Positions 1-64,000 of a stretch of DNA of 64,000 nucleotides are shown piece by piece (within the stretch, counting starts at the first letter, position 1; each line of letters starts with the position of its first letter). The notes below the pieces were generated by a model. The model was not told the origin of the DNA, made no database searches, and saw only the letters and a list, made by a program, of their open reading frames with translations. Where the stretch lies: positions 7,090 through 71,089 of the forward strand of contig CANRGJ010000013.1 of NCBI GenBank assembly GCA_947630175.1, in the 5' to 3' direction. The position numbers were made by a program, and so were the translations under genes. Source of the DNA: an uncultured Ruminiclostridium sp. GTDB lineage: Bacteria > Bacillota > Clostridia > Oscillospirales > Ruminococcaceae.

Positions 1-112
1 TTGAAAGCTACATTTTTAGTGCAGGATACACAAAGAATGCAGCTTTTTGTTTTATATATTTACTAACCGCAGGTTAAAACATTCCTGCGGTTTTGCTTTT
101 GTGAGGAAAACG

Positions 113-982
113 ATGAATAAACTTCGAGTGGCAGCCTACTGCCGAGTGAGTACAAACCACGAAGAACAAAAATTGAGTCTTGAAACGCAGATTTCTTATT
201 ATGAGAAATTTATTTCAAAACATGAAAACTGGCAATTAGTGAAAATATATGCCGAGTGTGCTTCGGGAACCCAGTTAAAGAAACGTCCTGAATTTATGAA
301 AATGCTAAAGGATTGTAGACATGGAAAGATCGATTTGATACTGACAAAGTCAATAAGTCGTTTCGGAAGAAATACGCTGGACACTTTAAAAACACTGTAT
401 GAACTTTTCAGCTCAGGCATTAAAGTCTATTTTGAGAAAGAAAACCTGAACAATTATGATAAGGAGATGAGAACCATTATGGGAATTTACGCAGGATTTG
501 CACAGGAAGAGAGCAAAAATATGAGCGATAACATCAAATGGGGAATTAGAGAAAGAATGCGCGAAGGCAAAGTGTGTCTTAACTGCACACGCTTTTTAGG
601 CTATGAAAAAGATGAGAATGGCAGATTGGTGATTGTAGAATCCGAGGCGGTTGTAGTCAGAAAAATATTTGAACTGTATCTTAACGGTTGGGGTGTTCGT
701 AAGATCAAGAAATATCTTGAAGAAAACGGTATCAAAACTGTAACAGGTAAGGATATATGGAGCACCTCAACGATTGACCGCATTCTCTCCAATGAAAAGT
801 ATGTCGGCGATGTGCTAATGCAAAAGAGCTTTACCCAGGACTTTCTCACGGGAAAACGTAAGAAGAACGAGGGAGAGTTGAATATGTACTTTATAGAGAA
901 AGATCATGAGGCAATTGTTAGCAGGAAGGTGTTTGAGAAAGATCAAGAAAGAAAAACAAATACTCACACATTTAATGGATAA
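113..982 (+). CDS. Serine site-specific recombinase (resolvase + recombinase domains, no C-terminal Zn-ribbon)
   Basis: MNKLRVAAYCRVST with catalytic Ser, SGT..KRPEF, TKSISRFGRN, recombinase-domain GYEKD and NEKYVGD; ATG at 113 after GAGG. Confidence 0.9.
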   Translation: MNKLRVAAYCRVSTNHEEQKLSLETQISYYEKFISKHENWQLVKIYAECASGTQLKKRPEFMKMLKDCRHGKIDLILTKSISRFGRNTLDTLKTLYELFSSGIKVYFEKENLNNYDKEMRTIMGIYAGFAQEESKNMSDNIKWGIRERMREGKVCLNCTRFLGYEKDENGRLVIVESEAVVVRKIFELYLNGWGVRKIKKYLEENGIKTVTGKDIWSTSTIDRILSNEKYVGDVLMQKSFTQDFLTGKRKKNEGELNMYFIEKDHEAIVSRKVFEKDQERKTNTHTFNG

Positions 983-1089
983 ATAATCGATAAAATGAAT
1001 ACAATAAATATATTTAATCTATTCTATTGACAAAAAATCGGAAAGGTGGTACACTTATGTTAGGTAATGTGGTTTGGAGGTTGATCCCA

Positions 1090-1950
1090 ATGAAAATTTT
1101 TATTAGTTGGTCAGGAAGTAAAAGCCAAAAAGCTGCTGAAATTTTAAAACAATGGATTCCATGTGTAATTCAAAGTGTTGAACCTTATTTTTCATCTGCG
1201 GATATTGATAAAGGCGCCAGATGGAGTACTGATATTGCTAAAGAGTTACAAGATGCGTCCTTTGGGATACTTTGTGTTACAAATGAAAATCTTTCTTCTG
1301 CATGGCTGAACTTTGAGGCAGGAGCTCTTTCAAAATCTATTGAACAATCGAAAGTTTGTCCTTTCCTAGTGGATTTGAAACCATCTGATATTCAAGACAG
1401 TCCTATTTTACAGTTCCAGATGGCCAATGCAACAAAAGATGATGTTTTTAAATTGTTTAAAAGTATTAATACAAATTTAGGCGAGATGAAATTGAATGAG
1501 AATGTGTTAAGTACGACTTTTGAAACATTTTGGCCTAAAATTGAAGAAGCATTAAAGGAGATTTCCACAACTGCCGATGTAACGCCTTCCAAAAAGAATC
1601 TTAAAGATGCTCAGTTGCCAATAGAGGAAATTTTAGATTTGGTTCGTTATCAACATAAGTTACTTAAATCTCCAGAAAATTTGTTACCAGCTGAATATCT
1701 AATTGAAGTTTTCAGAATGGCTAACAGAAATTTTCCTAAGGAATTTATATTGGAAATAGACGAACAGCTTCATATGATTGAAATGTTAGCATCAGATGCC
1801 CTTGATAAGTGTTCAATAAAATATAAAGATAATCAAGATACGACTATTGCGCCTATGTGCGCAGGTCAACTTAAGGAAATACAAGAAAGAATTCAAAGGC
1901 TGAGCACAATGATAAGACGAAGGTATAGAAATTCTAATTTTATTTTATAA
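1090..1950 (+). CDS. TIR-domain protein (TIR_2-like N-terminus, unknown helical C-terminus)
   Basis: MKIFISWSG...DIDKGARW...WLNFEAGAL with conserved TIR Glu; GGAGG 9 nt before ATG 1090 (alternative start 1057). Confidence 0.85.
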   Translation: MKIFISWSGSKSQKAAEILKQWIPCVIQSVEPYFSSADIDKGARWSTDIAKELQDASFGILCVTNENLSSAWLNFEAGALSKSIEQSKVCPFLVDLKPSDIQDSPILQFQMANATKDDVFKLFKSINTNLGEMKLNENVLSTTFETFWPKIEEALKEISTTADVTPSKKNLKDAQLPIEEILDLVRYQHKLLKSPENLLPAEYLIEVFRMANRNFPKEFILEIDEQLHMIEMLASDALDKCSIKYKDNQDTTIAPMCAGQLKEIQERIQRLSTMIRRRYRNSNFIL

Positions 1951-2280
1951 AATCTTTTATTCATCTATAAGGAACTAACTCCCATAGTTCAGACGAAATT
2001 AGATGATTTTCTTCGAACCGTCTTTTTATGGTTAACACTATATTTATTCTGAATTTCAAAATGGACAAATGGTGGAATCCTAATCCCATTATTTTTAAAT
2101 TTAGAAAATCCACGCAATATATTTAGATACATTAAAAAATGGCTTTTCTGTATATCACATTTGGTAGCTATGATTAGCTTCTTAGGCAAAAATTGAAAAA
2201 ATCCTTTTGGCAATGATGTCATACAATGGCCACGCCTTGAGCCATTGCGTCTCGTAGGTTGCTGCGAAATGTTTTGTTTT

Positions 2281-2746
2281 TGCTCGAATTAAAAAAATCT
2301 TTTTTGTAAAGGTTAGACGCGTACTAAAGCCCGCTGTTTCACAGCGGGCTTTAGTACTGCACATTTTTTACTTTCCTTTGCCATAATGGAATTTCAATTT
2401 TTGCTTCGCAAAAACTGTAAAAAAGCGCACTTCCCGAAAAGTATTTTTTATAAAGGTTAGACACGTCGTTAGGAAAAACACCCTCGATAACGAGGACATT
2501 TTTTGCAAACGGGAAAAGGCTTCGTCCGTCGCCTTACGGCTCGTCCCCAGCTCTTTTCCATGTGCAATTTTTCTTGAATTTCCCTAAAGGAAATTCATTT
2601 TGCTCCGCAAAACCGAAAAATCGCAGCGTGCTCCCAAGGAGGGAGGAGCAGTTTTAGTTAACCACCCAAAAAACTTTTTGACAGCGTCACACGCCCGTCG
2701 TTAGGAAAAATGCCCTTAAAGAGGGCATTTTTTGCAAACGGGAAAA
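2281..2746. repeat. Composite palindromic/direct-repeat intergenic region
   Basis: Perfect 17-bp stem 2321-2357; CGTCGTTAGGAAAAA...TTTTTTGCAAACGGGAAAA at 2464-2517 and 2696-2746; AAAGGTTAGACRCGT twice; TTTTGCTYCGCAAAA twice. Confidence 0.75.
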
Positions 2747-2864
2747 TTCCTCATCTACCCAAGAAAAAATTTTTAAAAAATTTTACCGGAAAATATTGGC
2801 ATTTGACTGAAAATATGTTATACTGTAATAAAGGAATACACAATACGACACGGAGGTACAAAAT

Positions 2865-3602
2865 ATGACATTAAAACGTATTCTGGCGGCGTTTTTAGTG
2901 CCTGTAATGATGTTCACGACAGCCTGCGCACGGCAGAATGAAGTTCAGGAACCGCAGGAAGGCGCAACAGTAGTGATGACGTCCTCTCAGGAAGAAGCTC
3001 TGAAAGCAGACGCTGAACCTGTGACCGCCGAGCAGACTGATGAACAGACCCAACAGCAAACTGACGAACAGACGGAAGCGGAGAGCACCGAGACCGCCGA
3101 AGCTGAAAATACCGAGCCTACCGAAGAGGAGCAAACGACCGGTCCCCAGGATAATATATATCCTCCCGATAAGCAGACGCCTATCGAAACAGGCTCCGAA
3201 ACACGCCCTTCCAAGCCTACTGTCGGCTTTTCCCTGCCGCAATTCGGGCATTACTATTATGACGTTACAAGCGTGGTATTGTACCTTGAGCTGTACGGCG
3301 AACTGCCGCCCAATTACATAACGAAGGCGGAGGCGCAGTCCCTCGGCTGGCGAGGCGGCTCGCTTGAACCGTATATGCATGGCGGAGCTATCGGAGGAGA
3401 CAGATACGGAAACTTTGACGGCAAGCTGCCGAGAGCAAGCGGCAGAATTTACACCGAATGCGACATAGACACTATCCTGCTGGTAAACAGAGGCTCGCAA
3501 AGACTTGTGTTCTCCAACGACGGGCTTTACTTCTACACATCAGACCACTATGCCACCTTCTCTCAGGTGTTCGTTACAGATGATTTTGAAGTAATATGGT
3601 AA
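2865..3602 (+). CDS. Lipoprotein with acidic linker and barnase-like (N1/T1) ribonuclease domain
   Basis: Lipobox-like FTTAC; LPPNYITKAEAQSLGW, IGGDRYGNFDGKLP, YTECDID, RLVFSNDG, YTSDHY parallel the barnase sequence. Confidence 0.88.
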   Translation: MTLKRILAAFLVPVMMFTTACARQNEVQEPQEGATVVMTSSQEEALKADAEPVTAEQTDEQTQQQTDEQTEAESTETAEAENTEPTEEEQTTGPQDNIYPPDKQTPIETGSETRPSKPTVGFSLPQFGHYYYDVTSVVLYLELYGELPPNYITKAEAQSLGWRGGSLEPYMHGGAIGGDRYGNFDGKLPRASGRIYTECDIDTILLVNRGSQRLVFSNDGLYFYTSDHYATFSQVFVTDDFEVIW

Positions 3603-3615
3603 GAGAATAGAACAT

Positions 3616-3648
3616 ATCCGAGGCGGTATTTCCGCCTCGGATTTTTTT
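3616..3648 (+). terminator. Intrinsic terminator
   Basis: ATCCGAGGCGG-N5-CCGCCTCGGAT plus T-run. Confidence 0.85.
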
Positions 3649-3832
3649 ATTTTAAGGACTTTATGAAAATATTGTTTTATATCCCCTTACTTTTTTAGGC
3701 AATAGCATTGACTTTAATTCAGTATTAGTGTATAATTGTATAATAAAACCCAAAATTGGAAAATTTTGGTAAAATCCCCCAGATCACTTTTTTGTATGTG
3801 ACAAAAGACTTTAAAAAACAGGAGGAAAAACA

Positions 3833-6800
3833 ATGAAAAGGAGAATGTTGAGACGAAGGATACTGAGCTTTATCACTGCGCTTGTTATGTGCATAAACTC
3901 TGTTCCCGTCACGGCTATCACCGAGGAAAGTCCCGACCAGGCGGAGCTCAGGAAAAAACTGTACAATATGGTGGACTCCGAGGAATATCCCAACGGTCTT
4001 ATTAATTTCCTGACTCCTCAGATGGAATGTACCGAGGGACAGGAATTTCTGGAATTTGCCGTAGTGAGATACGGTCCCACAAACACCTTTGCCTCTGTAC
4101 AGTTTAAGGCGATAGATATTTCCGCACGCTACGGCGAGGATTATTATATAACGGTTCCGGGAATATTCAGCGACTCCCGCCTTGAGCAGGACCCCGATTC
4201 AGTTCCCATACTTGAATTTACCGCTGACCACGCCAACAACAGCGAGCTGACCCTTGGCAGTAGCATTTCCGATGAAAGCGCTGCCGAAGAGGAAACCTCC
4301 GACGAAGAGGAAGAAACTCAGCAGCCCGCAGAGGAAGCCGAACAGCAGGAGGAAAAGGAACAGGACGATAACGCCGAAAACCCCTTTGCCGCCGCTGAAA
4401 ACACGGCTAATGGCAAAGGAGCTTTAAGCTCGCTTGCCTCCGCCCGCACGGCGCTTCTGGGCGTACCCACCAGCACCGCTACATGGCAGGATAACGAAGC
4501 GGCTAAGAAAATAGTTGCGCAGGCGCTTGTAAATCAGACTATGGGCTATTATGACGATATGCCGGGAGCCTGCTTCACGATCAATTTTGCACCCGGCGAG
4601 AATATGAAAGTCCTCAGATTCTGCATAACCGACGACGCAGTTTCAGAGAGCGAAGAGCAGGTGCTGTTCGTGCTTACGGACGCCGAAGGCTCCGCCATTG
4701 ACGCCAACCCTACGGGCTATATGAATATCAAAGATAACGAGCCCGCAGAGGAATCCGTTTATTCCTTTGAGGAAAGCGTAGTTTACGCCGACCCGAATGA
4801 AAGCTACGTTACCGCCACGCTTCTGAGAACTAAGGGCACGGAACGCTATGATACCGTCACCGTCGGCACTTCGGCGCTGACTGCCGTTCCCGACGTGGAT
4901 TATCTTGCCCTTGAGCAGAATATAACCTTCGTTCCCGGACAGACAAAGCAGACTGTCCGCATACCCATACTCGGCAACAAGAGGGAAGAAGGTCTGACCT
5001 TCAACCTCCAGACCCGCGGTGAAGCGACTGAAGCGGCAGTTACCGTCGCGCTTGCTTCCGACGACGGAAACGGCACAACAGCCGCAGGAAACTCCGCCCT
5101 TGACCCTGCCGACAAAACGGGTCACAGCTTCAGCCCCGATGTATCATATCAGGGACTTTCTGGAAGCGGTACTCTTAAATACCGTGTATACAGGTGGACT
5201 AAGGAAGTCACCTCCACCGCAAGTGACAGCATAGGCAGGCACGAATACCTTATCCCCGCCTCTATGAGTGGCATACAGAAAATACAGTATACTATCGACG
5301 ATGTGGAAAACGGCACTCCCTACACCGTTGTCAGCGACTGGGGACATGAGACGTATTTCTACACAGGCTGTGAGGATCGCCTTGGGGTTATCGCAGGCTC
5401 AACGTTTTTCAGCTCCACCAACGTGCAGGATCCTCCAGTGAACAATGCCACAGGCACGCTTAACGACACTGACCGCACCAAAACGGGCTTCGTCCTTTCA
5501 TCAGGCGCAAGGGACGGCAACCAGAAAACCGACCTGAAGCTCACCTATATGGACGCATACGTCAGCCCCGTACAGATTTTGCTTCTTGACCCTCCCGATG
5601 AAGACCCCGACGGAAGCGTCAACGCCTACACCTGGACGGCTCAGGACACGCGCGGACCCTCCTTCACTACGACCAAAATGGGACGCCTCGGTTTTGCAGG
5701 CGATCTTGAAAGCACAACAAAAGTCGTATACCCTGACGGCGACGCCACGGGCAAGCTGAGCTTCGTTCCCGTTTATGAATCGGGAATAACCGCCGATATA
5801 GCAAGCAGGACTTACCTCTGGGGCTATAAGATCCTGCGCAAGGCAGGTCTGCTTGACGACGCGCTCTATTATTACATCAAGGGCACCGATTTCAACGTCA
5901 ACGACTTTATGAACGACCGCCTGGTAGACGGTATGACAGGCAAGACAGTGCTTCACGCCACCTGCGGAAATACCGCGACTGACGGCGACGTGACCTACTA
6001 TCAGTACAGCATTGAGCCTGTATTCAGAGCAAAGGACGCCACTGTAAGACTCAGCTGGGACGATACAAAGCTTCGTGCTGATAAGGGCGCTTTCGTAAAC
6101 GGCAAGTCAATGACTGTCGGTATGCTTGACACTATAAGCTACCGCCTCATCTCTGCTCCCGGACAGACAGAGCTTCCCGGCAAATATACAGGCTTTGTTG
6201 CAGATTCCAGCGTTGATACCAGCAACACCTCAGTGTCCTATAACCTGAACATATCTGCGGTAAGACCTCTTGACGGCACCACTCAGCAGTTTGATGAACA
6301 GCTGAACTTCAAGCTCACCCTGACCCTGCAGGACGGCTCTACCGTCACCCGTGACGTAACGATAGACACAGGCGACGAGCTTTCAAGACTTGTTACCTTC
6401 TCGGTGAACAAGACCTTCAGCTTCACTCAGGAGGAGCTTGGCGCAGACAGCATAGTCAGCGCAAGCCTTACCACAAATTCTCTTGAAAAGGGCGTAAAGC
6501 TCAGCGGCAGCTTTGAAAAGCGTATGTTCGGCAGGACCGTGCAAAGGGCCGCATTCACCGAAACAAAAGCTCCCGACACGAAGACCAATTTCACTATCAG
6601 CAGTAACTTCACTCAGACATTCTCATTCAAGGCAGTGGACAGCTTCCCCTTCAACGTGGCTGAACCCGGCAAATTTGATTTCAAGCCATCTTCACCCTAT
6701 ACTGAGATAACTGCGATAGCAGGCTCCGCAAGCATTGACGTGCGCTATGACCCTGCAAGCTCCTCCGACGGCAAAAATATAGGCACCGTCCTGCATATCG

Positions 6801-9800
6801 GTGAGGACGGCACAGGCGACAGGGCAGACCCCGACAAGGGTCTTCAGATAGATAACGTAAAGCTGAACACCCTTTATTCCTTTAACGGAATATACAGCGA
6901 CGAGGGCGACGGCGGCGCAAATATCCTGCGCAGAGACTGGAAAATAGTCTGGAAGGACTGGACGGGCGACGTCAACCGTGACGGCGTCATCTCCAAGGAA
7001 GAACAGGCAAGCCTTGGCAGCTACGGCGACAAGATAGACCGTACCGCCATTTCGGGCAACACCTTCCAGTTCGTTCCCATTTTCTCAAATTCCCAGATAT
7101 ATTATTCCTTTGTAAAGCGTGACCCCGCGCCCGACGACGGACGTATACTCACCGTAAAGGGTTGCGTTTTCCTCCAGAAAGGAACAGTCCTCAACAATCT
7201 TGATTCCCGCGGACTTATCACCAGTTCAGTCCCCGTGGAGGGAGCCACGGTAACCGTTGACGGAATGAGCACAACCACCGATAAGAACGGCAACTTCAGT
7301 TTCTCAAGCCAGTATTTCCGCAGCGGTGAAAACTATCTTGCAACGATCAGCTATCAGGGACTGACTTACAGCGTTGTTATACAGGTCAACGCATTCAAGA
7401 ATATTTTCCTTGAAGAGTTCAAGTTCTTCACTCCCTTTGAGCTTAAGGGATACGTTAAGAGTGGCGACAGCTTCAGCGCCATGGATCTTAACAATCCCAT
7501 ATTCCCCGACAATGCGGACAGCATTCAGAAATGGACCTTCAAGCTCTCGGAAAATGTGGCGAATATCTCGGCGGAAACAGTCAAGCTCAATCTTTACGAT
7601 ACAGAGAAAAACCTTCTGACGTCTGTACCCGCCAAGTTCGACGCTTCAAACTTCACCTGGTCGGCAGAGTTCAATCCCGCCAACTACGAGGGCACTGATT
7701 CAGGCACAGCCCGCGTACTGCCCGCAGGCTCAACTATGACCATTTCCGTTGTAGGCAGTGACGGCGTAACATACCCCGAATTTGAAGTAGGCGTAGTTTA
7801 TAAGAAAGCAATATCTACAATAACAGTCTTGAATACTTTCCAGACTCCCGCAAGTGAGCTTATCAACTTCATAGGCACCCTTGACGCAAAGTTCAATCTG
7901 GGAATGTCCGCAACAGTGGACAAGGAGCTTAAGGATAGAGCCGAAGTAAGCGGCGACAGAGTTCTCATTTCATTCGGTATCAACAAGGAATTTGAAGGAC
8001 AGTTCAACGACACCGAGGAAGAGGACGACAAGGGCGGCAAGGACAGCAAGCCCAAAACGGATTCGAAGAAAGCCGATCCTTCAAAGCCTGCTCAGCAAAC
8101 CAAAAATTCCAACGTTCTGGATTATCTTAAAGAAATAGCCAAGGGTGAGCTTACCGAGGGCGCTGACCCTAAAAAGGCGCAGGAGGCAGTGTCAAATGCG
8201 ATCAAAGGCACCACCTCCAAGACCAGCGGCAGCGTTATGGAAGGCTACCAGCTTGATATGGGAATCGGTCTTTACCTCTCCCTGAGAATAGACAAGGCCA
8301 CGGGAGATCTGTATTTTGACGGACTTATCGTTGCCGCCGCAATGCTGGGAGACGTGGGCTATAAGTTCTCAATGGCAACTCCCATAGGCGTAACGCTTGT
8401 AGCAGGACTTGACTTTGGCGGAAACATCACAGGTCTTGTGGCGGTAGAGCCTCACAACTTCGCAAAGATAAAGTTTGACGGAGAAGGCTCTATCGACGTT
8501 ACCAAGGCGGGAGATTTATCGAGTGGTCTTGACGTTTTCGGCAAGCTGTTCGTTTCGCCTTACATCGTGATAAGCGCAGGCGTTGAGGCAAGCACACAGG
8601 GCTTTTCCGCCGCAAGCATAACGGTAAGCGGCAAGGCGCTGTTCGATATGGCATTCTCCAGTGCGGGAAGCGGCAAGGGCAGCGTTACAATGAGCTGCGA
8701 GCTTGCTCTTAACGTGCTCGGCATTTTCAGCAAGTCCTGGACAATTGCACAGGGAACATGGCAGCTGTTCGACTATAATCCTCGTATGCTCAGGGGAGAA
8801 TTTGAAGGCGACTTACGCTTTGACACGGTAACTTCTGACGACACTATGGATCATTCCTATCTTGATAACAGAACGGAATGGGACGGCGTGGGCAGTAAGG
8901 ACACCTCCGAGGGAGGACTGCTGGGCTCCACCAACGGACTGAGCCGTGAGGAAACTCTCATAGAGGGCATTTATCCATACGCAAATCCTCTGATAATGTC
9001 TATCGGCGATAAAGACGAAGACGGCCTTGAGGAACAGATAATGGTATTCCTCGACACCGATACCACCGACAAGAATACTCAGAACAGCACGAGAATTTAT
9101 TACTCCATATTTGACAATCATGAATGGAGCCAGCCCCAGGAGGTTGACGCCCCTGACGACAGACTTCACGACGATTCTCCCAACATAGCCGACCTGGACG
9201 ACAGGATACTGGTTGTCTGGACCAGCGCAGAATCTGCCGTAACAGACGATACGAACCCCGTAGACGTTATGAACAACCGCAACATCAAGGGACGCTTCTT
9301 CTTCAAGGACACCCGCACATGGAGCGATATAACCGATATCACGGTAAGCACCGACGAGGACACTGCGGGCGACGACCGTCCCACTATCAGATACTGCAAG
9401 GACGATGAAGGCAACAGATACCTCGTGCTCACTTACGTCAAATCCGTACACACCGCAACGGGCGCTAACGGCGAAGACGTTCTGGTAGGCGATATCCTTG
9501 ACCCCAAGTCGGAGCTTGCTTACAGATTCTATGATTTCAAGACAGAATCCTGGGTATCCGAATACGACGACGCCACTATGCAGAAGCTTACTGCAAGCCT
9601 TGGCTCTGCAAAGGCGGCGGAAGAATTTGAAGATAACTGGTATGGACAGAATTTCGTAGACCTTACTTCAAGCGACGATATAGCGCAATCCGACCCCGTA
9701 GTTACCGACAACGGCGGAACGGGCTTTACGGACAGGAACGGTCATGCGATAGACGCAGGCGCATACATCGTTGATATGGACGGAGATAAATCAACCGTTG

Positions 9801-11737
9801 AGGACCGTGATATCTTCTTGATATACTACGACCTCACGGCGAACAAAAAATACGACGCTATCCGCCTCACCAACGACAATGAGGAGCAGTCCTACATTTC
9901 AGCGCTTAACACCTTGAACGGCGCAGAGATATTCTTCCTTTCGGACGGAAATATTAAGGAGCTGAACGTTTCTTATCTGTGGGAGAATCTCACCACTGAC
10001 AGCTCAGGCGAAAAGACGCTTAACTTCGACCCGCCCATCTATACGGCTGTTGCCGCTATTGATGAAAAAACTCCGATACTGGAATTTGTTGTTGACACCG
10101 ACGGCAAAAACGATTATCTGTTCTGGACCGAAACCGACATCAGCTACACCAACGGCGTTGAACCCAACAGCGACGAGTCAAGCGATGCTAAGAATCATCT
10201 TGCCGAGCGCCACATTTACGGTGCGCTGAGGGCGATGGACGACGCAGTAAAAACCACCCTTCGTGATGCTGACGGAAACGTTATAACTTACCCCGATGAT
10301 GTTGATTACAGCGTAACGCCCGACGTCAACGGTCAGATTGGCGTTGTCAAGGCAGGCGACCCGATCGTAGCTGTGACCCGCACCTGGGGCAGTCCTATCA
10401 AAATAACCGACGAAGAGGGAGCAAATTACAGCGATATCGACGCAACTCTGCTTTTCGACGGCGGCTTCAGACTGGCATATCTTAAGAGCTTCAGCACCGT
10501 CAAGGAAATAGACGGCGAGGAAATGGCAGTTGACGACGCTATAAACCGTTCGCTCTGCACTGCCGATTTCAACGTTCATATAACGAGCTATGAGATAGAG
10601 ATCGACCCTGTAACAGCTCTCCCCGCAGTGGGCTATCCCGTACCCATAACCGCACAGGTCAAGAACACAGGCTTCTGCATAGACAGGGGAAATCTTGTGG
10701 CTGAGCTTCTTGTATCCGTAAATGGAGAAAAGAGCCAGCTCGTCAGCACCGTTCCCGTGGGACGTCTCGCCAGCGGCAAGTCTGACAGCGTAACATTTGA
10801 ATGGACCGTTCCCGAAGGACTTGAAACGGCGGAGCTTACCGCCCGTGTGGTATCACGGAACGAAAGCGGAGATATCGCAACCTTCTATGATGAGATCGAG
10901 ACGGAATACGAGCGCACCCCTGACGTCAGCGTTACCGTTATCGGCGCTCAGATGGTGGATATGAATCAGGCTGAGATAAGCGTTTTCCTGCAAAATACAG
11001 GCGACGCTCCCGCAAATGACAGGATAATCATTGCCAGCGTGGGTGACGCAAACAGCATGTCCCAGAGCTACACCCTTATGCCCGGCGAAGAAACCATACT
11101 GACCTTCAGAGCCACCGTTCCCGACGAAGCATTCGGACATTCTACCGAAAACGACGGCTCGGTAGTTGATTCCACAAAAATAACGATAACCTCAGGTTCG
11201 GCTATCGTAGAAGCAAACGTGACACGTTCCGCTTCCGCCGAGGATATGGCAATAGCGGGAGCGATAGTCAACGCTTCCCTGACAGGCAGCGACGGCAAGA
11301 CTCTTTCCGACACGCTGAAGGTCAAGAAGGACGAAACGGTCAAGCTCGGACTTACCGCCGAGATGACCGAGGGATTTGACGAATCCCTGCTTGCCCTGAT
11401 ACTCACCAGCACAGATGGAACGATAATCTGCAACGGCGACAGCTTCACCGCATCAGGTGACGGCGTTATAACCGCCTATGTCGTTCCCAAGGGCAGCGCG
11501 GCATTGCTGACCGCAGGCGGAATGGGAAGAGATATTGATATACTTCACCTTATCTCCTCCGCGGCGCTGAGAACTATCACCCTGAATATCAAGGTGGACG
11601 ACGATTCCGACGTAAACATAGATACCTCGGACGGAACTCAGCCGCTTCGCGATATCTGCACGGCTGTTGCATTTGCTTCGAGTATCATTCTCCTGCTGAT
11701 AGAAGCTGCGTATATTTTGAGAAGAAAGCGCAGCTGA
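3833..11737 (+). CDS. Giant (2634 aa) secreted, membrane-anchored surface protein with Calx-beta repeats and C-terminal Ig/CARDB-like domains
   Basis: Signal peptide; Calx-beta-like segments (TSAMPDVDY-type...ITFVPGQTKQTVRIPI; INFAPGENMKVLRFCITDDAVSESEEQVLFVL); EF-hand-like GDVNRDGVIS; C-terminal TM + RRKRS; GGAGG RBS. Confidence 0.75.
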   Translation: MKRRMLRRRILSFITALVMCINSVPVTAITEESPDQAELRKKLYNMVDSEEYPNGLINFLTPQMECTEGQEFLEFAVVRYGPTNTFASVQFKAIDISARYGEDYYITVPGIFSDSRLEQDPDSVPILEFTADHANNSELTLGSSISDESAAEEETSDEEEETQQPAEEAEQQEEKEQDDNAENPFAAAENTANGKGALSSLASARTALLGVPTSTATWQDNEAAKKIVAQALVNQTMGYYDDMPGACFTINFAPGENMKVLRFCITDDAVSESEEQVLFVLTDAEGSAIDANPTGYMNIKDNEPAEESVYSFEESVVYADPNESYVTATLLRTKGTERYDTVTVGTSALTAVPDVDYLALEQNITFVPGQTKQTVRIPILGNKREEGLTFNLQTRGEATEAAVTVALASDDGNGTTAAGNSALDPADKTGHSFSPDVSYQGLSGSGTLKYRVYRWTKEVTSTASDSIGRHEYLIPASMSGIQKIQYTIDDVENGTPYTVVSDWGHETYFYTGCEDRLGVIAGSTFFSSTNVQDPPVNNATGTLNDTDRTKTGFVLSSGARDGNQKTDLKLTYMDAYVSPVQILLLDPPDEDPDGSVNAYTWTAQDTRGPSFTTTKMGRLGFAGDLESTTKVVYPDGDATGKLSFVPVYESGITADIASRTYLWGYKILRKAGLLDDALYYYIKGTDFNVNDFMNDRLVDGMTGKTVLHATCGNTATDGDVTYYQYSIEPVFRAKDATVRLSWDDTKLRADKGAFVNGKSMTVGMLDTISYRLISAPGQTELPGKYTGFVADSSVDTSNTSVSYNLNISAVRPLDGTTQQFDEQLNFKLTLTLQDGSTVTRDVTIDTGDELSRLVTFSVNKTFSFTQEELGADSIVSASLTTNSLEKGVKLSGSFEKRMFGRTVQRAAFTETKAPDTKTNFTISSNFTQTFSFKAVDSFPFNVAEPGKFDFKPSSPYTEITAIAGSASIDVRYDPASSSDGKNIGTVLHIGEDGTGDRADPDKGLQIDNVKLNTLYSFNGIYSDEGDGGANILRRDWKIVWKDWTGDVNRDGVISKEEQASLGSYGDKIDRTAISGNTFQFVPIFSNSQIYYSFVKRDPAPDDGRILTVKGCVFLQKGTVLNNLDSRGLITSSVPVEGATVTVDGMSTTTDKNGNFSFSSQYFRSGENYLATISYQGLTYSVVIQVNAFKNIFLEEFKFFTPFELKGYVKSGDSFSAMDLNNPIFPDNADSIQKWTFKLSENVANISAETVKLNLYDTEKNLLTSVPAKFDASNFTWSAEFNPANYEGTDSGTARVLPAGSTMTISVVGSDGVTYPEFEVGVVYKKAISTITVLNTFQTPASELINFIGTLDAKFNLGMSATVDKELKDRAEVSGDRVLISFGINKEFEGQFNDTEEEDDKGGKDSKPKTDSKKADPSKPAQQTKNSNVLDYLKEIAKGELTEGADPKKAQEAVSNAIKGTTSKTSGSVMEGYQLDMGIGLYLSLRIDKATGDLYFDGLIVAAAMLGDVGYKFSMATPIGVTLVAGLDFGGNITGLVAVEPHNFAKIKFDGEGSIDVTKAGDLSSGLDVFGKLFVSPYIVISAGVEASTQGFSAASITVSGKALFDMAFSSAGSGKGSVTMSCELALNVLGIFSKSWTIAQGTWQLFDYNPRMLRGEFEGDLRFDTVTSDDTMDHSYLDNRTEWDGVGSKDTSEGGLLGSTNGLSREETLIEGIYPYANPLIMSIGDKDEDGLEEQIMVFLDTDTTDKNTQNSTRIYYSIFDNHEWSQPQEVDAPDDRLHDDSPNIADLDDRILVVWTSAESAVTDDTNPVDVMNNRNIKGRFFFKDTRTWSDITDITVSTDEDTAGDDRPTIRYCKDDEGNRYLVLTYVKSVHTATGANGEDVLVGDILDPKSELAYRFYDFKTESWVSEYDDATMQKLTASLGSAKAAEEFEDNWYGQNFVDLTSSDDIAQSDPVVTDNGGTGFTDRNGHAIDAGAYIVDMDGDKSTVEDRDIFLIYYDLTANKKYDAIRLTNDNEEQSYISALNTLNGAEIFFLSDGNIKELNVSYLWENLTTDSSGEKTLNFDPPIYTAVAAIDEKTPILEFVVDTDGKNDYLFWTETDISYTNGVEPNSDESSDAKNHLAERHIYGALRAMDDAVKTTLRDADGNVITYPDDVDYSVTPDVNGQIGVVKAGDPIVAVTRTWGSPIKITDEEGANYSDIDATLLFDGGFRLAYLKSFSTVKEIDGEEMAVDDAINRSLCTADFNVHITSYEIEIDPVTALPAVGYPVPITAQVKNTGFCIDRGNLVAELLVSVNGEKSQLVSTVPVGRLASGKSDSVTFEWTVPEGLETAELTARVVSRNESGDIATFYDEIETEYERTPDVSVTVIGAQMVDMNQAEISVFLQNTGDAPANDRIIIASVGDANSMSQSYTLMPGEETILTFRATVPDEAFGHSTENDGSVVDSTKITITSGSAIVEANVTRSASAEDMAIAGAIVNASLTGSDGKTLSDTLKVKKDETVKLGLTAEMTEGFDESLLALILTSTDGTIICNGDSFTASGDGVITAYVVPKGSAALLTAGGMGRDIDILHLISSAALRTITLNIKVDDDSDVNIDTSDGTQPLRDICTAVAFASSIILLLIEAAYILRRKRS

Positions 11738-11755
11738 GTATAACAAACAAGCAAG

Positions 11756-11790
11756 AATATCCCCCGTTTTAAAACGGGGGATATTTTTTC
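11756..11790 (+). terminator. Intrinsic terminator (perfect palindrome)
   Basis: AATATCCCCCGTTTT/AAAACGGGGGATATT plus T-run. Confidence 0.85.
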
Positions 11791-11972
11791 CAACGTTTCA
11801 CCACCCAATTCGGCAAAACATAAAAAAGCGCACCCGATTTGTACAAATAAACTGTTGACTTTTACAAAAATTAGGCGTATAATCAATAGTAGATTATTAT
11901 ACCCGCAGACAGCGGGCAAGACAAAATTTTTCGGAAAATAAGGCATGGAGGCGGGACTACCGCAAATCTACT

Positions 11973-14465
11973 ATGGAAAATACGAAACCGACTGTTATTA
12001 TATTAAACGGCTCAGGGAGAAGCTCAAATGCCCTTTCGGACATTATCGCCAAGGCTTACCGTCCGTTGACCGCAAAGGACGAAACGGAGGCTGTTGAGCT
12101 TATCCGTAGCGAGGGAGCAGTGCTTGTTGTGCTGGAAACCGTGGATTACGGCACGGCGGGCGGCAGATTTCTTGAAATGATGGAGAGGGACAAGGCGCCC
12201 GAGGGCGTTCCCGTGATAGCCGTCACCAACACGCTGATACTGGAGCAGTACGCCCTTAAAGCTGGAGTTTTCGAGTGCATTTCAAGACCGTTCCGCGAGG
12301 AGCACGTGCTTGACGTGATAGAAAGAGCAATAAAAGTGGGCGGCTCCGACGAGGAACATTCCAAGCTGAAGCATTTCAACGAGGAATTTGCGGACAACAT
12401 ACCCGGCGGTATGGCGGTTATGGAGCTTGACGGCGAAAACGTGAAAATGCTCTATTGCAGCAAGGGACTTGCGGATATGTTCAAATGCGGGAATTACGAC
12501 AGGTTTATCGCCCAATGCGCCGACGACCCGTACAAAAACGTTCAGCCAGACGGAAAGGACGTATGCAGAGAGCTTTTGCACACCGTTATCGCCACAGGCG
12601 AGCCTGCAAAAAGGATAATCAGATGCATGGACGAGCAGGGCGGGACTGTCTGGACCCTCACCCGTGTAAATCCTGTTAAGCAGGAGGACGGACGTATTTG
12701 TATCTACGCCTTCGTGACGGACATAACGCAGGAAAAAGAATATGAACTTGAACTCAGGAGCAGCGCCTGGATAGACCCGCTGACGGGAATGTACAACCGC
12801 ACCGCCTTTTTCGCCAACTCAAAGCGCATTATCAAGACCCACCCCGAAACCGCATATTCTGTTTTAAGAATGAACATCGGCAGCTTCAAGCTGATAAACG
12901 ACCTTATGGGACGCGAGGCGGGGGACAGACTTCTGATCACGGTAGCGTCAGTTATCAAAAATTCAACTCCCATAAGCGGACTTTACGCCAGATTTATCGC
13001 TGACACCTTCGCCCTTCTTGTCCCCACGGCGGAGCTTGACGCTCACAAACTGCTGAAGGATATTGAGAGCAGAGTTAAGGAAGCTCACGTGATAAATCAT
13101 CAGGTGCAGTTTTACATAGGCATATACGACATAGCCAAGGACGACGACACCTCATTTGAGAACATATGCGACCGCGCTCAGATAGCCTGCCGTTCCATCA
13201 GCGGGAGCTACCGCCGCCATATCGTGCATTACACCGAGAGCATGCGCAAGGCTATGGTGGAGGAGCAGGAGATACGGGACGACGCTCAGCGCGCTCTTGA
13301 GGCGGGGGAATTTTGCATTTACTATCAGCCTATCTACGGCATAAACGCAAAGCGTTTCGTCAGCGCCGAGGCTTTGGTGCGCTGGAACCACCCGAAGAAA
13401 GGGCTTATCTCTCCGGGGAAATTTATCCCCGTGTTCGAGAAGAACGGCTTTATCGCAATACTTGACCTGTACGTTATGGAGCAGGTCTGCAAGTACCAGC
13501 AAAAGCGCAGGGAAAACGGACTTGAGCCGTTCCCTATTTCGGTGAACATCTCCCGCAAGAGCCTTTACAATCCAGATTTGTTTGACATAATCAGCACTCT
13601 TGCGGAAAAATATAACATATCTCCCGAATATTTCAGGATAGAGATAACCGAGAGCGCATACAACGACAATCCGTCCCAGCTTCTGGAAACGGTATACAAG
13701 CTGAGGGACAAATGCTTCCCAGTGCTTATGGACGATTTTGGAAGCGGGTATTCCTCCCTGAATACCTTAAAGGATATTCCCATAGACCTGTTAAAGCTGG
13801 ATATGAAATTTATGCAGGGCTTTGAGAAAAACGAGCGTGTGGGAACGATAGTTACCTCCGTTGCAAGAATGTCCCGCTGGCTGAACGTGCCTATGCTTGC
13901 CGAGGGCGTGGAAACGAAAGAGCAGTATATGTTCTTAAAGAGTATAGGCTGCACCTACATACAAGGCTTTTACTTTGCAAAGCCCTGCAATGAGGAGGAG
14001 TTCACAAGGCTGATAGAGGCTCACGACGGCAGTAAGGACGATTACGCCCTGAACGTCCAGGATATGAACGTGTACGAGATAAGCAACGTGATGAGCAGCA
14101 ACGTGCTTGAGTCCGAGCTTATCGGGTTGATATTCGGTGCGCTGGGGATTTACGAGATGAACGGCGACCAGCTTGATATTATCCGCGTCAGCGACAGCTA
14201 TATGGAGCTTATGGGCTGTACTGCGGACGATCTGAGAGGAAACAACGTAAACATCTGGAGCAAGCTCCACCCCGAAGACGTAGAGGTTTCCCGTGCCGCC
14301 TGCCAGAAAGCGGTGGATACGGGCAGGAGCGTGAGAGCCACGGTGAGAAGATACCTCCCTGACGGCAGTATAAAGTGCCTGGAGGGTATCCACAAACGCC
14401 TCGGCGGAACGGAAAAATGCCCCATAATCTGCATCGCGTTCAACGACGTGACTGATATGCAGTAA
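11973..14465 (+). CDS. REC-PAS-GGDEF(degenerate)-EAL-PAS protein, probable c-di-GMP phosphodiesterase
   Basis: DPLTGMYNR; GGDEF position reads IADTF; EALVRW, EITE, DDFGSGYSSL, KLD and AEGVE intact; PAS-like C-terminus. Confidence 0.88.
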   Translation: MENTKPTVIILNGSGRSSNALSDIIAKAYRPLTAKDETEAVELIRSEGAVLVVLETVDYGTAGGRFLEMMERDKAPEGVPVIAVTNTLILEQYALKAGVFECISRPFREEHVLDVIERAIKVGGSDEEHSKLKHFNEEFADNIPGGMAVMELDGENVKMLYCSKGLADMFKCGNYDRFIAQCADDPYKNVQPDGKDVCRELLHTVIATGEPAKRIIRCMDEQGGTVWTLTRVNPVKQEDGRICIYAFVTDITQEKEYELELRSSAWIDPLTGMYNRTAFFANSKRIIKTHPETAYSVLRMNIGSFKLINDLMGREAGDRLLITVASVIKNSTPISGLYARFIADTFALLVPTAELDAHKLLKDIESRVKEAHVINHQVQFYIGIYDIAKDDDTSFENICDRAQIACRSISGSYRRHIVHYTESMRKAMVEEQEIRDDAQRALEAGEFCIYYQPIYGINAKRFVSAEALVRWNHPKKGLISPGKFIPVFEKNGFIAILDLYVMEQVCKYQQKRRENGLEPFPISVNISRKSLYNPDLFDIISTLAEKYNISPEYFRIEITESAYNDNPSQLLETVYKLRDKCFPVLMDDFGSGYSSLNTLKDIPIDLLKLDMKFMQGFEKNERVGTIVTSVARMSRWLNVPMLAEGVETKEQYMFLKSIGCTYIQGFYFAKPCNEEEFTRLIEAHDGSKDDYALNVQDMNVYEISNVMSSNVLESELIGLIFGALGIYEMNGDQLDIIRVSDSYMELMGCTADDLRGNNVNIWSKLHPEDVEVSRAACQKAVDTGRSVRATVRRYLPDGSIKCLEGIHKRLGGTEKCPIICIAFNDVTDMQ

Positions 14466-14732
14466 TTGTTAAAGCGCCGCCGCTTCGCGGGGTGGCAAGA
14501 CAAATTTAACTATACCGTTGGGGGAGACCCTTTTGAAAAAGGGTCGTCCCCCAAACCCCCTCCCTAAAACTTCTGACTATTTTTTTCATAAGGGGCTATA
14601 CCCCTTATGAAAAAAATCATTAAAAGTCTTTGGAAAGAGGTCTGGGGAATAACCTTTCTTCAGAAAGGTTTTCCCCAGTGGTAGAGCTAATCTGTCTCGC
14701 ACCACCCCGCGAAGCGGCGGCGCTTTAACAAT
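14465..14732. repeat. MITE/REP-like element with perfect 31-bp terminal inverted repeats
   Basis: ATTGTTAAAGCGCCGCCGCTTCGCGGGGTGG (14465-14495) and exact reverse complement (14702-14732); three internal hairpins; no ORF. Confidence 0.8.
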
Positions 14733-14824
14733 GAAACGGCAACAGAAAAATCAAGAGAAAAGCAGAAAATCCAAAAGAAAACAAGAGAAATCAACATATA
14801 TTTAAAAAAAATTGCAAAAACCTA

Positions 14825-14853
14825 TTGACAAACCCTGCCAATGCGGGTATAAT
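14825..14853 (+). promoter_or_regulatory. SigA promoter of rplM-rpsI
   Basis: TTGACA-17-TATAAT. Confidence 0.85.
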
Positions 14854-14863
14854 AACAAATGTT

Positions 14864-14947
14864 GCTCCCTGCAAGGCAAACGATTTGAATTTTTCGCACA
14901 TTGAATGTGCGTGAAATTGAAATCGTTTCGTCACAAGACTGCGGAGC
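14864..14947 (+). promoter_or_regulatory. Long hairpin in rplM 5' leader
   Basis: AAACGATTT/AAATCGTTT, CGCACAT/ATGTGCG and GCTCC..TGC/TGCGGAGC nested pairings. Confidence 0.55.
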
Positions 14948-14971
14948 GAAAAAATTCAGGAGGTAAATACC

Positions 14972-15400
14972 ATGTCAACTTATATGCCCAATCCTCAGAC
15001 AGTTGAACGCAAATGGTATATCCTTGACGCTGCGGGCAAGCCCCTCGGACGTGTTGCGGCTCAGGCGGCTCTTATGCTTAAGGGCAAGCACAAGCCCACC
15101 TACGCTCCCCATTGTGACTGCGGCGACCACGTGATAATCATCAACTGCGCAAAGGCTGTCCTCACCGGCAAGAAGCTGGAGAAGAAGTATTACAGATGGC
15201 ACACCGGCTATATCGGACATCTCAAGGAGATCCAGTACAGCAAGCTGATGGCTACCAAGCCCGAAAAGGCTATGGAGCTGGCAGTTTACGGTATGCTCCC
15301 CAACAACACTATCGGCAGAAAGGCAATGACCAGACTCCGCCTTTACAGAGGCGCAGAACATCTCAATGCCGCCCAGAAGCCCGAAGAATTTCAATTTTAA
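14972..15400 (+). CDS. rplM: 50S ribosomal protein L13
   Basis: KWYILDAAGKPLGRVA, KHKPTYAPHCDCGDHVIIIN, YYRWHTGYIG. Confidence 0.98.
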   Translation: MSTYMPNPQTVERKWYILDAAGKPLGRVAAQAALMLKGKHKPTYAPHCDCGDHVIIINCAKAVLTGKKLEKKYYRWHTGYIGHLKEIQYSKLMATKPEKAMELAVYGMLPNNTIGRKAMTRLRLYRGAEHLNAAQKPEEFQF

Positions 15401-15413
15401 GGAGGGATAAGCA

Positions 15414-15812
15414 ATGTACGAATCCAAACCGTATTACTACGGAACGGGAAGAAGAAAACATTCTGTTGCAAGAGTGCGTGTTTATCCCGGTTCCGGCAAA
15501 ATAACCATCAATAACAGAGACATCGACGATTATTTCGGACTTGACACTCTCAAGCTCATCGCCCGTCAGCCTCTCGCCCTTACAGGCACCACCGAGAAGT
15601 TCGACATCATCTGCACCGTTGCAGGTGGCGGCGTAACAGGTCAGGCAGGCGCTATCCGCCACGGTCTGTCCCGTGCCCTGCTCCAGTACAGCGAGGAGCT
15701 CCGTCCCGTTCTGAAGAAGGCAGGCTTCCTGACCCGTGACCCCAGAATGAAGGAAAGAAAGAAGTACGGTCTGAAAGCCGCACGTCGTGCTCCTCAGTTC
15801 TCAAAGCGTTAA
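15414..15812 (+). CDS. rpsI: 30S ribosomal protein S9
   Basis: [52 protein letters not shown]. Confidence 0.98.
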
Positions 15813-15852
15813 GTATCAGACTTACGTTCGGTATTTTCAGAATACTGTCAAG

Positions 15853-15881
15853 ATCCGTCCCGATCATCGGGGCGGATTTTT
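15853..15881 (+). terminator. Intrinsic terminator after rpsI
   Basis: ATCCGTCCCGA-TCA-TCGGGGCGGAT plus T-run. Confidence 0.8.
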
Positions 15882-16010
15882 GTGTTTATCATACATCAGA
15901 ATAATATCTGTCTCGAATATAGTATTGCAAAACCACAGGAAGATGATATAATTAAACTGTAAATTGCGGCTGAACATTCTGAAAATTTGAGTAAAGGGGA
16001 GCTGAAGCTT

Positions 16011-16895
16011 ATGCTGCACAATAATCCCATCTTTAAGTATATTCAAAAAAAAGATATGATAGACGACTTTTGCGATTACGGAACGTATATGTTTATGGCG
16101 TCAGGTCTGTCGCTGTTCAATTCCGCAGTGCTCCTGGTACAGCGTCCGGGACTGGGCTTTGTGGCAAATGAAACTGTCTGGAACAAAAAATACGGCAGGT
16201 TCATCAAGCCCGAGGCAAGACCGCTGCTTATCGTCAGACCGTTCGCTCCTCTGGAAATATATTATGAGGTCACCGACACTTACAGCTTATATGAACAAAA
16301 GCTGCCCGAATGGATATACAAAGAAAATAATTTGCTCCCGCCGCTGCCCTGCGAGGAGATAGAAACGCTGAAGAATAATATATTGTCAATTTTCAGCCGA
16401 CACGGAATATATTATGCGGAGAAGGATTTCGGTGAGCGTCAGGGCGGAGAGATGCAATATTCCCCCAACGCGCTGTGCGTCAGTTATATGAACAAAAAGA
16501 ACCGCGTCGTTTCCGTTTTTACCCATTATTCAATGACGATAAACAACAGGCACCAGCCCTTCCGACAGCTCACCTCCATATTTCACGAGATAGGGCATTT
16601 GCTGTGTGGACATTTGCAGATCGACGAGGAAATAAACAAAAATGACGATCTGGATTGCAAGATACCCAAGCGTGACATGGAAAAGCTCACACCTCATCAG
16701 CAGGAGTACGAGGCGGAAATGACCTGCAAGCTGATAATGAAGGCTTTCGGCTTTGAACATTCCATTGACGAGTCCGTTCGGGGAATGGAAAAGGGCAAAG
16801 CTCCTCTTTTTGATTTCGAAATAGTTGCGCCGGCGGCGGACCGTTTTCTGAAGTGGTACAACAAAGCATTTCCGAATATCAATATGCGCTGTTGA
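16011..16895 (+). CDS. ArdC-like N-terminal domain + ImmA/IrrE-type zincin metallopeptidase
   Basis: N...LVQRP..GFVANETVWNKKYGRFIKP...LIVRP resembles the ArdC ssDNA-binding domain; HEIGH plus QEYEAE; ATG 16011 after AAAGGGG. Confidence 0.65.
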   Translation: MLHNNPIFKYIQKKDMIDDFCDYGTYMFMASGLSLFNSAVLLVQRPGLGFVANETVWNKKYGRFIKPEARPLLIVRPFAPLEIYYEVTDTYSLYEQKLPEWIYKENNLLPPLPCEEIETLKNNILSIFSRHGIYYAEKDFGERQGGEMQYSPNALCVSYMNKKNRVVSVFTHYSMTINNRHQPFRQLTSIFHEIGHLLCGHLQIDEEINKNDDLDCKIPKRDMEKLTPHQQEYEAEMTCKLIMKAFGFEHSIDESVRGMEKGKAPLFDFEIVAPAADRFLKWYNKAFPNINMRC

Positions 16896-16963
16896 GCCCT
16901 GCAAGCCGCCGCAGTATTGATTTTATCCGCAAAAAATGCTACAATAAAAATGAGGTGAGAGCA

Positions 16964-17218
16964 TTGAAAAAGAAAAATCCCGTCGTTGTAACGTTTTGCA
17001 TTGTCGCCGCAGCGTTGCTTTTATGGTTCGCCGCAGGATTTACCGACTACGTTATGGCGGAAAGCGGCAAAGCTCCCGTTTTCTGCATAGAGCAGAGCGA
17101 CGGCGTTTATGTGGGATTGGGCTACTCCTACGAAATGTACCCTCACCCTATAACGGGCAAAAACGAGTACGCCCTTTACCTTTTCGGGAACGTGATAAAA
17201 TCAAACTTCACCAATTAA
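16964..17218 (+). CDS. Small membrane/secreted hypothetical protein
   Basis: TTG after GAGGTG; KKK + hydrophobic helix; ends 13 nt before next gene. Confidence 0.65.
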   Translation: MKKKNPVVVTFCIVAAALLLWFAAGFTDYVMAESGKAPVFCIEQSDGVYVGLGYSYEMYPHPITGKNEYALYLFGNVIKSNFTN

Positions 17219-17231
17219 AAAGGAGAACAAA

Positions 17232-17867
17232 ATGGACAGAACGATAAAAACAACTGGAACCGCCACAGCAAGCGTCGCTCCCGACCTGATAACTCTTTCT
17301 CTGGGAATTGAGACAAGGAGCGCAAGCTATCAGCAGGCAAACAGCCTTGCCCTTGAAAAGCTGGAAAAGCTGAGGAAAGCGGTTATAAGCGCAGGCTTTG
17401 AGAAAAGCGACCTTAAAACCGCAGGCTGCAATATCAGCGCCGAGTATGACAGCTTTCAGGACGGGAACCGCTGGAAAAGGCAGTTCGCAGGTTACAGATA
17501 CCGCCACGATCTGAAGCTGACTTTTGATATGGATATGGAAAGGCTGAACAAGGCGCTTTCTGCCCTGTCGGGCAGTGAGGCTGATACGGAAATAAACATC
17601 GGCTTCAGCGTGAAAAACGGCGAGGAGATAAATAAACAGCTCCTTTCCGCCGCGGTAAAGGACGCGCGGGAAAAAGCGGATATCCTTGCCGCCGCCGCAG
17701 GCGTTTCAGTGGGAAAGGTCATTTCCATAGACAGCACGGAAAGCGGAGGACCAACCCCTCTGCGTATGGCAAAAGCCGCAATGCTTTGCGCCGACGCTCA
17801 GCCCGATATCGTCCCGCAGGAAGTTACCGCCGCAATAACGGTTATTGCGGAGTGGGAGATAGAATAA
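17232..17867 (+). CDS. SIMPL-domain (DUF541-like) protein
   Basis: IKTTGTATASVAPD, AVKDAREKADILAAAAGVSVGKVISI, QEVTAAITVIAEW. Confidence 0.85.
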   Translation: MDRTIKTTGTATASVAPDLITLSLGIETRSASYQQANSLALEKLEKLRKAVISAGFEKSDLKTAGCNISAEYDSFQDGNRWKRQFAGYRYRHDLKLTFDMDMERLNKALSALSGSEADTEINIGFSVKNGEEINKQLLSAAVKDAREKADILAAAAGVSVGKVISIDSTESGGPTPLRMAKAAMLCADAQPDIVPQEVTAAITVIAEWEIE

Positions 17868-17870
17868 AAA

Positions 17871-17898
17871 TAAAAGCAGTCAGAAGTGACTGCTTTTA
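17871..17898. terminator. Bidirectional terminator
   Basis: TAAAAGCAGTCA-GAAG-TGACTGCTTTTA between convergent genes. Confidence 0.8.
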
Positions 17899-18219
17899 TA
17901 TTTTTGCAATTATCTCCGCCAGCTTTTTGAGTCGGTCTTTTTCTTCACTGCTCATAGACTCCAGCAGCTCCAGCAGCTCTCTCTGCTCCGCTGTTGCTCC
18001 GCCTGCAAAGCCGCTTTTGCTGTTGGTTCGCCCTGCGATATAGTCAAGGCTCACGCCGTAAAATTCCGCCAGCATTATCGCCCGTTCAAATGGTATCTCC
18101 GCCCGCCCCATTTCGTATTTTCCGTAATGCTGTGAGGAGGTCCCCAGATATTCCGCCAGCTCCTGCTGAGTTTTGTCGCTGTCCTCCCGCAGGTCCTTTA
18201 TCCTGCCATATTTCGCCAT
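17896..18219 (-). CDS. XRE-family HTH transcriptional regulator
   Basis: RIKDLREDSDKTQQELAEYLGTSSQHYGKYEMG...VSLDYI. Confidence 0.9.
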   Translation of the reverse strand: MAKYGRIKDLREDSDKTQQELAEYLGTSSQHYGKYEMGRAEIPFERAIMLAEFYGVSLDYIAGRTNSKSGFAGGATAEQRELLELLESMSSEEKDRLKKLAEIIAKI

Positions 18220-18356
18220 TTCAAATATATCTCCAGCCTGTTGTGATTTTTCTTTGTATTATTGTATCACATCAGGCAATTTTTTATTGACATTTGTGTT
18301 ATATTAGGTTATAATATTGTAAAAAGGTGTCTGATTAGACATAAACAGGAGGAAAA

Positions 18357-19601
18357 ATGAAGAAAATAATTGCAATAATCGTAAGTATTTGTATTTTTGC
18401 TGTATTGCCAGCGTCTTGCGCACATCAAAAAAGCGATGAAGAGTTGATTAAGGAACGAGTTGAAAGTTTTCTGACAGCTTATAATAACGGCGACCTTGAA
18501 GCTGTGCTTAGCTGTATGGATACCAAGTCTAAAAATGAGTTTTCCGCCTTAATGAACATTGGAGATGCCTTGATTGGCGGGTTAAGCGGTTTTGATATAA
18601 GTGTTTCAAATATTTTTTCGCTGGCAATAGGAGTACAAATGGGGGACGTTTTGACATTATCAGACATATCCGTCGATATTCAAAACGAAAAAAAGGCGAC
18701 TGTCAATGCGGTAATGGGTTATGACGACACAATGACAGCTTATTCTGGACAGGTACAGTTCGTCATGGTAAAAGAAAACGATGATTGGTTTATAAATGAT
18801 TTGAAGCCAGTCAGAAATTCGGTAACTGAGGATATTTCTTCAGGTTCTGAAACAGAAGGGCAGGTTACAGAAGAATTGCAGAACATTGATCCTTTTGAGG
18901 GTTTACAGGTGCAATTTGACGGAATTTCGCCATATGTTACCGTATCTTTCAACACCTTGGACTGTGAAGATATAGTAAGTGAAAATGTAACATTTGAATT
19001 AGACAAAGAAATGTTTAAGGAGGGCGAAACTTTCACAGTCACCGCTTCATTTGATAAGAAAGAGCTTGAAGAAAAAGGGTATAGTATCAGCAATGTCAGC
19101 AAGGAATATACCGTAGAAAATGTACCGAAATATATTACGTCGGCAGACAATGCAGACTTTACCGAGCTTAATAAAAATATGTATGATTATGTTGAAGCTA
19201 ATGCAAATGGTTCAGTTGGTGAATCGAGTATTTTTGACGTTTATGCGAATGAAATTAATCACATACTTTATGCAGTTAATAAAATAGATGATATAGAGTA
19301 TGTCGGGAGCTGTTTTATGAGCTTGAAAAACAGCAATGATATAGCAATAAACGATAATACATATAACAAATACTATAGAATATATTCTATAGATTTTACA
19401 GCAGTTGATGAAAGAAAAATTTATGTTGCAGTAGGCATAAATAATATTTCGATAAATACGGACGGAAAAATATGTTATAATATTGGTCAGGAATTCAGCC
19501 CAAGTATGCTTTATTATAAAGCCGAAATAACAGAAGAAGAGCTTAATTCAAAACACATAGTTTCCGAAAAAGGAAGTTACAACGTTACCGAAATAGACTA
19601 A
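18357..19601 (+). CDS. AT-rich lipoprotein with NTF2-like N-terminal domain
   Basis: Lipobox LPASC; GGAGG RBS; FLTAYNNGD...FVMVKENDDWFI pattern. Confidence 0.7.
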   Translation: MKKIIAIIVSICIFAVLPASCAHQKSDEELIKERVESFLTAYNNGDLEAVLSCMDTKSKNEFSALMNIGDALIGGLSGFDISVSNIFSLAIGVQMGDVLTLSDISVDIQNEKKATVNAVMGYDDTMTAYSGQVQFVMVKENDDWFINDLKPVRNSVTEDISSGSETEGQVTEELQNIDPFEGLQVQFDGISPYVTVSFNTLDCEDIVSENVTFELDKEMFKEGETFTVTASFDKKELEEKGYSISNVSKEYTVENVPKYITSADNADFTELNKNMYDYVEANANGSVGESSIFDVYANEINHILYAVNKIDDIEYVGSCFMSLKNSNDIAINDNTYNKYYRIYSIDFTAVDERKIYVAVGINNISINTDGKICYNIGQEFSPSMLYYKAEITEEELNSKHIVSEKGSYNVTEID

Positions 19602-19662
19602 ACAAAAAACAACAGGCTTATTGAGTAAGCCTGCTGTTTTTATAAACTTTTAAATTACTGTC

Positions 19663-20526
19663 TTACGCCTTCCCCACAGACCCGAACAGCTCCATCTTCT
19701 GCTTAACGGTAGCCTTGATAGCCTCTGCGCCGGGAGCGAGCAGCTTTCTGGGGTCAAAGCCCTTGCCCTCAAGGTCCTTGCCTGCCTCGATGTACTTTCT
19801 TGTAGCTTCCTGGAAAGCAAGCTGACATTCGGTGTTTACGTTTATCTTTGCAACGCCGAGAGAGATAGCCTTCTTTATCATATCCTCAGGGATACCCGTG
19901 CCGCCGTGGAGAACCAGGGGCATATCCCCTACCTTTTCCTTGACTGCGGCAAGCGTTTCAAAGCTGAGACCCTGCCAGTTGTCGGGGTACTTGCCGTGAA
20001 TGTTGCCGATACCTGCCGCCAGCATTGTAACGCCCAGATCGGCTATCTGCTTGCATTCGTCGGGATCAGCACATTCGCCCATTCCCACAACGCCGTCCTC
20101 TTCGCCGCCGATAGCGCCTACTTCAGCCTCAAGGGAAAGCCCCTTTTCCTTGCATATCTCAACCAGCTTGGTGGTCTTTTCGATATTCTCAGCGATGGGA
20201 TAGTGAGAGCCGTCGAACATTACGGAAGAAAATCCCGCTTCGATGCACTTGAGAGCGCCCTCGTATGAACCGTGGTCAAGGTGGAGAGCAACGGGAACTG
20301 TGATGTTCAGCTCCTCCAGCATACCGTTTACCATTCCTACGACCGTCTTGTAACCGCACATATACTTTCCTGCGCCCTCGGAAACGCCGAGGATAACAGG
20401 GGACTTCAGCTCCTCAGCGGTGAGCAGGATAGACTTGGTCCACTCTAAGTTGTTGATGTTGAACTGACCTACCGCGTACTTGCCGTCACGGGCTTTTGTC
20501 AACATTTCCTTTGCAGATACTAACAT
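19663..20526 (-). CDS. fba: Class II fructose-1,6-bisphosphate aldolase
   Basis: MLVSAKEML, HLDHG, SSVMFDGSH, GIGNIHG, VLHGGTG, KINVNT; ATG at 20526. Confidence 0.96.
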   Translation of the reverse strand: MLVSAKEMLTKARDGKYAVGQFNINNLEWTKSILLTAEELKSPVILGVSEGAGKYMCGYKTVVGMVNGMLEELNITVPVALHLDHGSYEGALKCIEAGFSSVMFDGSHYPIAENIEKTTKLVEICKEKGLSLEAEVGAIGGEEDGVVGMGECADPDECKQIADLGVTMLAAGIGNIHGKYPDNWQGLSFETLAAVKEKVGDMPLVLHGGTGIPEDMIKKAISLGVAKINVNTECQLAFQEATRKYIEAGKDLEGKGFDPRKLLAPGAEAIKATVKQKMELFGSVGKA

Positions 20527-20679
20527 ATTTATTTTCCTTTCCGCGGCAACGCCGCCTAAAAATTTCCTGTTATTATTGTAACACAAATCGTATAAAAAGG
20601 CAACAGTATTTTTTGACTTCGGGCAAATCCCGTGTTATAATAGTTATAATAAATATACTCAAAAACAAAGGAGCCGCCT

Positions 20680-21726
20680 ATGTACAGCTTTGACAAACAA
20701 ATTGATTTTTTGCTGAAAAACGCCTGCCCGAGCATTCGCTATCTTGTGAAACGTGATATGCTGAAAATTCCCGTAAATGAGCCTGAAATGAGTAAGCTGC
20801 AAGAGGAGATACTCCTGCAAAGCAACGCACGGAAAATACTGTCACATCAGCATGAGGACGGCTGGCTCGGGGAGGGCATACACGGAATAGAAAGTATGGA
20901 CTGCCACATAGGTGGGCTTCTGGGGCTTGGAGTTGAGCCTGACTCTCTCTGTATACACAAAGCGATAAAGGCGCTTACCGACCCTCAAATAAACAAAAAT
21001 CACCGTATGATTTTTCTTGGCGGCGAGGCTTTGGACGCTGGAGGACGTGGCGGAAATCACGCCATAATCGCCCAAATACTTTCGTGGGTGGGATTTTCTG
21101 AGGACTACCCCATAATGGCGGAGCAGATAGAGTTTGCGCAGAAAAATTTGTTTGCGGTTTTTGATTATTCCTCACCCGACGACTTTTCGGTGAAGATGAA
21201 AAACTACCGCTGTTACAAGCCAAACGCCCTTTTCCCCGGAGACAATCACATACGTCTGCTGAACGCAACAAAAAGATGGAGAACCTCTGATAAGGAAAAG
21301 AAAGCGAGGGACGCTGTAAAGCACTGCTATGAAATGATGAAGGACTTTAGCGAGTATATCACCTTCCGCAAGCCGAAGGAATACGGAAACGGTGTGGTTG
21401 GACCCTTTAACTTTAACTGGCAGGCGCTTAACCCTTTCAGCAAGGAGGATATAAGGGGAATTATGGAAAGCTCCTATAATTATCAGTTTGCTTTCTGGCT
21501 CAGGGGCATTAACCTGCCTGAGTGGATAAGGCAAAGCACCGATACATACGAAGTGCTGGCGCAGATGATTACAGAGGACGAGTATATGGAGATGATACCA
21601 AAACCCGCGCTGAAAGCAATGCGGGCGGTTTCGGGCAGAGAGCCGTGCTGGAGAAACAAAAACTCGGTGAAGTGCGATGTGATGTTTGAGATGTTAAACG
21701 CCTGCTATTCAGTGCTGAACGACTAA
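20680..21726 (+). CDS. Hypothetical protein, possibly prenyltransferase/terpene-cyclase-like alpha-helical fold
   Basis: AAGGAG RBS, 348 aa; QHEDGWLG resembles a QW repeat. Function not assignable. Confidence 0.55.
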   Translation: MYSFDKQIDFLLKNACPSIRYLVKRDMLKIPVNEPEMSKLQEEILLQSNARKILSHQHEDGWLGEGIHGIESMDCHIGGLLGLGVEPDSLCIHKAIKALTDPQINKNHRMIFLGGEALDAGGRGGNHAIIAQILSWVGFSEDYPIMAEQIEFAQKNLFAVFDYSSPDDFSVKMKNYRCYKPNALFPGDNHIRLLNATKRWRTSDKEKKARDAVKHCYEMMKDFSEYITFRKPKEYGNGVVGPFNFNWQALNPFSKEDIRGIMESSYNYQFAFWLRGINLPEWIRQSTDTYEVLAQMITEDEYMEMIPKPALKAMRAVSGREPCWRNKNSVKCDVMFEMLNACYSVLND

Positions 21727-21944
21727 AAAAAGGACGGGTAAAGCCGCACTGCCACAGGAAAACACAGCCGCAGACTTTACCGCAAAAACGGAATCTACTT
21801 CGTCAACGCTCCTTGCAATCCGTCAGGATTGCTGCGGAGCGTTTCCTTGTATCTGCCGCTTTTGCGCAAGTCTGCGGCGCTTTGCGGTTTTCTGCGAAAA
21901 CCTGTGTTTTCCTATGTCAGTGCGGCTAAAGCCGTCCTTTTTTT
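21725..21944. repeat. ~220-bp long imperfect palindrome (REP/MITE-like) between convergent genes
   Basis: AAAAAAGGACGGGTAAAGCCGCACTGCCACAGGAAAACACAG pairs with CTGTGTTTTCCTATGTCAGTGCGGCTAAAGCCGTCCTTTTTT; inner CGCTCC..GCAATCC/GGATTGC..GGAGCG stem. Confidence 0.75.
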
Positions 21945-21963
21945 GCTGTCTTAAAATAAATCC

Positions 21964-22998
21964 TTACCCGTAAATAAACGCCGAGTTAAGATACCCCACC
22001 AGACCGTTATAGGCGGCTTTTGTCCAGGTAATGCCGTCCTTGTCAGCCTTTTGGTTCAGTATCACCAGCGAAACGCCTGCGGGGAGCGTTGTGAGCAGCT
22101 TGCCGTTTATGCCTGCTGTTTCTCTCAGGTTCACCACGGCGGCGGTCTTTTTTATCTTGCCGTCGGTCTTTTTGAACACGCTGCCCTTGTCCACCCAGCC
22201 GTACACGTCGGAGCTTTCTCCTATCAGATGATAGGGGTGAAGTGCGTCCTTTGAAATATTCGTTATCTTTGCGATACCCGCTTTTCTGGGAAGTCCCGTG
22301 GGCTCCGTGGAGGAGGAAGCGCCGTAGTGCCAGCCGCCGCTGAACAGCACGCTCTCTCCCTTTTCAAAATCGGTCTTGTCCCCCTCGGACGGCTCTTCAG
22401 CGTCTATCAGGGCGGGATAATCCACAAAGCAAAGGTCGCTGTCCAGCTTGCCGTTCGAGCCTGCGCTGGATTCAGCGCCCCACTGCCACATCTTCTGACC
22501 GTAGCTGTACTTGGTGTACTTTTCAGGATCGTACGTCCAGTGCGCCAGCCAAAGGTCAAAGCTGTCCAGTATCTTTTTCTTGTCCAGCTTTGTTTCCAGC
22601 CACGATGGATTGGAATACAGCCCCGCACGGTAGCCCGCCGATTTTACCGTTTCAAGGAACGTGAGGGCTATCTCGGTGAGCTTTTCACGGCTCAGCTCCC
22701 ACAAGGTGCTGTCCTCCATATCGTAGTAAACGGGGTAGGTCAGCTTGTAGGGCTGGAGCAGCTTCACGGCGTATTCCGCCTCTTTCCTCGCCTCCTCAGT
22801 GGTCTTTGACATACAGTAGCAGTAAGCGCCCACGTTAAGTCCCGCCGCAAGAGCGTTTTCCATATGGCTTTTGAACATATCGTCGGTCTTCTGGCGGTAG
22901 CCTGTACGAATAATGACGTAGCTTATCCCCGACTCTTTCAACTTCCTGAAATCTATCCCTTTATTGGCATAGGAAATATCTATACCTCTGAAAGTCAT
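21964..22998 (-). CDS. GH25 lysozyme/muramidase with C-terminal SH3b-like wall-binding domain
   Basis: GIDISY, IIRTGY, GAYCY, VYYDME, WLAHW, WQW, LDSD; C-terminal VNLRETAG...TWTKAAYNGLVGYL. Confidence 0.9.
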   Translation of the reverse strand: MTFRGIDISYANKGIDFRKLKESGISYVIIRTGYRQKTDDMFKSHMENALAAGLNVGAYCYCMSKTTEEARKEAEYAVKLLQPYKLTYPVYYDMEDSTLWELSREKLTEIALTFLETVKSAGYRAGLYSNPSWLETKLDKKKILDSFDLWLAHWTYDPEKYTKYSYGQKMWQWGAESSAGSNGKLDSDLCFVDYPALIDAEEPSEGDKTDFEKGESVLFSGGWHYGASSSTEPTGLPRKAGIAKITNISKDALHPYHLIGESSDVYGWVDKGSVFKKTDGKIKKTAAVVNLRETAGINGKLLTTLPAGVSLVILNQKADKDGITWTKAAYNGLVGYLNSAFIYG

Positions 22999-23033
22999 GA
23001 CAGATGATCTCCTTTCCTTACGGGAAAAGCATT

Positions 23034-23429
23034 TCAGTGCTTCTCCTTATTTTTTATCTGCGCAAGTGCGTCCTTTAGCTTCTGCGGCACGGGCAGTCCC
23101 ATTTCCGTCGAATTTTCGGTTATGCTCAGCGCCTCGTTGGCGATAAAGGCGAAGATGACGGCTGTCCTGAGCGCAGAGCCTCCGATCACCTGTGTATCTA
23201 TTATATTCGCCACCGCCACAAGTGTGAAAAGCATAACCTTTTTGCAGATACCCTTAAATCCCACCTCGCTGGACATTGTTCCATTCACCGCCGCCGCCAG
23301 CATACCGGTGATGTAATCCAGCAGAGCAATAGCTATCAGCGCGGTCAGCAGTCCGTTCAGCTCCCCGAACAAAAAGCTGAACAGCGCTCCCACAGACGCG
23401 CAGATACAGTTGAACGTAACGGATTTCAT
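23034..23429 (-). CDS. Phage holin family 4 (toxin secretion/phage lysis holin)
   Basis: LDYITG, SSEVGFKGICKK, ANEALSITEN, GLPVPQKLKDAL. Confidence 0.92.
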   Translation of the reverse strand: MKSVTFNCICASVGALFSFLFGELNGLLTALIAIALLDYITGMLAAAVNGTMSSEVGFKGICKKVMLFTLVAVANIIDTQVIGGSALRTAVIFAFIANEALSITENSTEMGLPVPQKLKDALAQIKNKEKH

Positions 23430-23568
23430 TTTATCCCCTTTCTCCTTGCCTCAAGGTAATTATAATTCAAAGGGGCAGTGCAATACAATGAAAAGTTTAT
23501 GCAGATCGGCAAAGCGGGGTGGGAGCAGTTCAGGTGTTTGAGCAAAGCGGCGGAGAGTGTTGTGGGCG

Positions 23569-23726
23569 AAAGGGAAGATGTGCGCGTCAGGGGCGGCGAA
23601 GCCGCAGTCAATGCGCCCCAGGCGCATTGACTCGCTGATTTTGCTCCGCAAAATCAGCGCTTTGCTTCGGGCTCCGCCCGAAGCAAAGGCGGCTTCGCCG
23701 CCCCCCGACCCGCACATCTTCCCTTT
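23569..23726. repeat. Cloverleaf-like palindromic element (outer stem + three inner hairpins)
   Basis: AAAGGGAAGATGTGCG..GGGGCGGCGAAGCCGC pairs with GCGGCTTCGCCGCCCC..CGCACATCTTCCCTTT; inner AGTCAATGCGCC/GGCGCATTGACT, CGCTGATTTTGC/GCAAAATCAGCG, CTTTGCTTCGGG/CCCGAAGCAAAG. Confidence 0.8.
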
Positions 23727-23794
23727 AAAGCACCACCCCTCCAATGAATCCCCGCACCCCCTCAAATATCACAAAATCGTAAGATTTTACCGTA

Positions 23795-23823
23795 TTGAAA
23801 ATTCCCCCGTCATATGCTATACT
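23795..23823 (+). promoter_or_regulatory. SigA-type promoter of vanRS
   Basis: TTGAAA-17-TATACT with TG extension. Confidence 0.6.
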
Positions 23824-23852
23824 GAAAACAAACATACTGGGGGAGCATATCT

Positions 23853-24533
23853 ATGAATATCCTGATAGCCGACGATGAAAAAGAGATAGCCGACCTTGCG
23901 GAGCTGTACCTGCAAGGCGAGGGATATAATATTTTCAAATTCTACAATGGGCTGGACGCTCTGGAATGCATACAGCACGAGGAAATAAGCCTTGCCGTTC
24001 TGGACGTTATGATGCCCGGAATGGACGGCTTCGAGCTTTGCCGCAGGATAAGGGAAAGCTACGTCTTCCCCGTGATAATGCTCACCGCAAGGGTGGAGGA
24101 TATGGACAAGATAAAAGGTCTCACCCTCGGCGCAGACGATTACATCACCAAGCCCTTCAATCCTCTTGAGCTTGCGGCAAGGGTCAAGACCCAGCTGCGC
24201 CGCTACACCCGCTACGACAGAGTGGGAGCAAACGGCGAGGAAATCGACATACGGGGGCTTCACATCTCAAAGACCAACCACAAGTGCAGTCTTAACGGCA
24301 AAGAGGTCCAATTAACCCCCATAGAGTTCAGCATTCTGTGGTATCTCAGCTCACGTCAGGGGCAGGTGGTGTCCTCCGAGGAGCTGTTCGAGGCTGTCTG
24401 GGGCGAAAAGTACCTTGACAGCAACAACACCGTTATGGCGCATATAGCAAGACTGCGTGAAAAGCTGGGCGAGCCCGCCCGCAAGCCCAGGTTCATCAAA
24501 ACAGTGTGGGGAGTGGGATATACCGTTGAATAA
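23853..24533 (+). CDS. vanR: OmpR-family response regulator, VanR-like
   Basis: LDVMMPGMDG, GADDYITKPFNPLEL, NNTVMAHIARLREK, IKTVWGVGY; van cluster context. Confidence 0.85.
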   Translation: MNILIADDEKEIADLAELYLQGEGYNIFKFYNGLDALECIQHEEISLAVLDVMMPGMDGFELCRRIRESYVFPVIMLTARVEDMDKIKGLTLGADDYITKPFNPLELAARVKTQLRRYTRYDRVGANGEEIDIRGLHISKTNHKCSLNGKEVQLTPIEFSILWYLSSRQGQVVSSEELFEAVWGEKYLDSNNTVMAHIARLREKLGEPARKPRFIKTVWGVGYTVE

Positions 24534-25881
24534 AATTTCCGAATGTGTAAAAAGCCGTGATTTCTGGAAAAAGTTTCTTAAAGGTATGTGCATATATACC
24601 GTCGTATTTGTGGCGGTCATCGTGGTGGGACTTGCCGTCTGCCAGGAGATAGTTTGGTACAAAGGCGATTTGTTCTACGACTTTTTCTCACTGATAAGGG
24701 GCATTCTTCTCCTCGTTTTGATAGGAGTATGGCTGGTGGGAGCAGGTATCCTCTTCCTTGTTATGGCGCTGTATAAGGGCAAAAACAAAACGGTGAGCCA
24801 CATTGTACAGCGTTTCAGACAGCGTACTCTGTCCAATTACTTTATAACGCTTGTGCTGTACACGGCAGGACTTATATCTTTAGTCATAGTGTCCAGAGTT
24901 GTCATTGTGGGGATAAACTGGAACACATACAGCCTGCTATACCGTTTGTTTTTATTTGCGGAAAGACATATTGAAGGAATTTTCCTTATTGCGTGGCTGT
25001 TGGGATTTATTATAATTTCTGTCCGCCTTGTTTACCGCCTTACAGGTTATCTTGGCAAGACTGCGGAGGCGACCAAGGGGCTCCTTTCCGACCCTGCAAA
25101 GCCCGTTACCCTCCCCGACGGGATAAAGGGACTTCAGGACGACATAAACGGCGTGAGAGAGCGTTTTCTTGAAAGCGCCCGCCTTGCCAAGGAGGCGGAG
25201 CAAAGGAAAAACGACCTTATAGTTTACCTCGCCCACGACCTTAAGACACCGCTTACCAGCGTTATCGGCTATTTAACGCTGTTAAAAGACGAGCCTGACA
25301 TTTCCCCCGCAACAAGGGCAAAGTACACAGGCATAGCCTTAGACAAGGCTATGCGCCTTGAGGAGCTGATAAACGAGTTCTTTGACGTCACCCGCTTCAA
25401 CCTCACCGCAATGACCCTGCAAAAGGAGAGGATAAGCCTTTCCCGTATGCTGGAGCAGCTCGTGGACGAATTTACCCCGGTGTTGGCTCAGCAGTCCCTT
25501 TCCTGGGACGCAGATATAGAAAGCGATATCCAGCTTTTCTGCGACCCTGACAAGCTGGAGCGCGTGTTTGACAACCTGATAAGAAACGCGGCAAATTACA
25601 GCTACAAGAACACGAAAATTTCCCTTACCTTGAAAAATGACCAGAACAAAGCCGTGATAACGGTGAAAAATCACGGTCAGACGATACCGCCCGAAAAGCT
25701 GGAAAAGATATTTCAGCAGTTTTTCCGCATAGACTCCGCCAGAAGCACCTCGACAGGCGGCGCAGGGCTGGGACTTGCCATAGCAAAGGAGATAGTCGAC
25801 CTTCACGGCGGGAAGATATTTGCCGAAAGCGTAAACGAGAGCATTTTCTTTACCGTTATCCTGCCGCTGGAAATAATGTAA
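24526..25881 (+). CDS. vanS: Sensor histidine kinase, VanS-like, with enlarged (4-TM) N-terminus
   Basis: YLAHDLKTPLTS H-box, RVFDNLIRNA, FFRIDSARSTSTGGAGLGLAI; TTG at 24526 overlaps vanR end. Confidence 0.85.
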   Translation: MNKISECVKSRDFWKKFLKGMCIYTVVFVAVIVVGLAVCQEIVWYKGDLFYDFFSLIRGILLLVLIGVWLVGAGILFLVMALYKGKNKTVSHIVQRFRQRTLSNYFITLVLYTAGLISLVIVSRVVIVGINWNTYSLLYRLFLFAERHIEGIFLIAWLLGFIIISVRLVYRLTGYLGKTAEATKGLLSDPAKPVTLPDGIKGLQDDINGVRERFLESARLAKEAEQRKNDLIVYLAHDLKTPLTSVIGYLTLLKDEPDISPATRAKYTGIALDKAMRLEELINEFFDVTRFNLTAMTLQKERISLSRMLEQLVDEFTPVLAQQSLSWDADIESDIQLFCDPDKLERVFDNLIRNAANYSYKNTKISLTLKNDQNKAVITVKNHGQTIPPEKLEKIFQQFFRIDSARSTSTGGAGLGLAIAKEIVDLHGGKIFAESVNESIFFTVILPLEIM

Positions 25882-26007
25882 GAAAATCTTAATAATTCCC
25901 ACAGAAAAAAATAAGTTATTTTTTGGAAAAAACAAATAAAAAACCGACTTCGTTCAGCTAAAATTAAAAGCTGAACGAAGTTTTTCTTTTTGAAAGGAAT
26001 TTTTAAG

Positions 26008-26814
26008 ATGCAACGAAAACGACTGACCCAGCTTTTCCCCTTTCTTATCCCACTGAGAACAAAACAGCGGAAATTCTGTTATTTTCTGAAAATGCGGTTT
26101 GACAAAAACACATATTGCTCCGTAAAAAGCGGCTGTCCTCTGCCCTTTTCGGTATGCTCCCATCAAAGCTGTATTTATAATCATGACACAGGCTTTGATA
26201 TGATATACCAGGAGAACAAGGCGCACAATCTGCGCCTTGGGGCGGCGGCTCTGGATGGACTGCTTATCCGTCCCGGAGAAACCTTTTCCTACTCCCTCGC
26301 CGTCAAAGACGCAGACAAAAAGACCCCCTACAAGGACGGGCTTATTATGCGGGACGGAAAGCTCACCGCCGATTACGGCGGGGGAATGTGCCAGCTTGCC
26401 GACCTGCTGTTCTCGCTTTTTCTCGACTCGCCGCTGACTATCACCGAGCGCCACGGGCATAAGATAAAGGATTTTCCCGACCCTGACGGTGACTGCGTTT
26501 TAAAAGGCGGCGACGCCACCGTTTTTGAGGGTTGGCTGGATTTAAAAGTGCGAAACGACACAAATATGACCTTTCAGCTCACCTTTTCATTTCCCGACAA
26601 TGATATAAAAGGAACGCTTTTGTCCAATGAAAAGGACAAATATTTCTACAAAGCGGCAAACGGCAATGTGACGTTAAAGCAGGAGCAGGACGGACTTTAC
26701 GAGGAAGCTCAGGTAATCCGTGAAAAATATCTTGAAAACGTCCTTGAAAGCACTCAGCTTCTGTACGTCAACCGCTGTAAGATAAATTATGAGATAAAGG
26801 AAAGGACGGCGTGA
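26008..26814 (+). CDS. vanW: VanW family protein
   Basis: QENKAHNL, IRPGETFS, YGGGMCQLA, LTITERHGH, GWLDLKVRN; ATG 26008 after GAAAGGA. Confidence 0.88.
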   Translation: MQRKRLTQLFPFLIPLRTKQRKFCYFLKMRFDKNTYCSVKSGCPLPFSVCSHQSCIYNHDTGFDMIYQENKAHNLRLGAAALDGLLIRPGETFSYSLAVKDADKKTPYKDGLIMRDGKLTADYGGGMCQLADLLFSLFLDSPLTITERHGHKIKDFPDPDGDCVLKGGDATVFEGWLDLKVRNDTNMTFQLTFSFPDNDIKGTLLSNEKDKYFYKAANGNVTLKQEQDGLYEEAQVIREKYLENVLESTQLLYVNRCKINYEIKERTA

Positions 26815-27851
26815 AAATGATAAACATCGGCGTTATCTTTGGCGGAAATTCCTCCGAATACGGCGTTTCCCTGCAATCCGCCTGCGGGGTGATAAACGCC
26901 CTTGACAGCAAAAAATACAGCGTAAAGAAAATTTGGATAACGAGGGAGGGAAAATGGTACCTCTTTGAGGGCGGCACAAATCTTATCTCACAGGACAAAC
27001 GTCCCGAGGAGCTTTCCTTTCCCCTTATACTTTCCCAGAACAGCGGAGAGGGAATATTTGTACGAAAAAACGGAGAGATGATGAAGACAGAAATCGACCT
27101 GCTCTTTCCTGTACTTCACGGCAGGAACGGCGAGGACGGCACGGTGCAGGGCTTAGCTGAGCTGTCCCAAATACCCTATGCGGGCTGTAAGGTCCTTTCC
27201 TCCGCCCTTTGTATGGACAAATACCGAGCCCACAAAATCGTTGAAGTACAGGGGATAAACGTCCCAAAAAGCGTACTTGTTTCAAGCACAGACAGTTTTG
27301 ATGAAATAAGGGAAAAAGCCCTTTCCCTCGGCTTTCCCGTTTTCGTAAAGCCGCTGAGAGCAGGCTCCTCCTACGGCATCGGCAAGGCGTATGATGTGAA
27401 AAGCCTTGAAACAGCGGTAAAACAGGCATTTCTCTACGACGACAGCGCAGTTTTTGAGGAGAGCATAGAGGGGAACGAAGTTGGCTGCGCCGTTATCGGC
27501 AGAAACAGGCTTGTGACAGGAGAGCTTGATATGATAACCCTTGAGGGTGAGCTTTTCGATTACAACGAAAAATACCTTAACGCCGCCCAAAGGATAACCG
27601 TACCCGCAAATTTGTCGCCCCAAAAGTCCGCCGAAATAAAGGAAATTGCAAAGAAAATCTACACAGCTCTGGACTGCTCAGACTTTGCCAGAGTGGATAT
27701 GTTCCTTACGAAAAGCGGAGAAATTTACTTCAACGAGGTGAACACTATCCCCGGCTTCACGCCCCACAGCCGCTTTCCGAAAATGATGGAGGCGGCGGGA
27801 TATTCTATGACAGAAACGCTTGACCTTATCATAAAGGAGGCTTTGAAATGA
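26811..27851 (+). CDS. vanG: D-Ala-D-Ser-type ligase (VanG-like)
   Basis: FGGNSSEYGVS, PVLHGRNGEDG, GSSYG, LFDYNEKY omega loop, NEVNTIPGFTPHSRFP; vanW/XY/T neighbours. Confidence 0.8.
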   Translation: MKMINIGVIFGGNSSEYGVSLQSACGVINALDSKKYSVKKIWITREGKWYLFEGGTNLISQDKRPEELSFPLILSQNSGEGIFVRKNGEMMKTEIDLLFPVLHGRNGEDGTVQGLAELSQIPYAGCKVLSSALCMDKYRAHKIVEVQGINVPKSVLVSSTDSFDEIREKALSLGFPVFVKPLRAGSSYGIGKAYDVKSLETAVKQAFLYDDSAVFEESIEGNEVGCAVIGRNRLVTGELDMITLEGELFDYNEKYLNAAQRITVPANLSPQKSAEIKEIAKKIYTALDCSDFARVDMFLTKSGEIYFNEVNTIPGFTPHSRFPKMMEAAGYSMTETLDLIIKEALK

Positions 27852-28549
27852 TACTCACTGAAAATGACGTTTACTGCGGCGACCTTATCCTTGTGAACAA
27901 GGACCATATGTACCGCCGTGACGGTGAAACGCCTTTTGAAAGGGCAGGGAGCGAACTTCTCTCACAAAGGGCGGCAGCTGCGCTCAAATTACTTTTGAAA
28001 GCAACTGACAGCGAGAACGATATAACCGTCGTCAGCGGCTTTCGCAGTTATCAGGAACAGCGTGAGCTGTGGGAAAGCTCCCTCTCGGAAAACGGCAGGA
28101 AATTTACCGAACAGTACGTGGCGCGCCCCCTGCACAGTGAGCACCAGACGGGACTTGCGGTAGACGTGGGACTGAATATTGAGGATATAGACTTTATCCG
28201 CCCGTATTTTCCCGACGAGGGAAAGTGCAGAGCCTTCCGCCTTAACGCCCCAAAATTCGGCTTTATCCTCCGCTACCCTGCGGACAAGGAGCATATCACC
28301 CGCATATCCCACGAGCCATGGCATTTTCGTTACGTGGGCGTTCCCCACGCCGAAATTATGGAGCAAAACGGCCTCACGCTTGAGGAATACACCGAATTTT
28401 TGAAAGCATACAGCAAAAGTGAGCTTATCTTCGGCGATTTTGCGGTTTCGTACATTAAGGGGGAGCGCTTACCGCTGGAAATCCCCGACGCCTATTCCGT
28501 TTCAGGCAACAACGTTGACGGCTTCGTGCTTTCAAGGAGGACAAAGTGA
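27848..28549 (+). CDS. vanXY: M15 D,D-peptidase (VanXY-like)
   Basis: SGFRS..EQ, HSEHQTGLAVD, EPWHFRYVG, YSVSGNNVDGF tail. Confidence 0.8.
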   Translation: MILTENDVYCGDLILVNKDHMYRRDGETPFERAGSELLSQRAAAALKLLLKATDSENDITVVSGFRSYQEQRELWESSLSENGRKFTEQYVARPLHSEHQTGLAVDVGLNIEDIDFIRPYFPDEGKCRAFRLNAPKFGFILRYPADKEHITRISHEPWHFRYVGVPHAEIMEQNGLTLEEYTEFLKAYSKSELIFGDFAVSYIKGERLPLEIPDAYSVSGNNVDGFVLSRRTK

Positions 28550-29540
28550 AGGAGCAGGGCGGGCTCGACCTGTTCCGCATTGCGGCGGCTTTGCTGGTTA
28601 TAGCCATACACACCGTATCGCCGGAAAGCAGCGGGGGGGGGGGTACAGCTTCTTATTGACCCGCATACTGGCACGGCTTGCAGTGCCGTTTTTTCTTATG
28701 GTGACGGGGCATTTTGTCCTTTTCTTTCCGCCCGACAAGGTGAAAAAATATCTGAAAAGCTCGCTGAAAGCCTATCTCGCGGTAACGCTCCTGTATCTTC
28801 CCTTAAGCATTTACGGCGGATATTTCGAGGACTTCTCCCCCTATACTCCGCTGAAATTACTGCTGTTTGACGGCGTTTACTATCACCTCTGGTATTTTCC
28901 CGCCGTGATAATGGGGATACTTATAGTACGCTTTTTGCAAAAGCATTTTTCGCACAAATCAGCCCTTGCGATATGCGTATTCCTTTATTTTATCGGACTT
29001 TTGGGCGACAGCTATTACGGCTTTGCCGCCGAAAATCCTGCAATATCGACCGCATACGATATCATCTTCTCCGTTTCAAGCTACACCCGCAACGGTATCT
29101 TTATGGCGCCGCTGTTTCTTCTGCTGGGAAATTCCGCCCCGAAAGCAAGCGTAAGCGAACAGCTTTCGCTGTACGGCTTCGGCGCTTCTTTCCTGCTGAT
29201 GACAGGGGAGGGAATGGCTTTGCATCTACTGCAAGTTCAGCGCCACGACAGTATGTACTTGTTTCTGCCCATTTGCACCTTTTTCCTTTACAGGCTCCTG
29301 CTTATTCCGAAAATAAAGCCTTTTCCCTGCCTGCGAAAGATATGCGGCACCGTCTACGTTATCCACCCTGCGGCAATTATTTTTATAAGAGGAATTTCAA
29401 AGCTGCTTGGCAAAGCTCCGCCTGACGGACTTTTAAACTTCGCCGCCGTCACCGTCATTTCATTTTTCGCCGCAATTTTACTGTATATCCTCCGCAGAAA
29501 AATTTTTGAAAAAAGACAAAACAAAAGCTCCGTGCCTTAA
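28546..29540 (+). pseudogene. vanT: VanT membrane domain only, frameshifted at G11 tract (pseudogene, phase-variable gene or sequencing error)
   Basis: GTG 28546 after AGGAGG gives GLDLFRIAAALLVIAIH then stop at 28657-28659; the other frame continues TRILARLAVPFF, YYHLWYFP, YTRNGIFMAP, RHDSMY; no racemase domain. Confidence 0.8.
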
Positions 29541-29557
29541 AGACACGGAGCTTTGTT
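29524..29557. terminator. Bidirectional terminator between vanT and protease gene
   Basis: AAAGCTCCGTG/CACGGAGCTTT stem with the vanT stop in the loop. Confidence 0.75.
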
Positions 29558-29586
29558 TCGTCAGAAACAGATATTCAAGCTATCGC

Positions 29587-32500
29587 TTAATCTCTTTTCT
29601 TACGGAAGATGATAACGCCCATTGCTGCAATAGCCACAGCGGCTGTTGCTGCAATTCCTGCAAAGCTGTTGCCGGTAGCGGGGTTATCGTCGGTGAGGTC
29701 GACCATAACTGCGGTAACTGCGATGTTACCTGTTACAGCCTCGCCCTTGATCGTTACCTTGCCGGTAGCAGGGTCGTAGGTGTACTGAGTTGCGTCAAGA
29801 GCCTTGCCGTCAACAGTAACGGTAATGTTCTCAGGCAGCTTGTATCCGTCAGCAGGAGTAATGGTGAACGTAAGGTCTTCGCCCTTAGGAGCAGTAGCGG
29901 GAGCGTCAGAGGTTCCCTTGCCGCCAAGGTCTACGGATACGTCTACGTCTTCTGAAACGGGAGCCTGTGCTGCAGGAAGTTCAACTGTAACGTCTTCCGT
30001 TGCGGGAACTTCGTCGCTGGGCTTTCCGTCTTCGTTGTAGGTGAGGATTATGTTGGTCTTAAGACCGGATTCGTCCTCTTCCTCATAGGTGAATACCAGT
30101 TCAGCAACCTGCTTGTTAAGAGCGTCGGCAGCGGCGTAGTCAAATACCACGTTGCCAGCGGTCTTATCGTTGATGCTGAAGTAATCGGTATTGCCCTTAA
30201 CACTGTCAAGAGTGAGCGTCTCAGCGTCATATTCAACGTTGAACAGACCGTTGGTGCTGTTCATTGCGTCTACCTTGACGGTGATAGTGTTCTTTTCAGT
30301 GTCAACAACAACGTTTTCGCTTTCTGTATCAGGCTTTGTTTCGTCGTCGTTTACAACGATAGCGTTAGTGGAGCCTATCAGACCGGGAACTGCTTCGGGC
30401 TGTGCGGATTCGTTTGCACTTTCGTCAGCAATCGCGCTGATAACGTTCTCAGTGTCTATCGCCATCTTAGCGTCGCCTATAACAGCGTTGAGTCTGTCAG
30501 TGCGTGCGCCTGTCTCAGCAACAGTGTCGTCAACGTACTGATACAGTGAAACTGCGGAGCTTACGGTTGCGTCAAACGCAGACTTACCGGTGCTTATTAT
30601 CGTATTGCCGAACTCATCATACTCTACTTTGATGACAGCAACTGCGGGAGCGTCCATAGCACTTTCCGAATAGTAGGAAAGTACGAACTGATCTGCCGTA
30701 TCGGTGCTTCCGTCAAAGTCGTAGATCATTGAAGCAAAGTTGTTGCCGTCTGCAACGGAGCTGGAAACTCCTGACAGGTCAAGACCGCAGTTTCCGATGT
30801 ATCCGGTTCCTACACTGCCTTCAGATGTGATCATAAACAGGTACATATCGCCGTTTTCGCACAGGCATGTGTAGTAGTCAATACCCTGCGTGTTGTTCAC
30901 GCCGATCCATGCAATTGCGGCAATGTTAGAGCTGAAGTCAGAGCTTAAGTCAACAGGTCCGAACAAAGAGCCTGCGATAGGATCCATCAGCATGATAGCG
31001 GCAGTTCCTGCCTGAGGAGCAACCATAAGAGGACCATCGCCGTAGGCTATCTGCTCAAAGTAGTTGTTGGGAGCAGCGTCGGGGAACAGATAAACAGGAT
31101 TGATATCGAACAGCTTCGCATACTCAAATGTCGCAGCGTCTGTCAGATATACAGCGCCGCCGTCATGAGTGAAGAGGTAAGCTTCTTCCATATAATCGCC
31201 CCAAGCCATACCTGCTCTGTAATTAGGCATATCAGCATCGCTCAGCTTAGTGATAGCGGACAATTTGTCGCTGTTGAATTTGCTCCATGCGCCTTCGCCG
31301 TCAGCGTCGTTTACAAATCCTCTCAAAGGAACAGAAGGAAGTGATTCAACTGTTACCTTGATCTCGACCTTAACGGTGGGATCTGCGGCAGCAGCGGCTG
31401 TAACGGTAGTGGAGCCGGTAGAAACGGCCTTGATAAGACCGTTAATATCAACGGTTGCTACATTTTCGTCAGCAGAAGTCCATGTAACGTCACGGTTCTT
31501 CAGCGTCCAGGGAGCTACCGTTGCGGTAACGCGTACAGAACCGCCTTCCAGCATGGAAACTTCGGTCTGGCTTACGTTCAGGCTCTCTACCTCGGTGGCA
31601 GGAGTATCGTCGATCTCTACTCCTTCTTCGGAAGGAACAACATACAGTGATTTGCATACGCCTGCAATATTGGCTTCTGATTCATTTGCATAGTATGCTT
31701 CTTCATTTTCCAGGTCTATGATGAACAGAGAATTGAAGATCATGCTGAAACCGCCCCAAACAGGAGTAGAGTCACTAGCCATATACAGTATCTCGTTATC
31801 ATAGTCCCATGCAAGTCTGCCTACACCGCTTGGATATTCAGTTACAATGTTGAATGAATGCTGAATAGTGAGGAGCTCCTTGCCACTTGAATTATCCTTC
31901 GTCATTACGAATGCAGCGATATCCTCAGGGTCATCTTCGTTGATGCCTGACAGATAGAAGTTGCCGTCAGCGTCAATAGCAAGACCGCTGGGTGTGTAGA
32001 TCGTAGCAACTTCATCACCGATGAACAGATACGGGAAATATGCGAACTCAATATATCCGGTAAGAGGATTGATTACATATATGTAACCTGCGTCAGACAG
32101 AGCGTAAAGCTTGCCGTCTGCATAGTTGAACGCCATATCGATGATGGTTTCGCCTTCAAGCACGTCATTGTCCAGAGTAGCGATAGCGGTGAATACACCG
32201 GGATCTACCTGAGGAGCAACGTACAGAACGCCGTCATCGCCTACCTGGAACACATAATCGTCAGCGTAAGCGGCTGCGGTTATGTCAACAGGAGTTACGT
32301 CATACACATCTACGCCCATATCGTCCCATATGCTGACCGTATCGGGGTCAATGGTCAGCCAGGTGTTTGCGCCATACAGATCATCGAAGAAACCGAACAT
32401 TTCGCCGGAGAAGTCGATAGGATCGGTGCTGTATGTGAATTCTTCAGTCGTGGTGTTGAACGCGTAGTCGATAACTTCGATATTCACAGCCTGACGAACG

Positions 32501-35500
32501 CCTGCCTCAGCAAGCTCCTCAGCGGTGAATACAACAGTAACCTCTTCGTTTTCAGCCTTCTGGTCGGGAATTACCTGACCGTACAGGATAGCGCCGCTTC
32601 TGCTGATAAGGCTTACAGCAGCAACGTACTGGTTGTCCTTAACAGTTATGCGCAGGTCGCCTTCATTGTTTTTGCCCACGTTAGTGATAACGGGTGCGGT
32701 ATCGTCGATGTTGAGTCTGGTGGTCATGAATGCGCCGTCGCCAAGCTCGCCGTTTTCAACAAGCTCAGTGATCTGATCTGCTGTAAGATCACGTCCGTAA
32801 TATTCGGGTACTGCTACCAGACTTACGTTAATTGCGTCGCCTTCCTTGACGCCCAGCTCCTTAACAGCAACGTTGACGTTGAACTTGCCTCTTGTATACT
32901 GCCATGTGCCGTTGCCGTCATAATAGTATGCGGGGGTAACGTCATATGCGGGAGAAACTATTTTCAGCACTTCGCCGGTTTCAGCGTCGGTTATTACCGT
33001 CGTCAGTTCGCCTGCATTGCGTATCAGCGTGTACATATAAGAGCCGATCTTGTCTGCGCTGTTGATAGCTACCCTATCAAAAGGATATACGCCGTTTTCG
33101 GTAATGAGGCCGGCATAGGGGTTGCCGCTGATGTAGAATTCATGTCCCATATCAGCGTCATAGAAGCTAAGTATGTTAGTGGCGGTGTTTCCGGTGTAAG
33201 GCAGATGTCCTTCACTCAGGTCATATGCGCCGCCATTTGAACCTTCACTCTCTTCGTCAATAGCAAAGTATCTGTCAAACATTGTAGCGTCAGACCAGTT
33301 GCCGTAGAAGCCGAGTATAGGAATGGAGTGAGAAACGTCCAGAACGCCTTCCTCAGTGGAAACAGCGTTGATGAACGTAAAGCCCTCTACGTAAGCGCCG
33401 TTTTCGTAGCATTCGTCAAGTATAGCCTTGGTATCGTCGGTAAGAGCGATATCAACAGTTACGTCGACGGATCCGCCTGCGGGAACGGTCACCAACGTTT
33501 TGAGCGCCGCAAGGATAAGATGAGCGTCGTAGGTGGTTATCTTTTCATCGCCGTCAACGTCGCCGGTAGCAAGATCAAGATCGTCACCGCTTACGTTTTT
33601 GGCTATGTAATCCAACAGCGCCTGAGCGTCCTTGCTGTTTGTAACGCCGTCCTTGTTCACGTCTGCGTCGATGTCCGCAAAGCCGCCTGTTTCAACACCG
33701 TCTACGGTGTAGGTGACGTCAGCGTCCAGCGATGTGGTCCAGCGATCCAGAAGTAAAGTGGGATCCTCCTCTGAATACATGAACAGATCCTGTGTGAACA
33801 TATCTGTACCCAGAATATAGGACTGGTCGTTGTCATAGAAATTGTTTATGCTGAATGAGAAGCTGTATTCACCTGTTCTATCAGGGTCGTCGCCAAGCTC
33901 AGCCTTTACCTTGCCGTCAGAAGCGGAAACGGGGTCAAGGGTGGAGCCTTCGTCCATAAGGATATAGGAGTGAGCCTGTGTTGCAGCGCCTACGTTTGCA
34001 AGACCTGCGCCCTGAACAAGTATAGAATACCAGCTGGAATAGTTGCCGTCAGAGTTGGTGTCTTCGCCAAAGCCTTCCGCAACGGGTTCGGCAGTTGACA
34101 TCAGCAGGCTCTGCATCAGCTGACGTTCGGTAAGACCGGTCTTTTCAGTAAGACCCTCTTCCCTTATGTACTGAGCCAGGACTGCAACCATACCTGCTAC
34201 CTGAGGAGCAGCCATAGAAGTACCACTCATATTTTCATATGAAGTACCGCCGGGGATAAGACCGTTTACGGAATAGATATTTCCGCCGGGAGCAGTTATC
34301 TCAGGCTTCATTTCCAGACTTCCGGGAACGCCCCATGAGCTGAAGTCGCTCATAGTGTAGAAAGTAACGTCTTCGGGAATAGCAGAATAAATTTCGTCGC
34401 CTACCGTCACTGTGCCGGTGTAATAAGTAACGCCGTCTTTTTCTGCCTTTGTTCCTGCGCTCTTGAAGATTTCGCCGTCAGCCTGTGAAACGAGAACAAC
34501 AGGAGCAGTTCCCTCATAATCGCTCAGGTCCATACTGATCATTTCGGACTGATTGTTTACGATAATAACGCCAATAGCGCCTGCCTCTACTGCTGCGTTT
34601 GCCTTTGCAGCGAAGCTGGAGGAACCGCGGGAGCACATTGCTATCTTGCCGGCTACCAGATCCTTGACTATATCAAAGTAATTGATATTGCTATCGGTAT
34701 CAATACCGATGTTATCGAGAAAGACATAATCATGATCGCCTGCAATGGTCTTAAAGGGCTCGTTGCTGTAACCGGTACTTTCAGTGTAGAATAATTTTTG
34801 GCCGTCAATGATAAATATATCGCCGGTAGCGCCCACGTTATCGATGGAAGCTACTGAAAGGGCGTTGGTAAAGGTTGAGGGATTGCCTACCATAGCCAGA
34901 TTTACGTCGTCGCCGTACAGATAGCCTTCATAACCGTTTTCAGCATTGTCCGCATATGTACCGGAGTTGCCTGCCGAAGCAGTAACAACTGCAGTGCAGT
35001 CTGCCAGCTTATCCAGTATATCCTGGTATATGTCGTCATGGCTGAAGCCGCATGAAGAACCGAGAGACAGGTTTATGCTGTCTGCACCCAGAATAATAGC
35101 GTCCTCGATAGCTGCCATATAGTCTGCGTCATATGCACCGCCGCCTGTACCGAACACCTTCATGGTGATGACCTGTGCGTCGGGGGCAACGCCCTGTGTA
35201 TTGACTGAATCGAGTGCGCTTACAAAGCCGCCCTTGCCGTCGGGGATATAACGGTTAGCAGCTGCGATACCTGTAACGTGAGAACCATGCTCACCCTGAC
35301 TGTCATTGTCATGAGTGATGTCATAGTTTGCGTCAACGTAGTTGTAAGCGAAAGGTACCTTGTCGCTGAGGTGGAGAGCTTCTGCATCAGCGTTGCCGTT
35401 TGCATAAATGTTGAGCTGTTCCAGAACCTCGGCAACGTCCTCCTGTGTAAGAGTATCTCCTGTGTAGCCGTCCTGCTCCAGAGCATACAGGTAAGCGTCC

Positions 35501-36153
35501 TCGTCAAAGGACTGGTGGTCGGAGTCGATACCTGTATCGATCACCGCAACAATGCTGCCTGCGCCTTTGTATCCGCTTTCGTAAGCAACGTTGCTGCCTA
35601 TCATCTGGGAGGACGTCATCATGTTGGGATCGTATTCATCAACGGTAGCCTTGGATGCTTCATACTTTGTTTCAAGGAATACGTCCTTAACGCCCTTGAT
35701 GTTTTTGATCTCTTCGATCTGTCCGTACTTGACGTTTGCTGAAATAATGTTTGCCGCAAGTGTCAGATTCCAAACAACGTCCAGATCCTTTCCACCGAGA
35801 ACTTTGTTTTCGATGGTCGTCTCGAGAGATTCCTGCTTTTCGCTCAGGCTTTCTCTGTAAGCGACAGCCTGTTCGTCAACGGCAATGGTGTCAAGGTCAT
35901 ATCCTGCGTCGATCGTGGATTTATCCCATAAAACTATGGATACACGAACGACCTGATCGTCAGGGATATCAACCTGATCATCGTCGCTGTTCTGAGCAGG
36001 AACTCTGAGGTTGGAAGTGAGACTGGACTGTGAAAGCTTCAGGCTTTCAAATGAGTCGTCGGCGGCACTTGCAGGGATAGCTACGCTTGTAACTGCCAGA
36101 GAAGCAGCCAAAAGTGCGGCTATCCAGCGCTTGAATGAATTGTGTTTACTCAT
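29587..36153 (-). CDS. Cell-wall-anchored S8 (subtilisin/lactocepin-like) serine protease, 2188 aa, with PA, dockerin-like, Ig-like, cohesin-like modules and sortase-type signal
   Basis: Triad VIDTGID / HGSHVTGIAA / GTSMAAP; PA domain KIAMCSRG; duplicated DVNKDG..DA / GDVDGD..DA; NPATG + TM + RKKRD. Confidence 0.9.
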   Translation of the reverse strand: MSKHNSFKRWIAALLAASLAVTSVAIPASAADDSFESLKLSQSSLTSNLRVPAQNSDDDQVDIPDDQVVRVSIVLWDKSTIDAGYDLDTIAVDEQAVAYRESLSEKQESLETTIENKVLGGKDLDVVWNLTLAANIISANVKYGQIEEIKNIKGVKDVFLETKYEASKATVDEYDPNMMTSSQMIGSNVAYESGYKGAGSIVAVIDTGIDSDHQSFDEDAYLYALEQDGYTGDTLTQEDVAEVLEQLNIYANGNADAEALHLSDKVPFAYNYVDANYDITHDNDSQGEHGSHVTGIAAANRYIPDGKGGFVSALDSVNTQGVAPDAQVITMKVFGTGGGAYDADYMAAIEDAIILGADSINLSLGSSCGFSHDDIYQDILDKLADCTAVVTASAGNSGTYADNAENGYEGYLYGDDVNLAMVGNPSTFTNALSVASIDNVGATGDIFIIDGQKLFYTESTGYSNEPFKTIAGDHDYVFLDNIGIDTDSNINYFDIVKDLVAGKIAMCSRGSSSFAAKANAAVEAGAIGVIIVNNQSEMISMDLSDYEGTAPVVLVSQADGEIFKSAGTKAEKDGVTYYTGTVTVGDEIYSAIPEDVTFYTMSDFSSWGVPGSLEMKPEITAPGGNIYSVNGLIPGGTSYENMSGTSMAAPQVAGMVAVLAQYIREEGLTEKTGLTERQLMQSLLMSTAEPVAEGFGEDTNSDGNYSSWYSILVQGAGLANVGAATQAHSYILMDEGSTLDPVSASDGKVKAELGDDPDRTGEYSFSFSINNFYDNDQSYILGTDMFTQDLFMYSEEDPTLLLDRWTTSLDADVTYTVDGVETGGFADIDADVNKDGVTNSKDAQALLDYIAKNVSGDDLDLATGDVDGDEKITTYDAHLILAALKTLVTVPAGGSVDVTVDIALTDDTKAILDECYENGAYVEGFTFINAVSTEEGVLDVSHSIPILGFYGNWSDATMFDRYFAIDEESEGSNGGAYDLSEGHLPYTGNTATNILSFYDADMGHEFYISGNPYAGLITENGVYPFDRVAINSADKIGSYMYTLIRNAGELTTVITDAETGEVLKIVSPAYDVTPAYYYDGNGTWQYTRGKFNVNVAVKELGVKEGDAINVSLVAVPEYYGRDLTADQITELVENGELGDGAFMTTRLNIDDTAPVITNVGKNNEGDLRITVKDNQYVAAVSLISRSGAILYGQVIPDQKAENEEVTVVFTAEELAEAGVRQAVNIEVIDYAFNTTTEEFTYSTDPIDFSGEMFGFFDDLYGANTWLTIDPDTVSIWDDMGVDVYDVTPVDITAAAYADDYVFQVGDDGVLYVAPQVDPGVFTAIATLDNDVLEGETIIDMAFNYADGKLYALSDAGYIYVINPLTGYIEFAYFPYLFIGDEVATIYTPSGLAIDADGNFYLSGINEDDPEDIAAFVMTKDNSSGKELLTIQHSFNIVTEYPSGVGRLAWDYDNEILYMASDSTPVWGGFSMIFNSLFIIDLENEEAYYANESEANIAGVCKSLYVVPSEEGVEIDDTPATEVESLNVSQTEVSMLEGGSVRVTATVAPWTLKNRDVTWTSADENVATVDINGLIKAVSTGSTTVTAAAAADPTVKVEIKVTVESLPSVPLRGFVNDADGEGAWSKFNSDKLSAITKLSDADMPNYRAGMAWGDYMEEAYLFTHDGGAVYLTDAATFEYAKLFDINPVYLFPDAAPNNYFEQIAYGDGPLMVAPQAGTAAIMLMDPIAGSLFGPVDLSSDFSSNIAAIAWIGVNNTQGIDYYTCLCENGDMYLFMITSEGSVGTGYIGNCGLDLSGVSSSVADGNNFASMIYDFDGSTDTADQFVLSYYSESAMDAPAVAVIKVEYDEFGNTIISTGKSAFDATVSSAVSLYQYVDDTVAETGARTDRLNAVIGDAKMAIDTENVISAIADESANESAQPEAVPGLIGSTNAIVVNDDETKPDTESENVVVDTEKNTITVKVDAMNSTNGLFNVEYDAETLTLDSVKGNTDYFSINDKTAGNVVFDYAAADALNKQVAELVFTYEEEDESGLKTNIILTYNEDGKPSDEVPATEDVTVELPAAQAPVSEDVDVSVDLGGKGTSDAPATAPKGEDLTFTITPADGYKLPENITVTVDGKALDATQYTYDPATGKVTIKGEAVTGNIAVTAVMVDLTDDNPATGNSFAGIAATAAVAIAAMGVIIFRKKRD

Positions 36154-36380
36154 TCCTGTTCCTCTCTTTCTTGATTTTTACCGCACGCGGGCGGAAAAAG
36201 AAACGCCCGCAAAACGGTTTGAAGAACGGACGCAGAGCCTTGCGAAAACGAAAACGACCCCCTGTTTTTATCCCCGAAAACAGGGCGGATCATCGCCGAT
36301 TTTTTGAGCCTGAGCGACCGTTCGCTTTTAGTGAAGCTTTTTTGTCAAATCCTTTTGAAATAAGCCTTCAACATATGTAA

Positions 36381-36409
36381 ATTATAGCACTTTAATATAA
36401 AAAAGTCTA
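36381..36409 (-). promoter_or_regulatory. Putative SigA promoter of protease gene (about 220-nt leader)
   Basis: TAGACT-17-TATAAT on minus strand. Confidence 0.55.
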
Positions 36410-36621
36410 CATTTGCCGTTTGTGGATTTTTCCAAAAAAAATGCCGCTGTGCCGTAATATTTTGTAAAATCGAATAACGGTTTTTTTAAGCGGCTGTAAA
36501 CCCGCATTACAAGCCGTTCTGACGTATAGGACAAATTGCTCTTATGCCGCCTGTTGAAAAATTTTGTCGGAATAAACAAAACGCGCCTGCAAATTTTTAT
36601 ATCTCCAATGTGAAAATTGCA

Positions 36622-36892
36622 GAAAAACAGCCGCAGAGCATTATGCTGTGCGGCTTTCCGCCATAAGGCGGCATTCGTTTTTTCAGAAAGTAAGGTTGAC
36701 ATCTTCGTCAATGTGACGGCGCTGTTGCGCCCTCACGGGCTTCGCCTTTTCGGGCGGAGATGGGAGATGTATGTACTTTTTGTCGGTTTTGCACCGAGCC
36801 CTGATGTTATCCGTCCACAAATGCTTTTGGGAGGAAACTTACTGAAGCTGTCAAAATTTGTCGAACTCCGCTGCTTAACTGCTTGAAAGTAC
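36622..36892 (-). ncRNA. Candidate ~270-nt non-coding RNA, family uncertain (6S-like is one possibility)
   Basis: TTGAAA-17-TAAAAT promoter (36927-36899), several hairpins, terminator AGCCGCACAGC..GCTCTGCGGCT + TTTTT at 36656-36622, no credible ORF. Confidence 0.5.
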
Positions 36893-37062
36893 AATAATAT
36901 TTTATCATAACGGCGGGATATTTTCAATAAAACAAGGCTGACGATTACGAAATCAAATCTGACTTTTACGAAATGCAAAAAGCCAAGGACTTATGAAAGG
37001 AAAAACAAAAAGTACCGATGAAAATTCATCGGTACTTCAAATCATTTATTGTGGGGAAAAAT

Positions 37063-37461
37063 CTATTCTTCCTCTTCCTCTATCCCACTCAGATCAAATT
37101 CCAGCGGCTCGCCGCAGTTAGGGCAGAGCATATCTCCCTGAGAGATAACGTCGAAGTCAACTACTACGCTGTTGCCGCACTTAGGACAGGTTATCTCATA
37201 CATATCCTCGTCCTCGCAGCCGCAGTCGCACCCGTCCTCGCCGAAAACGGCGTCCTCAAGGTCTGCAACGCTGTTGTCTATGTCGTTTACCGCGTCAGTG
37301 ATACCGTCAAGGTCAGTATCCACGTCCTCAAGCTGATATGCGATATCCTGAAGCACGTCCATTATCTGATACAGCACCTTTCCCTCAGGGGTTTCCGCGT
37401 CCAGCTTAAGACCCTCCGCAAGACCCTTTAAGAAAGCTACCTTTTCGGAAATATCCATCAT
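37063..37461 (-). CDS. CD1247-like acidic protein with C-terminal Zn-ribbon
   Basis: SEKVAFLKGLAEGL N-terminus; CPKC..CPNCG. Confidence 0.8.
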   Translation of the reverse strand: MMDISEKVAFLKGLAEGLKLDAETPEGKVLYQIMDVLQDIAYQLEDVDTDLDGITDAVNDIDNSVADLEDAVFGEDGCDCGCEDEDMYEITCPKCGNSVVVDFDVISQGDMLCPNCGEPLEFDLSGIEEEEE

Positions 37462-37485
37462 AGTCTGCTCCTTTCACATGAAAAA

Positions 37486-38049
37486 TTACTTGCTTGCGCG
37501 TTCCATATATTCGCCCGTTCTGGTGTCGATACGGATAACGTCGCCGATGTCGATGAACAGGGGAACTCTTATCTCAGCGCCGGTTTCCAGCGTTGCGGGC
37601 TTGGTGGCGTTGGTGGCGGTGTCGCCCTTGAAGCCGGGCTCGGTCTGAGTGACCTCAAGCTCAACAAAGTTGGGAGGCTCTACGCCGAATACGTTGCCCT
37701 TGTAGCTGAGTATCTTGCACACCATATTTTCCTTTACAAAGCGGAAGTTGTCGCCCAGGTCCTTCTTGTTGATAGGCACCTGCTCGTAGGTCTCGCTGTC
37801 CATAAAGTAGTATAAGTCGCCGTCGCTGTAAGTATACTCCATATCCTTCCTCTCGATGTAGGCGGTGGGGAACTTGGCGGTGGGGTTGTAGGATTTTTCA
37901 ACTACTGCGCCTGTGATGACGTTCTTGGTCTTGGTACGGACGAAAGCGGAGCCTTTTCCCGGCTTAACGTGCTGGAACTCGATGACCTGCACCACGTTGC
38001 CGTCCTCTTCAAAGGTAACGCCGTTTCTGAAATCGCCTGCTGTTATCAT
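37486..38049 (-). CDS. efp: Elongation factor P
   Basis: [42 protein letters not shown]. Confidence 0.97.
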
Positions 38050-38185
38050 AAATAAACCTCCGAAATTTTGTTAAGCGAAAAATCGCAAATTTACACAATA
38101 TTATTGTAACTTATTTGTAATGATTTTGCAAGTGTTTTTTGAAAAAAATTTGTTTTAGCGCCCTGCGGATTTTTTGTTGTACGAC

Positions 38186-39022
38186 TTACTCCTTCGGAGC
38201 TTCCACCAGAGTGTAAAGCTCTCTGTCGTCGCCGCTTATCTCAACGCCCTTTGCCTCAAACAGCTCTGACACGGTGGCAAACTGATAGCCCTCGTCTAAA
38301 AGCTGAGGTATCAGCGTATCCAGCATTTCCACGGTAAGGTCGTTGCCCTTTGCGTCGTGGAGCAGGATTATAACGCCGTCCTTTATCTGTCTGTTAAGAG
38401 ATTTCAGCCTTTTTTCAACGCTCACGTCGGGGTCCCAGTCGTTGCACCCAACGCCGTTTATGAACGGCATATCTATGTTGGCGTACATCGTGTCGCTTAC
38501 GGCGATATACGGCGGGCGGAAGAACTTAGTAGTTTCTCCCGTTATCTCCTCCACCTTGTCGGCAACGAACTTGACTTCTTCGGCAATGTCCTCTGCGCCC
38601 ATCTTGTTCATATAGGAATGGGTCTTGGAGTGATTGTTTATCTCACAGCCCATATCGTAGGCTCTTTTCACCGACTTTGCCGACTCATCGTCGATGTTGT
38701 CCCCGATAAGGAAGAAAGACGCCTTCACCTTATATTTCTGAAGCAGATCAAGCACCTGATTTGTGGTAGTGGTATTGGGTCCATCGTCAAAGGTCAGCGC
38801 AATAACAGGCTTTGACGGGTCTATCTCGTAATCTATCACAACGTCCTCCATAGGCTTTTCCTCCTCCTTTTCGGTATTTTCTTCGGTAATTTCTTCGCCT
38901 GAGCTTTCGCTTTCTCTGTCGTCCGAGGGCGGAACAAAGTCCTGCTGAAGTCCCTCGCTGTCACAGGAAGTCAGCGCCGCCGCAATGCACAGTGCGGATA
39001 AGACTGATATAAACTTTTTCAT
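38186..39022 (-). CDS. Polysaccharide deacetylase (CE4/NodB) lipoprotein
   Basis: Lipobox LTSC; TFDDGP, HSKTH, FRPPY, DW, LLHD. Confidence 0.9.
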   Translation of the reverse strand: MKKFISVLSALCIAAALTSCDSEGLQQDFVPPSDDRESESSGEEITEENTEKEEEKPMEDVVIDYEIDPSKPVIALTFDDGPNTTTTNQVLDLLQKYKVKASFFLIGDNIDDESAKSVKRAYDMGCEINNHSKTHSYMNKMGAEDIAEEVKFVADKVEEITGETTKFFRPPYIAVSDTMYANIDMPFINGVGCNDWDPDVSVEKRLKSLNRQIKDGVIILLHDAKGNDLTVEMLDTLIPQLLDEGYQFATVSELFEAKGVEISGDDRELYTLVEAPKE

Positions 39023-39050
39023 TGTATTTCACCTGTATAAAGCGTATAAT

Positions 39051-40121
39051 TTAAATATAGATAAGGGTCTTGGGCGTTTCGGTGAGCAGCTTGCAGCCGT
39101 CCCTTGTAACCACAGCCATATCCTCTATTCTCACGCCGTATCTTCCGGGAATGTAAACTCCGGGCTCGATAGTGATTATCATACCCTCGTGCAGGGTAGT
39201 GCCGCTTCTTTTGTTTACGGTAGGGCCCTCGTGTATCTCCAGCCCCACGCCGTGACCCAGCCCGTGAGTGAAATATTCCTCATATCCCCAGGCGTCAAGC
39301 GTGCTTCTCGCCACGTTGTCCACCAGCTTGCAGGAAATATCCGCCCTCACCGCCTTGATAGCGTCGGTATTTGCGCCCCACACTGCGTTGTAGATGTTCT
39401 TCATCTCCTCAGTGGGCTTTCCGAACACCACCGTCCTCGTCATATCGGAGTGATAGCCCTTGTAGGTAGCGCCAAAGTCCAGCGTGAGGAAATCCCCCTC
39501 CATTATCTTTTTGTCCGTGGGAACGGCGTGAGGACACGCCGAATTTACCCCCGAAGCGGCAATAGTGGGGAACGAAACGCCCTCCGAGCCGAAATCCATC
39601 ATAAAAAATTCAAGGAACGCCGCAACCTGCTTTTCCGTCTGCCCAGTCCTCATATTAGAAAGGAGCTTTGTGAACGCCGCTTCCGCTATCCTCTGCGCCT
39701 TTGTGATATAGGAAATTTCCTCGTCGGATTTTATTATACGCATATTTTTCATAAAGTCGGAAAGGCGGTTGGAGGAATCGATGTGTACGGCGGAAAATCT
39801 CCTTTTCAGCGCCGACAGCTCCGATATCCTCATATACTCGTCCTCGACGCTTATAGTCTCAATGCGGTGCTTGTTCAGCAGTTCTCCTATCTGGTCGTAA
39901 AGATTTTCCTGCAAAATCACCTTGCAAAGCGGTTCTCTCACCTGCTGCACGGTATGCTCATAATAGCGGGCGTCAATGAAGAAATACGCCCCCTCCTTAG
40001 TTACCAGCATAGTTCCGTCCTCAGAGCCGAAGCCCGTCAGGTATCTCTTGGAGACCTCCGAGGTTATCAGCGCAGCGTCCTTCTTGCTTGGCAGCCACAT
40101 TATCAGCTTGTCGATGTTCAT
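39051..40121 (-). CDS. Xaa-Pro aminopeptidase (M24B)
   Basis: DFGATYKGYHSDMTRT, HGLGHGVGLEIHE, TIEPGVY, GVRIED; typical efp neighbour. Confidence 0.93.
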   Translation of the reverse strand: MNIDKLIMWLPSKKDAALITSEVSKRYLTGFGSEDGTMLVTKEGAYFFIDARYYEHTVQQVREPLCKVILQENLYDQIGELLNKHRIETISVEDEYMRISELSALKRRFSAVHIDSSNRLSDFMKNMRIIKSDEEISYITKAQRIAEAAFTKLLSNMRTGQTEKQVAAFLEFFMMDFGSEGVSFPTIAASGVNSACPHAVPTDKKIMEGDFLTLDFGATYKGYHSDMTRTVVFGKPTEEMKNIYNAVWGANTDAIKAVRADISCKLVDNVARSTLDAWGYEEYFTHGLGHGVGLEIHEGPTVNKRSGTTLHEGMIITIEPGVYIPGRYGVRIEDMAVVTRDGCKLLTETPKTLIYI

Positions 40122-40289
40122 TCTTCTGTTTAGCTCCTTTTTAAAATGAAATCATAAATTATTTTTTTCGTGAAAGCACGGTTTATAAATCGTCGAATGT
40201 GTGTTACCTGTGTGTTTTGGATTTTTGTCCCAATTTTCGGGCAAAATTTTTAGGAAAAATTTAGAAATTCACACCCTTGCAGCTCCGAC

Positions 40290-41086
40290 TCATTCAAGCG
40301 CAAAATGGGGAATTGTCAAAGGATCATAACTTTTCGCTTTAATCTTAACAGAATTTTCCGGAAAAACCTCCTCAATGATCTGATGTTCCAGCTTCCGCCT
40401 TTTCTCCAGATGTTCGATCAATCCTCTCAATCCGGTTAATTTTTCCATCTTCCCATACGGCGAATCCTCAACATATCGGACCATCGCAGAAAACCACGAT
40501 TCCTTTCCATTATCGTCGATTCGTTCTTTTCGGACCCTGTCAATTGTTTCCGAGATATCTTCCACGTCCAGATAAATAATTCTGTATGCTCTGCTCCCGA
40601 GAGTGCTTTTTAATCTTCTGTAAAAATCCAGAATTTCATCATCGGACATTAAGAGATACAGCATCTGGTTTTCAATGATATTCTGAAAAACAGAACATTC
40701 AAAAATCTGTCCTTCTCCGTTCCAGTTTCCGAACCTCTCAAGAATAAGCTTTCAAATGCGTTTTTATCCAAATTTCCGTTATATATCTCATATTTTTCCA
40801 TATCTTTATAAAACCCCGGAATGTCTGTTGATATCTTTGTATAGCAGACGATCCTGTGGTTTCCTTCTTCCACCGTTTTGGCTTTGATTTCCGCATTGAG
40901 CGACGGATACTCTTCAAGTATTCTATCGTATTGCTTTTCTGTAACATAAGAACACCATGCCAACTCGACGGGTGAATAATCTCCCTCTTGAAAAACCTGA
41001 TAATTTTTCAGGTAACCTGAGAGCTGCTTAACAAATGTAGTCTTTCCCGCACCCTGCAATCCTTCAATAAAATAATTTCTTCTCAT
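40290..41086 (-). pseudogene. P-loop nucleotide-kinase-like protein split by a 1-nt frameshift near 40746-40750
   Basis: IEGLQGAGKTT in ORF 41086-40649; downstream frame reads ILERFGNWNGEGQIFECSVFQNIIENQMLYL into ORF 40664-40290. Confidence 0.7.
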
Positions 41087-41102
41087 TAAGTATTCTCCGG
41101 CA

Positions 41103-41537
41103 TTAAAGCTCAATAATGTCATAAACGGCTTTCAGCGCCAGCATATAGCTGTTCTTGCCAAAGCCCGCAATGCTCCCCCTGCAAACGGGAGCGATGACGG
41201 AATTGTGCCGAAATTCCTCCCTCGCCTGTATGTTGCTCATATGTACCTCAACAACGGGTATCTTTATTGCGGAGATAGCGTCCCGCAAAGCGTAGCTGTA
41301 ATGGGTCAGCGCCCCTGCGTTAAGGATAACTCCGTCCGCCTCGGTCATAGCGCTGTGGAGCTTGTCAACAATGTCCCCCTCGTGATTGCTCTGATAACAT
41401 TCCAGCTCTATCCCCAGCTTTTCCGCCTCGCCTTTCATCTCCGCCAGAATACTGTCAAGGCTTTCGTTTCCGTAAACTCCCGGCTCACGCACGCCCAGCA
41501 GGTTAAGGTTGGGACCGTTTATCACAAACACCTTCAT
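41103..41537 (-). CDS. aroQ: Type II 3-dehydroquinate dehydratase
   Basis: INGPNLNLLGVREPGVYG, QSNHEG, NAGALTHYS, EVHMSN..REEFR. Confidence 0.96.
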   Translation of the reverse strand: MKVFVINGPNLNLLGVREPGVYGNESLDSILAEMKGEAEKLGIELECYQSNHEGDIVDKLHSAMTEADGVILNAGALTHYSYALRDAISAIKIPVVEVHMSNIQAREEFRHNSVIAPVCRGSIAGFGKNSYMLALKAVYDIIEL

Positions 41538-42391
41538 TTTGCTTTCTCCTTACAGCTTTCAAAATATTTTTTCATCACCGAAACGTCCTCCGCCTGCGTT
41601 CCTGCACTTTCGCAGATTATTGTAGGCGTTAAGTCCCTCTCCGCAAAAAGTTCTATCAGCGGCTTGTAATCGGGACCGTACTCCTCGTCCTCAAAGGTAA
41701 GGTGCGCCTTTTCGCCGCCCGCCGTGTACATTATTTTGCTGAAATGAACGTGGAAATTTTTCAGCCGTTCATGTCCCAGCTTATTTTCTATCTCGTCAAG
41801 AATGGCGGCGTAATCGTCCTTGGTCTTTATCCCGCCCAGCGTTCTTGCGTTGAGATGTCCGAAATCCACGCAGGGCAAAAACCTTTCGTCCACCCCGCAC
41901 AGCTCAATGACCTCGGACAATGTGCCCAGCTGATTTATCTTTCCCATAGTTTCGGGGCAGATGATTATATCGGAAAGCCCTTTCTCGTCTAATCTTTTCT
42001 GCGCCCTTGCAAGAGTATCGGAGGCAAGCGCCAACGCCTGCTCTCTGCTGATTTTTGCGCAGGAGCCGCTGTGTACCACTATCTTTTTTGCTCCCAGCAA
42101 ATGCGCCGCCCTTGCGGACTCCTCGATATAGTCAAGGCTTTTCAGCCGTGTTTCCTCATTTTCTCCCGACAGGGAAATGAAGTAGGGAGTATGGAGGGAA
42201 AGGGTTATCCCGTTCTCCTCCGCCAGTTTAGGCAACAGGTCGTAGCTTTTCTGACTTATCCTGACGCCCCGTCCGCACTCTATCTCATACCCGTTCAGCC
42301 CAAGCTCCGCCAGATAAGCGGGAAGGTCCTCGGGGAATTTTCTTTTTCCGAAGCTGACCGAGTTTCCGCCCGGTCCGAATGAAATACTCAT
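41534..42391 (-). CDS. Endonuclease IV / AP-endonuclease family 2 TIM-barrel protein
   Basis: SLHTPYFISL, VVHSG, PETMGK..QLG, CVDFGHL, HVHFS, IICES; ATG 42391. Confidence 0.85.
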   Translation of the reverse strand: MSISFGPGGNSVSFGKRKFPEDLPAYLAELGLNGYEIECGRGVRISQKSYDLLPKLAEENGITLSLHTPYFISLSGENEETRLKSLDYIEESARAAHLLGAKKIVVHSGSCAKISREQALALASDTLARAQKRLDEKGLSDIIICPETMGKINQLGTLSEVIELCGVDERFLPCVDFGHLNARTLGGIKTKDDYAAILDEIENKLGHERLKNFHVHFSKIMYTAGGEKAHLTFEDEEYGPDYKPLIELFAERDLTPTIICESAGTQAEDVSVMKKYFESCKEKAK

Positions 42392-42723
42392 ATAACCACC
42401 CGTAGACAGTTGACAGTGTACAGTGCACAGTGAAAAGTTGAGGAGTTTTTCGCCGTAGGCGAAAAACGGATTAGGATTGCCGCCTGCAAATTCGCACCTG
42501 TCATCAAAATCCGTTTTTGCGAAGCAAAAACACCATAACTGTGCACTCATCACTTTGCACTCTTAACTTTTCGCTCTGCACTTTTGACTTTCGTTTGCGT
42601 GCAAATTCAACTTGCCGCCTGCAAATTCGCACCTGTCATTCAAATCCGTTTTTGCGAAGCAAAAACACCATAACTGTGCACTCATCACTTTGCACTCTTA
42701 ACTTTCAACCGTCAATTGTCAAT
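42392..42723. repeat. Heptamer-armed intergenic repeat, copy 1 (internal tandem duplication)
   Basis: ACAGTNN heptamer arm, TTTTTCGCCGTAGGCGAAAAA and TTTTTGCGAAGCAAAAA hairpins, CACTNNN arm; ~95-bp segment repeated at 135-bp spacing. Confidence 0.85.
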
Positions 42724-43215
42724 TTATTTAAGTTTAGAATAGTCTCTTTTGAAAAGCGCGCTTTCCAGCTTCCTTTTCAGCTTGAAGGAGGGTTTATCCT
42801 CCATGTGGAACGGCTCTACCAGAATGGTGGGCATACGCTTTAAATTCCCGCCGATGATGTCGGTGAATATCTGATCTCCCACCAGAGCGACGCTGTTTTT
42901 TGGTAGCCGCATTTTTTTCAGCGCCCTGCTGATACCAACGGTCAGCGGCTTGCAGGCAAAGGCGGTGTATTCCAGCCCCAGCTTTTTCGCCAGCGGCTCT
43001 ACCCGCTTTTTCGTGTTGTTGGACAAAACCCTCATCTTTATCCCCAGCCGCCGCATTTCCTCCAGCCATTCCATAACGCCCTCCTCGGCGGCGGGACTGC
43101 CGTGCATGGACAGCGTGTTGTCAAGGTCGAGGATAAGTCCGCGCAAATGATTTTTTTTGATGAAATCCTCGTCAATGGACAGCACGTTCTTCATCCACCA
43201 TTTAGGTTTAAACAT
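42724..43215 (-). CDS. yqeG: YqeG family HAD IIIA phosphatase
   Basis: LDLDNTL, VLSNN, ACKP, VGDQIFTDIIGGN. Confidence 0.9.
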   Translation of the reverse strand: MFKPKWWMKNVLSIDEDFIKKNHLRGLILDLDNTLSMHGSPAAEEGVMEWLEEMRRLGIKMRVLSNNTKKRVEPLAKKLGLEYTAFACKPLTVGISRALKKMRLPKNSVALVGDQIFTDIIGGNLKRMPTILVEPFHMEDKPSFKLKRKLESALFKRDYSKLK

Positions 43216-43320
43216 CTTGTGATAAGCCTTTCCAAAATATCATATATCCGCAAAAAAGAAATAAGCCAACCCTTTCAGGCTGGCTTACCGCTTTGTAAGT
43301 GCCGGAAACCGGCTTGATAT

Positions 43321-43497
43321 TTACTTGAACTTGCGCTTGCGAGCCGCTTCGGACTTTTTCTTGCGCTTTACCGAGGGCTTTTCGTAATGCTCTCTTTTGC
43401 GAACCTCAGCAAGTACGCCGTCGCGGGCGCAGGAACGCTTGAAACGCTTGAGCGCAGTTTCCAGTGACTCGTTTTTGCCCAGACGAACCTCTGCCAT
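43321..43497 (-). CDS. rpsU: 30S ribosomal protein S21 (58 aa, below ORF-track cutoff)
   Basis: Manual translation [58 protein letters not shown]; GGAGG RBS. Confidence 0.96.
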
Positions 43498-43583
43498 CTA
43501 TATCCCTCCTTTTGCCGTTTGGCACAAGGTAAATTTCATCGAACCGTTTAAGGCACAGCCTTAAAACCCAATGTTCACTTGAC

Positions 43584-43612
43584 ATTATACATTAAATTTA
43601 TCCCGTTGTCAA
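43584..43612 (-). promoter_or_regulatory. SigA promoter of rpsU
   Basis: TTGACA-17-TATAAT on minus strand. Confidence 0.8.
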
Positions 43613-43615
43613 TAG

Positions 43616-43969
43616 CTATTTCAAAAATTCTTCCGCACTTATCTCCACGCCGTCCTGCCACAGTCGCTCTAAATCGTAAAAATCTCTCGTTTCCTTGTGG
43701 AATATGTGTATCACCACGTCGATATAGTCCAGCACTATCCAGTTCGCCCCCTGATAGCCCTCGGTGCGTTTGGGCTCAAGTCCCGCCTGAGATAATTTAA
43801 ACTCCACCTCGTCCGCCAAAGCCTTGACCTGAGTTGAGCTGCTGCCGTTGGCTATGATGAAATAGTCTGCGATAACCGTCAGCTCATCTATCTTGATTAT
43901 CTTTATATTTTCTCCTCTTTTGCTGTCTATGGCTTTGACAGCTATTTCCAGAATTTCGTTATCCGTCAT
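43616..43969 (-). CDS. rsfS: Ribosome silencing factor
   Basis: KRGENI, ADYFIIANGSSSTQVKA, WIVLDYIDVVIHIF..R.FYDLERLW. Confidence 0.95.
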   Translation of the reverse strand: MTDNEILEIAVKAIDSKRGENIKIIKIDELTVIADYFIIANGSSSTQVKALADEVEFKLSQAGLEPKRTEGYQGANWIVLDYIDVVIHIFHKETRDFYDLERLWQDGVEISAEEFLK

Positions 43970-44550
43970 AGAATATACTCCTTTTTGTACTTTGCGTAGA
44001 AATTGTACCCTTCCAGCGTGCAGGCGGGTATCCTGTCCTTTTTGCCTATGGTCTTGCCTATCGACCAGCGCAGTATCATAAACATACCGTTGTCCAGGTC
44101 GTCCAATACTATTTTCCGATATTTTTCCACATCGTCATAATCTCTCTCCGCCGAAACGGTGTCCGCAAGAAAAACTATCTTTTCGATATCCGTCATATCC
44201 GCTTTTCCCACAGTGTGAAAGCGTATTGCGCTGAGTATCTCCTCGTCGGTTATCTTCAGCACATTCCTGACGTAATACGCTCCTGCGGGCGCATGCCACA
44301 GCTTCGGGCAGTCTATCTCGATAGGGTCGATATAAAACCCGCTGTTTTTTGCCTCCTCCAGCATAAGGTCAGGGTCGATCTCCTTCTGACAGTCGTGAAG
44401 AATTGCGGCGGTGTAAGCCTTGTCCACGTCAGCCCCGAACTTCTCCGCCAGCGTCACCGCCATTTTCGCCACATTGACGCTGTGCTTAAATCGTTTCCCG
44501 CCCATAAGGGGCTTTATTGTCTGTTCGTATTTTTTCAAGTCCTCGTTCAT
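43966..44550 (-). CDS. yqeK: HD-domain Ap4A hydrolase
   Basis: RFKHSVNV, ILHD, LWHAPAGA, IRFHTVG, FLAD; nadD-rsfS context. Confidence 0.88.
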   Translation of the reverse strand: MNEDLKKYEQTIKPLMGGKRFKHSVNVAKMAVTLAEKFGADVDKAYTAAILHDCQKEIDPDLMLEEAKNSGFYIDPIEIDCPKLWHAPAGAYYVRNVLKITDEEILSAIRFHTVGKADMTDIEKIVFLADTVSAERDYDDVEKYRKIVLDDLDNGMFMILRWSIGKTIGKKDRIPACTLEGYNFYAKYKKEYIL

Positions 44551-44604
44551 AATTTTGCTCTCTTTTAAATCAGAATTTATAATTTCCTGATAAATCGTAA
44601 GTTA

Positions 44605-45255
44605 TCAGCGTGCAAGTATGGTGTAAGTAGTTTTCCAGTTTCGCATAATTCGCACATCTGAAAATCCCGCTTTTTTCAGGACCTCAATTTCATGCTCCGC
44701 TGTCAGTGGCGTGTCATAGTGATAAAACTCATTCGGTTCAAGATCCTGCTCACTTTTCAGCTTTTCCAATTCAGAAAAGTAAAAATGTTCTGCTTCTTTC
44801 GACTCTGCGAAATAATCTGTCAGAACGAAATATCCATTGTCGGTCAGTGCGGTATTCAGCTTTTTATACAGCTTCAGCTTTTGTGCGGCGGTGAAGTGAT
44901 GGAGCGATTCGACTGAAACAGCGGCGTCAAGGCAGTTTGATCCAAAAGGAACATCGAAATAAGAACCGCAGATCAGCTTGATTTTGCGTTCTGAAAATTT
45001 CCGTTTCAGTGCCGTCAGCATATCGGCTGACAAATCGATCCCCACCACTGATGCTTCACTGTTCAGAATAAAGTAGTATTCAAGTTCAAGCCCTGTACCA
45101 CAGCCCAAATCAAGAACATTTACATCGTGTTCCAACGGCAGCAAGGCTGCTGTATAAGGATAAAATTCCTCTGCGCCCTCAATTTCCGTCATCATATGCT
45201 CTTCATATCCGTTCAAACGGGCAGTGAAAAAAGCGTCCATTTTTTCAAGCTTCAT
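44605..45255 (-). CDS. Class I SAM-dependent methyltransferase
   Basis: VLDLGCGTG, GIDLSADML, ESLHH; ATG 45255; more AT-rich than neighbours. Confidence 0.88.
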   Translation of the reverse strand: MKLEKMDAFFTARLNGYEEHMMTEIEGAEEFYPYTAALLPLEHDVNVLDLGCGTGLELEYYFILNSEASVVGIDLSADMLTALKRKFSERKIKLICGSYFDVPFGSNCLDAAVSVESLHHFTAAQKLKLYKKLNTALTDNGYFVLTDYFAESKEAEHFYFSELEKLKSEQDLEPNEFYHYDTPLTAEHEIEVLKKAGFSDVRIMRNWKTTYTILAR

Positions 45256-45277
45256 ATTATTCTCACTAACTTCCGCC

Positions 45278-45865
45278 TTATCCCCTATAAATCCCGTTTT
45301 CCAGAATATACTCCTTAACCTCCTCACTGAGCATTTCCGAAGTATCCCCGCCGTTTTTCAGCGTTTCCCGTATCAGGGTGGAAGAAACGTCGGTGACAGG
45401 CAGATTCAGCACCCGAACGTGCCCCAACTCTGCCGCCTTTTCGGTAAGGTCGGCGTAGCTGTCCTCCTCCCTTGCGGCGGCAACTACCGTACATTCCTTC
45501 AGTATACTTTCGTACCTGAACCACTTTTCAAAGGAAAAAAGCATATCCCCGCCGATAAGCAGGAAAAACTTCGTGCCCTTGGGGTAGTTGTCCTTTATTT
45601 TTCTGAGAGTATTTATAGTGTACCCCTCGCCGCCCAGTTTTTTCTCAATGTCGCTCACATTGTAAATTTTCCCCCGAAACGCCAGCCTGCACATCTCAAG
45701 GCGGTGCTGAAAGTCCGTGTCGGGAGTGGGTTTATGGGGGGAATGAAACGAGGGCATTATGATGATCTCCTCCAGCCCCAGCCGCTGACGACAGTTTTCC
45801 GCTAAGCGGATATGCCCAAGGTGCGGCGGGTCAAAGGCTCCCCCGAAAATTCCTACTCTTTTCAT
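45278..45865 (-). CDS. nadD: Nicotinate-nucleotide adenylyltransferase
   Basis: IFGGAFDPPHLGH, YTINT, LIGGD, VSSTLIR. Confidence 0.94.
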   Translation of the reverse strand: MKRVGIFGGAFDPPHLGHIRLAENCRQRLGLEEIIIMPSFHSPHKPTPDTDFQHRLEMCRLAFRGKIYNVSDIEKKLGGEGYTINTLRKIKDNYPKGTKFFLLIGGDMLFSFEKWFRYESILKECTVVAAAREEDSYADLTEKAAELGHVRVLNLPVTDVSSTLIRETLKNGGDTSEMLSEEVKEYILENGIYRG

Positions 45866-45889
45866 ATTTTACCTCTTTGCGTCTGAATA

Positions 45890-46183
45890 TCAGTCCAGAT
45901 AGGAGGGCCTTTTGTCGCCCTTTGGTCTGTGCTTGAAAAGCACTATCTTGTTTCCTATCACATGGACTATCTCACACTCCGCCGCCTCAGCCAGCACGCT
46001 TGCCGCCTCGCTTGGAGTAAGCTCACAGGTCTCCAGCACCTTCAGCTTTATCATCTCTCTTGCTTTCAGCGCGTCCTTTACCTGTTTTATCAGCGTATCT
46101 CCGATAGGATTTTTTCCCACCTGGAAGATCGTATCCATAGTTGAAGCTATGGACTTTAGTTTTGCTCTTTCTTTACTTGTCAT
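45890..46183 (-). CDS. yhbY: YhbY/CRM-domain RNA-binding protein
   Basis: MTSKERAKLKSIA, FQVGK, REMIKLKVL, VIGNKIVLF. Confidence 0.9.
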   Translation of the reverse strand: MTSKERAKLKSIASTMDTIFQVGKNPIGDTLIKQVKDALKAREMIKLKVLETCELTPSEAASVLAEAAECEIVHVIGNKIVLFKHRPKGDKRPSYLD

Positions 46184-46385
46184 AAAACCCCCGATGGCAG
46201 TTGACAGTGTACAGTGTACAGTGCAAAGTTGTGGAGTTTTTCGCCGCAGGCGAAAAACGGATTTGGATTGCCGCCTGCAAATTCGCACATGTCATTTCAA
46301 ATCCGTTTTTGCGAAGCAAAAACACCGTAACTGTGCACTTTTCACTTTGCACTCTTAACTTTTCGCTTTGCATTTTTAACTTATT
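46184..46385. repeat. Heptamer-armed intergenic repeat, copy 2
   Basis: Same core as copy 1 with CGCCGCAGGCG loop variant. Confidence 0.85.
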
Positions 46386-46976
46386 TTATTCCTTGTTATT
46401 TTTAAGTGTTTCAGCAAGTTTCTTCATCGCATTCGCCCTGTGGCTTATCTCATTTTTTTCTTCTTCGTCAAGCTCCGCCATACTTCTGCCGTCCTCAAGC
46501 ATAAATATGGGGTCGTAGCCGAAGCCGCCCTCGCCCACGGGCTCGTCGCCGATATAGCCGTCCAGAGTTCCTGTGACGCAGTATTCCCGCTTGTCGTCCA
46601 GAATGAAGTAGATCGCGCAGACGAACCTTGCGTTCCTCAGCGGCGTATCTACCCCCTGCATTTCCTCAAGCAGTTTTTCTATCCGTTCTCTGTCTGTGGC
46701 GTGTTCCCCTGCGTATCTTGCGGAATAAATTCCAGGCGCTCCGCCCAGAAATTCCACCTCAAGCCCGCTGTCATCGGCAATAACGGGCATACCCGACACC
46801 GCCCTCACAGCCTTCGCCTTGATATGGGCGTTTTCCTCAAAGGTCTCGCCGTCCTCAATTATTTCGGGGTCAACTCCCGCTTCCGCCATAGATACCGCCT
46901 CAAAGCCGTAAGGCGTCAGCAGTTTTCTGAATTCTCGGACCTTTCCCTCATTTTTTGTAGCAATTATAACTTTCAT
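46386..46976 (-). CDS. rdgB: Non-canonical purine NTP pyrophosphatase (RdgB/HAM1)
   Basis: ATKNEGK, ADDSGL, GAPGIYSARY, GFGYDPIF, ISHRA. Confidence 0.94.
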   Translation of the reverse strand: MKVIIATKNEGKVREFRKLLTPYGFEAVSMAEAGVDPEIIEDGETFEENAHIKAKAVRAVSGMPVIADDSGLEVEFLGGAPGIYSARYAGEHATDRERIEKLLEEMQGVDTPLRNARFVCAIYFILDDKREYCVTGTLDGYIGDEPVGEGGFGYDPIFMLEDGRSMAELDEEEKNEISHRANAMKKLAETLKNNKE

Positions 46977-47932
46977 TGTATTTCCTCAGTATCAGCGGTT
47001 TCAGTTTTTTCCGCAGTCAGATCCATTCCCTCAAACAAAGCCTCAGCGTAATCCTCAGGGATAAAGGGCTGAAGATCGTCTATCCTTTCGCCCACGCCCA
47101 CCAGCTTTACGGGAATGTCAAGCTCGTTTCTTATAGGTATTATTATACCACCTTTTGCCGTTCCGTCAAGCTTTGTGAGAACTATTCCCGAAATATCCGC
47201 CGCCTCTTTGAAAAGCCGCGCCTGATTTACGGCGTTCTGTCCCGTCGTGGCGTCAAGCACCAGCAGCGTTTCACGGGAGGAATCAGGCAGCTTCTGCATC
47301 GTTATCCTGTTTATCTTTTTAAGCTCCTCCATAAGATTTTTCTTATTGTGGAGCCGCCCTGCGGTATCTATTATGAGGACGTCATAGTTTTCCGCAAGGC
47401 ACTTGGTGCAGGCGTCGTAAACCACGGCGGCAGGGTCTGAGCCCTCCTCCCGCTTTACGATATCGACCCCAGCTCTGTCCGTCCACACGTTCAGTTGATC
47501 GATAGCCGCCGCCCTGAACACGTCTGCCGCCGCCACGAGGACTTTTTTCCCCTGCGCTTTCAGATTTGCGGACAGCTTGCCAACGGTGGTGGTCTTTCCC
47601 GCCCCGTTAACGCCTATCATGGTGATGACTGCGGGGGAGGAGGACAGGTCAAGCTGATTGTTCCCGCTTATCATCTGTGAGATGATCTCTTTCATCGCGG
47701 TCATAACTTCGCCCGTGTCCGACATTTTGTCCTGCTTTGCCCGTTCTCTCAGCCTGTCGCATATCTCCACAGCCGTTTCAGCGCCCAGATCCGCCGTTAT
47801 AAGCGTTTCCTCCAGCTCGTCGAAAAATTCGTCGTCTATCTTCTTGTATCCTCTGAACAGCTCGCCTATTTTTCCCGCAAGACTGTCCGTAGTCTTTTTC
47901 AGCCCGTTTTTCAGCTTTTCAAAAAGTCCCAT
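46973..47932 (-). CDS. ftsY: SRP receptor FtsY
   Basis: GVNGAGKTTT, DTAGRLH, DATTGQNA, TKLDGTAKGG. Confidence 0.97.
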   Translation of the reverse strand: MGLFEKLKNGLKKTTDSLAGKIGELFRGYKKIDDEFFDELEETLITADLGAETAVEICDRLRERAKQDKMSDTGEVMTAMKEIISQMISGNNQLDLSSSPAVITMIGVNGAGKTTTVGKLSANLKAQGKKVLVAAADVFRAAAIDQLNVWTDRAGVDIVKREEGSDPAAVVYDACTKCLAENYDVLIIDTAGRLHNKKNLMEELKKINRITMQKLPDSSRETLLVLDATTGQNAVNQARLFKEAADISGIVLTKLDGTAKGGIIIPIRNELDIPVKLVGVGERIDDLQPFIPEDYAEALFEGMDLTAEKTETADTEEIQ

Positions 47933-48289
47933 AAAACCCCCGATGACAGTTGAAAGTGTACAGTGTACAGTGAAAAGTTGAGGAGTTTTTCGCCGAAGGC
48001 GAAAAACGGATTAGGATTGCCGCCTGCAAATTTTTGCCTGTCATTCCAAATCCGTTTTTGCGAAGCAAAAACACCACAACTGTGCACTTTGCACTGTGCA
48101 CTCTTAACTTTTTTCTTTGCGCTTTTAACTTTCATTTGCGTGCAAATTCAAATTGCCGCCTGCAAATCAGCACTTGTCATTCCAAATCCGTTTTTGCGAA
48201 GCAAAAACACCACAACTGTGCACTTTGCACTGTGCACTCTTAACTTATCTTTGCACTTTTAACTTATCTTTGCATTTTTAACTTTCAGT
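47933..48289. repeat. Heptamer-armed intergenic repeat, copy 3 (internal tandem duplication)
   Basis: Same core with CGCCGAAGGCG variant; TTTTTGCGAAGCAAAAA twice. Confidence 0.85.
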
Positions 48290-51200
48290 TTATTCAAGTT
48301 CTTCCTCCACGTCCGCCAGCTCCTGCCTGAGCAGTCTTGACACGCCCTTTTCCTGCATAAACACTCCGTACAGCACGTCGCAGCCCTCTATCGTTCCTCT
48401 TCGGTGAGTTATTGTCATAAGCTGGGTACTGCCCGAAAAGCGCTTTAGGTAGGTTATGTACTTCACCACGTTCACCTCGTCAAGGGCGGCGTCCACCTCG
48501 TCCAGCATACAAAACGGCGTGGGCCTGTGGAGCAGCATTGCGAAATAAAGCGTTATCGCCACCATAGTCTGCTCCCCGCCCGACAGGGAAATAAGGTTCT
48601 TTATCAGCTTTCCCGGCGGGGCGGCGTATATCTCTATCCCGCTGTTCAGAACGTCGTTCGGGTCGGTAAGCTCCAGATGAGCGCTGCCCCCGCCGAACAC
48701 CTCGATGAATACCCGCTGAAAATGCTCGTTTATGTCGTTGAAGCTGGACAAAAATCTCGCCTTTATATCGGCGGTGAGGCTTTCTATCAGCTTTTCCAGC
48801 TCTCTCTTGGAGCTTTCCACGTCGTCAAGCTGTTTTTTAAGCTCAGCGAAACGTGCCGAGACCTCCTCGTATTCCTCGATTGAGGCGAAGTTCACGTTGC
48901 CCAGGGCGGTTATCTTCCGCCTTAACTCCGCAAGCCTGCTCTTTGCGGCGGAAATGTCCTTTGGAACGCTTGCGGCGGCGTAAGCCTCGGTGGGAGTCAT
49001 CTCGTACTTGTCCCACAGCCCCGACTTAATTCGCTCGCTTTCCTTTTCGCAGGCGTCCTTTCGCTCGGTAGCTATGGCAAGAGCGTTGGAGAATTTTTCC
49101 TTGTCCTCGCTTTTTTCTCTTATCTCCCTGTTTATCTCGCCTGAGCGCTTTTCAAGGGCGTTCAGCTGTTCTATCAGCTCTGCGCCCTCGTCCTTGCTTC
49201 CTGCAAGACGGGCTTTGAGAGCCTCTCCCTGCTTTACCTTTTCCTCGATGTCGGAATTTAGCTGAGCTATCTTTTCCTCCTGCTCCGCTATTTCCTGTTG
49301 AAGTGCGTTCCCGCCAAGGTCGAGAGCTTTCCTGCTCTCCTCCATATCCGCCTTGCGGGACTGTATATGCTCAATATCCTTTTTCAGCGCAAGATTTTCC
49401 AGTCCTAAAGCGGTAATTTTATCGCCAAGGGCGTTTCTTTCCTCAAGGCGTTTCTGCACGCCCTCGTCCGCCTGCTTTATGCTCTGGGCAAGCGCCTCTG
49501 CGTCCTTTTCGCACTGAGCAAGGTCTTTTTTGCTCTGCTCTATCGTTTCGTTATATTTTGCAATATCCGTGTCCGCGCGGGCAAGCATAGCTTCCTCGCT
49601 GTCCTGCTGTTCCTCTGCGGAGGAAATAAGCTGTTTTGTTGCGGCGATCTCTGCGCTGATACCCGTTTCCTCCGCATTTGCGGCGGCAAGCTGTTCGTTG
49701 TAGCCCTCCATTTCAATGGACATCTTGTTGACTTCCTCACGGAGGACGGACAATTCTTCATTTGCGGTTTTCAGCTTTGCGGAAAGCTCCTCCGCTTTCA
49801 CGGTCAGCGTTTCTATCTCCTGATTTCTTGCGATTATCCCTGAGGTTTCCTTTAAAGAACCGCCTGTAAAGGAACCCCCTGCGTTTATCACCTGACCGTC
49901 AAGGGTAACTATCTTGAATTTGTAGCCGTTTTTCTTTGCGATTACCGTTGCGGTGTCGATGTCCTCCACCACGGCGCACCTGCCTAAAGCGAACCTGATT
50001 ATATCCTCATACTTTTTGTCACATTTTACAAGCTGGCTAGCTATCCCCTCAAAGCCGTATTCCCCCTCAAGGTCTGCGTTCAGCACGTTGCCCTTTACCG
50101 AGGTCAGCGGCAGGAAGGTAGCCCGTCCGCCGCCTGTTTCCTTAAGATAGCGTATGCACCTTTTTGCGGCGTCCTCATTCGTCACAATAACGTTCTGCAA
50201 AACTGCTCCCAAAGCGGTCTCGATAGCAACGGTGTACTTTTTGTCCACCTTGATGACGTCCGCCACCGTGCCCTCGACGCCGCTGACCTTTCCGTGCCTT
50301 GCGGCGTTTATCACGGACTTTACGCTGGAGGCGTACCCCGCCATATTCTTCTCCACGTCGGAAAGAATCTCCAGCCTTGACTTGCACTGTTCATGCTCAC
50401 GGCGAAGCTGTTCAAAACTGCTTTGCTTTTCCTCCAGCTTTGCCTTTTTCCCGCCGAACAGACGGGAATAGCCTGACAGCTTGTTTTCAGCCTCGTTTTT
50501 GCTTTCCTGCACCGAGGACAGCTTTTCCTCCAGCTCCTTGCGCTTTGCCCGCCATTCCTTTATCTGCGCCTCTCTCGCCTCAAAATGCTCTTTTGAAGCG
50601 GCAAGCCGTTCCTGAAGGTCGGTAATGCTCTGTGCGGCGGACTCGGCGGTGAGCTGTAACTGCGTCTTTTTCGTCAGCAGCTCGCTCTGCCTGTTTTCCA
50701 GCTCCTTGTATTCACGGTCAAACTCGTCGTTCTTTGCCGACATTTCCGAAAGCTGTGCGCCAAGGCGCTTTGCCTGCTCGTCGTTGCTTTGCAGTAGCTT
50801 TTCTTTTCCTTCTATCTCAGCTTCGGCGGCGTTTATCTTTTCTTCAAGCTCAGCCGATCCGTTTTCGCTGTCCTTTATCTGCTGTTTTATCTGCTCTATT
50901 TTTTCGTTGCAGTGAAGAATCTCGTTTTCCAAAACCGCCTTTTCGCGGTCGGCGGCGGCTATCTCGTCCCTTGCGGCGTCGCCTTTTCTGCGCAGCTCCT
51001 CCTGCTGTGCGGAGATAAGCATTTTCTTTTCCGCAATTTCTTCGTTTTCCCGTTCCAACTCCTCTATCTCACGCTGAAAATGCTCACATTCCCCTTGATT
51101 TGCAAGTATCCTGTCGTCCTGCTCAATAAGCTCTCTGCCTATCCTCTCCAAGTCCCACACGCCGACGCCTATATCAAGGGCTTTTTCCTCCTCCATAAGC

Positions 51201-51850
51201 ACCCGCGCCTGTCTTGCCTTTTCCGACTGCTTTTCCAGCACGGGAATACGGGCGGAAAGCTCCGTTTCGATATCCTTCAGGCGCATTATGTTGTCGTTGG
51301 CTCTGGCAAGGTCACGCTCCGCCTCCTGCTTTCTGTGGAGGAATTTGGAGACTCCCGCCGCCTCTTCAAAAAGCTCCCTCCTTTGAGTATCACGGCTGTT
51401 TATGACTTCCGAAACTCGTCCCTGCCCGATAATGGAATAACCGTCACGTCCGAGACCCGTTCCCATAAGCAGCTCCTGAACGTCTTTAAGACGGCTTTTT
51501 TCATTGTTTATCAGATATTCACTGTCGCCCGTTCTGTACAGCTTTCTTGTGATGATAACCTCGTCGCTGTCCACATTCAGCGCCCTGTCAGTGTTGTCAA
51601 TGGTGAGGGAGACCTTGGCAAAGCCCATAGGCTTGCGGGATACGGTGCCGTGAAAGATAACGTCCTCCATCTTATCTCCGCGCAGAGTTTTAGCGCCCTG
51701 CTCTCCCATAACCCAGCGCAGGGCGTCGCTTATGTTGCTTTTGCCGTTGCCGTTGCTTCCCACGATAGCGGTCATTTTCCTGTCGAAATTCAGCTCCGTC
51801 TTGTCCGCAAAGGACTTGAACCCCTGAATTTCCATGGATCTAAAAAACAT
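48290..51850 (-). CDS. smc: Chromosome segregation protein SMC
   Basis: GSNGNGKSN Walker A, coiled coils, hinge GGRATFLPL, LSGGE signature, LDEVDAALD. Confidence 0.97.
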   Translation of the reverse strand: MFFRSMEIQGFKSFADKTELNFDRKMTAIVGSNGNGKSNISDALRWVMGEQGAKTLRGDKMEDVIFHGTVSRKPMGFAKVSLTIDNTDRALNVDSDEVIITRKLYRTGDSEYLINNEKSRLKDVQELLMGTGLGRDGYSIIGQGRVSEVINSRDTQRRELFEEAAGVSKFLHRKQEAERDLARANDNIMRLKDIETELSARIPVLEKQSEKARQARVLMEEEKALDIGVGVWDLERIGRELIEQDDRILANQGECEHFQREIEELERENEEIAEKKMLISAQQEELRRKGDAARDEIAAADREKAVLENEILHCNEKIEQIKQQIKDSENGSAELEEKINAAEAEIEGKEKLLQSNDEQAKRLGAQLSEMSAKNDEFDREYKELENRQSELLTKKTQLQLTAESAAQSITDLQERLAASKEHFEAREAQIKEWRAKRKELEEKLSSVQESKNEAENKLSGYSRLFGGKKAKLEEKQSSFEQLRREHEQCKSRLEILSDVEKNMAGYASSVKSVINAARHGKVSGVEGTVADVIKVDKKYTVAIETALGAVLQNVIVTNEDAAKRCIRYLKETGGGRATFLPLTSVKGNVLNADLEGEYGFEGIASQLVKCDKKYEDIIRFALGRCAVVEDIDTATVIAKKNGYKFKIVTLDGQVINAGGSFTGGSLKETSGIIARNQEIETLTVKAEELSAKLKTANEELSVLREEVNKMSIEMEGYNEQLAAANAEETGISAEIAATKQLISSAEEQQDSEEAMLARADTDIAKYNETIEQSKKDLAQCEKDAEALAQSIKQADEGVQKRLEERNALGDKITALGLENLALKKDIEHIQSRKADMEESRKALDLGGNALQQEIAEQEEKIAQLNSDIEEKVKQGEALKARLAGSKDEGAELIEQLNALEKRSGEINREIREKSEDKEKFSNALAIATERKDACEKESERIKSGLWDKYEMTPTEAYAAASVPKDISAAKSRLAELRRKITALGNVNFASIEEYEEVSARFAELKKQLDDVESSKRELEKLIESLTADIKARFLSSFNDINEHFQRVFIEVFGGGSAHLELTDPNDVLNSGIEIYAAPPGKLIKNLISLSGGEQTMVAITLYFAMLLHRPTPFCMLDEVDAALDEVNVVKYITYLKRFSGSTQLMTITHRRGTIEGCDVLYGVFMQEKGVSRLLRQELADVEEELE

Positions 51851-51859
51851 TGCCTGTCC

Positions 51860-52870
51860 TCAATTTCTTTTATCGTCTGCGGCGTGTATCTCCAAAAGAA
51901 CGCCGCTTTTTTCCTTCATTTTGAAAGTTATCCCCTGCTCCGCCAGCGCATGCTTGTTGCAGCCGCCGTGTCCCGAAACAAGGCTCATATTCTTCCTGTC
52001 CGTGTAGATAATGAACCTGCTCCCGCCGATCTTTTCCATCTCAGCGAGCATTTTCCTGTACATTCTCCTGCTTTCCACTATGTCTCCGAGAGCAGGGTGG
52101 TAAGCTCCGCCTGTGCGCTGTTTTGCCACTTCCTCAGAGGCGTGAAGCCCAAGGCGTATCACGGGAATGTTCTTTTCCTCAAAAAAGTCCAACAGCTTTG
52201 CGCAAAGCTCCACCGTTTCCTCGAAAGAAAAGCTGTTGTAAAGCCCCTTTTCCCTCAGCTCGTCCAACATCGTGCCTTTAAGTATAACGGTTGGGTATAT
52301 CCTCACCGTGTCGCATTTCAGCTCTGCAAATTCTCTTGCAGTTTCAAGGCAGTATTCAGGCTTATCACCGTACAGTCCCGTCATCATCTGCAAGCCCAGC
52401 TCAATGCCGTAAGCCTTGATCAACTTGCTTGCCCGCCTTACGTCCTCGGCGGTATGACCACGGAGATTTGCTTTCAGCACCTCGTCGTTCATGCTCTGAG
52501 CGCCCAGCTCCACCGCCGTGACGCCGAACAGCTTAAGCTCCTCCATTATCTCCTCGTCAATGCAGTCGGGGCGGGTGGAACAGCGTATCCCGCCGTACTG
52601 TTCGGGGAACGCCTTAACATATTCCGAAGCGGCAAGGAGCAGCTCCCGCCGATAATCCTTATCCACAGCGGTAAAGCTGCCGCCGAAAAATGCGATCTCC
52701 GCCTGTAAATTATTTTTTTGCAGCAAAGGCACCTGCGCCGCCAGAATCTCCCTCACTTCCTCAGGGAAAGGCGCTCTCTCGCTCCCGCTGATGAACCGCT
52801 GATTGCAGAAAGAGCAGGTGTTTGGACAGCCCTTGTGGGGGATAAATATGGAAAGATTAGTTTGTTTCAT
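51860..52870 (-). CDS. Radical SAM protein (Elp3/YhcC-like)
   Basis: CPNTCSFC; AFFGGSFT, STRPD, ELGAQS; conserved position between rnc and smc. Confidence 0.88.
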   Translation of the reverse strand: MKQTNLSIFIPHKGCPNTCSFCNQRFISGSERAPFPEEVREILAAQVPLLQKNNLQAEIAFFGGSFTAVDKDYRRELLLAASEYVKAFPEQYGGIRCSTRPDCIDEEIMEELKLFGVTAVELGAQSMNDEVLKANLRGHTAEDVRRASKLIKAYGIELGLQMMTGLYGDKPEYCLETAREFAELKCDTVRIYPTVILKGTMLDELREKGLYNSFSFEETVELCAKLLDFFEEKNIPVIRLGLHASEEVAKQRTGGAYHPALGDIVESRRMYRKMLAEMEKIGGSRFIIYTDRKNMSLVSGHGGCNKHALAEQGITFKMKEKSGVLLEIHAADDKRN

Positions 52871-53534
52871 AGCCCATCAGCTTTACAGCTTCTTTTGCGG
52901 CGTTTTGCTCCGCCTCTTTTTTGCTTGCGCCAACGCCCGTTCCGATTATCTGTCCGTTTAAAAGCACGTTTGAAGTGAAGGTCCTGTTGTGCGCCGCGCC
53001 GCTTTCGTCCGCAAGCTCATAAACTACCTTTTCTTCGGGATTTTGCTGGATTATCTCCTGCAAAATAGTCTTGTAGTCCCCGATAAGGAGCTTCCCGCTT
53101 TTCAGCACGTCGATAGGGGGGATAAACGGCAAAATGAAATTTTGCGCCGCCGAAAATCCTCCGTCAAGATAAATAGCCGCTATCAGCGCCTCAAATGCGT
53201 CCGCAAGGATCGAACGGCGGTGGCGTCCGCCCGTGTTTTCCTCGCCCTTGCCAAGGAATATCTCGTTGCCCAGCCCTATTTTTTCCGCAAAAGGGAACAG
53301 GGAATGCTCGCACACTATGCTGGCTCTCAGCTTTGTGAGCTGACCCTCGGGCTTGTCTAAATTTTCAAAAAGATACTTTGAAACTACCAGAGAAAGCACG
53401 CTGTCCCCCAGAAACTCCAGCCGTTCGTTGCTGTGGTGGTTTTTCCCGCCAACGAAGGAAGAATGGGTCAGCGCCTCTTTAAGCAGTCCCTTATCCTTAA
53501 ATTCATATCCTATCCGCTGTTCAAAATCAGTCAT
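52857..53534 (-). CDS. rnc: Ribonuclease III
   Basis: NERLEFLGDSVL, ADAFEALIAAIYLDGG, dsRBD DYKTILQE; ATG 53534 (TTG 53540 alternative). Confidence 0.97.
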   Translation of the reverse strand: MTDFEQRIGYEFKDKGLLKEALTHSSFVGGKNHHSNERLEFLGDSVLSLVVSKYLFENLDKPEGQLTKLRASIVCEHSLFPFAEKIGLGNEIFLGKGEENTGGRHRRSILADAFEALIAAIYLDGGFSAAQNFILPFIPPIDVLKSGKLLIGDYKTILQEIIQQNPEEKVVYELADESGAAHNRTFTSNVLLNGQIIGTGVGASKKEAEQNAAKEAVKLMGYETN

Positions 53535-54555
53535 TTGCAACCTCTGTACCGTCTGTATTCAGCTTCTGCAGCGCGGCGGTCATCTCCTCGATAACGTTGT
53601 TTTCGATAAATTCCTTCGCCTGCCTTACCGCATTCTTGAACGCCAAAGCGTCGCTGCTGCCGTGAGCCTTTATAACAGGCTTTGCCGTACCCAGCAGGGG
53701 AGAACCGCCCGTTTCACGGTAGTCCATTTTCCTTGACAGCTCCTTTATCCCTTTCATTGTGAAAAGAGAGCCTATCTTCGTGCCGAAATTCTTGAAAAAC
53801 AGGCGTTTCAGGGAAATCTTCATAAATTTTCCCATACCCTCGATAGTTTTCAGATAAACATTCCCAGTAAAGCCGTCCGTCACCAGAACGTCACAGCCGC
53901 CAAGAGCCGCCTCTCTGCCCTCGATACTGCCGATGAAGTTTACAGGCGCTTTTAGCAGCAATTCTCTCGCCTCGCGCTCCAAGTCCCTGCCCTTTTCCTC
54001 CTCGGTGCCCACGTTGAGCAGTCCTACACGGGGACTTTGCACGTTCATTATCTTGTCCATATAAACGCTGCCCATAACGCCGAACTGCTGTAACATCTCT
54101 GCTCTGCACTCCACGTTCGCCCCGCCGTCAAGGAGTATGTAGTTATTGTCCGCCGAGGGCATTATGGGAGCAAGTGAGGGGCGCTTCACGCCCTTTATCC
54201 TGCCTATCAGGGTAGTACCGCCCACCACCAGCGCCGCCGTACTGCCGCCGCTGATGAAAGCGTCCGCCTCGCCGTTTTTCACAAGCTGGAACGCAACGCC
54301 CATTGAGCTGTTCAGCTTAGCCTTTCTTATGTCGGTGGGATTGTCCTCTATTCTGATAACGCCGTCTGCGTTTTTCACCGTGATATTCTGAGTTGAAACG
54401 CCCAGCGCCTTTATTCTCTCGTTTACCTGCTTTTCGTCGCCGCAGAGAACGATATTGACGCCGTATTCCTTTACCGCCAGCGCGGCGCCCTTTATCACCT
54501 CGTCGGGAGCGTTGTCGCCGCCGAAAGCGTCCATTGCGACTGTTATCTTTGCCAT
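53527..54555 (-). CDS. plsX: Phosphate acyltransferase
   Basis: AMDAFGGDNAP, LLDGGAN, GLLNVGTEEEKG, DGFTGN, KAHGSS. Confidence 0.96.
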   Translation of the reverse strand: MAKITVAMDAFGGDNAPDEVIKGAALAVKEYGVNIVLCGDEKQVNERIKALGVSTQNITVKNADGVIRIEDNPTDIRKAKLNSSMGVAFQLVKNGEADAFISGGSTAALVVGGTTLIGRIKGVKRPSLAPIMPSADNNYILLDGGANVECRAEMLQQFGVMGSVYMDKIMNVQSPRVGLLNVGTEEEKGRDLEREARELLLKAPVNFIGSIEGREAALGGCDVLVTDGFTGNVYLKTIEGMGKFMKISLKRLFFKNFGTKIGSLFTMKGIKELSRKMDYRETGGSPLLGTAKPVIKAHGSSDALAFKNAVRQAKEFIENNVIEEMTAALQKLNTDGTEVAND

Positions 54556-54577
54556 TTTAACAAACCCCTTTCCGATT

Positions 54578-55870
54578 TTACTTAGCGTAAGCGGCTTTCA
54601 GCCTTTCAAGCCCTCTCGCCGCTATCTTTTCATATCTGTCCTGCTTGTTTTTTATATTTTCCTCAAGGGGCGGGAGTATCCCCATATTCGCCCCCATAGG
54701 CTGAAAATCCTTGTTTTCCGTGGAAACGTGCCTGCAAAGAGCATTGCATATAGTGCCGTCGGGAAGTACAAGCTCCTCTTCCCCCAAAAGCCTTTTTGCA
54801 AGGCTTATCCCTGCGATAATTCCACTCATTGCGCTTTCAACGTAGCCCTCCACCCCTGTCATCTGTCCTGCGAAAAAGACGTTTTCACTGCCCTTAAGCA
54901 TAAACCTGCCGTCAAGGAGCAGGGGAGAGTTTAAAAACGTGTTGCGGTGCATAACGCCGTATCTTGCAAATTCGGCGTTTTCAAGCCCCGGTATCATACC
55001 GAACACCCGCTTTTGCTCAGGGAATTTCAGATTTGTCTGAAATCCCACGATATTGTACAGCGTTCCCTCGGCGTTTTCCTTGCGAAGCTGGACTGCCGCC
55101 CAAGGGCGGTGACCGGTGCGGGGGTCGGTAAGTCCCACAGGCTTCATACAGCCGTATCTCACGCTTTCCTCCCCGCGCTTTGCCAGGACCTCGACAGGCA
55201 TACAGCCCTCGTAAACGGTCAGGTTTTCAAACTCCTTTAAAGGAGCCGTTTCCGCATTTATCAGTTCGTTATAGAACCGCTGATATTCCTCCCTGTTCAT
55301 AGGGCAGTTGATGTAGTCCGCCTCCCCCTTGTCATAGCGGGTGGCGAAAAACGCCCTTGTCATATCAATGCTCTCAAAGGTAACGATTGGAGCCGCGGCG
55401 TCATAGAAGCTGAGCGTATCGCCGCATTTTTCCCTTATCGCCTGCGCCATTTTGTCGGAGGTGAGAGGACCCGTAGCTATCACCGTGTCCTTTTCGGGAA
55501 AGCAGGTTATCTCCTCCGAAACCACCGTTATATTGGGGTGGGAATTTATCTTTTCGGTAACGTAATCGGAGAAAAGCTCGCGGTTCACCGCCAGCGCTCC
55601 TCCTGCGGGAACGGCTGTTTTGTCCGCCGCCTCAAGTATCAGCGAGCCCAGTATCCGCATTTCAGCTTTCAGCATACCGCTTGCGCTGTTTATCCTCGCC
55701 GCTTTCAGGGAGTTGGAGCATACCAGCTCCGCCAGACCGTTATAGCGGTGAGCAGGGGTACGCTTGTTCGGCTTCATCTCAAAAAGCGTGACCTTTATTC
55801 CTCTTTCCGCCAAAGCCCAAGCCGCCTCACAGCCTGCAAGCCCGCCGCCGATGACTGTCGCTTTATTCAC
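54578..55870 (-). CDS. trmFO: tRNA (uracil-54) methyltransferase TrmFO
   Basis: GGGLAGCEAA, ELVCSNS, FYDAAAP, GFQTNL, YGVMHRN, GVEGYVES. Confidence 0.96.
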   Translation of the reverse strand: MNKATVIGGGLAGCEAAWALAERGIKVTLFEMKPNKRTPAHRYNGLAELVCSNSLKAARINSASGMLKAEMRILGSLILEAADKTAVPAGGALAVNRELFSDYVTEKINSHPNITVVSEEITCFPEKDTVIATGPLTSDKMAQAIREKCGDTLSFYDAAAPIVTFESIDMTRAFFATRYDKGEADYINCPMNREEYQRFYNELINAETAPLKEFENLTVYEGCMPVEVLAKRGEESVRYGCMKPVGLTDPRTGHRPWAAVQLRKENAEGTLYNIVGFQTNLKFPEQKRVFGMIPGLENAEFARYGVMHRNTFLNSPLLLDGRFMLKGSENVFFAGQMTGVEGYVESAMSGIIAGISLAKRLLGEEELVLPDGTICNALCRHVSTENKDFQPMGANMGILPPLEENIKNKQDRYEKIAARGLERLKAAYAK

Positions 55871-55882
55871 AAAAACAGCTCC

Positions 55883-57967
55883 TTAATTTTCGTCAGGTTC
55901 TCTCTCGTAATCGCAGCCCTCGCCGTCGCAGTATATCTTACCCTTTTTGCCCGCCTTTTTGAACAGCGTTTTACCGCATTTGGGGCAGGTCTCGGGGATG
56001 GGCGTATCCCAGTTCATATAGCCGCATTCCTTGTAGTTTTCACAGCCGAAGAAGGGCTTTCCCTTTTTGGATTTTTTCGCCAGCATCTTGCCGCCGCATC
56101 TGGGGCAAAGTCCGCCTGTTTCAACTACTATCTTCTTCGTGTTTTTACATTCGGGAAATCCCGAACAGCCTAAAAACTTCCCGTAAGGCCCTATCTTTAT
56201 CACCATAGGCTTTCCGCAAAGCTCACAGACCTGGTCGGTAGGCTCGTCGGGTATCTTCACCCGCTTGCCGTCCATTTCCTCCTCCGCTTTTGTGAGAGTT
56301 TTGGAGAAATCTTTGTAGAAATCTCTCAAAACCTCCACCCATTCCTCCTTGCCCTCTTCTATCTTGTCAAGGTCGGTCTCCATTTTTGCGGTGAATTTAA
56401 CGTCCACGATATGCTGAAAATGGTCTTCCAGCAGGACGGTTATGGTATCGCCGAGAGGCGTTGGCTTGAGCTGTTTCTGCTCAAATTCCACATAATGCCT
56501 GTCAAGTATTGTTGAAATAGTGGGAGCGTAGGTGGAAGGTCTTCCTATGCCGTTTTCCTCCAGCGCCTTTATCAAAGTCGCTTCGTTGTATCTTGGAGGT
56601 GGCTGGGTGAAGTGCTGATTGCCTGTCAGCTCCTGCACCTTCAGCTTTTCTCCCTCAGTCAGCTTGGGAAGCGCGCCGCCGTTTTCCTCGTCGTTTTCGG
56701 AAACCTCGGCGTACAGCTTGGTAAAGCCCTCGAACTTCACGGTAAAGCCGTTTGCCTTGAAGGTACAGTTGCCCGCTTTTATAGAGGCGGCAACTGTGTT
56801 CAGCTGAGCGTTAGCCATCTGGCTCGCCATAAATCTCTCCCATATCAGCTTGTACAGCTTATACTGGTCAGAGGTAAGACTGCTCTTTATGCTCTGAGGA
56901 GTTAATGCTACCGTTGAAGGGCGCACCGCCTCGTGAGCGTCCTGAACGTTACTTTTCGTCTTGTACGTTCTGGGCTTGTCAGGCAGGTAGTCCTCGCCGT
57001 AAAGCTCCTTGATAAGCGCCGCCGCAGCCGCCTTTGCCTCGTCGGAGATACGCAGGCTGTCAGTTCTCATATAGGTGATAAGACCAACTGCGCCCTGACC
57101 CTCTATCTCAACGCCCTCGTACAATTCCTGCGCCGCTTTCATTGTGCGGCGGGAGTTAAAGCCTAAGCGTCTGTTCGCCTCCTGCTGTAAGGTGGAAGTG
57201 GTGAACGGGGGAGCAGGCTGTTTCTTGCGGGTGGATTTTTTTATCTCGTCTACCACAAAGTCCTGTCCCTCAAGGCTTTTCAGTATCTTGTCGGCGTCCG
57301 CCTTGCAGTTTAGCTCCGCTTTCTTTCCGTCCACCTCGGACAGCTTGACAGGAAAAGCCTTTTTGCTTGAAGCGGCAAGGAGCTTTCCGTCAATGCTCCA
57401 GTATTCCTTGGGAACGAACGCCTTTATCTCGTTTTCACGGTCGACTATCAGCTTTACTGCCACGGACTGAACGCGTCCCGCCGAAAGCCCTCTGCGCACC
57501 TTTTTCCACAGGAACGGGCTCAGCTTGTACCCCACGATACGGTCAAGGATACGCCTTGCCTGCTGTGCGTTTATCAGGTCGGTGTCAAGACTGCGGGGAT
57601 TTTTCATTCCCGCCTCAACGCCGCTTTTCGTTATCTCGGAAAATGTGACTCTGATAGGCTGACTTCCGTCAAGTCCCAGCACGTTGGCAAGGTGCCATGA
57701 AATGGCCTCTCCCTCACGGTCAGGGTCGGTTGCAAGGTACACTTTTCCCGACTTCTTGACGTAGCCCTTCAGCTCCTTTATCAGATTTGCCTTATCCTTC
57801 TTGTTTTCGTAAACGGGGGCGAAATCATGCTCCACGTCCACGCCAAGCTTTGATTTTGGCAGATCTCTTATATGTCCCGCACAGGCGACAACGTGATATT
57901 TTTTGCCCAGATATTTTTGTACGGTCTTCGCCTTTGAGGGCGACTCCAAAATTACTAAGTCTGACAT
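55883..57967 (-). CDS. topA: DNA topoisomerase I
   Basis: ESPSKAK, ATDPDREGEAI, SAGRVQS, ITYMRTDS, GIGRPSTY, C-terminal Zn ribbons. Confidence 0.97.
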   Translation of the reverse strand: MSDLVILESPSKAKTVQKYLGKKYHVVACAGHIRDLPKSKLGVDVEHDFAPVYENKKDKANLIKELKGYVKKSGKVYLATDPDREGEAISWHLANVLGLDGSQPIRVTFSEITKSGVEAGMKNPRSLDTDLINAQQARRILDRIVGYKLSPFLWKKVRRGLSAGRVQSVAVKLIVDRENEIKAFVPKEYWSIDGKLLAASSKKAFPVKLSEVDGKKAELNCKADADKILKSLEGQDFVVDEIKKSTRKKQPAPPFTTSTLQQEANRRLGFNSRRTMKAAQELYEGVEIEGQGAVGLITYMRTDSLRISDEAKAAAAALIKELYGEDYLPDKPRTYKTKSNVQDAHEAVRPSTVALTPQSIKSSLTSDQYKLYKLIWERFMASQMANAQLNTVAASIKAGNCTFKANGFTVKFEGFTKLYAEVSENDEENGGALPKLTEGEKLKVQELTGNQHFTQPPPRYNEATLIKALEENGIGRPSTYAPTISTILDRHYVEFEQKQLKPTPLGDTITVLLEDHFQHIVDVKFTAKMETDLDKIEEGKEEWVEVLRDFYKDFSKTLTKAEEEMDGKRVKIPDEPTDQVCELCGKPMVIKIGPYGKFLGCSGFPECKNTKKIVVETGGLCPRCGGKMLAKKSKKGKPFFGCENYKECGYMNWDTPIPETCPKCGKTLFKKAGKKGKIYCDGEGCDYEREPDEN

Positions 57968-58125
57968 AAATCCCCCAGTTGACAGTTGACAGTTGACAGT
58001 GTAAAGTGTAAAGTTAAGGTGTTTTTTGCCTTTGGCAAAAAACAGTTTTTGGATTGTCGCCTGCGTATCTGCGCATTTTGCGTTGATCCGTTACAGGATT
58101 TTTTTACATTGTCAACTATCTACTG
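57968..58125. repeat. Heptamer-armed intergenic repeat, divergent copy 4
   Basis: (GACAGTT)n arm, TTTTTTGCCTTTGGCAAAAAA hairpin, GGATTGTCGCCTGCG core, GTCAACT arm. Confidence 0.7.
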
Positions 58126-58905
58126 TCAGTTCCTTTTTGTCATTTCCCAGCATATTATTGCTGCCGCGGCGGCGGCGTTCAGCGACTCTGCGCCGCTTAC
58201 GGGAATGTATATTTTTTTGCAGAGAGCAGCGGCGGTCTTTGAAACGCCGTGTCCCTCGTTGCCTATTATAACGGCGGCTTTTTTGGGGAAAGCAACGTCT
58301 CCCAGCTTTTCCGCCGCCCTGTCCAACATAGCGGCGTAGACCTCAAAGCCGCTTTGTTTCAGCTCCGCTATCGCCTTTCCTGTGTCCGCCTGATATACGG
58401 GGATACGAAAAACGCTGCCCATCGAGGCTCTCAGGGCCTTGGGCGACCATATATCGGCGCTGTCGCCGCACATAATAACTCCGTCCATTCCCAAAGCCTC
58501 GGCTGTTCTCAGCATAGTGCCTGCGTTGCCGCTGTCCTGGACGCAGTCCAAAACCAGAATTTTCCCGCTGTTTAATATTCTATCAGGATTTACGGATTTG
58601 TCAAGGATTTTCCCCGCTATGAAAATGCCCTGCGGGGACTTTTGCTCGCTTAAATAAAGATAAACCTCGTCTGAAACCGTGGTAGTTTCACAAGCTGCTT
58701 TCAGCTTTTCCACAATTTCAGGGAATTTCTGCTCCGCCGTGTCGCTTATCAGCGCCCACTGGGGAGTTATCCCCGCTGAAACAGCCTCCATACACAGCTT
58801 TACGCCCTCTGCGGCAAACAGCCCCGTTTCGTCCCTCAGCTTTTTCTCTCTCAGCAAGCCCTTGCTTTTTACTATCAGAGGATTTTTCCTTGAAGTGATT
58901 TTCAT
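58126..58905 (-). CDS. TrmH/SpoU family RNA methyltransferase
   Basis: VQDSGNAGTMLRTA, RASMGS, IIGNEGHG, ESLNAAAAA. Confidence 0.93.
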   Translation of the reverse strand: MKITSRKNPLIVKSKGLLREKKLRDETGLFAAEGVKLCMEAVSAGITPQWALISDTAEQKFPEIVEKLKAACETTTVSDEVYLYLSEQKSPQGIFIAGKILDKSVNPDRILNSGKILVLDCVQDSGNAGTMLRTAEALGMDGVIMCGDSADIWSPKALRASMGSVFRIPVYQADTGKAIAELKQSGFEVYAAMLDRAAEKLGDVAFPKKAAVIIGNEGHGVSKTAAALCKKIYIPVSGAESLNAAAAAAIICWEMTKRN

Positions 58906-58965
58906 TTGACAATACTCCGCAGGTGTGATATTCTATAATAAACTTACAAATTAAAAGGTGATAAA

Positions 58966-59919
58966 ATGGTTTTTTCCGAGCTGAAAAACATCTCCGCCGA
59001 AACAGGGCTTGAATGGGACGAAAGCCGTCTTGCCCTTATCGGCACACTATATGATTATCCCGTTGTGCTTAAGGATATACCTGAAAAGAGGGAATATCTT
59101 CTGACGGTTTTCTGCCGTATGCGCCCGAGCGTCGACGAAAGCGTCACGAAAGGGATAACCCTTTTGCTGGACAAGCTGCCCCAAAATGCCGTTGCAGGCA
59201 GGAAAAACGAGCTTCATTATCAGCAGCTCCGCTTTAACGCCCAGTTTCTTTATCAGGAAAATCTTCCCCTGCTTGCGGACTTTGTGAAAGGGCTTGTCTC
59301 GCTTTTGAACGGTTATCAGCTTGTCCCCTGCGAAATGGACGAAAAGACGGCGTTCCCCATCGAAAAAATTCAGCCGAAGAAGAGGGAAAAGCGTCCCGCC
59401 GACAGCGTTTCCAAGCGCTTTGACAAATACAGCGTCAGAGGCTTTATAGGAGCATTTCTCGGCGCGGCGGCGATGTCGGTGATATCGGGACTGATAATCA
59501 AAGCCAACGACGGCTCGAACGTGGGCGTTATGCTGGCGTCCTGGTCGGCGGGAGCGCTGATCGCGCTGGTGACCCTTGCGGATTACCGTTTTCTCGCCCG
59601 CAAGATAGACGTTTTCGGCACCTTGTCCTGCTCTGCCCTGACTGCGGCGGCGTGCTTTATCTGCTCCTGGATAGGGACGGTGAGGGCGATGATAAACACC
59701 GCCTCCGCAATATTTCCCGACGTTCCGTTTTTCAGCGCCGTGAGGAACCGCACCTTGTATCTCGTGCTTTTCGGCGAGATAACCGACGATTTCATTTTAA
59801 TGCTGGTAAAGAGCCTTTTCAGCGCTTTGATAGCGTCAGCGGCGTTTTACACCGTATATTACCGCCGCCACTCTGCAATAATGTACAGCGAGGGCGGGGA
59901 TTACGTTGCAAAAAGCTGA
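58966..59919 (+). CDS. Hypothetical membrane protein
   Basis: AAAGGTG RBS; soluble N-half, several hydrophobic helices in C-half. Confidence 0.7.
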   Translation: MVFSELKNISAETGLEWDESRLALIGTLYDYPVVLKDIPEKREYLLTVFCRMRPSVDESVTKGITLLLDKLPQNAVAGRKNELHYQQLRFNAQFLYQENLPLLADFVKGLVSLLNGYQLVPCEMDEKTAFPIEKIQPKKREKRPADSVSKRFDKYSVRGFIGAFLGAAAMSVISGLIIKANDGSNVGVMLASWSAGALIALVTLADYRFLARKIDVFGTLSCSALTAAACFICSWIGTVRAMINTASAIFPDVPFFSAVRNRTLYLVLFGEITDDFILMLVKSLFSALIASAAFYTVYYRRHSAIMYSEGGDYVAKS

Positions 59920-59972
59920 TTTTTATCGGAAAAAGCCTTGCTTTGCTGAAAATAAATCGCTTTATATATACG

Positions 59973-60010
59973 AAATATCACGCCCGTAAAAACGCAGGCG
60001 TGATATTTTT
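59973..60010. terminator. Bidirectional terminator
   Basis: AAATATCACGCC/GGCGTGATATTT stem between convergent genes. Confidence 0.75.
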
Positions 60011-60015
60011 TGCCT

Positions 60016-60369
60016 TTACATAGCGGCTTTAGCCTTCTCGCACAGAGAGGTGAAAGCAGCGGGGTCGTTTATTGCGATCTCGGAGAGCATTTTGCGGTTG
60101 AGCGCAATATCAGCTTTTTTAAGACCGCCCATAAACGTGGAATAGTTCATACCGTTGAGCTTGCAGCCTGCGCTTATCCTTGCGATCCACAGTCTGCGGA
60201 AATCTCTCTTTTTAAGACGTCTGCTTATATAAGCGTACTGACCTGATTTCCATACGGCTTCCTTGGCGGTTTTGAAAAGTCTGCTTTTTCCGCCCCAGTA
60301 GCCCTTTGCCAGTTTAAGTGTTTTATTTCTTCTCTTGCGTGTAGCAAGCGCGCCTTTTACACGAGCCAT
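60016..60369 (-). CDS. rplT: 50S ribosomal protein L20
   Basis: [35 protein letters not shown]. Confidence 0.98.
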
Positions 60370-60384
60370 TGTTCATATCCTCCT

Positions 60385-60588
60385 TTACTTTGCGTAAGGC
60401 ATAAGAGCCTTGATCTCTTTCATATCCGCTTCGCTGGCATAAGAGCCTGCACGGTTGTTGCGCAGACGCTTTCTGCCCTTTTGAATGAGTCTATGACGGC
60501 GGTTGGTGGTCTGATACTTTACCTTGCCGCCTGCCGTGAACTTAAAGCGTTTCTTGGCGCCGCTGTGGGTCTTGATCTTGTTTTTCAT
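60385..60588 (-). CDS. rpmI: 50S ribosomal protein L35
   Basis: KIKTHSGAKKRFKFT; infC-rplT context. Confidence 0.96.
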   Translation of the reverse strand: MKNKIKTHSGAKKRFKFTAGGKVKYQTTNRRHRLIQKGRKRLRNNRAGSYASEADMKEIKALMPYAK

Positions 60589-60665
60589 TTATATAGCCTC
60601 CGTTCCTTTATTTTACAGATTTATTGTTCATTGCCGCAGCAAAAAGCCGCTGACATTGACAGCGT

Positions 60666-61301
60666 TTATTCCTGAGTGTCTGTGACGTCGGTGTTCTCGG
60701 TGTTCTCGGTGTTTTCGTCGGGCTCGGACTTTTCGGGTTCGGGCTTTTTCTCCTGTTTCGGCTTGGGCGCTTTCTTTGCGGAAGGAGCAGCTTTCGGCTG
60801 CAATACCGCAGTAAAGTTTTTGCCCTCAAGCAAAGACGGCTTATCCGCAGCGCCGTAATCGGCAGCGGCGTCCATAAAGCGTTTCATAAGCTCCTCCCCC
60901 AGATTCATATGGGAAAGCTCTCTGTTGCGCTTAAAGCGTATCCTTATCTTTACCTTATCGCCGTTTTGCAGGAACTTTATCGCCTGAGCCACCTTGCGGT
61001 TGAAGTCGTTGGTGTCGATATTAAGGAACATACTTACTTCCTTAAGCTCAGACTGCTTCTGGTTCTTTTTCGCTTCCTTCTCACGCTTGGTCTGCTCAAA
61101 ACGATATTTTCCGTAGTCCATTATCCTGCACACGGGAGGGACCGCCTGCGGTGCGATAAGGACAAGGTCAAGGTCCGCCTCCTCCGCATGCTTTAACGCC
61201 TCCTCGGAGGACATTATGCCGAGCTGTTCATTTTCAGGTCCGATAACACGGACTTCCTTTTCATTGATCTCCTCGTTGATGAGGGGCTGTTTAGCGCTGA
61301 T
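60666..61301 (-). CDS. infC: Translation initiation factor IF-3, probable non-AUG (ATC) start, with charged C-terminal extension
   Basis: In-frame ATC 9 nt after AAGGAG gives SAKQPLINEEI..EVRVIG; DLDLVLI..PPVCRIMDYGKY, GDKVKI. Confidence 0.92.
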   Translation of the reverse strand: MSAKQPLINEEINEKEVRVIGPENEQLGIMSSEEALKHAEEADLDLVLIAPQAVPPVCRIMDYGKYRFEQTKREKEAKKNQKQSELKEVSMFLNIDTNDFNRKVAQAIKFLQNGDKVKIRIRFKRNRELSHMNLGEELMKRFMDAAADYGAADKPSLLEGKNFTAVLQPKAAPSAKKAPKPKQEKKPEPEKSEPDENTENTENTDVTDTQE

Positions 61302-61359
61302 GGTCAGACACTCCTTCCGATAGTTGATAGTTTTTAGTTGTTAGTAGTTAGTTTGTGAA

Positions 61360-61480
61360 AAATAAAAAGCACGGGAAGACGCTCCCGTGCCGAAAAATCA
61401 TAGTTATAGATCTTCCGCAAAACATTGACCCTTTCGCAAAGCTGGGGGTGAGAGCAAATCTTCTTTTTGTTATGCACTTA
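61360..61480 (-). promoter_or_regulatory. L20-leader-like attenuator upstream of infC-rpmI-rplT
   Basis: AGAAG..GCTCTCACC motif then GCACGGGA/TCCCGTGC terminator + TTTTT between promoter and infC; position matches the Firmicute L20 leader. Confidence 0.7.
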
Positions 61481-61483
61481 TGT

Positions 61484-61512
61484 ATTATAGCAGGTGTTTT
61501 TCGGTTTGTCAA
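61484..61512 (-). promoter_or_regulatory. SigA promoter of infC operon
   Basis: TTGACA-17-TATAAT on minus strand. Confidence 0.85.
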
Positions 61513-61554
61513 GGGGGAAAGGGAAATTTTTTAGGAAAAAGCCGTTTTATCCTC

Positions 61555-61583
61555 TTGACAAAAGGGGAGAAGTCGTGTAAAAT
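61555..61583 (+). promoter_or_regulatory. SigA promoter divergent from infC, facing the 53-bp repeat array
   Basis: TTGACA-17-TAAAAT. Confidence 0.75.
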
Positions 61584-61589
61584 ATGACC

Positions 61590-61847
61590 GTCAGATGTTG
61601 GATCGCTCATCGTAGTGGCGTTTCGCTGCCGTCCGCTTAACCACAACGGGAAATGCGAACTGTTTTACTGGCGTTTCGCTGCCGTCCGCTTGACCACAAC
61701 GGGGAATGCGACCTGTTTTATTGGCGTTTCGCTGCCGTCCGTTTATCCACAACGGGAAAGGCGACCTGTAAAAGCGATCATATTTTAAAAAATCTGTCCC
61801 GCCTCAAGCGGGAGCTTAAGGGCTGTTGAAACAGTCCTTAATTTTTT
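61590..61847 (+). ncRNA. Candidate ncRNA with three tandem 53-nt hairpin units
   Basis: Promoter, GATCGC/GCGATC closing stem, repeats at 61616/61669/61722, terminator TAAGGGCTGTT/AACAGTCCTTA + T-run; no ORF. Confidence 0.6.
61616..61774 (+). repeat. 3 x 53-bp tandem repeat
   Basis: Invariant TGGCGTTTCGCTGCCGTCCG and CCACAACGGG in all three units. Confidence 0.95.
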
Positions 61848-61868
61848 AGGCACTTCTTGCTTTATTTG

Positions 61869-62501
61869 TCAACTCCACCCTTTTAATTCCTCTAAAAACT
61901 CTTTGTAATCATCGTCAGACCAATAGAAGGTCAGTTCTTCCTCCGAATAATCTTCAGGCTTATCACGCATAAAGCCGTTGTCAACGCCATATCCGAATTT
62001 TTGCAGCACTGCCTGTGCAAACTCCCTGAAAAACATTCCTATTCCCGTAATTACGTTGCCGTCCTCCACTACTCCCTTATGTACAAAGTTATCTTTTTCG
62101 ATGAAGTTAAAAGTATCTGCCATTTGCATAAAATAGCCTGCCGTAAATTTTTTTCCGTTTAATATCCCTGCTTTTGACAGCAGGACGGGAGATGATGAGA
62201 TAGCCGCAAAAACAACGTCCGAATTTTCACCGCTTTTCAGAAAATCGATCAGCTTTTCATCAAATAATGCAGGCAGCGGATTTACGGTGCCCGGCAAGAT
62301 CACGCAGGAATAATCGGTTATTTTTACTTCTTCCGTTGTTTTTGTGGGGAAAACACGCAGTCCTTCTTCGCTTGAATACTCTTTGTTATCGGTTGCAATA
62401 AAGTCTATCTTTTCTCCGAACCAGACTGACAGCGCAGATGTAAGGCAGGTTATTTCCTGCAAGGAAAAATCAGGATACAATAAAACTGCAAATTTTCTCA
62501 T
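61869..62501 (-). CDS. DJ-1/PfpI family protein
   Basis: VLLYPDFSLQE, VILPG, AAISSSPVLLSKAGIL.GKKFT, VVEDGNVITG; nucleophilic Cys position reads Ser. Confidence 0.85.
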   Translation of the reverse strand: MRKFAVLLYPDFSLQEITCLTSALSVWFGEKIDFIATDNKEYSSEEGLRVFPTKTTEEVKITDYSCVILPGTVNPLPALFDEKLIDFLKSGENSDVVFAAISSSPVLLSKAGILNGKKFTAGYFMQMADTFNFIEKDNFVHKGVVEDGNVITGIGMFFREFAQAVLQKFGYGVDNGFMRDKPEDYSEEELTFYWSDDDYKEFLEELKGWS

Positions 62502-62619
62502 TTGCCTGCCTCCTTTAGAAGAAGTGCTTATTGCTTTAAATTATACTTTGTTGCTTTCGTCTTGTCAATATTCTTAAAATATGCTACAATATACCCACAA
62601 ACAACAGGAGGAAACCATA

Positions 62620-63231
62620 ATGTCCCTTGAAGAAATATACGCAAAAATGCACGGTGAAAAGCTGTATCTTCCCAACGAGCCCAAGCTGGCGGAGGAGCAG
62701 ATGAAGCGCCTCGACCGACTTTACGATTTCAATATGACCCGCCCCACCGAGCAGGAAAAGCGGGCGGAAATGCTGAAAACAATGTTCGCCGAGATAGGGG
62801 AGAATTGCTATATCGAGCCGCCGCTTCACGCCAATTTCGGCGGGAAATTCGTCCATTTTGGCAATAACATCTACGCAAATTTCAACCTGACCCTTGTGGA
62901 TGACACCCATATTTATGTTGGCGATTACACGATGTTCGGACCAAATGTCATTCTCGCCACGGCGGGACACCCAATACTTCCTCAGCTTCGTGAGCAGGTC
63001 TACCAGTTCAATTCCCCCATTCATATAGGAAGAAACTGCTGGCTTGGTGCGGGCGTCATAGTCCTGCCCGGCGTTTCCATAGGCGACAACTCCGTTATCG
63101 GCGCAGGGAGCGTTGTGACAAAGGATATTCCCGCCAATGTGATAGCGGTGGGCGATCCCTGCAAGGTCCTCCGCGAGATAGGCGAAAAGGACAGGGAAGT
63201 GTATTTTAAGGATCTGAGGATAGACGTGTGA
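62620..63231 (+). CDS. Maltose/galactoside O-acetyltransferase (hexapeptide repeat)
   Basis: IEPPLHANFG, MFGPNV..ATAGHP, IGRNCWLGAGV..LPGVSIGDNSVIGAGSVVTKDIP; GGAGG before ATG 62620. Confidence 0.92.
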   Translation: MSLEEIYAKMHGEKLYLPNEPKLAEEQMKRLDRLYDFNMTRPTEQEKRAEMLKTMFAEIGENCYIEPPLHANFGGKFVHFGNNIYANFNLTLVDDTHIYVGDYTMFGPNVILATAGHPILPQLREQVYQFNSPIHIGRNCWLGAGVIVLPGVSIGDNSVIGAGSVVTKDIPANVIAVGDPCKVLREIGEKDREVYFKDLRIDV

Positions 63232-63344
63232 AATTCCGATAATTATTCACACGACCCGCCCGTCGGAAATACCGCATTTTGCGCCAATATGAAATAACGT
63301 AAAGCAAAGTCTGCACCTTCTTTCACAGCGTCAGTGCAGAAAAT

Positions 63345-63767
63345 TCACATTTTTTCCTTTGCCTCATCAAGCAGTCGGCTCAGGGTGATGTCCCTCATTT
63401 CCCCCTCCATAGCGGACTGTATCGTTTCTATCTTATCGTCCATAACGGAATGTATGGTTCTCCCTATGGGACATTCAGGGTTTGGGTTTTCGTGGAAGTG
63501 AAAAAGCGATTCCTCCTTTTCCACCGCCTTGAAAATGTCCAGCAGGGTTATCTCCTCCGACGGCCTTGCAAGAAAAGCTCCGCCCACGCCTGACCTTATC
63601 TCAACTATTTTTGCGGAGGAAAGGGAGCCGAGAATGTTCCTGACTATAACAGGATTAACGTTTATGCTCCCCGCAAGAAAATTTGACGTCACCTTCCGTT
63701 CGTCCTGAAACATTGCAATACAAAGCAAAATGTGCGTCGCAATGGTAAATCTGGAAGAAAACTGCAA
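63345..63767 (-). CDS. Rrf2 family regulator (YwnA/HypR-like)
   Basis: SSRFTIATHIL, TSNFLAGSINVNPVIVR, GVGGA, ITLLDIFKAV, HENPNPECPIG; TTG start after GGAGG. Confidence 0.9.
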   Translation of the reverse strand: MQFSSRFTIATHILLCIAMFQDERKVTSNFLAGSINVNPVIVRNILGSLSSAKIVEIRSGVGGAFLARPSEEITLLDIFKAVEKEESLFHFHENPNPECPIGRTIHSVMDDKIETIQSAMEGEMRDITLSRLLDEAKEKM

Positions 63768-63807
63768 GAAAACACCTCCATTCTCAATAATATTGTAGCA
63801 TTTTTTC

Positions 63808-63932
63808 GTTGTAATGTCAATAGTTACAATATCTCAGCCGAAATTTTGTGTAATCATACAAATCGTTGTTGTAAGTGTTGACATTACAGCTGTTATTTGC
63901 TATAATATGGTTGTAACAAGAGAAGTTACAAC
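63808..63932. promoter_or_regulatory. Three palindromic operators overlapping divergent promoters
   Basis: GTTGTAAT-N7-GTTACAAT (63808-63830), GTTGTAAG-N7-ATTACAGC (63868-63890), GTTGTAAC-N7-GTTACAAC (63910-63932). Confidence 0.75.
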
Positions 63933-63955
63933 TAAACATTTCGGAGGATAACGTT

Positions 63956-64000
63956 ATGAGCAATTACAACAAAGTAAGCATTGGTCAGGACGCAAGAACA
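63956..64000 (+). CDS. 5' end of a gene truncated by window edge (MSNYNKVSIGQDART...)
   Basis: GGAGG 7 nt before ATG; TTGACA-17-TATAAT at 63878-63906. Confidence 0.7.
   Translation, partial: MSNYNKVSIGQDART

Follow-up and report, generated by a model that had tools for sequence, protein, structure and literature searches.

How could an operon of the vanG type, built around a D-Ala:D-Ser-type ligase, be supplied with D-Ser when its vanT gene encodes a membrane domain and no racemase? This question is raised by a gene cluster located in the window, i.e., the whole stretch of 64,000 nucleotides analysed here.

A vanG-like operon without a racemase domain

Gene calls and family profile matches bear out the order vanR-vanS-vanW-ligase-vanXY-vanT that an earlier reading, made from the letters alone (the sequence-only reading), had assigned to positions 23853-29540, with all six genes on the plus strand. 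Upstream of vanR, a promoter-like site (TTGAAA-17-TATACT with an extended -10 TG, 23795-23823, plus strand) was recognized as a consensus match only. The vanR gene (23853-24533) encodes a 226-aa response regulator with Pfam Response_reg and Trans_reg_C domains, and vanS (24526-25881) a 451-aa histidine kinase with HisKA and HATPase_c domains; its start was taken as the TTG at 24526, as in L178, a second assembly of the strain, where the gene is also called at 451 aa; the open frame extends back to 24457. These are followed by vanW (26008-26814; accessory protein of 268 aa, Pfam VanW), by the gene of a VanG-like D-Ala:D-Ser-type ligase (26811-27851; 346 aa, NCBIfam and PDB matches) and by vanXY (27848-28549), a predicted D,D-dipeptidase/carboxypeptidase of 233 aa that matches Pfam VanY and shows SEHQTGLAVD and EPWH as metal-site motifs. 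VanR is the sole product above its curated NCBIfam cut-off (VanR-ABDEGLN, 379 bits for a cut-off of 350). The other four fall below theirs, marginally for VanS (HK_VanS, 390.9 against 400), and also for VanW (vanW-gen, 342 against 365), VanXY (VanXY-G, 222 against 500; generic vanXY, 209 against 250) and the ligase.

The best NCBIfam model for the ligase is VanG (448 bits, cut-off 495) and its best PDB match is the VanG structure 4FU0 (332 bits, versus 253 for VanA and 231 for DdlA), which agrees with the vanG-like cluster proposed earlier; the ligase motifs reported at that time are both present in the product, as ELFDYNEKY and HSRFP. Residues D240, F249, and R321 align with D243, F252, and R324 of VanG, which we take to be its selectivity residues, and all three are identical. 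The ligase scores 353 bits against the generic D-Ala-D-Ser ligase model (cut-off 520) and passes the D-Ala-D-Ala ligase subfamily model (350 bits, cut-off 262). A separate housekeeping murF-ddl pair is located on contig C4, and the operon ligase stands apart from housekeeping Ddl enzymes instead of grouping with D-Ala-D-Ala ligases.

The last gene, vanT-like (28546-29540, plus strand), starts with a GTG at 28546 preceded by an AAGGAGG ribosome-binding site, and its frame is broken by a run of 11 G. The 5' piece (28546-28659) comprises 37 codons, then a stop, and matches codon for codon the N-termini of the intact ORFs of L004 and L003, while the main frame (28644-29540) comprises 298 codons and encodes an Acyl_transf_3 (PF01757) membrane domain without a racemase domain. 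The product covers only positions 33-335 of the 697 of the NCBIfam VanT-CELN model, and positions 37-327 of the 329 of the VanT-L membrane-subunit model. It therefore ends at the domain boundary, just where the sequence-only reading had placed its end. That reading had also put the vanT stop inside a terminator, and the TAA (29538-29540) indeed forms part of the loop of a hairpin (14 bp, 29524-29554) that separates vanT from the converging S8-protease gene and has a good T-run for the minus strand but a weak one for the plus strand. As the convergent S8 protease gene (2188 aa) lies just 46 bp from the vanT stop, no racemase gene follows, again as claimed. The operon thus contains neither a two-domain VanT nor an adjacent vanTm and vanTr pair.

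Conservation of the short vanT

The same arrangement of ligase, vanXY, and short vanT (324-354 aa), with unrelated genes on the 3' side, is found in L004/G005, L003/G041/G259, G001, G008, and G020, and six or more species of the genus share the short vanT. Its ORF is intact in L004, L003, L146, G001, G008, and G020, and dN/dS ratios of 0.18-0.32 (versus L004 and L003) indicate purifying selection. The five other operon genes are all intact and constrained (dN/dS 0.01-0.29). This conservation, together with the selection acting on the short vanT, indicates that the absence of the racemase domain is not decay. A one-off truncation or assembly break was considered as the cause of the loss and rejected: six species or more share the gene end, and both independent assemblies of the strain yield a short vanT and not a full-length one.

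A single Alr-type racemase with a VanT-type substitution

The genome is 100% complete and encodes, besides a YggS-like protein, a single product of the Alr type. The sole Alr-family racemase gene is located on contig C8 (33013-34146, minus strand; 377 aa), unlinked to the operon. Neither a second Alr-type racemase nor a vanTr was found in the whole genome with a Pfam Ala_racemase_N search and tblastn with eight VanT racemase domains; a separate vanTr elsewhere was rejected, as both searches match the C8 alr only. The search for a second Alr-like racemase suggested by the sequence-only reading thus returned the unlinked Alr on C8 and no further Alr-type gene.

An alignment to 4ECL served to position the substrate-pocket residues. 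The motif that is GTINYEV in solved Alr structures is GTISNEV in the C8 Alr and GTITNEV in those of G001 and G008. In place of the Ser-Asn pair of the C8 enzyme, the 24 Alr from species lacking the operon have Gly-Tyr or Pro-Tyr. At VanTG positions 543, 567, 695, and 696, the C8 Alr has Gly, Pro, Ser, and Asn, VanT domains have Tyr, Ser, Thr or Ser, and Asn, and the Alr of relatives have Gly or Ala, Pro, one of Gly, Asn, Pro, or His, and Tyr. The C8 Alr hence carries the VanT signature Asn at 696 (equivalent to Tyr354 of the Bacillus Alr) preceded by Ser or Thr, and lacks the Tyr543/Ser567 hydrogen-bond network of VanT, with Gly and Pro instead (Ala at 567 in G001 and G008). In VanTG itself, the N696Y substitution lowers L-Ser conversion 30-fold and the T695S mutant behaves as the wild type does (PMC4542195). 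In the Bacillus stearothermophilus Alr, the Y354N change engineered by Patrick et al. 2002 as a model of VanT evolution increases serine racemase activity 62-fold and leaves alanine activity as it was (as cited in PMC4542195).

Two lines of evidence bear on the origin of this racemase. In the tree, Alr with Asn at this position, or Alr(N), nest within the housekeeping Alr clade of the genus (100/100), on a long stem branch and well separated from the racemases of the VanT clade (100/100); in addition, the alr/lytR-like synteny is preserved across the genus. Judging from tree position and synteny, the C8 racemase is the housekeeping alr, and the same evidence rules out a detached and relocated VanT racemase domain. 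Profile scores are 317.7 for the alr equivalog (cut-off 168) and 287.5 for VanT-G-Cterm (cut-off 460).

Distribution of Alr(N) and of the operon

In the genus, five species have both Alr(N) and the operon, one has Alr(N) without the operon, and the 24 species in which Alr keeps Tyr, or Alr(Y), all lack the operon (0 with it). The Fisher p value of this association is 4e-5, in a test that treats as independent species which are not phylogenetically so. A single evolutionary event may underlie the association, since all Alr(N) species belong to one clade. The exception, G150, has Alr(N) and no VanG-like ligase in its assembly, where only a vanR fragment is found, at a contig edge. Similarly, the only racemase of G215, a member of another family, is N-type, and its surroundings contain no van genes. 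Asn-type racemases are therefore also found where the operon is missing.

Other genomes illustrate the converse situation. G040, which owns a dedicated VanT-type racemase, has an Alr that keeps Tyr. "Ca. Oscillibacter pullicola" (L016) carries a racemase-less, membrane-only operon together with an unlinked VanT-clade racemase, and its Alr also keeps Tyr. No second independent lineage combining a membrane-only operon with a sole Asn-type Alr was found among the matches listed in the order-wide survey, in which membrane-only operons outside the genus were under-sampled; that of "Ca. Oscillibacter pullicola" is the only other membrane-only operon among these matches.

Where D-Ser would come from

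We consider it probable that D-Ser is made in trans by the re-tuned housekeeping Alr(N). The operon would be a VanRS-controlled cell-wall remodelling system of the VanG (D-Ala-D-Ser) type, and its "vanT" would be, by design, the membrane half alone, a proposed L-serine importer. A role of the VanT membrane domain as a serine transporter is a hypothesis in the literature. Serine racemase activity would be provided by the single unlinked housekeeping Alr (C8, 33013-34146): in the Alr(N) clade, the substrate-pocket pair Gly-Tyr has become Ser/Thr-Asn, the pair that separates VanT from alanine racemases, and experiments have shown that a change from Tyr to Asn adds serine racemization while alanine racemization is retained. 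L-Ser would thus be imported by the membrane protein, D-Ser made by Alr(N), and D-Ser used by the ligase. Among the three options of the sequence-only reading (a cryptic or decayed cluster, dietary or host D-Ser, an unlinked racemase), the last fits best because the sole Alr of the genome carries the VanT-type Asn.

Under the option of decay, loss of the racemase domain would have ended the D-Ser supply and the frameshift at the G run would be a further step of pseudogenisation. The short vanT is indeed out of frame in the window strain, the second assembly of that strain shows the same G11 plus another 1-bp deletion, and most operon genes score below curated family cut-offs. However, the membrane-only form persists in at least six species with dN/dS of 0.18-0.32, vanT ORFs are intact in the six genomes listed above, the remaining five genes of the operon are all intact and under constraint, and no racemase remnant was found downstream of vanT. 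We thus regard a decaying cluster as quite improbable; decay does not account for the missing racemase and could at most apply to the frameshift of this strain. Alternatively, D-Ser could be taken up from the gut lumen (from diet, host, or microbes), possibly via the short VanT, the Asn of Alr being unrelated. The putative amino-acid importer retained in the operon and the Asn-type racemases of G150 and G215, with no van operon nearby, would fit such uptake, but unrelatedness is difficult to reconcile with the presence of the operon in five of the six Alr(N) species and none of the 24 Alr(Y) species, or with the Tyr kept by Alr in G040 and "Ca. Oscillibacter pullicola", each with a dedicated VanT racemase. 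Uptake is, in our opinion, improbable. Finally, there is a very small chance that the ligase makes a product other than D-Ala-D-Ser and that the operon is a VanRS-type envelope-stress module in need of no serine racemase. Its ligase does fall short of the VanG and D-Ala-D-Ser cut-offs while exceeding that of the D-Ala-D-Ala ligase subfamily; against this, VanG is the best model and, by a wide margin, the best structure, the three selectivity positions are identical, the genome already has its housekeeping murF-ddl pair, and sister operons from the same order pair a ligase of 45-49% identity with an Asn-type VanT racemase.

A poly-G tract sets the vanT reading frame

The run of 11 G that splits vanT into its 37-codon and 298-codon parts (28633-28643, plus strand) spans codons 30-33 and is two bases longer than the G9 with which relatives stay in frame; no G/C run in the 2.7-Mb genome is longer. 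Either G9 or G12 would put vanT in frame, the product being 330 aa with G9, in line with the frame-corrected length of about 331 aa given in the sequence-only reading. At the level of the assembled sequence, in seven assemblies, the tract comprises 11 G in the window, 11 in L178, 9 in L004, 8 in L144, 9 in L003, 10 in L145, and 9 in the last one. It thus differs in length among otherwise near-identical genomes, lies in the 5' coding region, and sets the frame; in-frame and out-of-frame tracts coexist, at the assembly level, within each of two species.

We propose that the poly-G tract is a candidate phase switch of vanT. As tract length varies among assemblies, the simplest reading, though a less certain one, is that slipped-strand variation has switched vanT off in the window strain. 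The competing explanation is that G11 is a sequencing or assembly artefact and that vanT is intact in the living cell. Homopolymers are error-prone, and two of the assemblies (L144 and L178) have a coverage of about 3x. Yet G11 is identical in the window and in L178, two assemblies of the strain that are otherwise 99.97% identical, errors of +2 are less usual than those of +/-1, and L145, with G10, has 20x coverage. Moreover, the other G/C runs of at least 9 bases in the genome, where the coding frame is evident, sit in intact long ORFs, so that a general homopolymer error in the assembly is unsupported. An artefact consequently seems rather unlikely to us.

Implications

The whole scenario, in which a naturally re-tuned Alr doubles as the van serine racemase, the operon has shed its own racemase, and the leftover vanT is placed on a poly-G switch, is possible and is put forward tentatively. 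The Tyr354Asn Alr, proposed as an intermediate between alanine racemase and VanT, appears to have a natural counterpart, fixed across one clade and coupled with a van operon that has no racemase of its own. Curated models call the C8 racemase an alanine racemase, and curated NCBIfam cut-offs combined with racemase-centred screening logic would miss the operon as a D-Ser van system. For example, a recent three-criterion scheme demands a racemase with Asn696 that has a transporter and a ligase next to it (bioRxiv 10.64898/2026.10.22.760690) and, as we read it, would drop both Alr(N) and the window operon.

Provided that the system is functional, van systems of the D-Ser type are under-counted in gut Clostridia and part of the resistance determinant is a core gene outside the operon; D-Ala-D-Ser resistance would then be a distributed, partly chromosomal-core system, invisible to racemase-centred resistome screens. 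A van operon with the membrane half only also provides a clean setting to probe the function of this part of VanT. Direct clinical weight is low, as the host is a gut commensal of uncultured type with rabbit-gut MAGs as its nearest genomes.

Comparison with known systems

The racemase-less vanG-type operon is a variant of known van operons. It shares VanRS, vanW, a VanG-like ligase, a predicted bifunctional VanXY, a terminal vanT, and gene order with the vanG operon of Enterococcus faecalis BM4518 (vanURS-vanYWG-XY-T), but has no vanU and no vanY, its vanT encodes the membrane domain only, all its products except VanR fall below curated cut-offs, and its racemase would be the housekeeping Alr located elsewhere. 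As in the vanL operon (vanTm-L/vanTr-L) and in the split Erysipelotrichales lineage (bioRxiv 10.64898/2026.10.22.760690), the membrane half has a gene of its own, about 330 aa long; in both of these, however, a dedicated vanTr adjoins vanTm, whereas the window genome has no vanTr anywhere. The vanRS-(W)-ligase-vanXY-soluble VanTr operons of G386, G061, G040, G233, and G172, from the same order, have the same regulators and vanXY, with a ligase of 45-49% identity, and mirror the window operon: they retain the racemase and lack the membrane domain, which is another uncoupling of the VanT halves.

The C8 Alr shares the Alr backbone and the Asn at Tyr354 with the engineered B. stearothermophilus Tyr354Asn enzyme (Patrick et al. 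2002, as cited in PMC4542195), but occurs naturally, as an ortholog that has become fixed in one clade; its neighbouring residue has also changed, to Ser or Thr as in VanT, and its activity is predicted. Finally, poly-G switches of surface genes in Neisseria, Haemophilus, and Campylobacter are homopolymeric-tract contingency genes. As in these genes, the length of a G-run in the 5' coding region of vanT varies and sets the frame; unlike them, vanT belongs to a resistance-type operon of a gut anaerobe, in which the variation is known between assemblies.

Operon architecture and ligase identity

Six co-oriented genes occupy 23853-29540 on the plus strand: vanR (23853-24533; NCBIfam VanR, 379 bits, over the cut-off of 350), vanS (best start TTG 24526, to 25881; 390.9 bits versus a cut-off of 400), vanW (26008-26814; 342 bits versus 365), an ATP-grasp ligase (26811-27851; top NCBIfam model VanG, 448 bits versus 495), vanXY (27848-28549; VanXY-G model, 222 bits) and, as last gene of the operon, a short vanT (Pfam Acyl_transf_3). 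The latter aligns with the membrane half only, at positions 33-335 of 697 in the VanT model and 37-327 of 329 in that of the VanT-L membrane subunit, and this confirms the vanG-like cluster without racemase domain proposed in the sequence-only reading. Also as described there, the ligase carries FDYNEKY and SRFP motifs, and the vanT stop codon lies in a terminator-like structure, namely a 14-bp hairpin (29524-29554) whose loop contains it. A convergent gene encoding a 2188-aa S8 protease ends 46 bases past this stop.

The second-best NCBIfam model for the ligase is the generic D-Ala-D-Ser ligase (353 bits), and its closest solved structure is VanG 4FU0 (332 bits; VanA 253, DdlA 231). VanG residues D243, F252 and R324, which Meziane-Cherif and colleagues reportedly found in 2012 to determine D-Ser selectivity, are identical in the window ligase. 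Besides the murF-linked housekeeping ddl (C4:33704-34897, on another contig of the same genome), a third Ddl-family ligase of ~356 aa is present at C1:291772-292842, outside any van cluster; among NCBIfam models it too scores best with VanG (292.8 bits, short of the cut-off), and it lacks the EKY omega-loop motif. Two non-van ligases also occur in the compared genomes G112 and G150.

Other features were observed in and around the operon. VanS has a long N-terminal region (24526-25100), with ~180 aa before the part matching the VanS model. Directly upstream of vanR lie genes for a GH25-SH3 endolysin and a holin of phage type (PF05105) (21964-23429, minus strand), a position they also have in the related loci L004 and L003, from a second and a third species. 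In the stretch that separates the holin gene from the vanR promoter region, three overlapping 12-13-bp hairpins in tandem (23606-23688) could act as terminators or form a repeat element. The S8 protease gene (29587-36153, minus strand) follows the operon in the window, L004 and the same-strain locus L178. It is absent from L003, where the operon is directly followed by homologs of window 37063-38049, and so represents an insertion/deletion polymorphism.

The short vanT is a lineage feature

Inspection of stop-to-stop frames around 25 homologous loci revealed a short vanT in three (L003, L004 and L016) and a full-length VanT of about 700-830 aa in the remaining 22 loci (37-46% identity). The window's genus has further cases: G001, G008 and G020 carry ligase-vanXY-short vanT (347-354 aa) with unrelated genes downstream, as does G259, and full-length VanT was found in no genome of this genus. 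Of the best 150 matches to the short vanT among 1.84 billion representative proteins, about half are 320-390 aa long, so that membrane-only relatives are common. A cryptic or decayed cluster, as initially suggested, does not account for the missing racemase, given that the short vanT is shared by several species of the genus and shows dN/dS of 0.18-0.32 (Nei-Gojobori; 0.01-0.29 for vanR, vanS, vanW, ligase and vanXY). The absent racemase is a lineage feature, and we regard the racemase-less architecture as almost certainly real and conserved.

Divergence between window 23853-29540 and L003 3213-8873 is mosaic: dS is above 1 from vanR through ligase (57-80% aa identity), and 0.33-0.44 for vanXY and short vanT (82-88% identity), which suggests that recombination took place close to the boundary of ligase and vanXY. 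The genome encodes another stand-alone VanT-membrane-like Acyl_transf_3 protein (C3:60840-61808, minus strand; 322 aa, 182 bits with the VanT model), next to a putative anti-sigma protein of 804 aa and a sigma factor of ECF type; this paralog, also present in G005, suggests envelope-stress functions of the family beyond van operons.

A poly-G tract interrupts vanT

The short vanT is split by a G11 run (28633-28643) into a 5' piece of 37 codons (start GTG 28546, plus strand, with an AAGGAGG ribosome-binding site directly upstream) and a main frame of 298 codons. All other G/C homopolymers in the 2.7-Mb genome are shorter. As four of the five other nine-base G/C runs lie inside long intact ORFs, there is no general homopolymer problem in the assembly. 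Intact short vanT ORFs with G9 are found in L004 (330 aa; 94% aa identity) and L003 (324 aa; 81%), which makes the window tract +2. Across seven assemblies, G9 is in frame in L004, L003 and L146 (88% aa identity), and the gene is out of frame with G11 in the window and in L178 (99.97% identity, without a mismatch across 3720 bp; about 3x coverage), with G8 in L144 (same species as L004; 2.7x) and with G10 in L145 (same species as L003; 20x). That two species each contain both in-frame and out-of-frame alleles would be the pattern expected of a slipped-strand switch; an extra 1-bp deletion in L178 warns of low-coverage error. The more distant operons of G001, G008 and G020 have no G tract. On these tract lengths, the chances seem evenly balanced between a candidate phase switch and a fixed lesion or error.

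A single unlinked racemase with a VanT-type Asn

External D-Ser or an unlinked racemase had been considered as alternatives to decay, and the search for a second Alr-like racemase in the window's genome (100% complete, 0.17% contaminated) returned a single, unlinked Alr-family gene (C8:33013-34146; 377 aa, no membrane domain) plus a YggS-like protein. With eight VanT racemase domains as tblastn queries, only this alr was matched (31-35% identity). In alignment, its motif is GTISNEV versus GTINYEV in solved alanine racemases. At VanT signature positions 543/567/695/696 (numbering carried over through the 4ECL alignment), VanT domains have Tyr-Ser-Thr/Ser-Asn, relatives' Alr Gly/Ala-Pro-Gly/Asn/Pro/His-Tyr, the C8 enzyme Gly-Pro-Ser-Asn, and G001 and G008 Alr Gly-Ala-Thr-Asn. 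Asn696 is the key determinant of serine use, since N696Y lowers L-Ser conversion 30-fold in VanT, and T695S behaves as wild type (PMC4542195). The same source gives a 62-fold gain in serine racemase activity for Bacillus stearothermophilus Alr with Y354N, its alanine activity being unchanged. NCBIfam would name the C8 enzyme alanine racemase (317.7 bits versus a cut-off of 168; VanT-G-Cterm, 287.5 versus 460).

A relocated VanT domain is ruled out as the source of this enzyme by ML trees and alr/lytR-like synteny: Asn Alr, on a long stem branch (0.56-0.58), is nested among the housekeeping Alr of the genus (100/100), and the VanT racemase clade is set apart (100/100). From this nesting, and from a divergent alr/lytR-like gene pair kept across Asn and Tyr species, the Asn enzyme is a positional ortholog of housekeeping alr, which appears from these sequences to have converged on the VanT pocket. 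Asn Alr occurs in six species (G000, the window's own genome; G005, to which L004 belongs; G259/G041, to which L003 belongs; G001; G008; G150) and Tyr Alr in 24 others of the genus; the operon accompanies Asn Alr in five of these six species and Tyr Alr in none of the 24 (Fisher p 4e-5, a value which overstates the evidence, as the Asn species form one clade and the association is close to a single event). The exception, G150, has Asn Alr but of the operon only a piece of vanR at the edge of a contig, and no VanG-like ligase was found in its 99%-complete, 200-contig assembly. G112 has Tyr Alr (76% identical to the window genome's) without operon, and its Alr branches beside or within the Asn clade (91/95). 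If G112 is truly inside, which the topology does not force, Tyr was regained there with the operon absent. The unlinked Asn-type housekeeping Alr would supply D-Ser for the operon; we favour this as the best-supported mechanism and consider it somewhat probable, judging from a single clade with one known exception and from mutants of related enzymes in the literature.

Comparison with other van systems

A VanT-like racemase (L127, G215:C2:56443-57543; 334 bits, motif SISNE) was observed in another family of the order; it is the only racemase match in this 1.6-Mb genome, with no van genes within 6 kb and no VanG-like ligase in the genome.

'Ca. Oscillibacter pullicola' (L016) carries vanRS-ligase-vanXY-short vanT, membrane-only as in the window, but differs in having a Tyr Alr and a soluble VanT-clade racemase (TITNE) on another contig. 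Several genomes of the same order carry the mirror-image operon, vanRS-(W)-ligase-vanXY-soluble VanTr, without membrane domain; in one of them, G040, Alr is Tyr. Among the genomes examined, those with a dedicated VanT-type racemase retain Tyr in housekeeping Alr, and Asn is found there where the operon has no such racemase. Split and racemase-only vanT have been described, starting from racemase calls (bioRxiv 10.64898/2026.10.22.760690); membrane-only vanT operons are described neither there nor in any paper found. The racemase-less system is best placed as a further variant within the VanG/VanL type, and bears on VanT evolution, the role of the VanT membrane domain and resistome calling.

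Follow-up and report, generated by a model that had tools for sequence, protein, structure and literature searches.

What fills the intergenic gaps of several housekeeping operons in a 64,000-nt stretch of DNA from an uncultured Ruminiclostridium sp. (the window), and what do these inserts mean for translation of the genes behind them? An earlier note, made from the letters of this DNA, had described four same-orientation repeats, each spanning the distance between the stop of one gene and the start of the following one, and had proposed a mobile or gene-converted element that brings its own Shine-Dalgarno (SD) sequence. Our repeat finder recovered the four as one family (D3; n = 4, at 42389, 46180, 47929 and 57965; 79-87% identity over 84 nt), and showed that about 135 nt are tandemly duplicated inside copies 1 and 3 (D1 and D2). 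All four copies lie on the minus strand, which is also the gene strand. Since the flanking genes are all on that strand and their ends meet the repeats, each element constitutes the whole gap from the previous gene's stop to the next ATG, and gap and element share lengths of 332, 202, 357 and 158 nt for copies 1 to 4. The features are as follows.

41534-42391, minus strand: nfo-like gene, downstream of copy 1
42392-42723, minus strand: copy 1, from the yqeG stop to the nfo-like ATG
42396-42401, minus strand: G-rich SD of copy 1, GGGTGG, lying 4 nt from the right arm and, on its other side, 4 nt ahead of the nfo-like ATG
42405-42439, minus strand: right heptamer arm of copy 1, CAACTTT TCACTGT GCACTGT ACACTGT CAACTGT
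42724-43215, minus strand: yqeG, upstream of copy 1
45890-46183, minus strand: yhbY, downstream of copy 2
46184-46385, minus strand: copy 2, a single unit, from the rdgB stop to the yhbY ATG
46188-46192, minus strand: SD of copy 2, GGGGG, within CATCGGGGGTTTTATG (yhbY)
46196-46230, minus strand: right heptamer arm of copy 2
46237-46257, minus strand: hairpin 2 of copy 2, the perfect palindrome TTTTTCGCC-TGC-GGCGAAAAA
46259-46304, minus strand: core stem of copy 2, GGATTTG...TGCGAATTTGCAGGCGGCAATCCAAATCC, the sole strand-asymmetric part
46306-46322, minus strand: hairpin 1 of copy 2, TTTTTGC-TTC-GCAAAAA
46334-46385, minus strand: left heptamer arm of copy 2, GTGCAAA GTGAAAA GTGCACA ..., decaying to A-rich heptamers toward the rdgB stop
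46386-46976, minus strand: rdgB, upstream of copy 2
46973-47932, minus strand: ftsY, downstream of copy 3
47933-48289, minus strand: copy 3, two arm-hairpin-core units, from the smc stop to the ftsY ATG
47937-47941 and 47945-47979, minus strand: SD (GGGGG) and right arm of copy 3
48290-51850, minus strand: smc, upstream of copy 3
55883-57967, minus strand: topA, downstream of copy 4
57968-58125, minus strand: copy 4, with a more divergent core, from the TrmH-family stop to the topA ATG
57972-57976, minus strand: SD of copy 4, GGGGG; its right arm extends to 58015 and its left arm is 58099-58125
58022-58042, minus strand: hairpin of copy 4, TTTTTTGCC-AAA-GGCAAAAAA
58126-58905, minus strand: TrmH/RlmB-family gene, upstream of copy 4
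61319-61357, minus strand: solitary arm built of five NNAACTA heptamers, a related type, between an L20-leader-like region and the infC SD GGAAGGAG

Each element opens with a heptamer arm and a GC hairpin, continues with a core stem of about 45 nt, and closes with a second GC hairpin and a heptamer arm in inverted orientation. Copy 1, read in the gene direction, has a degenerate left arm, two units of left arm, T5GC hairpin and core, then hairpin 2, the right arm and the SD. Much of the earlier description stood: the copies fill their stop-to-start gaps, the arms are inverted tracts of period 7, and five NNAACTA heptamers do adjoin the infC ribosome-binding site (RBS). Two perfect GC hairpins were found between the arms as claimed, with the core stem bringing the stems to three, and the common orientation, true of the window, does not extend to the genome as a whole: among co-directional gaps, 20 have the core in sense and 10 in antisense. 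An Rfam scan of the region returned no match for the elements and only a weak L20-leader match near infC.

The arms are matched genome-wide by the pattern (MACTKNN)x3 or more, which found 136 tracts in the genome of this gut Oscillospiraceae bacterium (G000) and 0 in a shuffled genome, and the family numbers about 107 loci. None of the 136 arms lies within a predicted CDS; 41 complete '-/+' inverted pairs are present, and arms differ in length by whole heptamers. A perfect hairpin of at least 6 bp stands just inside 93/135 arms (5.7% in controls), drawn from at least seven distinct stem sequences, every one palindromic. Host operons include smc-ftsY, rdgB-yhbY, topA, the atp operon and the surroundings of dnaA-gyrBA. 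Twenty-five arms end no more than 40 nt upstream of a start, nearly all with an SD between arm and ATG. Such tracts, next to the SD and start of 25 genes that include essential ones, could be sites where a post-transcriptional regulator binds the mRNA; this has been proposed for the TAACTGA repeats of Beggiatoaceae, which the heptamer core here (AACTGNN) resembles (PMC4679880). We regard a host regulon of this kind as very improbable: arms equally adjoin stop codons and occur between convergent genes, neither core orientation nor stability shows a sense-strand bias, the family is absent from close relatives that have the same genes, and it is confined to a part of the chromosome, not to a functional gene set.

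In the predicted fold the arms pair as one long stem around three inner hairpins, with z-scores of -2.8 (copy 2) and -7.9 (copy 4). Sense RNA was not more stable than antisense (7 vs 12 elements, p = 0.49), and thus there is no sign of RNA-level selection. No co-evolution of the two arms inside one element was seen: cognate arms paired no better than arms of different elements (-33.6 vs -34.1 kcal/mol). No convincing promoter or terminator was found inside the elements, and no promoter-like site on the gene strand. The window also holds the rnc gene (52857-53540), and the element transcript may be cut by RNase III.

Comparison with 30 relatives placed the family in one other genome, that of a sister species at about 95% ANI (G005), where it occupies the same sites. 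Among element-poor relatives the nearest, G070 (LepA 97%), has gaps of 4-45 nt and ordinary AG-mixed SDs at all four window junctions; it and six other congeners are syntenic there and lack the element. Gaps in the element-free relatives are mostly 4-45 nt, with longer unrelated sequence at some junctions in G032 and G041. The census and these empty sites bear out a dispersed, lineage-restricted family in intercistronic gaps. Phage and plasmid collections gave no match. Scanning metagenomes for a core 17-mer, a pattern too short for that collection, returned 120 matches, all attributable to chance; any arm was present at only 1/80 loci, away from the match.

Are the elements still moving? Nearly all loci are common to G000 and G005 and differ only in unit number. 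Presence and absence differ in one ambiguous case among about 100 loci, where the 'empty' member looks like a decayed copy. With almost no insertion polymorphism, the mobility that had been proposed is not seen at present. Copies separated by less than 10 kb resemble each other more closely than other copies do (80.0% vs 74.4%, p = 1e-4). An ordinary DNA-transposon MITE or a REP/BIME, moved by a DDE, Y1 (IS200/IS605) or RAYT enzyme, would account for inverted terminal arms, small size (within the MITE range of about 100-400 bp), intergenic location, a patchy distribution across genera and GC-rich, REP-like palindromic hairpins. We nevertheless think this origin improbable. Y1 (PF01797) is represented by one truncated fragment on a small contig of G000 and is absent from G005, and TnpB (PF07282) is absent from G000; the linked HUH/Y1 transposase that the earlier note had suggested seeking is therefore not common to the two element-rich genomes. 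No full-length IS or transposase with matching ends was found in a search that covered the DDE families in part. Nor was there an intact Y1 gene of RAYT type, and the hairpin stems have no constant tetranucleotide head, whereas REPs are 20-40 bp with a GTAG or CGTC head. No target duplication was evident at the four junctions against the empty sites of G070; degenerate heptamers blur the element boundaries, and no clean insertion boundary is definable. The stepwise change of arm length by heptamers, and an arm word that varies among related cassettes within a constant frame, also argue against a transposon of this sort.

The frame itself has a counterpart. PF05635 is the family of S23p, the '23S rRNA intervening-sequence protein', which forms a four-helix bundle like that of Avd; all four PF05635 genes of genome G205, and one in G297, lie between inverted heptamer arms and GC hairpins. 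On one side of each such insert is a stop codon or a tRNA gene, on the other the SD of the following gene; the heptamer words vary among cassettes but agree between the two arms of each. Compared with a G000 copy, one G205 cassette has inner junctions that agree at 14/14 and 29/33 nt, a level reached by 0/500 shuffles, and around 30 PF05635 loci from various Clostridia the density of period-7 tracts is 0.90/kb beside the gene vs 0.10/kb farther off. In Coxiella, the intervening sequence (IVS) contains an S23p ORF and tandem GACAGAT heptamers, is closed by a terminal stem of 28 bp and is excised by RNase III (PMC4990558). The elements described here have inverted tandem-heptamer arms that are predicted to pair into an enclosing stem; all copies lie between protein-coding genes, whereas a 23S rRNA IVS in the strict sense is located in helix 25 or helix 45. 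The window elements have no ORF, and their homology to the PF05635 cassettes is limited to the frame. Against such a link, a six-frame search detected no PF05635 gene or remnant in G000 or G005, and a PF05635 cassette bearing ACAGTGT/ACAGTTG arms, which would be the autonomous partner, did not turn up. Some cargo in the G205 cassettes matched no family. Because a shared transposase and target duplications were not detected, insertion polymorphism is almost absent and the PF05635 frame occurs in other Clostridia, we interpret the window repeats as old, largely immobile, ORF-less cassettes with an IVS-type frame, hairpin-forming and intergenic, that have an SD at their start-facing edge. We assign this interpretation a probability of about 0.68.

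Does the element bring that SD? A G-run SD precedes 15/25 arm-preceded genes and 157/2247 others (7%; OR 20, p = 1.4e-11). The sequence noted earlier as identical ahead of yhbY and ftsY is indeed the same, CATCGGGGGTTTTATG, with GGGGGATTTATG at topA and GGGTGGTTATATG at the nfo-like endonuclease gene. A 15-mer, ATCGGGGGTTTTATG, is identical at three unlinked genes (ftsY, yhbY and C18:6535) and near-identical at C3:241096; the inner modules at these sites differ although the arm-end sequence matches. At all four window junctions the SD type switched along with the insertion, and the prospect that relatives lacking the element might have the same RBS was not borne out: those examined (G070, G001, G008, G041, G042 and G052) have GGAAGGA, CGGAGAA, GAGGAA, CAGGAG or AAAGGA. 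At smc-ftsY, trmH-topA and rdgB-yhbY an ancestral SD-like sequence persists at or inside the 3' end of the upstream gene, now beyond the element; at smc-ftsY it lies inside smc, about 360 nt from the present ATG. The ATG and first codons at element junctions are the gene's own. A 16S 3'-end sequence was not found in the assembly.

A serious if somewhat unlikely alternative is that the SD is not element-borne, the cassettes having inserted just upstream of native SDs, or the SDs having later evolved in place, with the G-run a product of local selection or of gene conversion between ends that face a start. Ordinary SDs such as AAGGAG or GGAGA are kept at 11/25 start-facing ends, the G205 and G297 cassettes stand upstream of canonical AAGGAG SDs, and there are weak resemblances between G070 ACGGAGAAAAAATG and G000 TCGGGGGTTTTATG and between G005 CATCGGAGA and G000 ATCCGGGGG. 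Of the arm ends not facing a start, moreover, only 4/111 have the G-run. The G-run is thus no constant terminus and may have been selected or spread after insertion, not carried in, so that an 'own SD' would hold for at best one subfamily or reflect copying among start-facing ends. Against this alternative, the 15-mer identical at three unlinked genes cannot be independent, and the switch of SD type with insertion, the ancestral SD stranded inside smc and the scarcity of G-run SDs at other genes are hard to reconcile with native sites. The earlier proposal of a self-supplied SD therefore stands for the enrichment at arm-adjacent starts and fails for a fixed element end.

Under our interpretation of ORF-less IVS-type cassettes, the common frame is a tandem-heptamer arm, a short perfect GC hairpin, a variable middle (the core stem in these elements), a GC hairpin and an inverted heptamer arm. 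With a PF05635 gene, the same frame is the architecture of ORF-bearing rRNA IVSs, whose heptamer-bearing terminal stem is cut by RNase III. The cassettes probably multiplied in the common ancestor of the two sister species, into co-transcribed DNA at stop/start junctions, and since then would have been almost immobile, changing by unit duplication or loss and by local copying. At the start-facing arm end the ancestral SD would have been displaced or replaced, so that translation would rely on the SD that immediately follows the arm on its 3' side, CGGGGGT in the commonest case. The G-run was probably copied together with the arm end, in one subfamily at the least. The transcript would fold into a long stem and be processed by RNase III, with the downstream cistron initiated independently.

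The family is confined to one region. Of the 136 arms, 133 (98%) are on contigs that make up 27% of the assembly, dnaA region included, with a peak of 15 arms per 20 kb around dnaA-dnaN-gyrB-gyrA, and the independent G005 assembly shows the same confinement. A chimeric bin was rejected, given completeness of 100%, contamination of 0.17%, the like confinement in G005 and equal ANI inside and outside the domain. There was no sign of introgression from a distant donor, FtsY (inside) and LepA (outside) ranking the same relatives. The arms could be DNA-level marks of a chromosomal domain, parS- or ram-like heptamer arrays bound by a structural or segregation protein, and both the confinement and the density near dnaA fit such a role. 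The chance of this appears very slim: there is no candidate protein, the same class elsewhere uses quite different heptamers and carries cargo genes, and local copying can explain the clustering. Two further points tell against it: contig order is known only in part, and the GC-skew minimum is some 70 kb from dnaA. That minimum and a gene-strand switch lie near C3:220-230 kb, which weakens the case for dnaA as the exact oriC centre, and C3:235-289 kb comprises an accessory island and a Mu-like prophage.

A bolder and rather unlikely extension of the IVS-type interpretation is that these are 'mRNA intervening sequences': cassettes of the rRNA-IVS class at cistron junctions, excised by RNase III, with a portable G-run SD and replication- or domain-coupled copying. 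If so, the downstream essential gene would be re-initiated via the G-run SD, and confinement to the dnaA quarter, with the likeness of neighbours, would point to replication- or domain-coupled copying in place of a free transposase. Intergenic tandem heptamers of bacteria (STRR, TAACTGA and others) and rRNA IVSs are two old, poorly explained observations; here both meet in one high-copy object within essential operons, with clean empty sites in relatives. The elements offer a case of a tolerated selfish insert between translationally linked genes, with a new RBS at the insert edge, and their regional confinement is a constraint for any model of cassette spread. They also call for caution in annotation, as repeat elements in genomes of this kind influence operon calls and the prediction of starts from SDs.

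Several known systems share part of this design. The pneumococcal BOX A-B(n)-C elements and the BIMEs of E. coli are modular, with a variable number of inner units and stable predicted folds, and are intergenic in operons. The same holds for the Nezha MITE of Anabaena/Nostoc; unlike these MITE-like repeats, the elements here have arms of tandem heptamers, with no matching IS or transposase and no target duplication found. The REP2 repeats of Neisseria and the IR repeats of Borrelia are dispersed, intergenic, have internal stem-loops and supply a downstream RBS (Delihas 2011, PMC3184786), and so resemble our elements, dispersed intergenic stem-loops with an RBS for the next gene; REP2 also provides a promoter and an ATG and has neither terminal inverted arms nor heptamer arrays, whereas no promoter was found here. 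TAACTGA heptamers form intergenic direct repeats in marine Beggiatoaceae, Cyanobacteria and Bacteroidetes (MacGregor 2015, PMC4679880). Like the cyanobacterial STRR heptamers and the arms described here, they are AACTG-type tandem heptamers directly upstream of many starts; as here, the genes include essential ones, phylogenetic occurrence is patchy and there is no known mechanism of mobility. The TAACTGA repeats were described as direct and as taking the place of a recognisable SD, whereas here inverted arms are paired around hairpins, an SD is present and the heptamer is related, not identical. Compared with rRNA IVSs, the present elements occupy mRNA intercistronic gaps and not rRNA helices, lack an ORF, number about 110 copies, and differ further by two additional GC hairpins, the core stem and the SD at their outer end; RNase III excision, known for the Coxiella IVS, is putative here. 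The helix-45 IVS of Coxiella burnetii, with its S23p ORF, likewise has terminal inverted repeats in a long stem, built on GACAGAT in Coxiella and GACAGTT/TACAGTG here, with a heptamer number that varies between strains, and the ORF-bearing IVSs, like the elements of this study, are inserted in transcribed DNA and tolerated there.

The four stretches that the earlier note had taken for copies of one repeat filling stop-to-start gaps are confirmed as such by the repeat finder, which places a single repeat (D3; 79-87% identity across 84 nt) at 42389, 46180, 47929 and 57965, and by the gene coordinates, each copy running from the first base past the upstream stop codon to the last base before the downstream ATG. 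The neighboring genes lie on the minus strand throughout and have ordinary housekeeping functions (an nfo-like TIM-barrel endonuclease, yqeG, yhbY, rdgB, ftsY, smc, topA and a TrmH/RlmB-family methyltransferase). In copies 1 and 3, an inner unit of ~135 nt is tandemly duplicated (D1 and D2 of the repeat finder). Copy 2 exemplifies the simple form.

Parts of copy 2 (46385 to 46184), in gene direction
1. Left arm: GTGNAAA/GTGCACA heptamers, decaying to A-rich heptamers
2. Hairpin 1, perfect: TTTTTGC-TTC-GCAAAAA
3. Core stem: GGATTTG...TGCGAATTTGCAGGCGGCAATCCAAATCC
4. Hairpin 2, perfect: TTTTTCGCC-TGC-GGCGAAAAA
5. Right arm: CACTGTA/CACTGTC/AACTGCC
6. ATCGGGGGTTTT, then ATG

The inverted heptamer arms are thus as first described, but the inner stems number three rather than two. 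The ribosome-binding strings were quoted correctly (CATCGGGGGTTTTATG twice, GGGGGATTTATG and GGGTGGTTATATG), as was the heptamer tract near infC, which consists of five NNAACTA heptamers adjoining GGAAGGAG. This solo tract lies between the infC Shine-Dalgarno (SD) sequence and a weak L20-leader match (61357-61471, minus strand; 32.8 bits against a gathering score of 58.7). Divergent from infC, a 53-nt tandem repeat is present three times at 61613-61771 (87-92% identity). Elsewhere in the window, a perfect 12/12 sigma-70 consensus (TTGACA-17-TATAAT; 43612-43584, minus strand) is found just 3' of the rsfS stop (43616), in the gap that separates yqeG from the run of genes including rsfS, which suggests an internal promoter of the gene string.

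The family is abundant in the genome under study (G000; 2.70 Mb, 46 contigs, 45.8% GC, the window being on contig C13). BLAST with the four copies as queries gave 109 merged loci, and a strict pattern of three or more MACTKNN heptamers found 136 arms, versus none in a shuffled genome; the two sets combined came to 107 element loci. Of the 136 arms, none falls inside a predicted coding sequence, as judged against 2272 genes predicted by simple ORF calling from codon usage (coding fraction 86%, with 6 of the 8 starts in the window recovered). Where the family is densest, hardly any intergenic gap is without an element, and arms adjoin stop codons as well as starts. A perfect hairpin of at least 6 bp lies within 45 nt on the inner side of 93 of 135 arms, compared with 5.7% of random 45-mers. 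The stem in this position comes in at least seven different versions, each an exact palindrome (GTCCGC/GCGGAC, ATCGCC/GGCGAT, TnCGCC, TnCGGC, TnGC, TnGCC, GTACTTTCGG and others), so it is the hairpin itself that is conserved, and its sequence can be exchanged. There are 38 occurrences of the core, the stem segment between the two GC hairpins; where the flanking genes are co-directional, it is sense in 20 gaps and antisense in 10, so the shared orientation noted earlier holds within the window but is not a rule.

On contig C3, elements occupy several intercistronic gaps of the ATP synthase operon (224-234 kb), which also has an extra 82-codon ORF between atpA and atpG. The same contig carries a further arm-joined recurrent module, TCAGAGGGCGGGAGC ... 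arm ... GGGGG(C/T)GGGAGGGTGGGG, which is G-rich, is present in at least eight copies and often has a terminator-like hairpin alongside.

Example copies of this module on C3
120734-120830
129008-129100
145850-145940

Congeners retain the block order (TrmH-family gene, topA ... smc, ftsY, rdgB, yhbY, nadD ... yqeG, nfo-like gene), and empty sites can be read directly. In the nearest element-poor relative (G070; LepA 97%), all four junctions lack the element and measure 4-45 nt.

SD sequences at the four G070 junctions
nfo-like gene: GGAAGGA
yhbY: CGGAGAA
ftsY: GAGGAA, inside the smc end; stop/start junction TAAAATG
topA: CAGGAG

Five other congeners (G001, G008, G041, G042 and G052) have short gaps and AAAGGA(G)-type SDs at most of the four junctions; in G032 and G041, some junctions are filled by longer, unrelated sequence. 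The element-free G041 (L090) has 600-800-nt inserts at the yqeG-nfo and trmH-topA junctions, each a direct duplication of ~300 nt taking in the 3' end of the upstream gene, a different route to enlarging the same gaps. The filled junctions look otherwise: in G000 and its sister species (G005), GGGGG or GGGTGG stands immediately 3' of the right arm at all four, and at three of them (smc-ftsY, trmH-topA and rdgB-yhbY) the element now separates the start codon from an ancestral SD-like sequence located at, or within, the 3' terminus of the gene before it. The observation that the earlier note had named as refuting its idea, the same RBS in relatives lacking the element, was not made: no G5 run occurs at the corresponding junctions of G070, G001, G008, G032, G041, G042 or G052.

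Genome-wide in G000, 25 arms end no more than 40 nt before a same-strand start. A GGGGG-like (G-run) SD precedes 15 of these 25 genes, versus 157 of 2247 other genes (odds ratio 20, p = 1.4e-11). Three genes, ftsY, yhbY and one on C18, are preceded by exactly the same string, ATCGGGGGTTTTATG, and a gene on C3 by a near-identical one, although the elements sharing it differ in their inner modules. The likeness is identity by descent, not convergence. In our reading, the SD now used would be part of the element's edge, copied along with it in at least one subfamily. The earlier proposal that the element brings its own SD draws partial support from this identity at unlinked starts and from the strong association, but it does not hold for every copy. 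A G-run lies within 35 nt of the arm end at 14 of 25 start-facing ends and at only 4 of 111 ends not facing a start, and 11 start-facing ends have an ordinary SD, which argues against an element that always brings an SD. The G-run SD may have been present at insertion or may have spread later among start-facing ends.

Among 30 relatives, only G005 (FtsY 99% identical to that of the window; ANI ~95%) has the family in numbers, with one weak match each in three other genomes. When 301 genomes of the taxonomic family were scanned for the pattern, tracts of the same kind appeared at low numbers in several other genera, with 186 matches in G000 and no more than 24 in any other genome. Over 607 kb of G005 that corresponds by synteny to the element-rich contigs, almost all G000 loci with both flanks mapped have an element at the same place, the differences being in how many inner units or arm heptamers there are, and no clean insertion private to G005 was found. 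The sole filled/"empty" pair (G000 C15:25885-26033) retains arm-like remnants in G005 and resembles a decayed copy. The family therefore expanded before G000 and G005 diverged, and at present it is almost immobile. The search for a linked HUH/Y1 transposase failed, PF01797 being limited to one truncated fragment on a small G000 contig and absent from G005; PF07282 (TnpB) has no match in G000. No target duplication is visible when copies are set against the empty sites of relatives, although degenerate heptamers blur the element boundaries. The earlier note's interpretation, a mobile or gene-converted element that brings its own SD, is partly supported.

Nearly all arms (133 of 136, 98%) lie on seven contigs (C3, C11, C15, C12, C13, C8 and C18) totaling 727 kb, or 27% of the assembly, while C1, C2, C4 and C7 (1.08 Mb, with rpoBC and secA among their genes) have none; G005 shows the same confinement. 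C3 carries dnaA, dnaN, gyrB, gyrA, mnmG and serS, and the peak count (15 arms) is in the 20-kb bin directly left of dnaA, with gyrA, gyrB and dnaN. We rejected mis-binning as the cause (completeness 100%, contamination 0.17%), as well as recent transfer between G000 and G005 (ANI 92-95% outside the region, 94-96% inside) and import of the region from a distant donor (FtsY and LepA give the same ranking of relatives). Copies less than 10 kb apart are 80.0% alike, compared with 74.4% for others (p = 1e-4), which suggests that copying or gene conversion has acted locally. The GC-skew minimum and strand switch fall near C3:220-230 kb, and the position of the element domain relative to oriC is inexact. 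An accessory island followed by a Mu-like prophage (C3:235-289 kb) has no arms; its strongly positive GC skew displaces the apparent minimum. The island encodes large vWA-like and TIR-domain proteins on a single strand.

No convincing promoter or terminator was found in the elements on the gene strand, so they are most likely transcribed within operons. In the predicted fold of the transcript, the arms pair as a long, imperfect stem that encloses three hairpins, and the SD lies just outside this stem. By analogy with the intervening sequences (IVSs) of rRNA genes, this RNA could be a substrate for RNase III, whose gene (rnc) is present in the window; if it were cut, the cistrons would be separated and the G-run SD would stand in a short leader on the downstream message. 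We infer such cleavage from the analogy only. Two tests of RNA-level selection were negative, in that the arms of one element pair no better with each other than with those of other elements, and sense element RNA is no more stable than antisense. The structure is strand-symmetric, matching the expectation for DNA palindromes.

The closest architectural parallel is with PF05635 (S23p, "23S rRNA intervening-sequence protein") genes. In two genomes of other genera, all four such genes of G205 and one of G297 sit in a matching frame of heptamer arm, GC hairpin, gene, GC hairpin and inverted arm, wedged between a stop codon (or tRNA gene) and the SD of the next gene. The heptamer word varies by cassette (ACAGTTA, ACAGGTA, GAATAAT, AGTGGAA), and both arms of a cassette always match. 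At its inner junctions, one G205 cassette agrees with a G000 copy at 14/14 nt (CAGTTAAGGTATCG) and 29/33 nt (AAATCCGTC.GC...GCGGACACC.CAA.TG), scores reached by 0 of 500 shuffles. The G000 core may represent the fused untranslated ends of a PF05635-type gene, a likeness no more than suggestive. At 30 PF05635 loci taken from 200 Clostridia genomes, period-7 tracts occur at 0.90/kb within 350 nt of the gene versus 0.10/kb further off (ninefold); a strict detector finds them at 14 of the 30, with recognizable two-sided arms at 5. Neither G000 nor G005 has a PF05635 gene, which fits an ORF-less, stranded family. Two further G205 loci, L145 and L148 (C2:2583244-2583502 and ~2659200-2659607), have arms and GC hairpins around apparently structured, non-coding GC-rich cargo of ~190-350 nt with ends GCCCATTCGGGC ... 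GGCCGAATGGCC and no Rfam match; one copy adjoins three tRNA genes.

From this architecture, the element appears to be a relative of rRNA IVS cassettes that lacks an ORF and is carried by mRNA. In Coxiella burnetii, the IVS combines an S23p ORF with a 28-bp terminal stem and tandem GACAGAT heptamers of variable number, and RNase III excises it at the first heptamer (PMC4990558); the G000 elements differ from the strict IVS class in lacking an ORF and lying outside rRNA. MacGregor's TAACTGA repeats, described from Beggiatoaceae, Cyanobacteria and Bacteroidetes and located directly 5' of start codons (PMC4679880), have the AACTG core in common with the G000 heptamers but differ in that the G000 elements contain an SD; no link between IVS heptamers and these repeats was found in the literature searched. 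The elements look similar to MITE/BOX-like modular repeats, although they are probably not MITEs in the strict sense, with no Y1/TnpB transposase common to G000 and G005 and no target duplication visible at their blurred boundaries; nor are they strictly REP/RAYT elements. An intergenic repeat supplying an RBS has a precedent in Neisseria REP2 (PMC3184786). The present family adds a Bacillota example of ~110 copies inside essential operons, a restriction to that quarter of the chromosome in which dnaA lies, clean empty sites in relatives, and a statistically strong association between arm ends and an unusual G-run SD.

Follow-up and report, generated by a model that had tools for sequence, protein, structure and literature searches.

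A probable stand-alone ToxI-family antitoxin RNA gene, without a toxin partner, beside infC of an uncultured Ruminiclostridium

The tandem array and its setting

The window, the whole stretch of 64,000 nucleotides that was analysed, carries a small RNA gene on its plus strand at ~61590-61847, between the infC operon and a convergent gene of the DJ-1/PfpI family (Table 1). The length of the precursor is predicted as about 255 nt. Inspection of the letters alone in a first-pass annotation had described three tandem modules of 53 nt behind a TTGACA-17-TAAAAT promoter that is divergent from infC, and both descriptions hold: the array was delimited by Tandem Repeats Finder with 91% matches and a score of 259, and the promoter stands back to back with that of the infC operon. 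A 29-nt core pattern of the repeat occurs three times in the window versus no expected occurrence in 100 shuffles. As had also been described, the differences among the three units are confined to loops or linkers. Neighbouring units abut, and even the 10-nt linkers recur, in agreement with the earlier dismissal of a CRISPR array for want of unique spacers.

The ORF scan bore out that there is no ORF of note within the array and no plus-strand gene after it. Two hairpins and a T-run had been taken as the end of the RNA; the downstream hairpin does end it, but the upstream one, which has its T-run on the minus strand, serves the DJ-1/PfpI gene. As the terminator of the RNA gene lies only 20 nt from the stop codon of the DJ-1/PfpI gene, there is no toxin remnant at the site. 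A cmscan of positions 61555-61850 against Rfam 15 gave no family for the array at E <= 10, the nearest Rfam match being the L20 leader on the opposite strand.

Table 1. Features of the RNA gene and of its surroundings (positions in the window).
Feature	Position	Strand	Details
L20-leader-like attenuator before infC	61357-61471	-	RF00558, 32.8 bits, E 4.5e-4, under the Rfam gathering score of 58.7
Promoter of infC operon, divergent from array promoter	61512-61484	-	12/12 consensus matches
Promoter of array, sigma-70-type, predicted	61555-61583	+	TTGACA-17-TAAAAT, 11/12 consensus matches
Transcription start, inferred	near 61590	+	
Leader hairpin	61594-61611	+	GAUG 61594-61597 / CAUC 61608-61611; alignment A6, 13 arrays
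Clasp, 5' strand	61601-61607	+	GAUCGCU, in loop of leader hairpin
Repeat array	61616-61769	+	period 53, 2.9 copies; Tandem Repeats Finder
Unit 1 core	61617-61659	+	stem 1 GGCG 61617-61620 / UGCC 61627-61630
Unit 1 pseudoknot helix	61623-61626 / 61655-61658	+	UCGC / GCGA
Unit 1 inserted hairpin	61632-61635 / 61647-61650	+	UCCG / CGGG
Unit 2 core	61670-61712	+	anatomy as unit 1, +53 nt
Unit 3 core	61723-61765	+	anatomy as unit 1, +106 nt
Trailer, clasp 3' strand	61773-61779	+	AGCGAUC, pairs with 61601-61607; A-run just 5'
Terminator of convergent DJ-1/PfpI gene, not part of RNA gene	61813-61797	-	T-run on minus strand
Intrinsic terminator of RNA gene	61816-61847	+	hairpin 61816-61841, 11-bp stem, 4-nt loop, T-run
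DJ-1/PfpI gene, convergent to array	61869-62501	-	

Homologous arrays next to ToxN/AbiQ genes

A BLAST search of 60 relatives found the array only in the sister species (G005; the genome of the window is designated G000), and covariance models were needed beyond it. Homologous arrays were recovered by unit covariance models and a pattern scan from three sources, namely G005, which belongs to the same genus and has its array at the same site as the window, G083, a further genome of the genus with two arrays on one contig, and L027, a contig of an uncultured Oscillospiraceae. The exact tandem pattern scan (GCGTTTCGCT..GCGTTTCGCT) yielded L027 as the one true homologue among the loci returned, almost all others being chance or coding repeats, and scanning metagenomes with the toxin alignment gave no more than two loci. 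Weaker single matches of the unit models (E > 1e-6) lay in coding sequence and were discounted as noise.

Array B of G083 is followed by a terminator and then by an ORF that matches the ToxN_toxin family PF13958 (E 9.8e-31) and the PADLOC model of AbiQ (1.5e-29). Near-identical units are followed in L027 by a terminator and a 204-aa ToxN homologue. With the toxin of L027, further toxin homologues were fetched at 55-73% identity, and upstream of every one of them lies an array of this kind. Four loci (L159, L161, L162 and L166) have a 53-nt unit with the toxin gene after the array, and others (L164/165 and L168-L171) have shorter units of other subtypes, with a leader and a trailer as in the 53-nt arrays. 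The window array is 92.0% identical to the array of L027 and 92.5% identical to that of L162; over about 188 nt, identity to the arrays of L027, L162, L159 and L166 amounts to 88-92%, and identity to array B of G083 to 82%. The toxins of L027 and L162 share only about 61% of their amino acids with each other. A promoter of the layout TTGACAAA...TATAAT precedes every toxin-linked homologous array, and promoter, leader and trailer are common to the window array and the toxin-linked arrays of related gut Oscillospiraceae and metagenome contigs.

The toxin-linked copies adjoin other toxin-antitoxin or defence genes, such as those for HipA, Zeta toxin and a restriction enzyme, neighbours which are typical of mobile defence islands.

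Fold of the units and the outer clasp

An alignment of 27 units out of ten arrays (A4) revealed stem 1 (GGCG/UGCC), which the first-pass annotation had overlooked, as the best-supported element of the unit. At its third pair (pair 5-14), 17 units have C-G, 10 have U-A and none is mispaired; the fourth is either G-U or G-C. Of all cells of the unit, 97.8% are paired, a level matched by 0 of 500 shuffles. The pairing UCGC/GCGA, proposed earlier as a stem, stands; it joins the loop of stem 1 to the downstream tail and so makes the second stem of a pseudoknot. Invariant inside the 53-nt subfamily, this helix covaries across subtypes: L164 has CCGC/GCGG instead of UCGC/GCGA, and unit 2 of L169, unlike the other units there, has changed from GCUGC/GCAGC to ACCAC/GUGGU, which also shows that the loop pairs with the tail downstream of it.

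The other stem proposed earlier, CCGU/ACGG with a 13-nt loop, was set in the wrong register, as six cells stay unpaired in it and the CCAUCC variants of G083 disrupt it. The register that the homologues favour is UCCG/CGGG with an 11-nt loop, 97% paired in A4 with two covarying pairs. The C-rich loop of this inserted hairpin is the least conserved part across the family, replaced in the paralogous array of G000 and absent in related subtypes, and the loop CUUAACCACAA is fairly conserved among the closest arrays.

Each 53-nt unit, as far as covariation can tell, is a ToxI-type H-type pseudoknot with the strand order 1a-2a-1b-2b, in which the 2a-1b loop has 0 nt and the long 1b-2b loop holds the inserted hairpin and, ahead of 2b, an A-run. 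Within this pseudoknot loop lies the only A-run that is conserved (GRAAK), and the linkers between units are U-rich and variable. For the whole RNA, the nested minimum free energy (MFE) fold does not exceed shuffles in stability (z -0.59), which is expected if the fold is pseudoknotted.

The helix GATCGC/GCGATC, which had been proposed to close the array, extends to 7 bp, was found both in the MFE and in the centroid fold, and turned out to be part of a larger device. In an alignment of the leaders and trailers of 13 arrays (A6), the loop of the leader hairpin, GAUYGCU, pairs with the trailer AGCRAUC. The three units are thus enclosed by an outer pseudoknot between leader-hairpin loop and 3' trailer, here called the clasp. 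As a whole, 99.3% of its cells are paired and 6 of 11 pairs covary; this pairing level was matched by 0 of 500 shuffles, and none of the slid controls came near. The leader stem GAUG/CAUC accounts for two covarying pairs of four (GC/AU/GU and AU/GC) at 100% pairing, and the 7-bp helix for four of seven at 98.9%. One of its pairs is a compensated C-G in the window lineage and U-A in 11 other arrays. Structural conservation in homologues, on which the earlier reading had been made to depend, is hence seen as covariation in the units (A4) as well as in the clasp (A6).

These compensatory changes preserve RNA pairing of the plus strand, and promoter and terminator frame the repeats. It is therefore exceedingly improbable that the array acts as DNA, as iterons, as protein-binding repeats or as a CRISPR-like array, for which the regular spacing of 53 bp, about five helical turns, could be cited; unique spacers are lacking, and the real CRISPR arrays of G000 have different repeats. 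A CRISPR-like reading of the minus strand (GTCGC...GAAAC) was likewise rejected, there being no spacers and promoter, terminator and covariation all lying on the plus strand.

The antitoxins of the toxIN family have repeats of 31-62 nt in 1.9-5.6 copies with the order 1a-2a-1b-2b (PMC3401426, Table 2). The window array lies within these ranges (53 nt x 2.9), has a promoter of its own and a Rho-independent terminator right after the repeats, is homologous to arrays linked to a ToxN/AbiQ toxin and shows by covariation an H-type pseudoknot in each repeat. Homology to ToxN-linked arrays, layout and fold together therefore identify the repeats as a ToxI-type antitoxin of the toxIN family. The orphan antitoxin-like array, one of three options offered by the first-pass annotation, accordingly prevails, with homology to arrays before PF13958 genes and no ToxN gene in the genome (see below). 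The RNA is not "undescribed", since it is a type III antitoxin of the toxIN family; the locus is no new RNA class, but a toxin-less, hairpin-bearing and clasped member of a known one.

The two other options, a protein sponge and a multi-seed sRNA, found no support; the C-rich loop is the part that varies most across the family. They amount to a re-use of the repeats as an independent regulatory RNA that acts via its hairpin loops, for which the autonomous transcription unit with three exposed 11-nt loops and the fair conservation of CUUAACCACAA among the closest arrays could be cited. The same loops, however, occur in toxin-linked arrays and are explained by ToxN recognition or folding; the loop is replaced in the paralogue and missing from the sister subtypes, and the RNA lacks the conservation across genus and family that a housekeeping regulator would show. 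We regard such a re-use as very unlikely.

Toxin search, present role and relation to known systems

A six-frame search for PF13958 came up empty in both G000 and G005 with a cutoff as lax as E <= 10, while the positive control G083 gave 4.6e-31, and a tblastn-type search with the G083 toxin returned no match. The toxin gene that follows the terminator directly in a complete toxIN locus is absent at the window locus. Four DNA runs hold the locus, two of them from the sample that holds it best and that is possibly the source of the window DNA. Their contigs lack L027-type toxN DNA at >= 80% identity, and only the orphan locus matches the L027 array there. The sister genome G005 shows the same arrangement of infC, array and DJ-1/PfpI gene, likewise without a PF13958 gene.

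These searches bear on a split but complete system, in which the cognate toxin would reside in the same cell on an unassembled or unbinned replicon, or would be unrelated to PF13958. The assembly of G000 is fragmented (46 contigs) and probably stems from a gut metagenome sample, which leaves room for such a replicon, but its completeness is estimated at 100%, neither the genome nor its sister yields a toxin signal, the contigs of the source sample are devoid of an L027-like toxN, and known type III loci all have the toxin directly downstream (PMC3401426). A hidden partner is hence improbable. With high, though not full, confidence we interpret window positions ~61590-61847 (+) as a stand-alone ToxI-family type III antitoxin RNA gene that has no toxin partner in its genome.

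A second toxin-less array of 3 x 56 nt was detected on another contig of G000 (G000:C11:84588-84750). It has the layout of the window array and shares the conserved 5' half of the unit, but its hairpin sequence is different. According to the leader-motif scan and Tandem Repeats Finder on the whole genome, these are the only two arrays in G000, so the repeat is not the dispersed genome-wide element that had been considered earlier as a reason to abandon the reading as a multimeric RNA. The second array is flanked by ispD and a gene for a HAD hydrolase. At the corresponding site G005 has an intergenic region of 38 nt with unrelated sequence and no array, and the module of ~380 nt was therefore either gained by insertion or replacement in one lineage or deleted from the other. 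For the window array, synteny proved uninformative about the ancestral state: G000 and G005 are the only genomes in which the DJ-1/PfpI gene adjoins infC, and the DJ-1/PfpI gene of G070 precedes a PPK2 gene.

In ToxIN systems, transcription of the array is constitutive and the precursor is cleaved by ToxN to single repeats; each pseudoknot then binds, together with its single-stranded tails, two molecules of ToxN, so that an inactive cyclic complex is formed (PMC3401426, PMC8860590). By analogy, the precursor of the window locus would be made constitutively at ~255 nt; a cognate ToxN, if present, would cut it into 53-nt monomers, and the pseudoknot of each monomer would bind ToxN and keep it in an inactive cyclic complex. 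Without ToxN, the RNA should persist unprocessed and clasped.

Gut metatranscriptome assemblies contained 83-nt unitigs (53+30) that belong to the repeat family, and no flanking sequence. These contigs show 90-95% likeness and have variants that also occur in toxin-linked arrays; the unitigs could derive from toxin-linked relatives rather than from the window locus. The second array was absent from every RNA run searched.

Of the two partners in a toxin-antitoxin pair, the toxin alone can go first. This being the only viable order of decay, intact orphans are to be expected as intermediates, and we lean towards seeing the window array as such a survivor of toxin loss, whose RNA would be intact and expressible without a current task. 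Between G000 and G005, the promoter is identical (36/36) and the RNA differs by 10 substitutions in 191 positions (5.2%) and no indels, compared to 65 in 772 (8.4%) at third codon positions of five flanking genes; overall identity is 97.2% for infC and 96.8% for the DJ-1/PfpI gene. Nine of the ten RNA substitutions keep pairing or fall in loops or linkers. Four lie at paired positions, of which three keep pairing as G-U and the fourth (UUUCAC in G005) breaks a pseudoknot pair; the same variant occurs in one toxin-linked array. The divergence is compatible with weak constraint, the RNA being only mildly below the third-position proxy.

To another possibility we assign clearly less weight than an even chance: the toxin-less array may be a maintained immunity gene, kept because its RNA disarms cognate ToxN that arrives on plasmids, prophages or other mobile elements. 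The benefit would be anti-addiction or relief from abortive infection, and the clasp would stabilise the unprocessed precursor in toxin-free cells. Several observations point in this direction, namely the presence of two different orphan arrays in one ToxN-free genome, the orphan common to two species with its unchanged promoter and lack of indels, the compensated C-G pair of the clasp specific to the orphan lineage, and the position of the window array within the diversity of toxin-linked arrays (92% identity). An excess of ToxI or of pseudo-ToxI, moreover, suppresses ToxN in vivo (PMC3475682). On the other hand, the divergence of the RNA is not clearly under the neutral proxy, and the element is rare: of 101 genomes sampled from the genus, 3 have the 53-nt subtype, and a sample of 400 genomes of the family (166 genera) added none. 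No close toxN was found in the same samples, and the array search of phage and plasmid DNA collections gave no match; a scan of viral contigs for the leader motif gave 23 matches, all of them chance occurrences within coding sequence; neither an array nor a downstream ToxN accompanied them.

A wider version of this idea is slightly more tentative. Antidote-only ToxI genes might form a selected class of chromosomal immunity elements, in which a constitutive, clasp-stabilised precursor would disarm plasmid- or prophage-borne ToxN/AbiQ. G000 would then carry two such genes with different specificity hairpins, and the outer pseudoknot would be a previously unnoticed device that protects the precursor or holds the three units for assembly of a 3:3 complex.

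Whichever role applies, the locus offers a clean and testable example of an intact, promoter-driven ToxI array that is shared by two species and lies in a ToxN-free genome with a second, different array elsewhere. It bears on the decay of toxin-antitoxin modules by loss of the toxin first and on RNA antitoxins as a possible standing immunity to toxins of mobile elements. The covariation-supported clasp and the inserted hairpin widen the structural repertoire of ToxI RNAs, and both are targets for mutations that address how stable the precursor is and how the complex assembles. Should the orphan be no more than a relic, the locus makes a point for annotation, where such arrays should be labelled "ToxI-like, toxin absent" rather than as a new class of sRNA.

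Like ToxI/ToxN of Pectobacterium atrosepticum plasmid pECA1039, of E. coli and of Bacillus thuringiensis plasmid pAW63, and like AbiQ/antiQ of Lactococcus, the window locus consists of promoter, tandem repeats and terminator. Common to these systems are also the H-type pseudoknot of the repeat in the order 1a-2a-1b-2b, with an A-rich stretch before 2b, and the class of the cognate toxins, which for the homologous arrays are PF13958 / PADLOC AbiQ proteins as in the toxIN family. The ToxI repeat of P. atrosepticum may have a GGUGAUUUGCUACC-like hairpin, a feature that was not counted as evidence. Unlike these loci, the window locus has no toxin gene, and its unit, at 53 nt versus 34-36 nt, is made longer by the hairpin inserted in the 1b-2b loop. 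It is also enclosed by the leader-trailer pseudoknot, an equivalent of which was not seen in the ToxI_Bt array of pAW63 or in one array of an Enterococcus faecium plasmid. In E. coli ToxI, adenines of the pseudoknot loop make A-minor contacts (PMC8860590). The linker of the window array is U-rich, in contrast to the A-rich cleavage motifs AA^AU and AAA^AA of ToxI (PMC8860590).

A hairpin inserted in the 1b-2b loop has been described for the Group II ToxI of Clostridium sp. HGF2 (entry 70), and ToxI units of ~60 nt were left unaligned by Blower et al. 2012 (PMC3401426). Likened by their description, entry 70 and the ~60-nt entries resemble the window array as long-unit toxIN antitoxins of gut Firmicutes with an extra hairpin in the variable loop, but they were defined by the adjacent toxin, which the window array lacks. 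The pseudo-ToxI of the Pectobacterium phage PhiTE is, like the window locus, a ToxI-like array without a toxin gene, and when expressed it can suppress ToxN (PMC3475682). It resides on a phage and was selected as a means to escape abortive infection, whereas the window locus is chromosomal and lies between infC and the DJ-1/PfpI gene. The literature searched contained no description of chromosomal orphan ToxI arrays.

Chromosomal orphan antitoxins of type II have been proposed as anti-addiction modules. With the window locus they have in common that the antidote is kept without the poison, possibly as an immunity to incoming homologous toxins; they are proteins, however, while the antidote of the window locus would be a processed RNA that needs the toxin for its maturation.

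A second toxin-less array in the same genome

The genome from which the window was taken (G000) carries a second ToxI-type array without a toxin gene, located outside the window between ispD and a HAD-hydrolase gene. This array consists of three units of 56 nt, is equipped with its own TTGACA/TATAAT promoter and terminator, and is enclosed by the pairing GAUUGCU/AGCAAUC. At the corresponding site of the sister species (G005), just 38 nt of unrelated sequence were found. Its inserted hairpin is unlike that of the window array and, judged from this sequence difference, the second array may have another toxin specificity. The CRISPR arrays of the same genome have repeats which show no relation to the ToxI repeats.

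Coordinates of the features discussed
Feature	Location	Remark
L20-leader-like attenuator	window 61357-61512 (-)	upstream of infC
Inverted repeat	window 61505-61562	shared by both divergent promoters, surrounding their -35 boxes
Outer pseudoknot of the window array	window 61594-61611 with 61773-61779	leader with trailer
Second ToxI-type array	G000, contig C11, 84540-84810 (locus L002 1420-1715)	toxin-less
CRISPR arrays	G000, C45:245-2507 and C7:58496-58654	repeats GTCGCCTCCTCACGGAGGCGTGAGTTGAAAC and ATTTCAATCCACGCCCCACGAGGGGGCGAC
Three elements on a single contig	G083, contig C195 (L152 1380-1730; L131 1380-2483)	same genus
ToxN with C-terminal tail	G083, L131:1608-2483	291 aa
Runs of N	L168 ~390-500; L171 ~340-440	within toxin-linked arrays (metagenome records)

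The infC side of the window array

The attenuator upstream of infC scored 32.8 bits, which is below the Rfam gathering score of 58.7; the expected terminator is present, and the element probably represents a divergent clostridial form of RF00558. Upstream of it lies TTGACA-17-TATAAT, a perfect promoter that also carries a TG extension. The arms of the extended inverted repeat shared by the divergent promoters, TTTGTCAAGGGG and CCTCTTGACAAA, are complementary at 11 of 12 positions, and TTGACAAA is also present in the toxin-linked arrays.

ToxN partners and fused arrays

Comparison of two toxin-linked loci, L027 and L162, revealed arrays with 92% nucleotide identity, against only about 61% identity between the two ToxN proteins. 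Either constraint on the RNA is far stronger than on the toxin, or recombination acts on the arrays and the toxin genes as modules of their own. Some ToxN homologues bear a long C-terminal extension (several matches of 230-324 aa), among them the ToxN of G083, in which a lysine/glutamate-rich, coiled-coil-like tail follows the 160-aa ToxN domain. For the arrays of L168 and L171 no unit counts are given because parts of them read as N, being either masked or withheld.

Array A of G083 is of the 53-nt type and lacks the long hairpin in its middle unit. Fused straight onto it is a second array of three units belonging to another subtype (AGGAGUNC...CUCA...UCGGG), which has its own leader-like sequence and is not followed by a toxin gene. 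Array B with toxN lies 2.3 kb beyond the fused arrays, and a DUF6710 gene is found upstream. The arrangement looks like antitoxin arrays stacked or exchanged within a defence island.

An outer pseudoknot around the arrays

A leader AGAUGUUNGAUUGCUCAUC and a trailer AAAAGCAAUC are conserved across the ToxI arrays of gut Clostridia, namely the window array, arrays A and B of G083 and the toxin-linked loci L027, L159, L161, L162, L164, L166 and L168-L170. Together they form an outer pseudoknot, with six covarying pairs, that encloses the entire array. Its appearance is that of a fourth ToxI-like unit which is split and houses the array in its long loop. No description of such a pseudoknot was found in the ToxI literature searched. 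It was not evident in the two plasmid arrays inspected, those of pAW63 and of an E. faecium plasmid.
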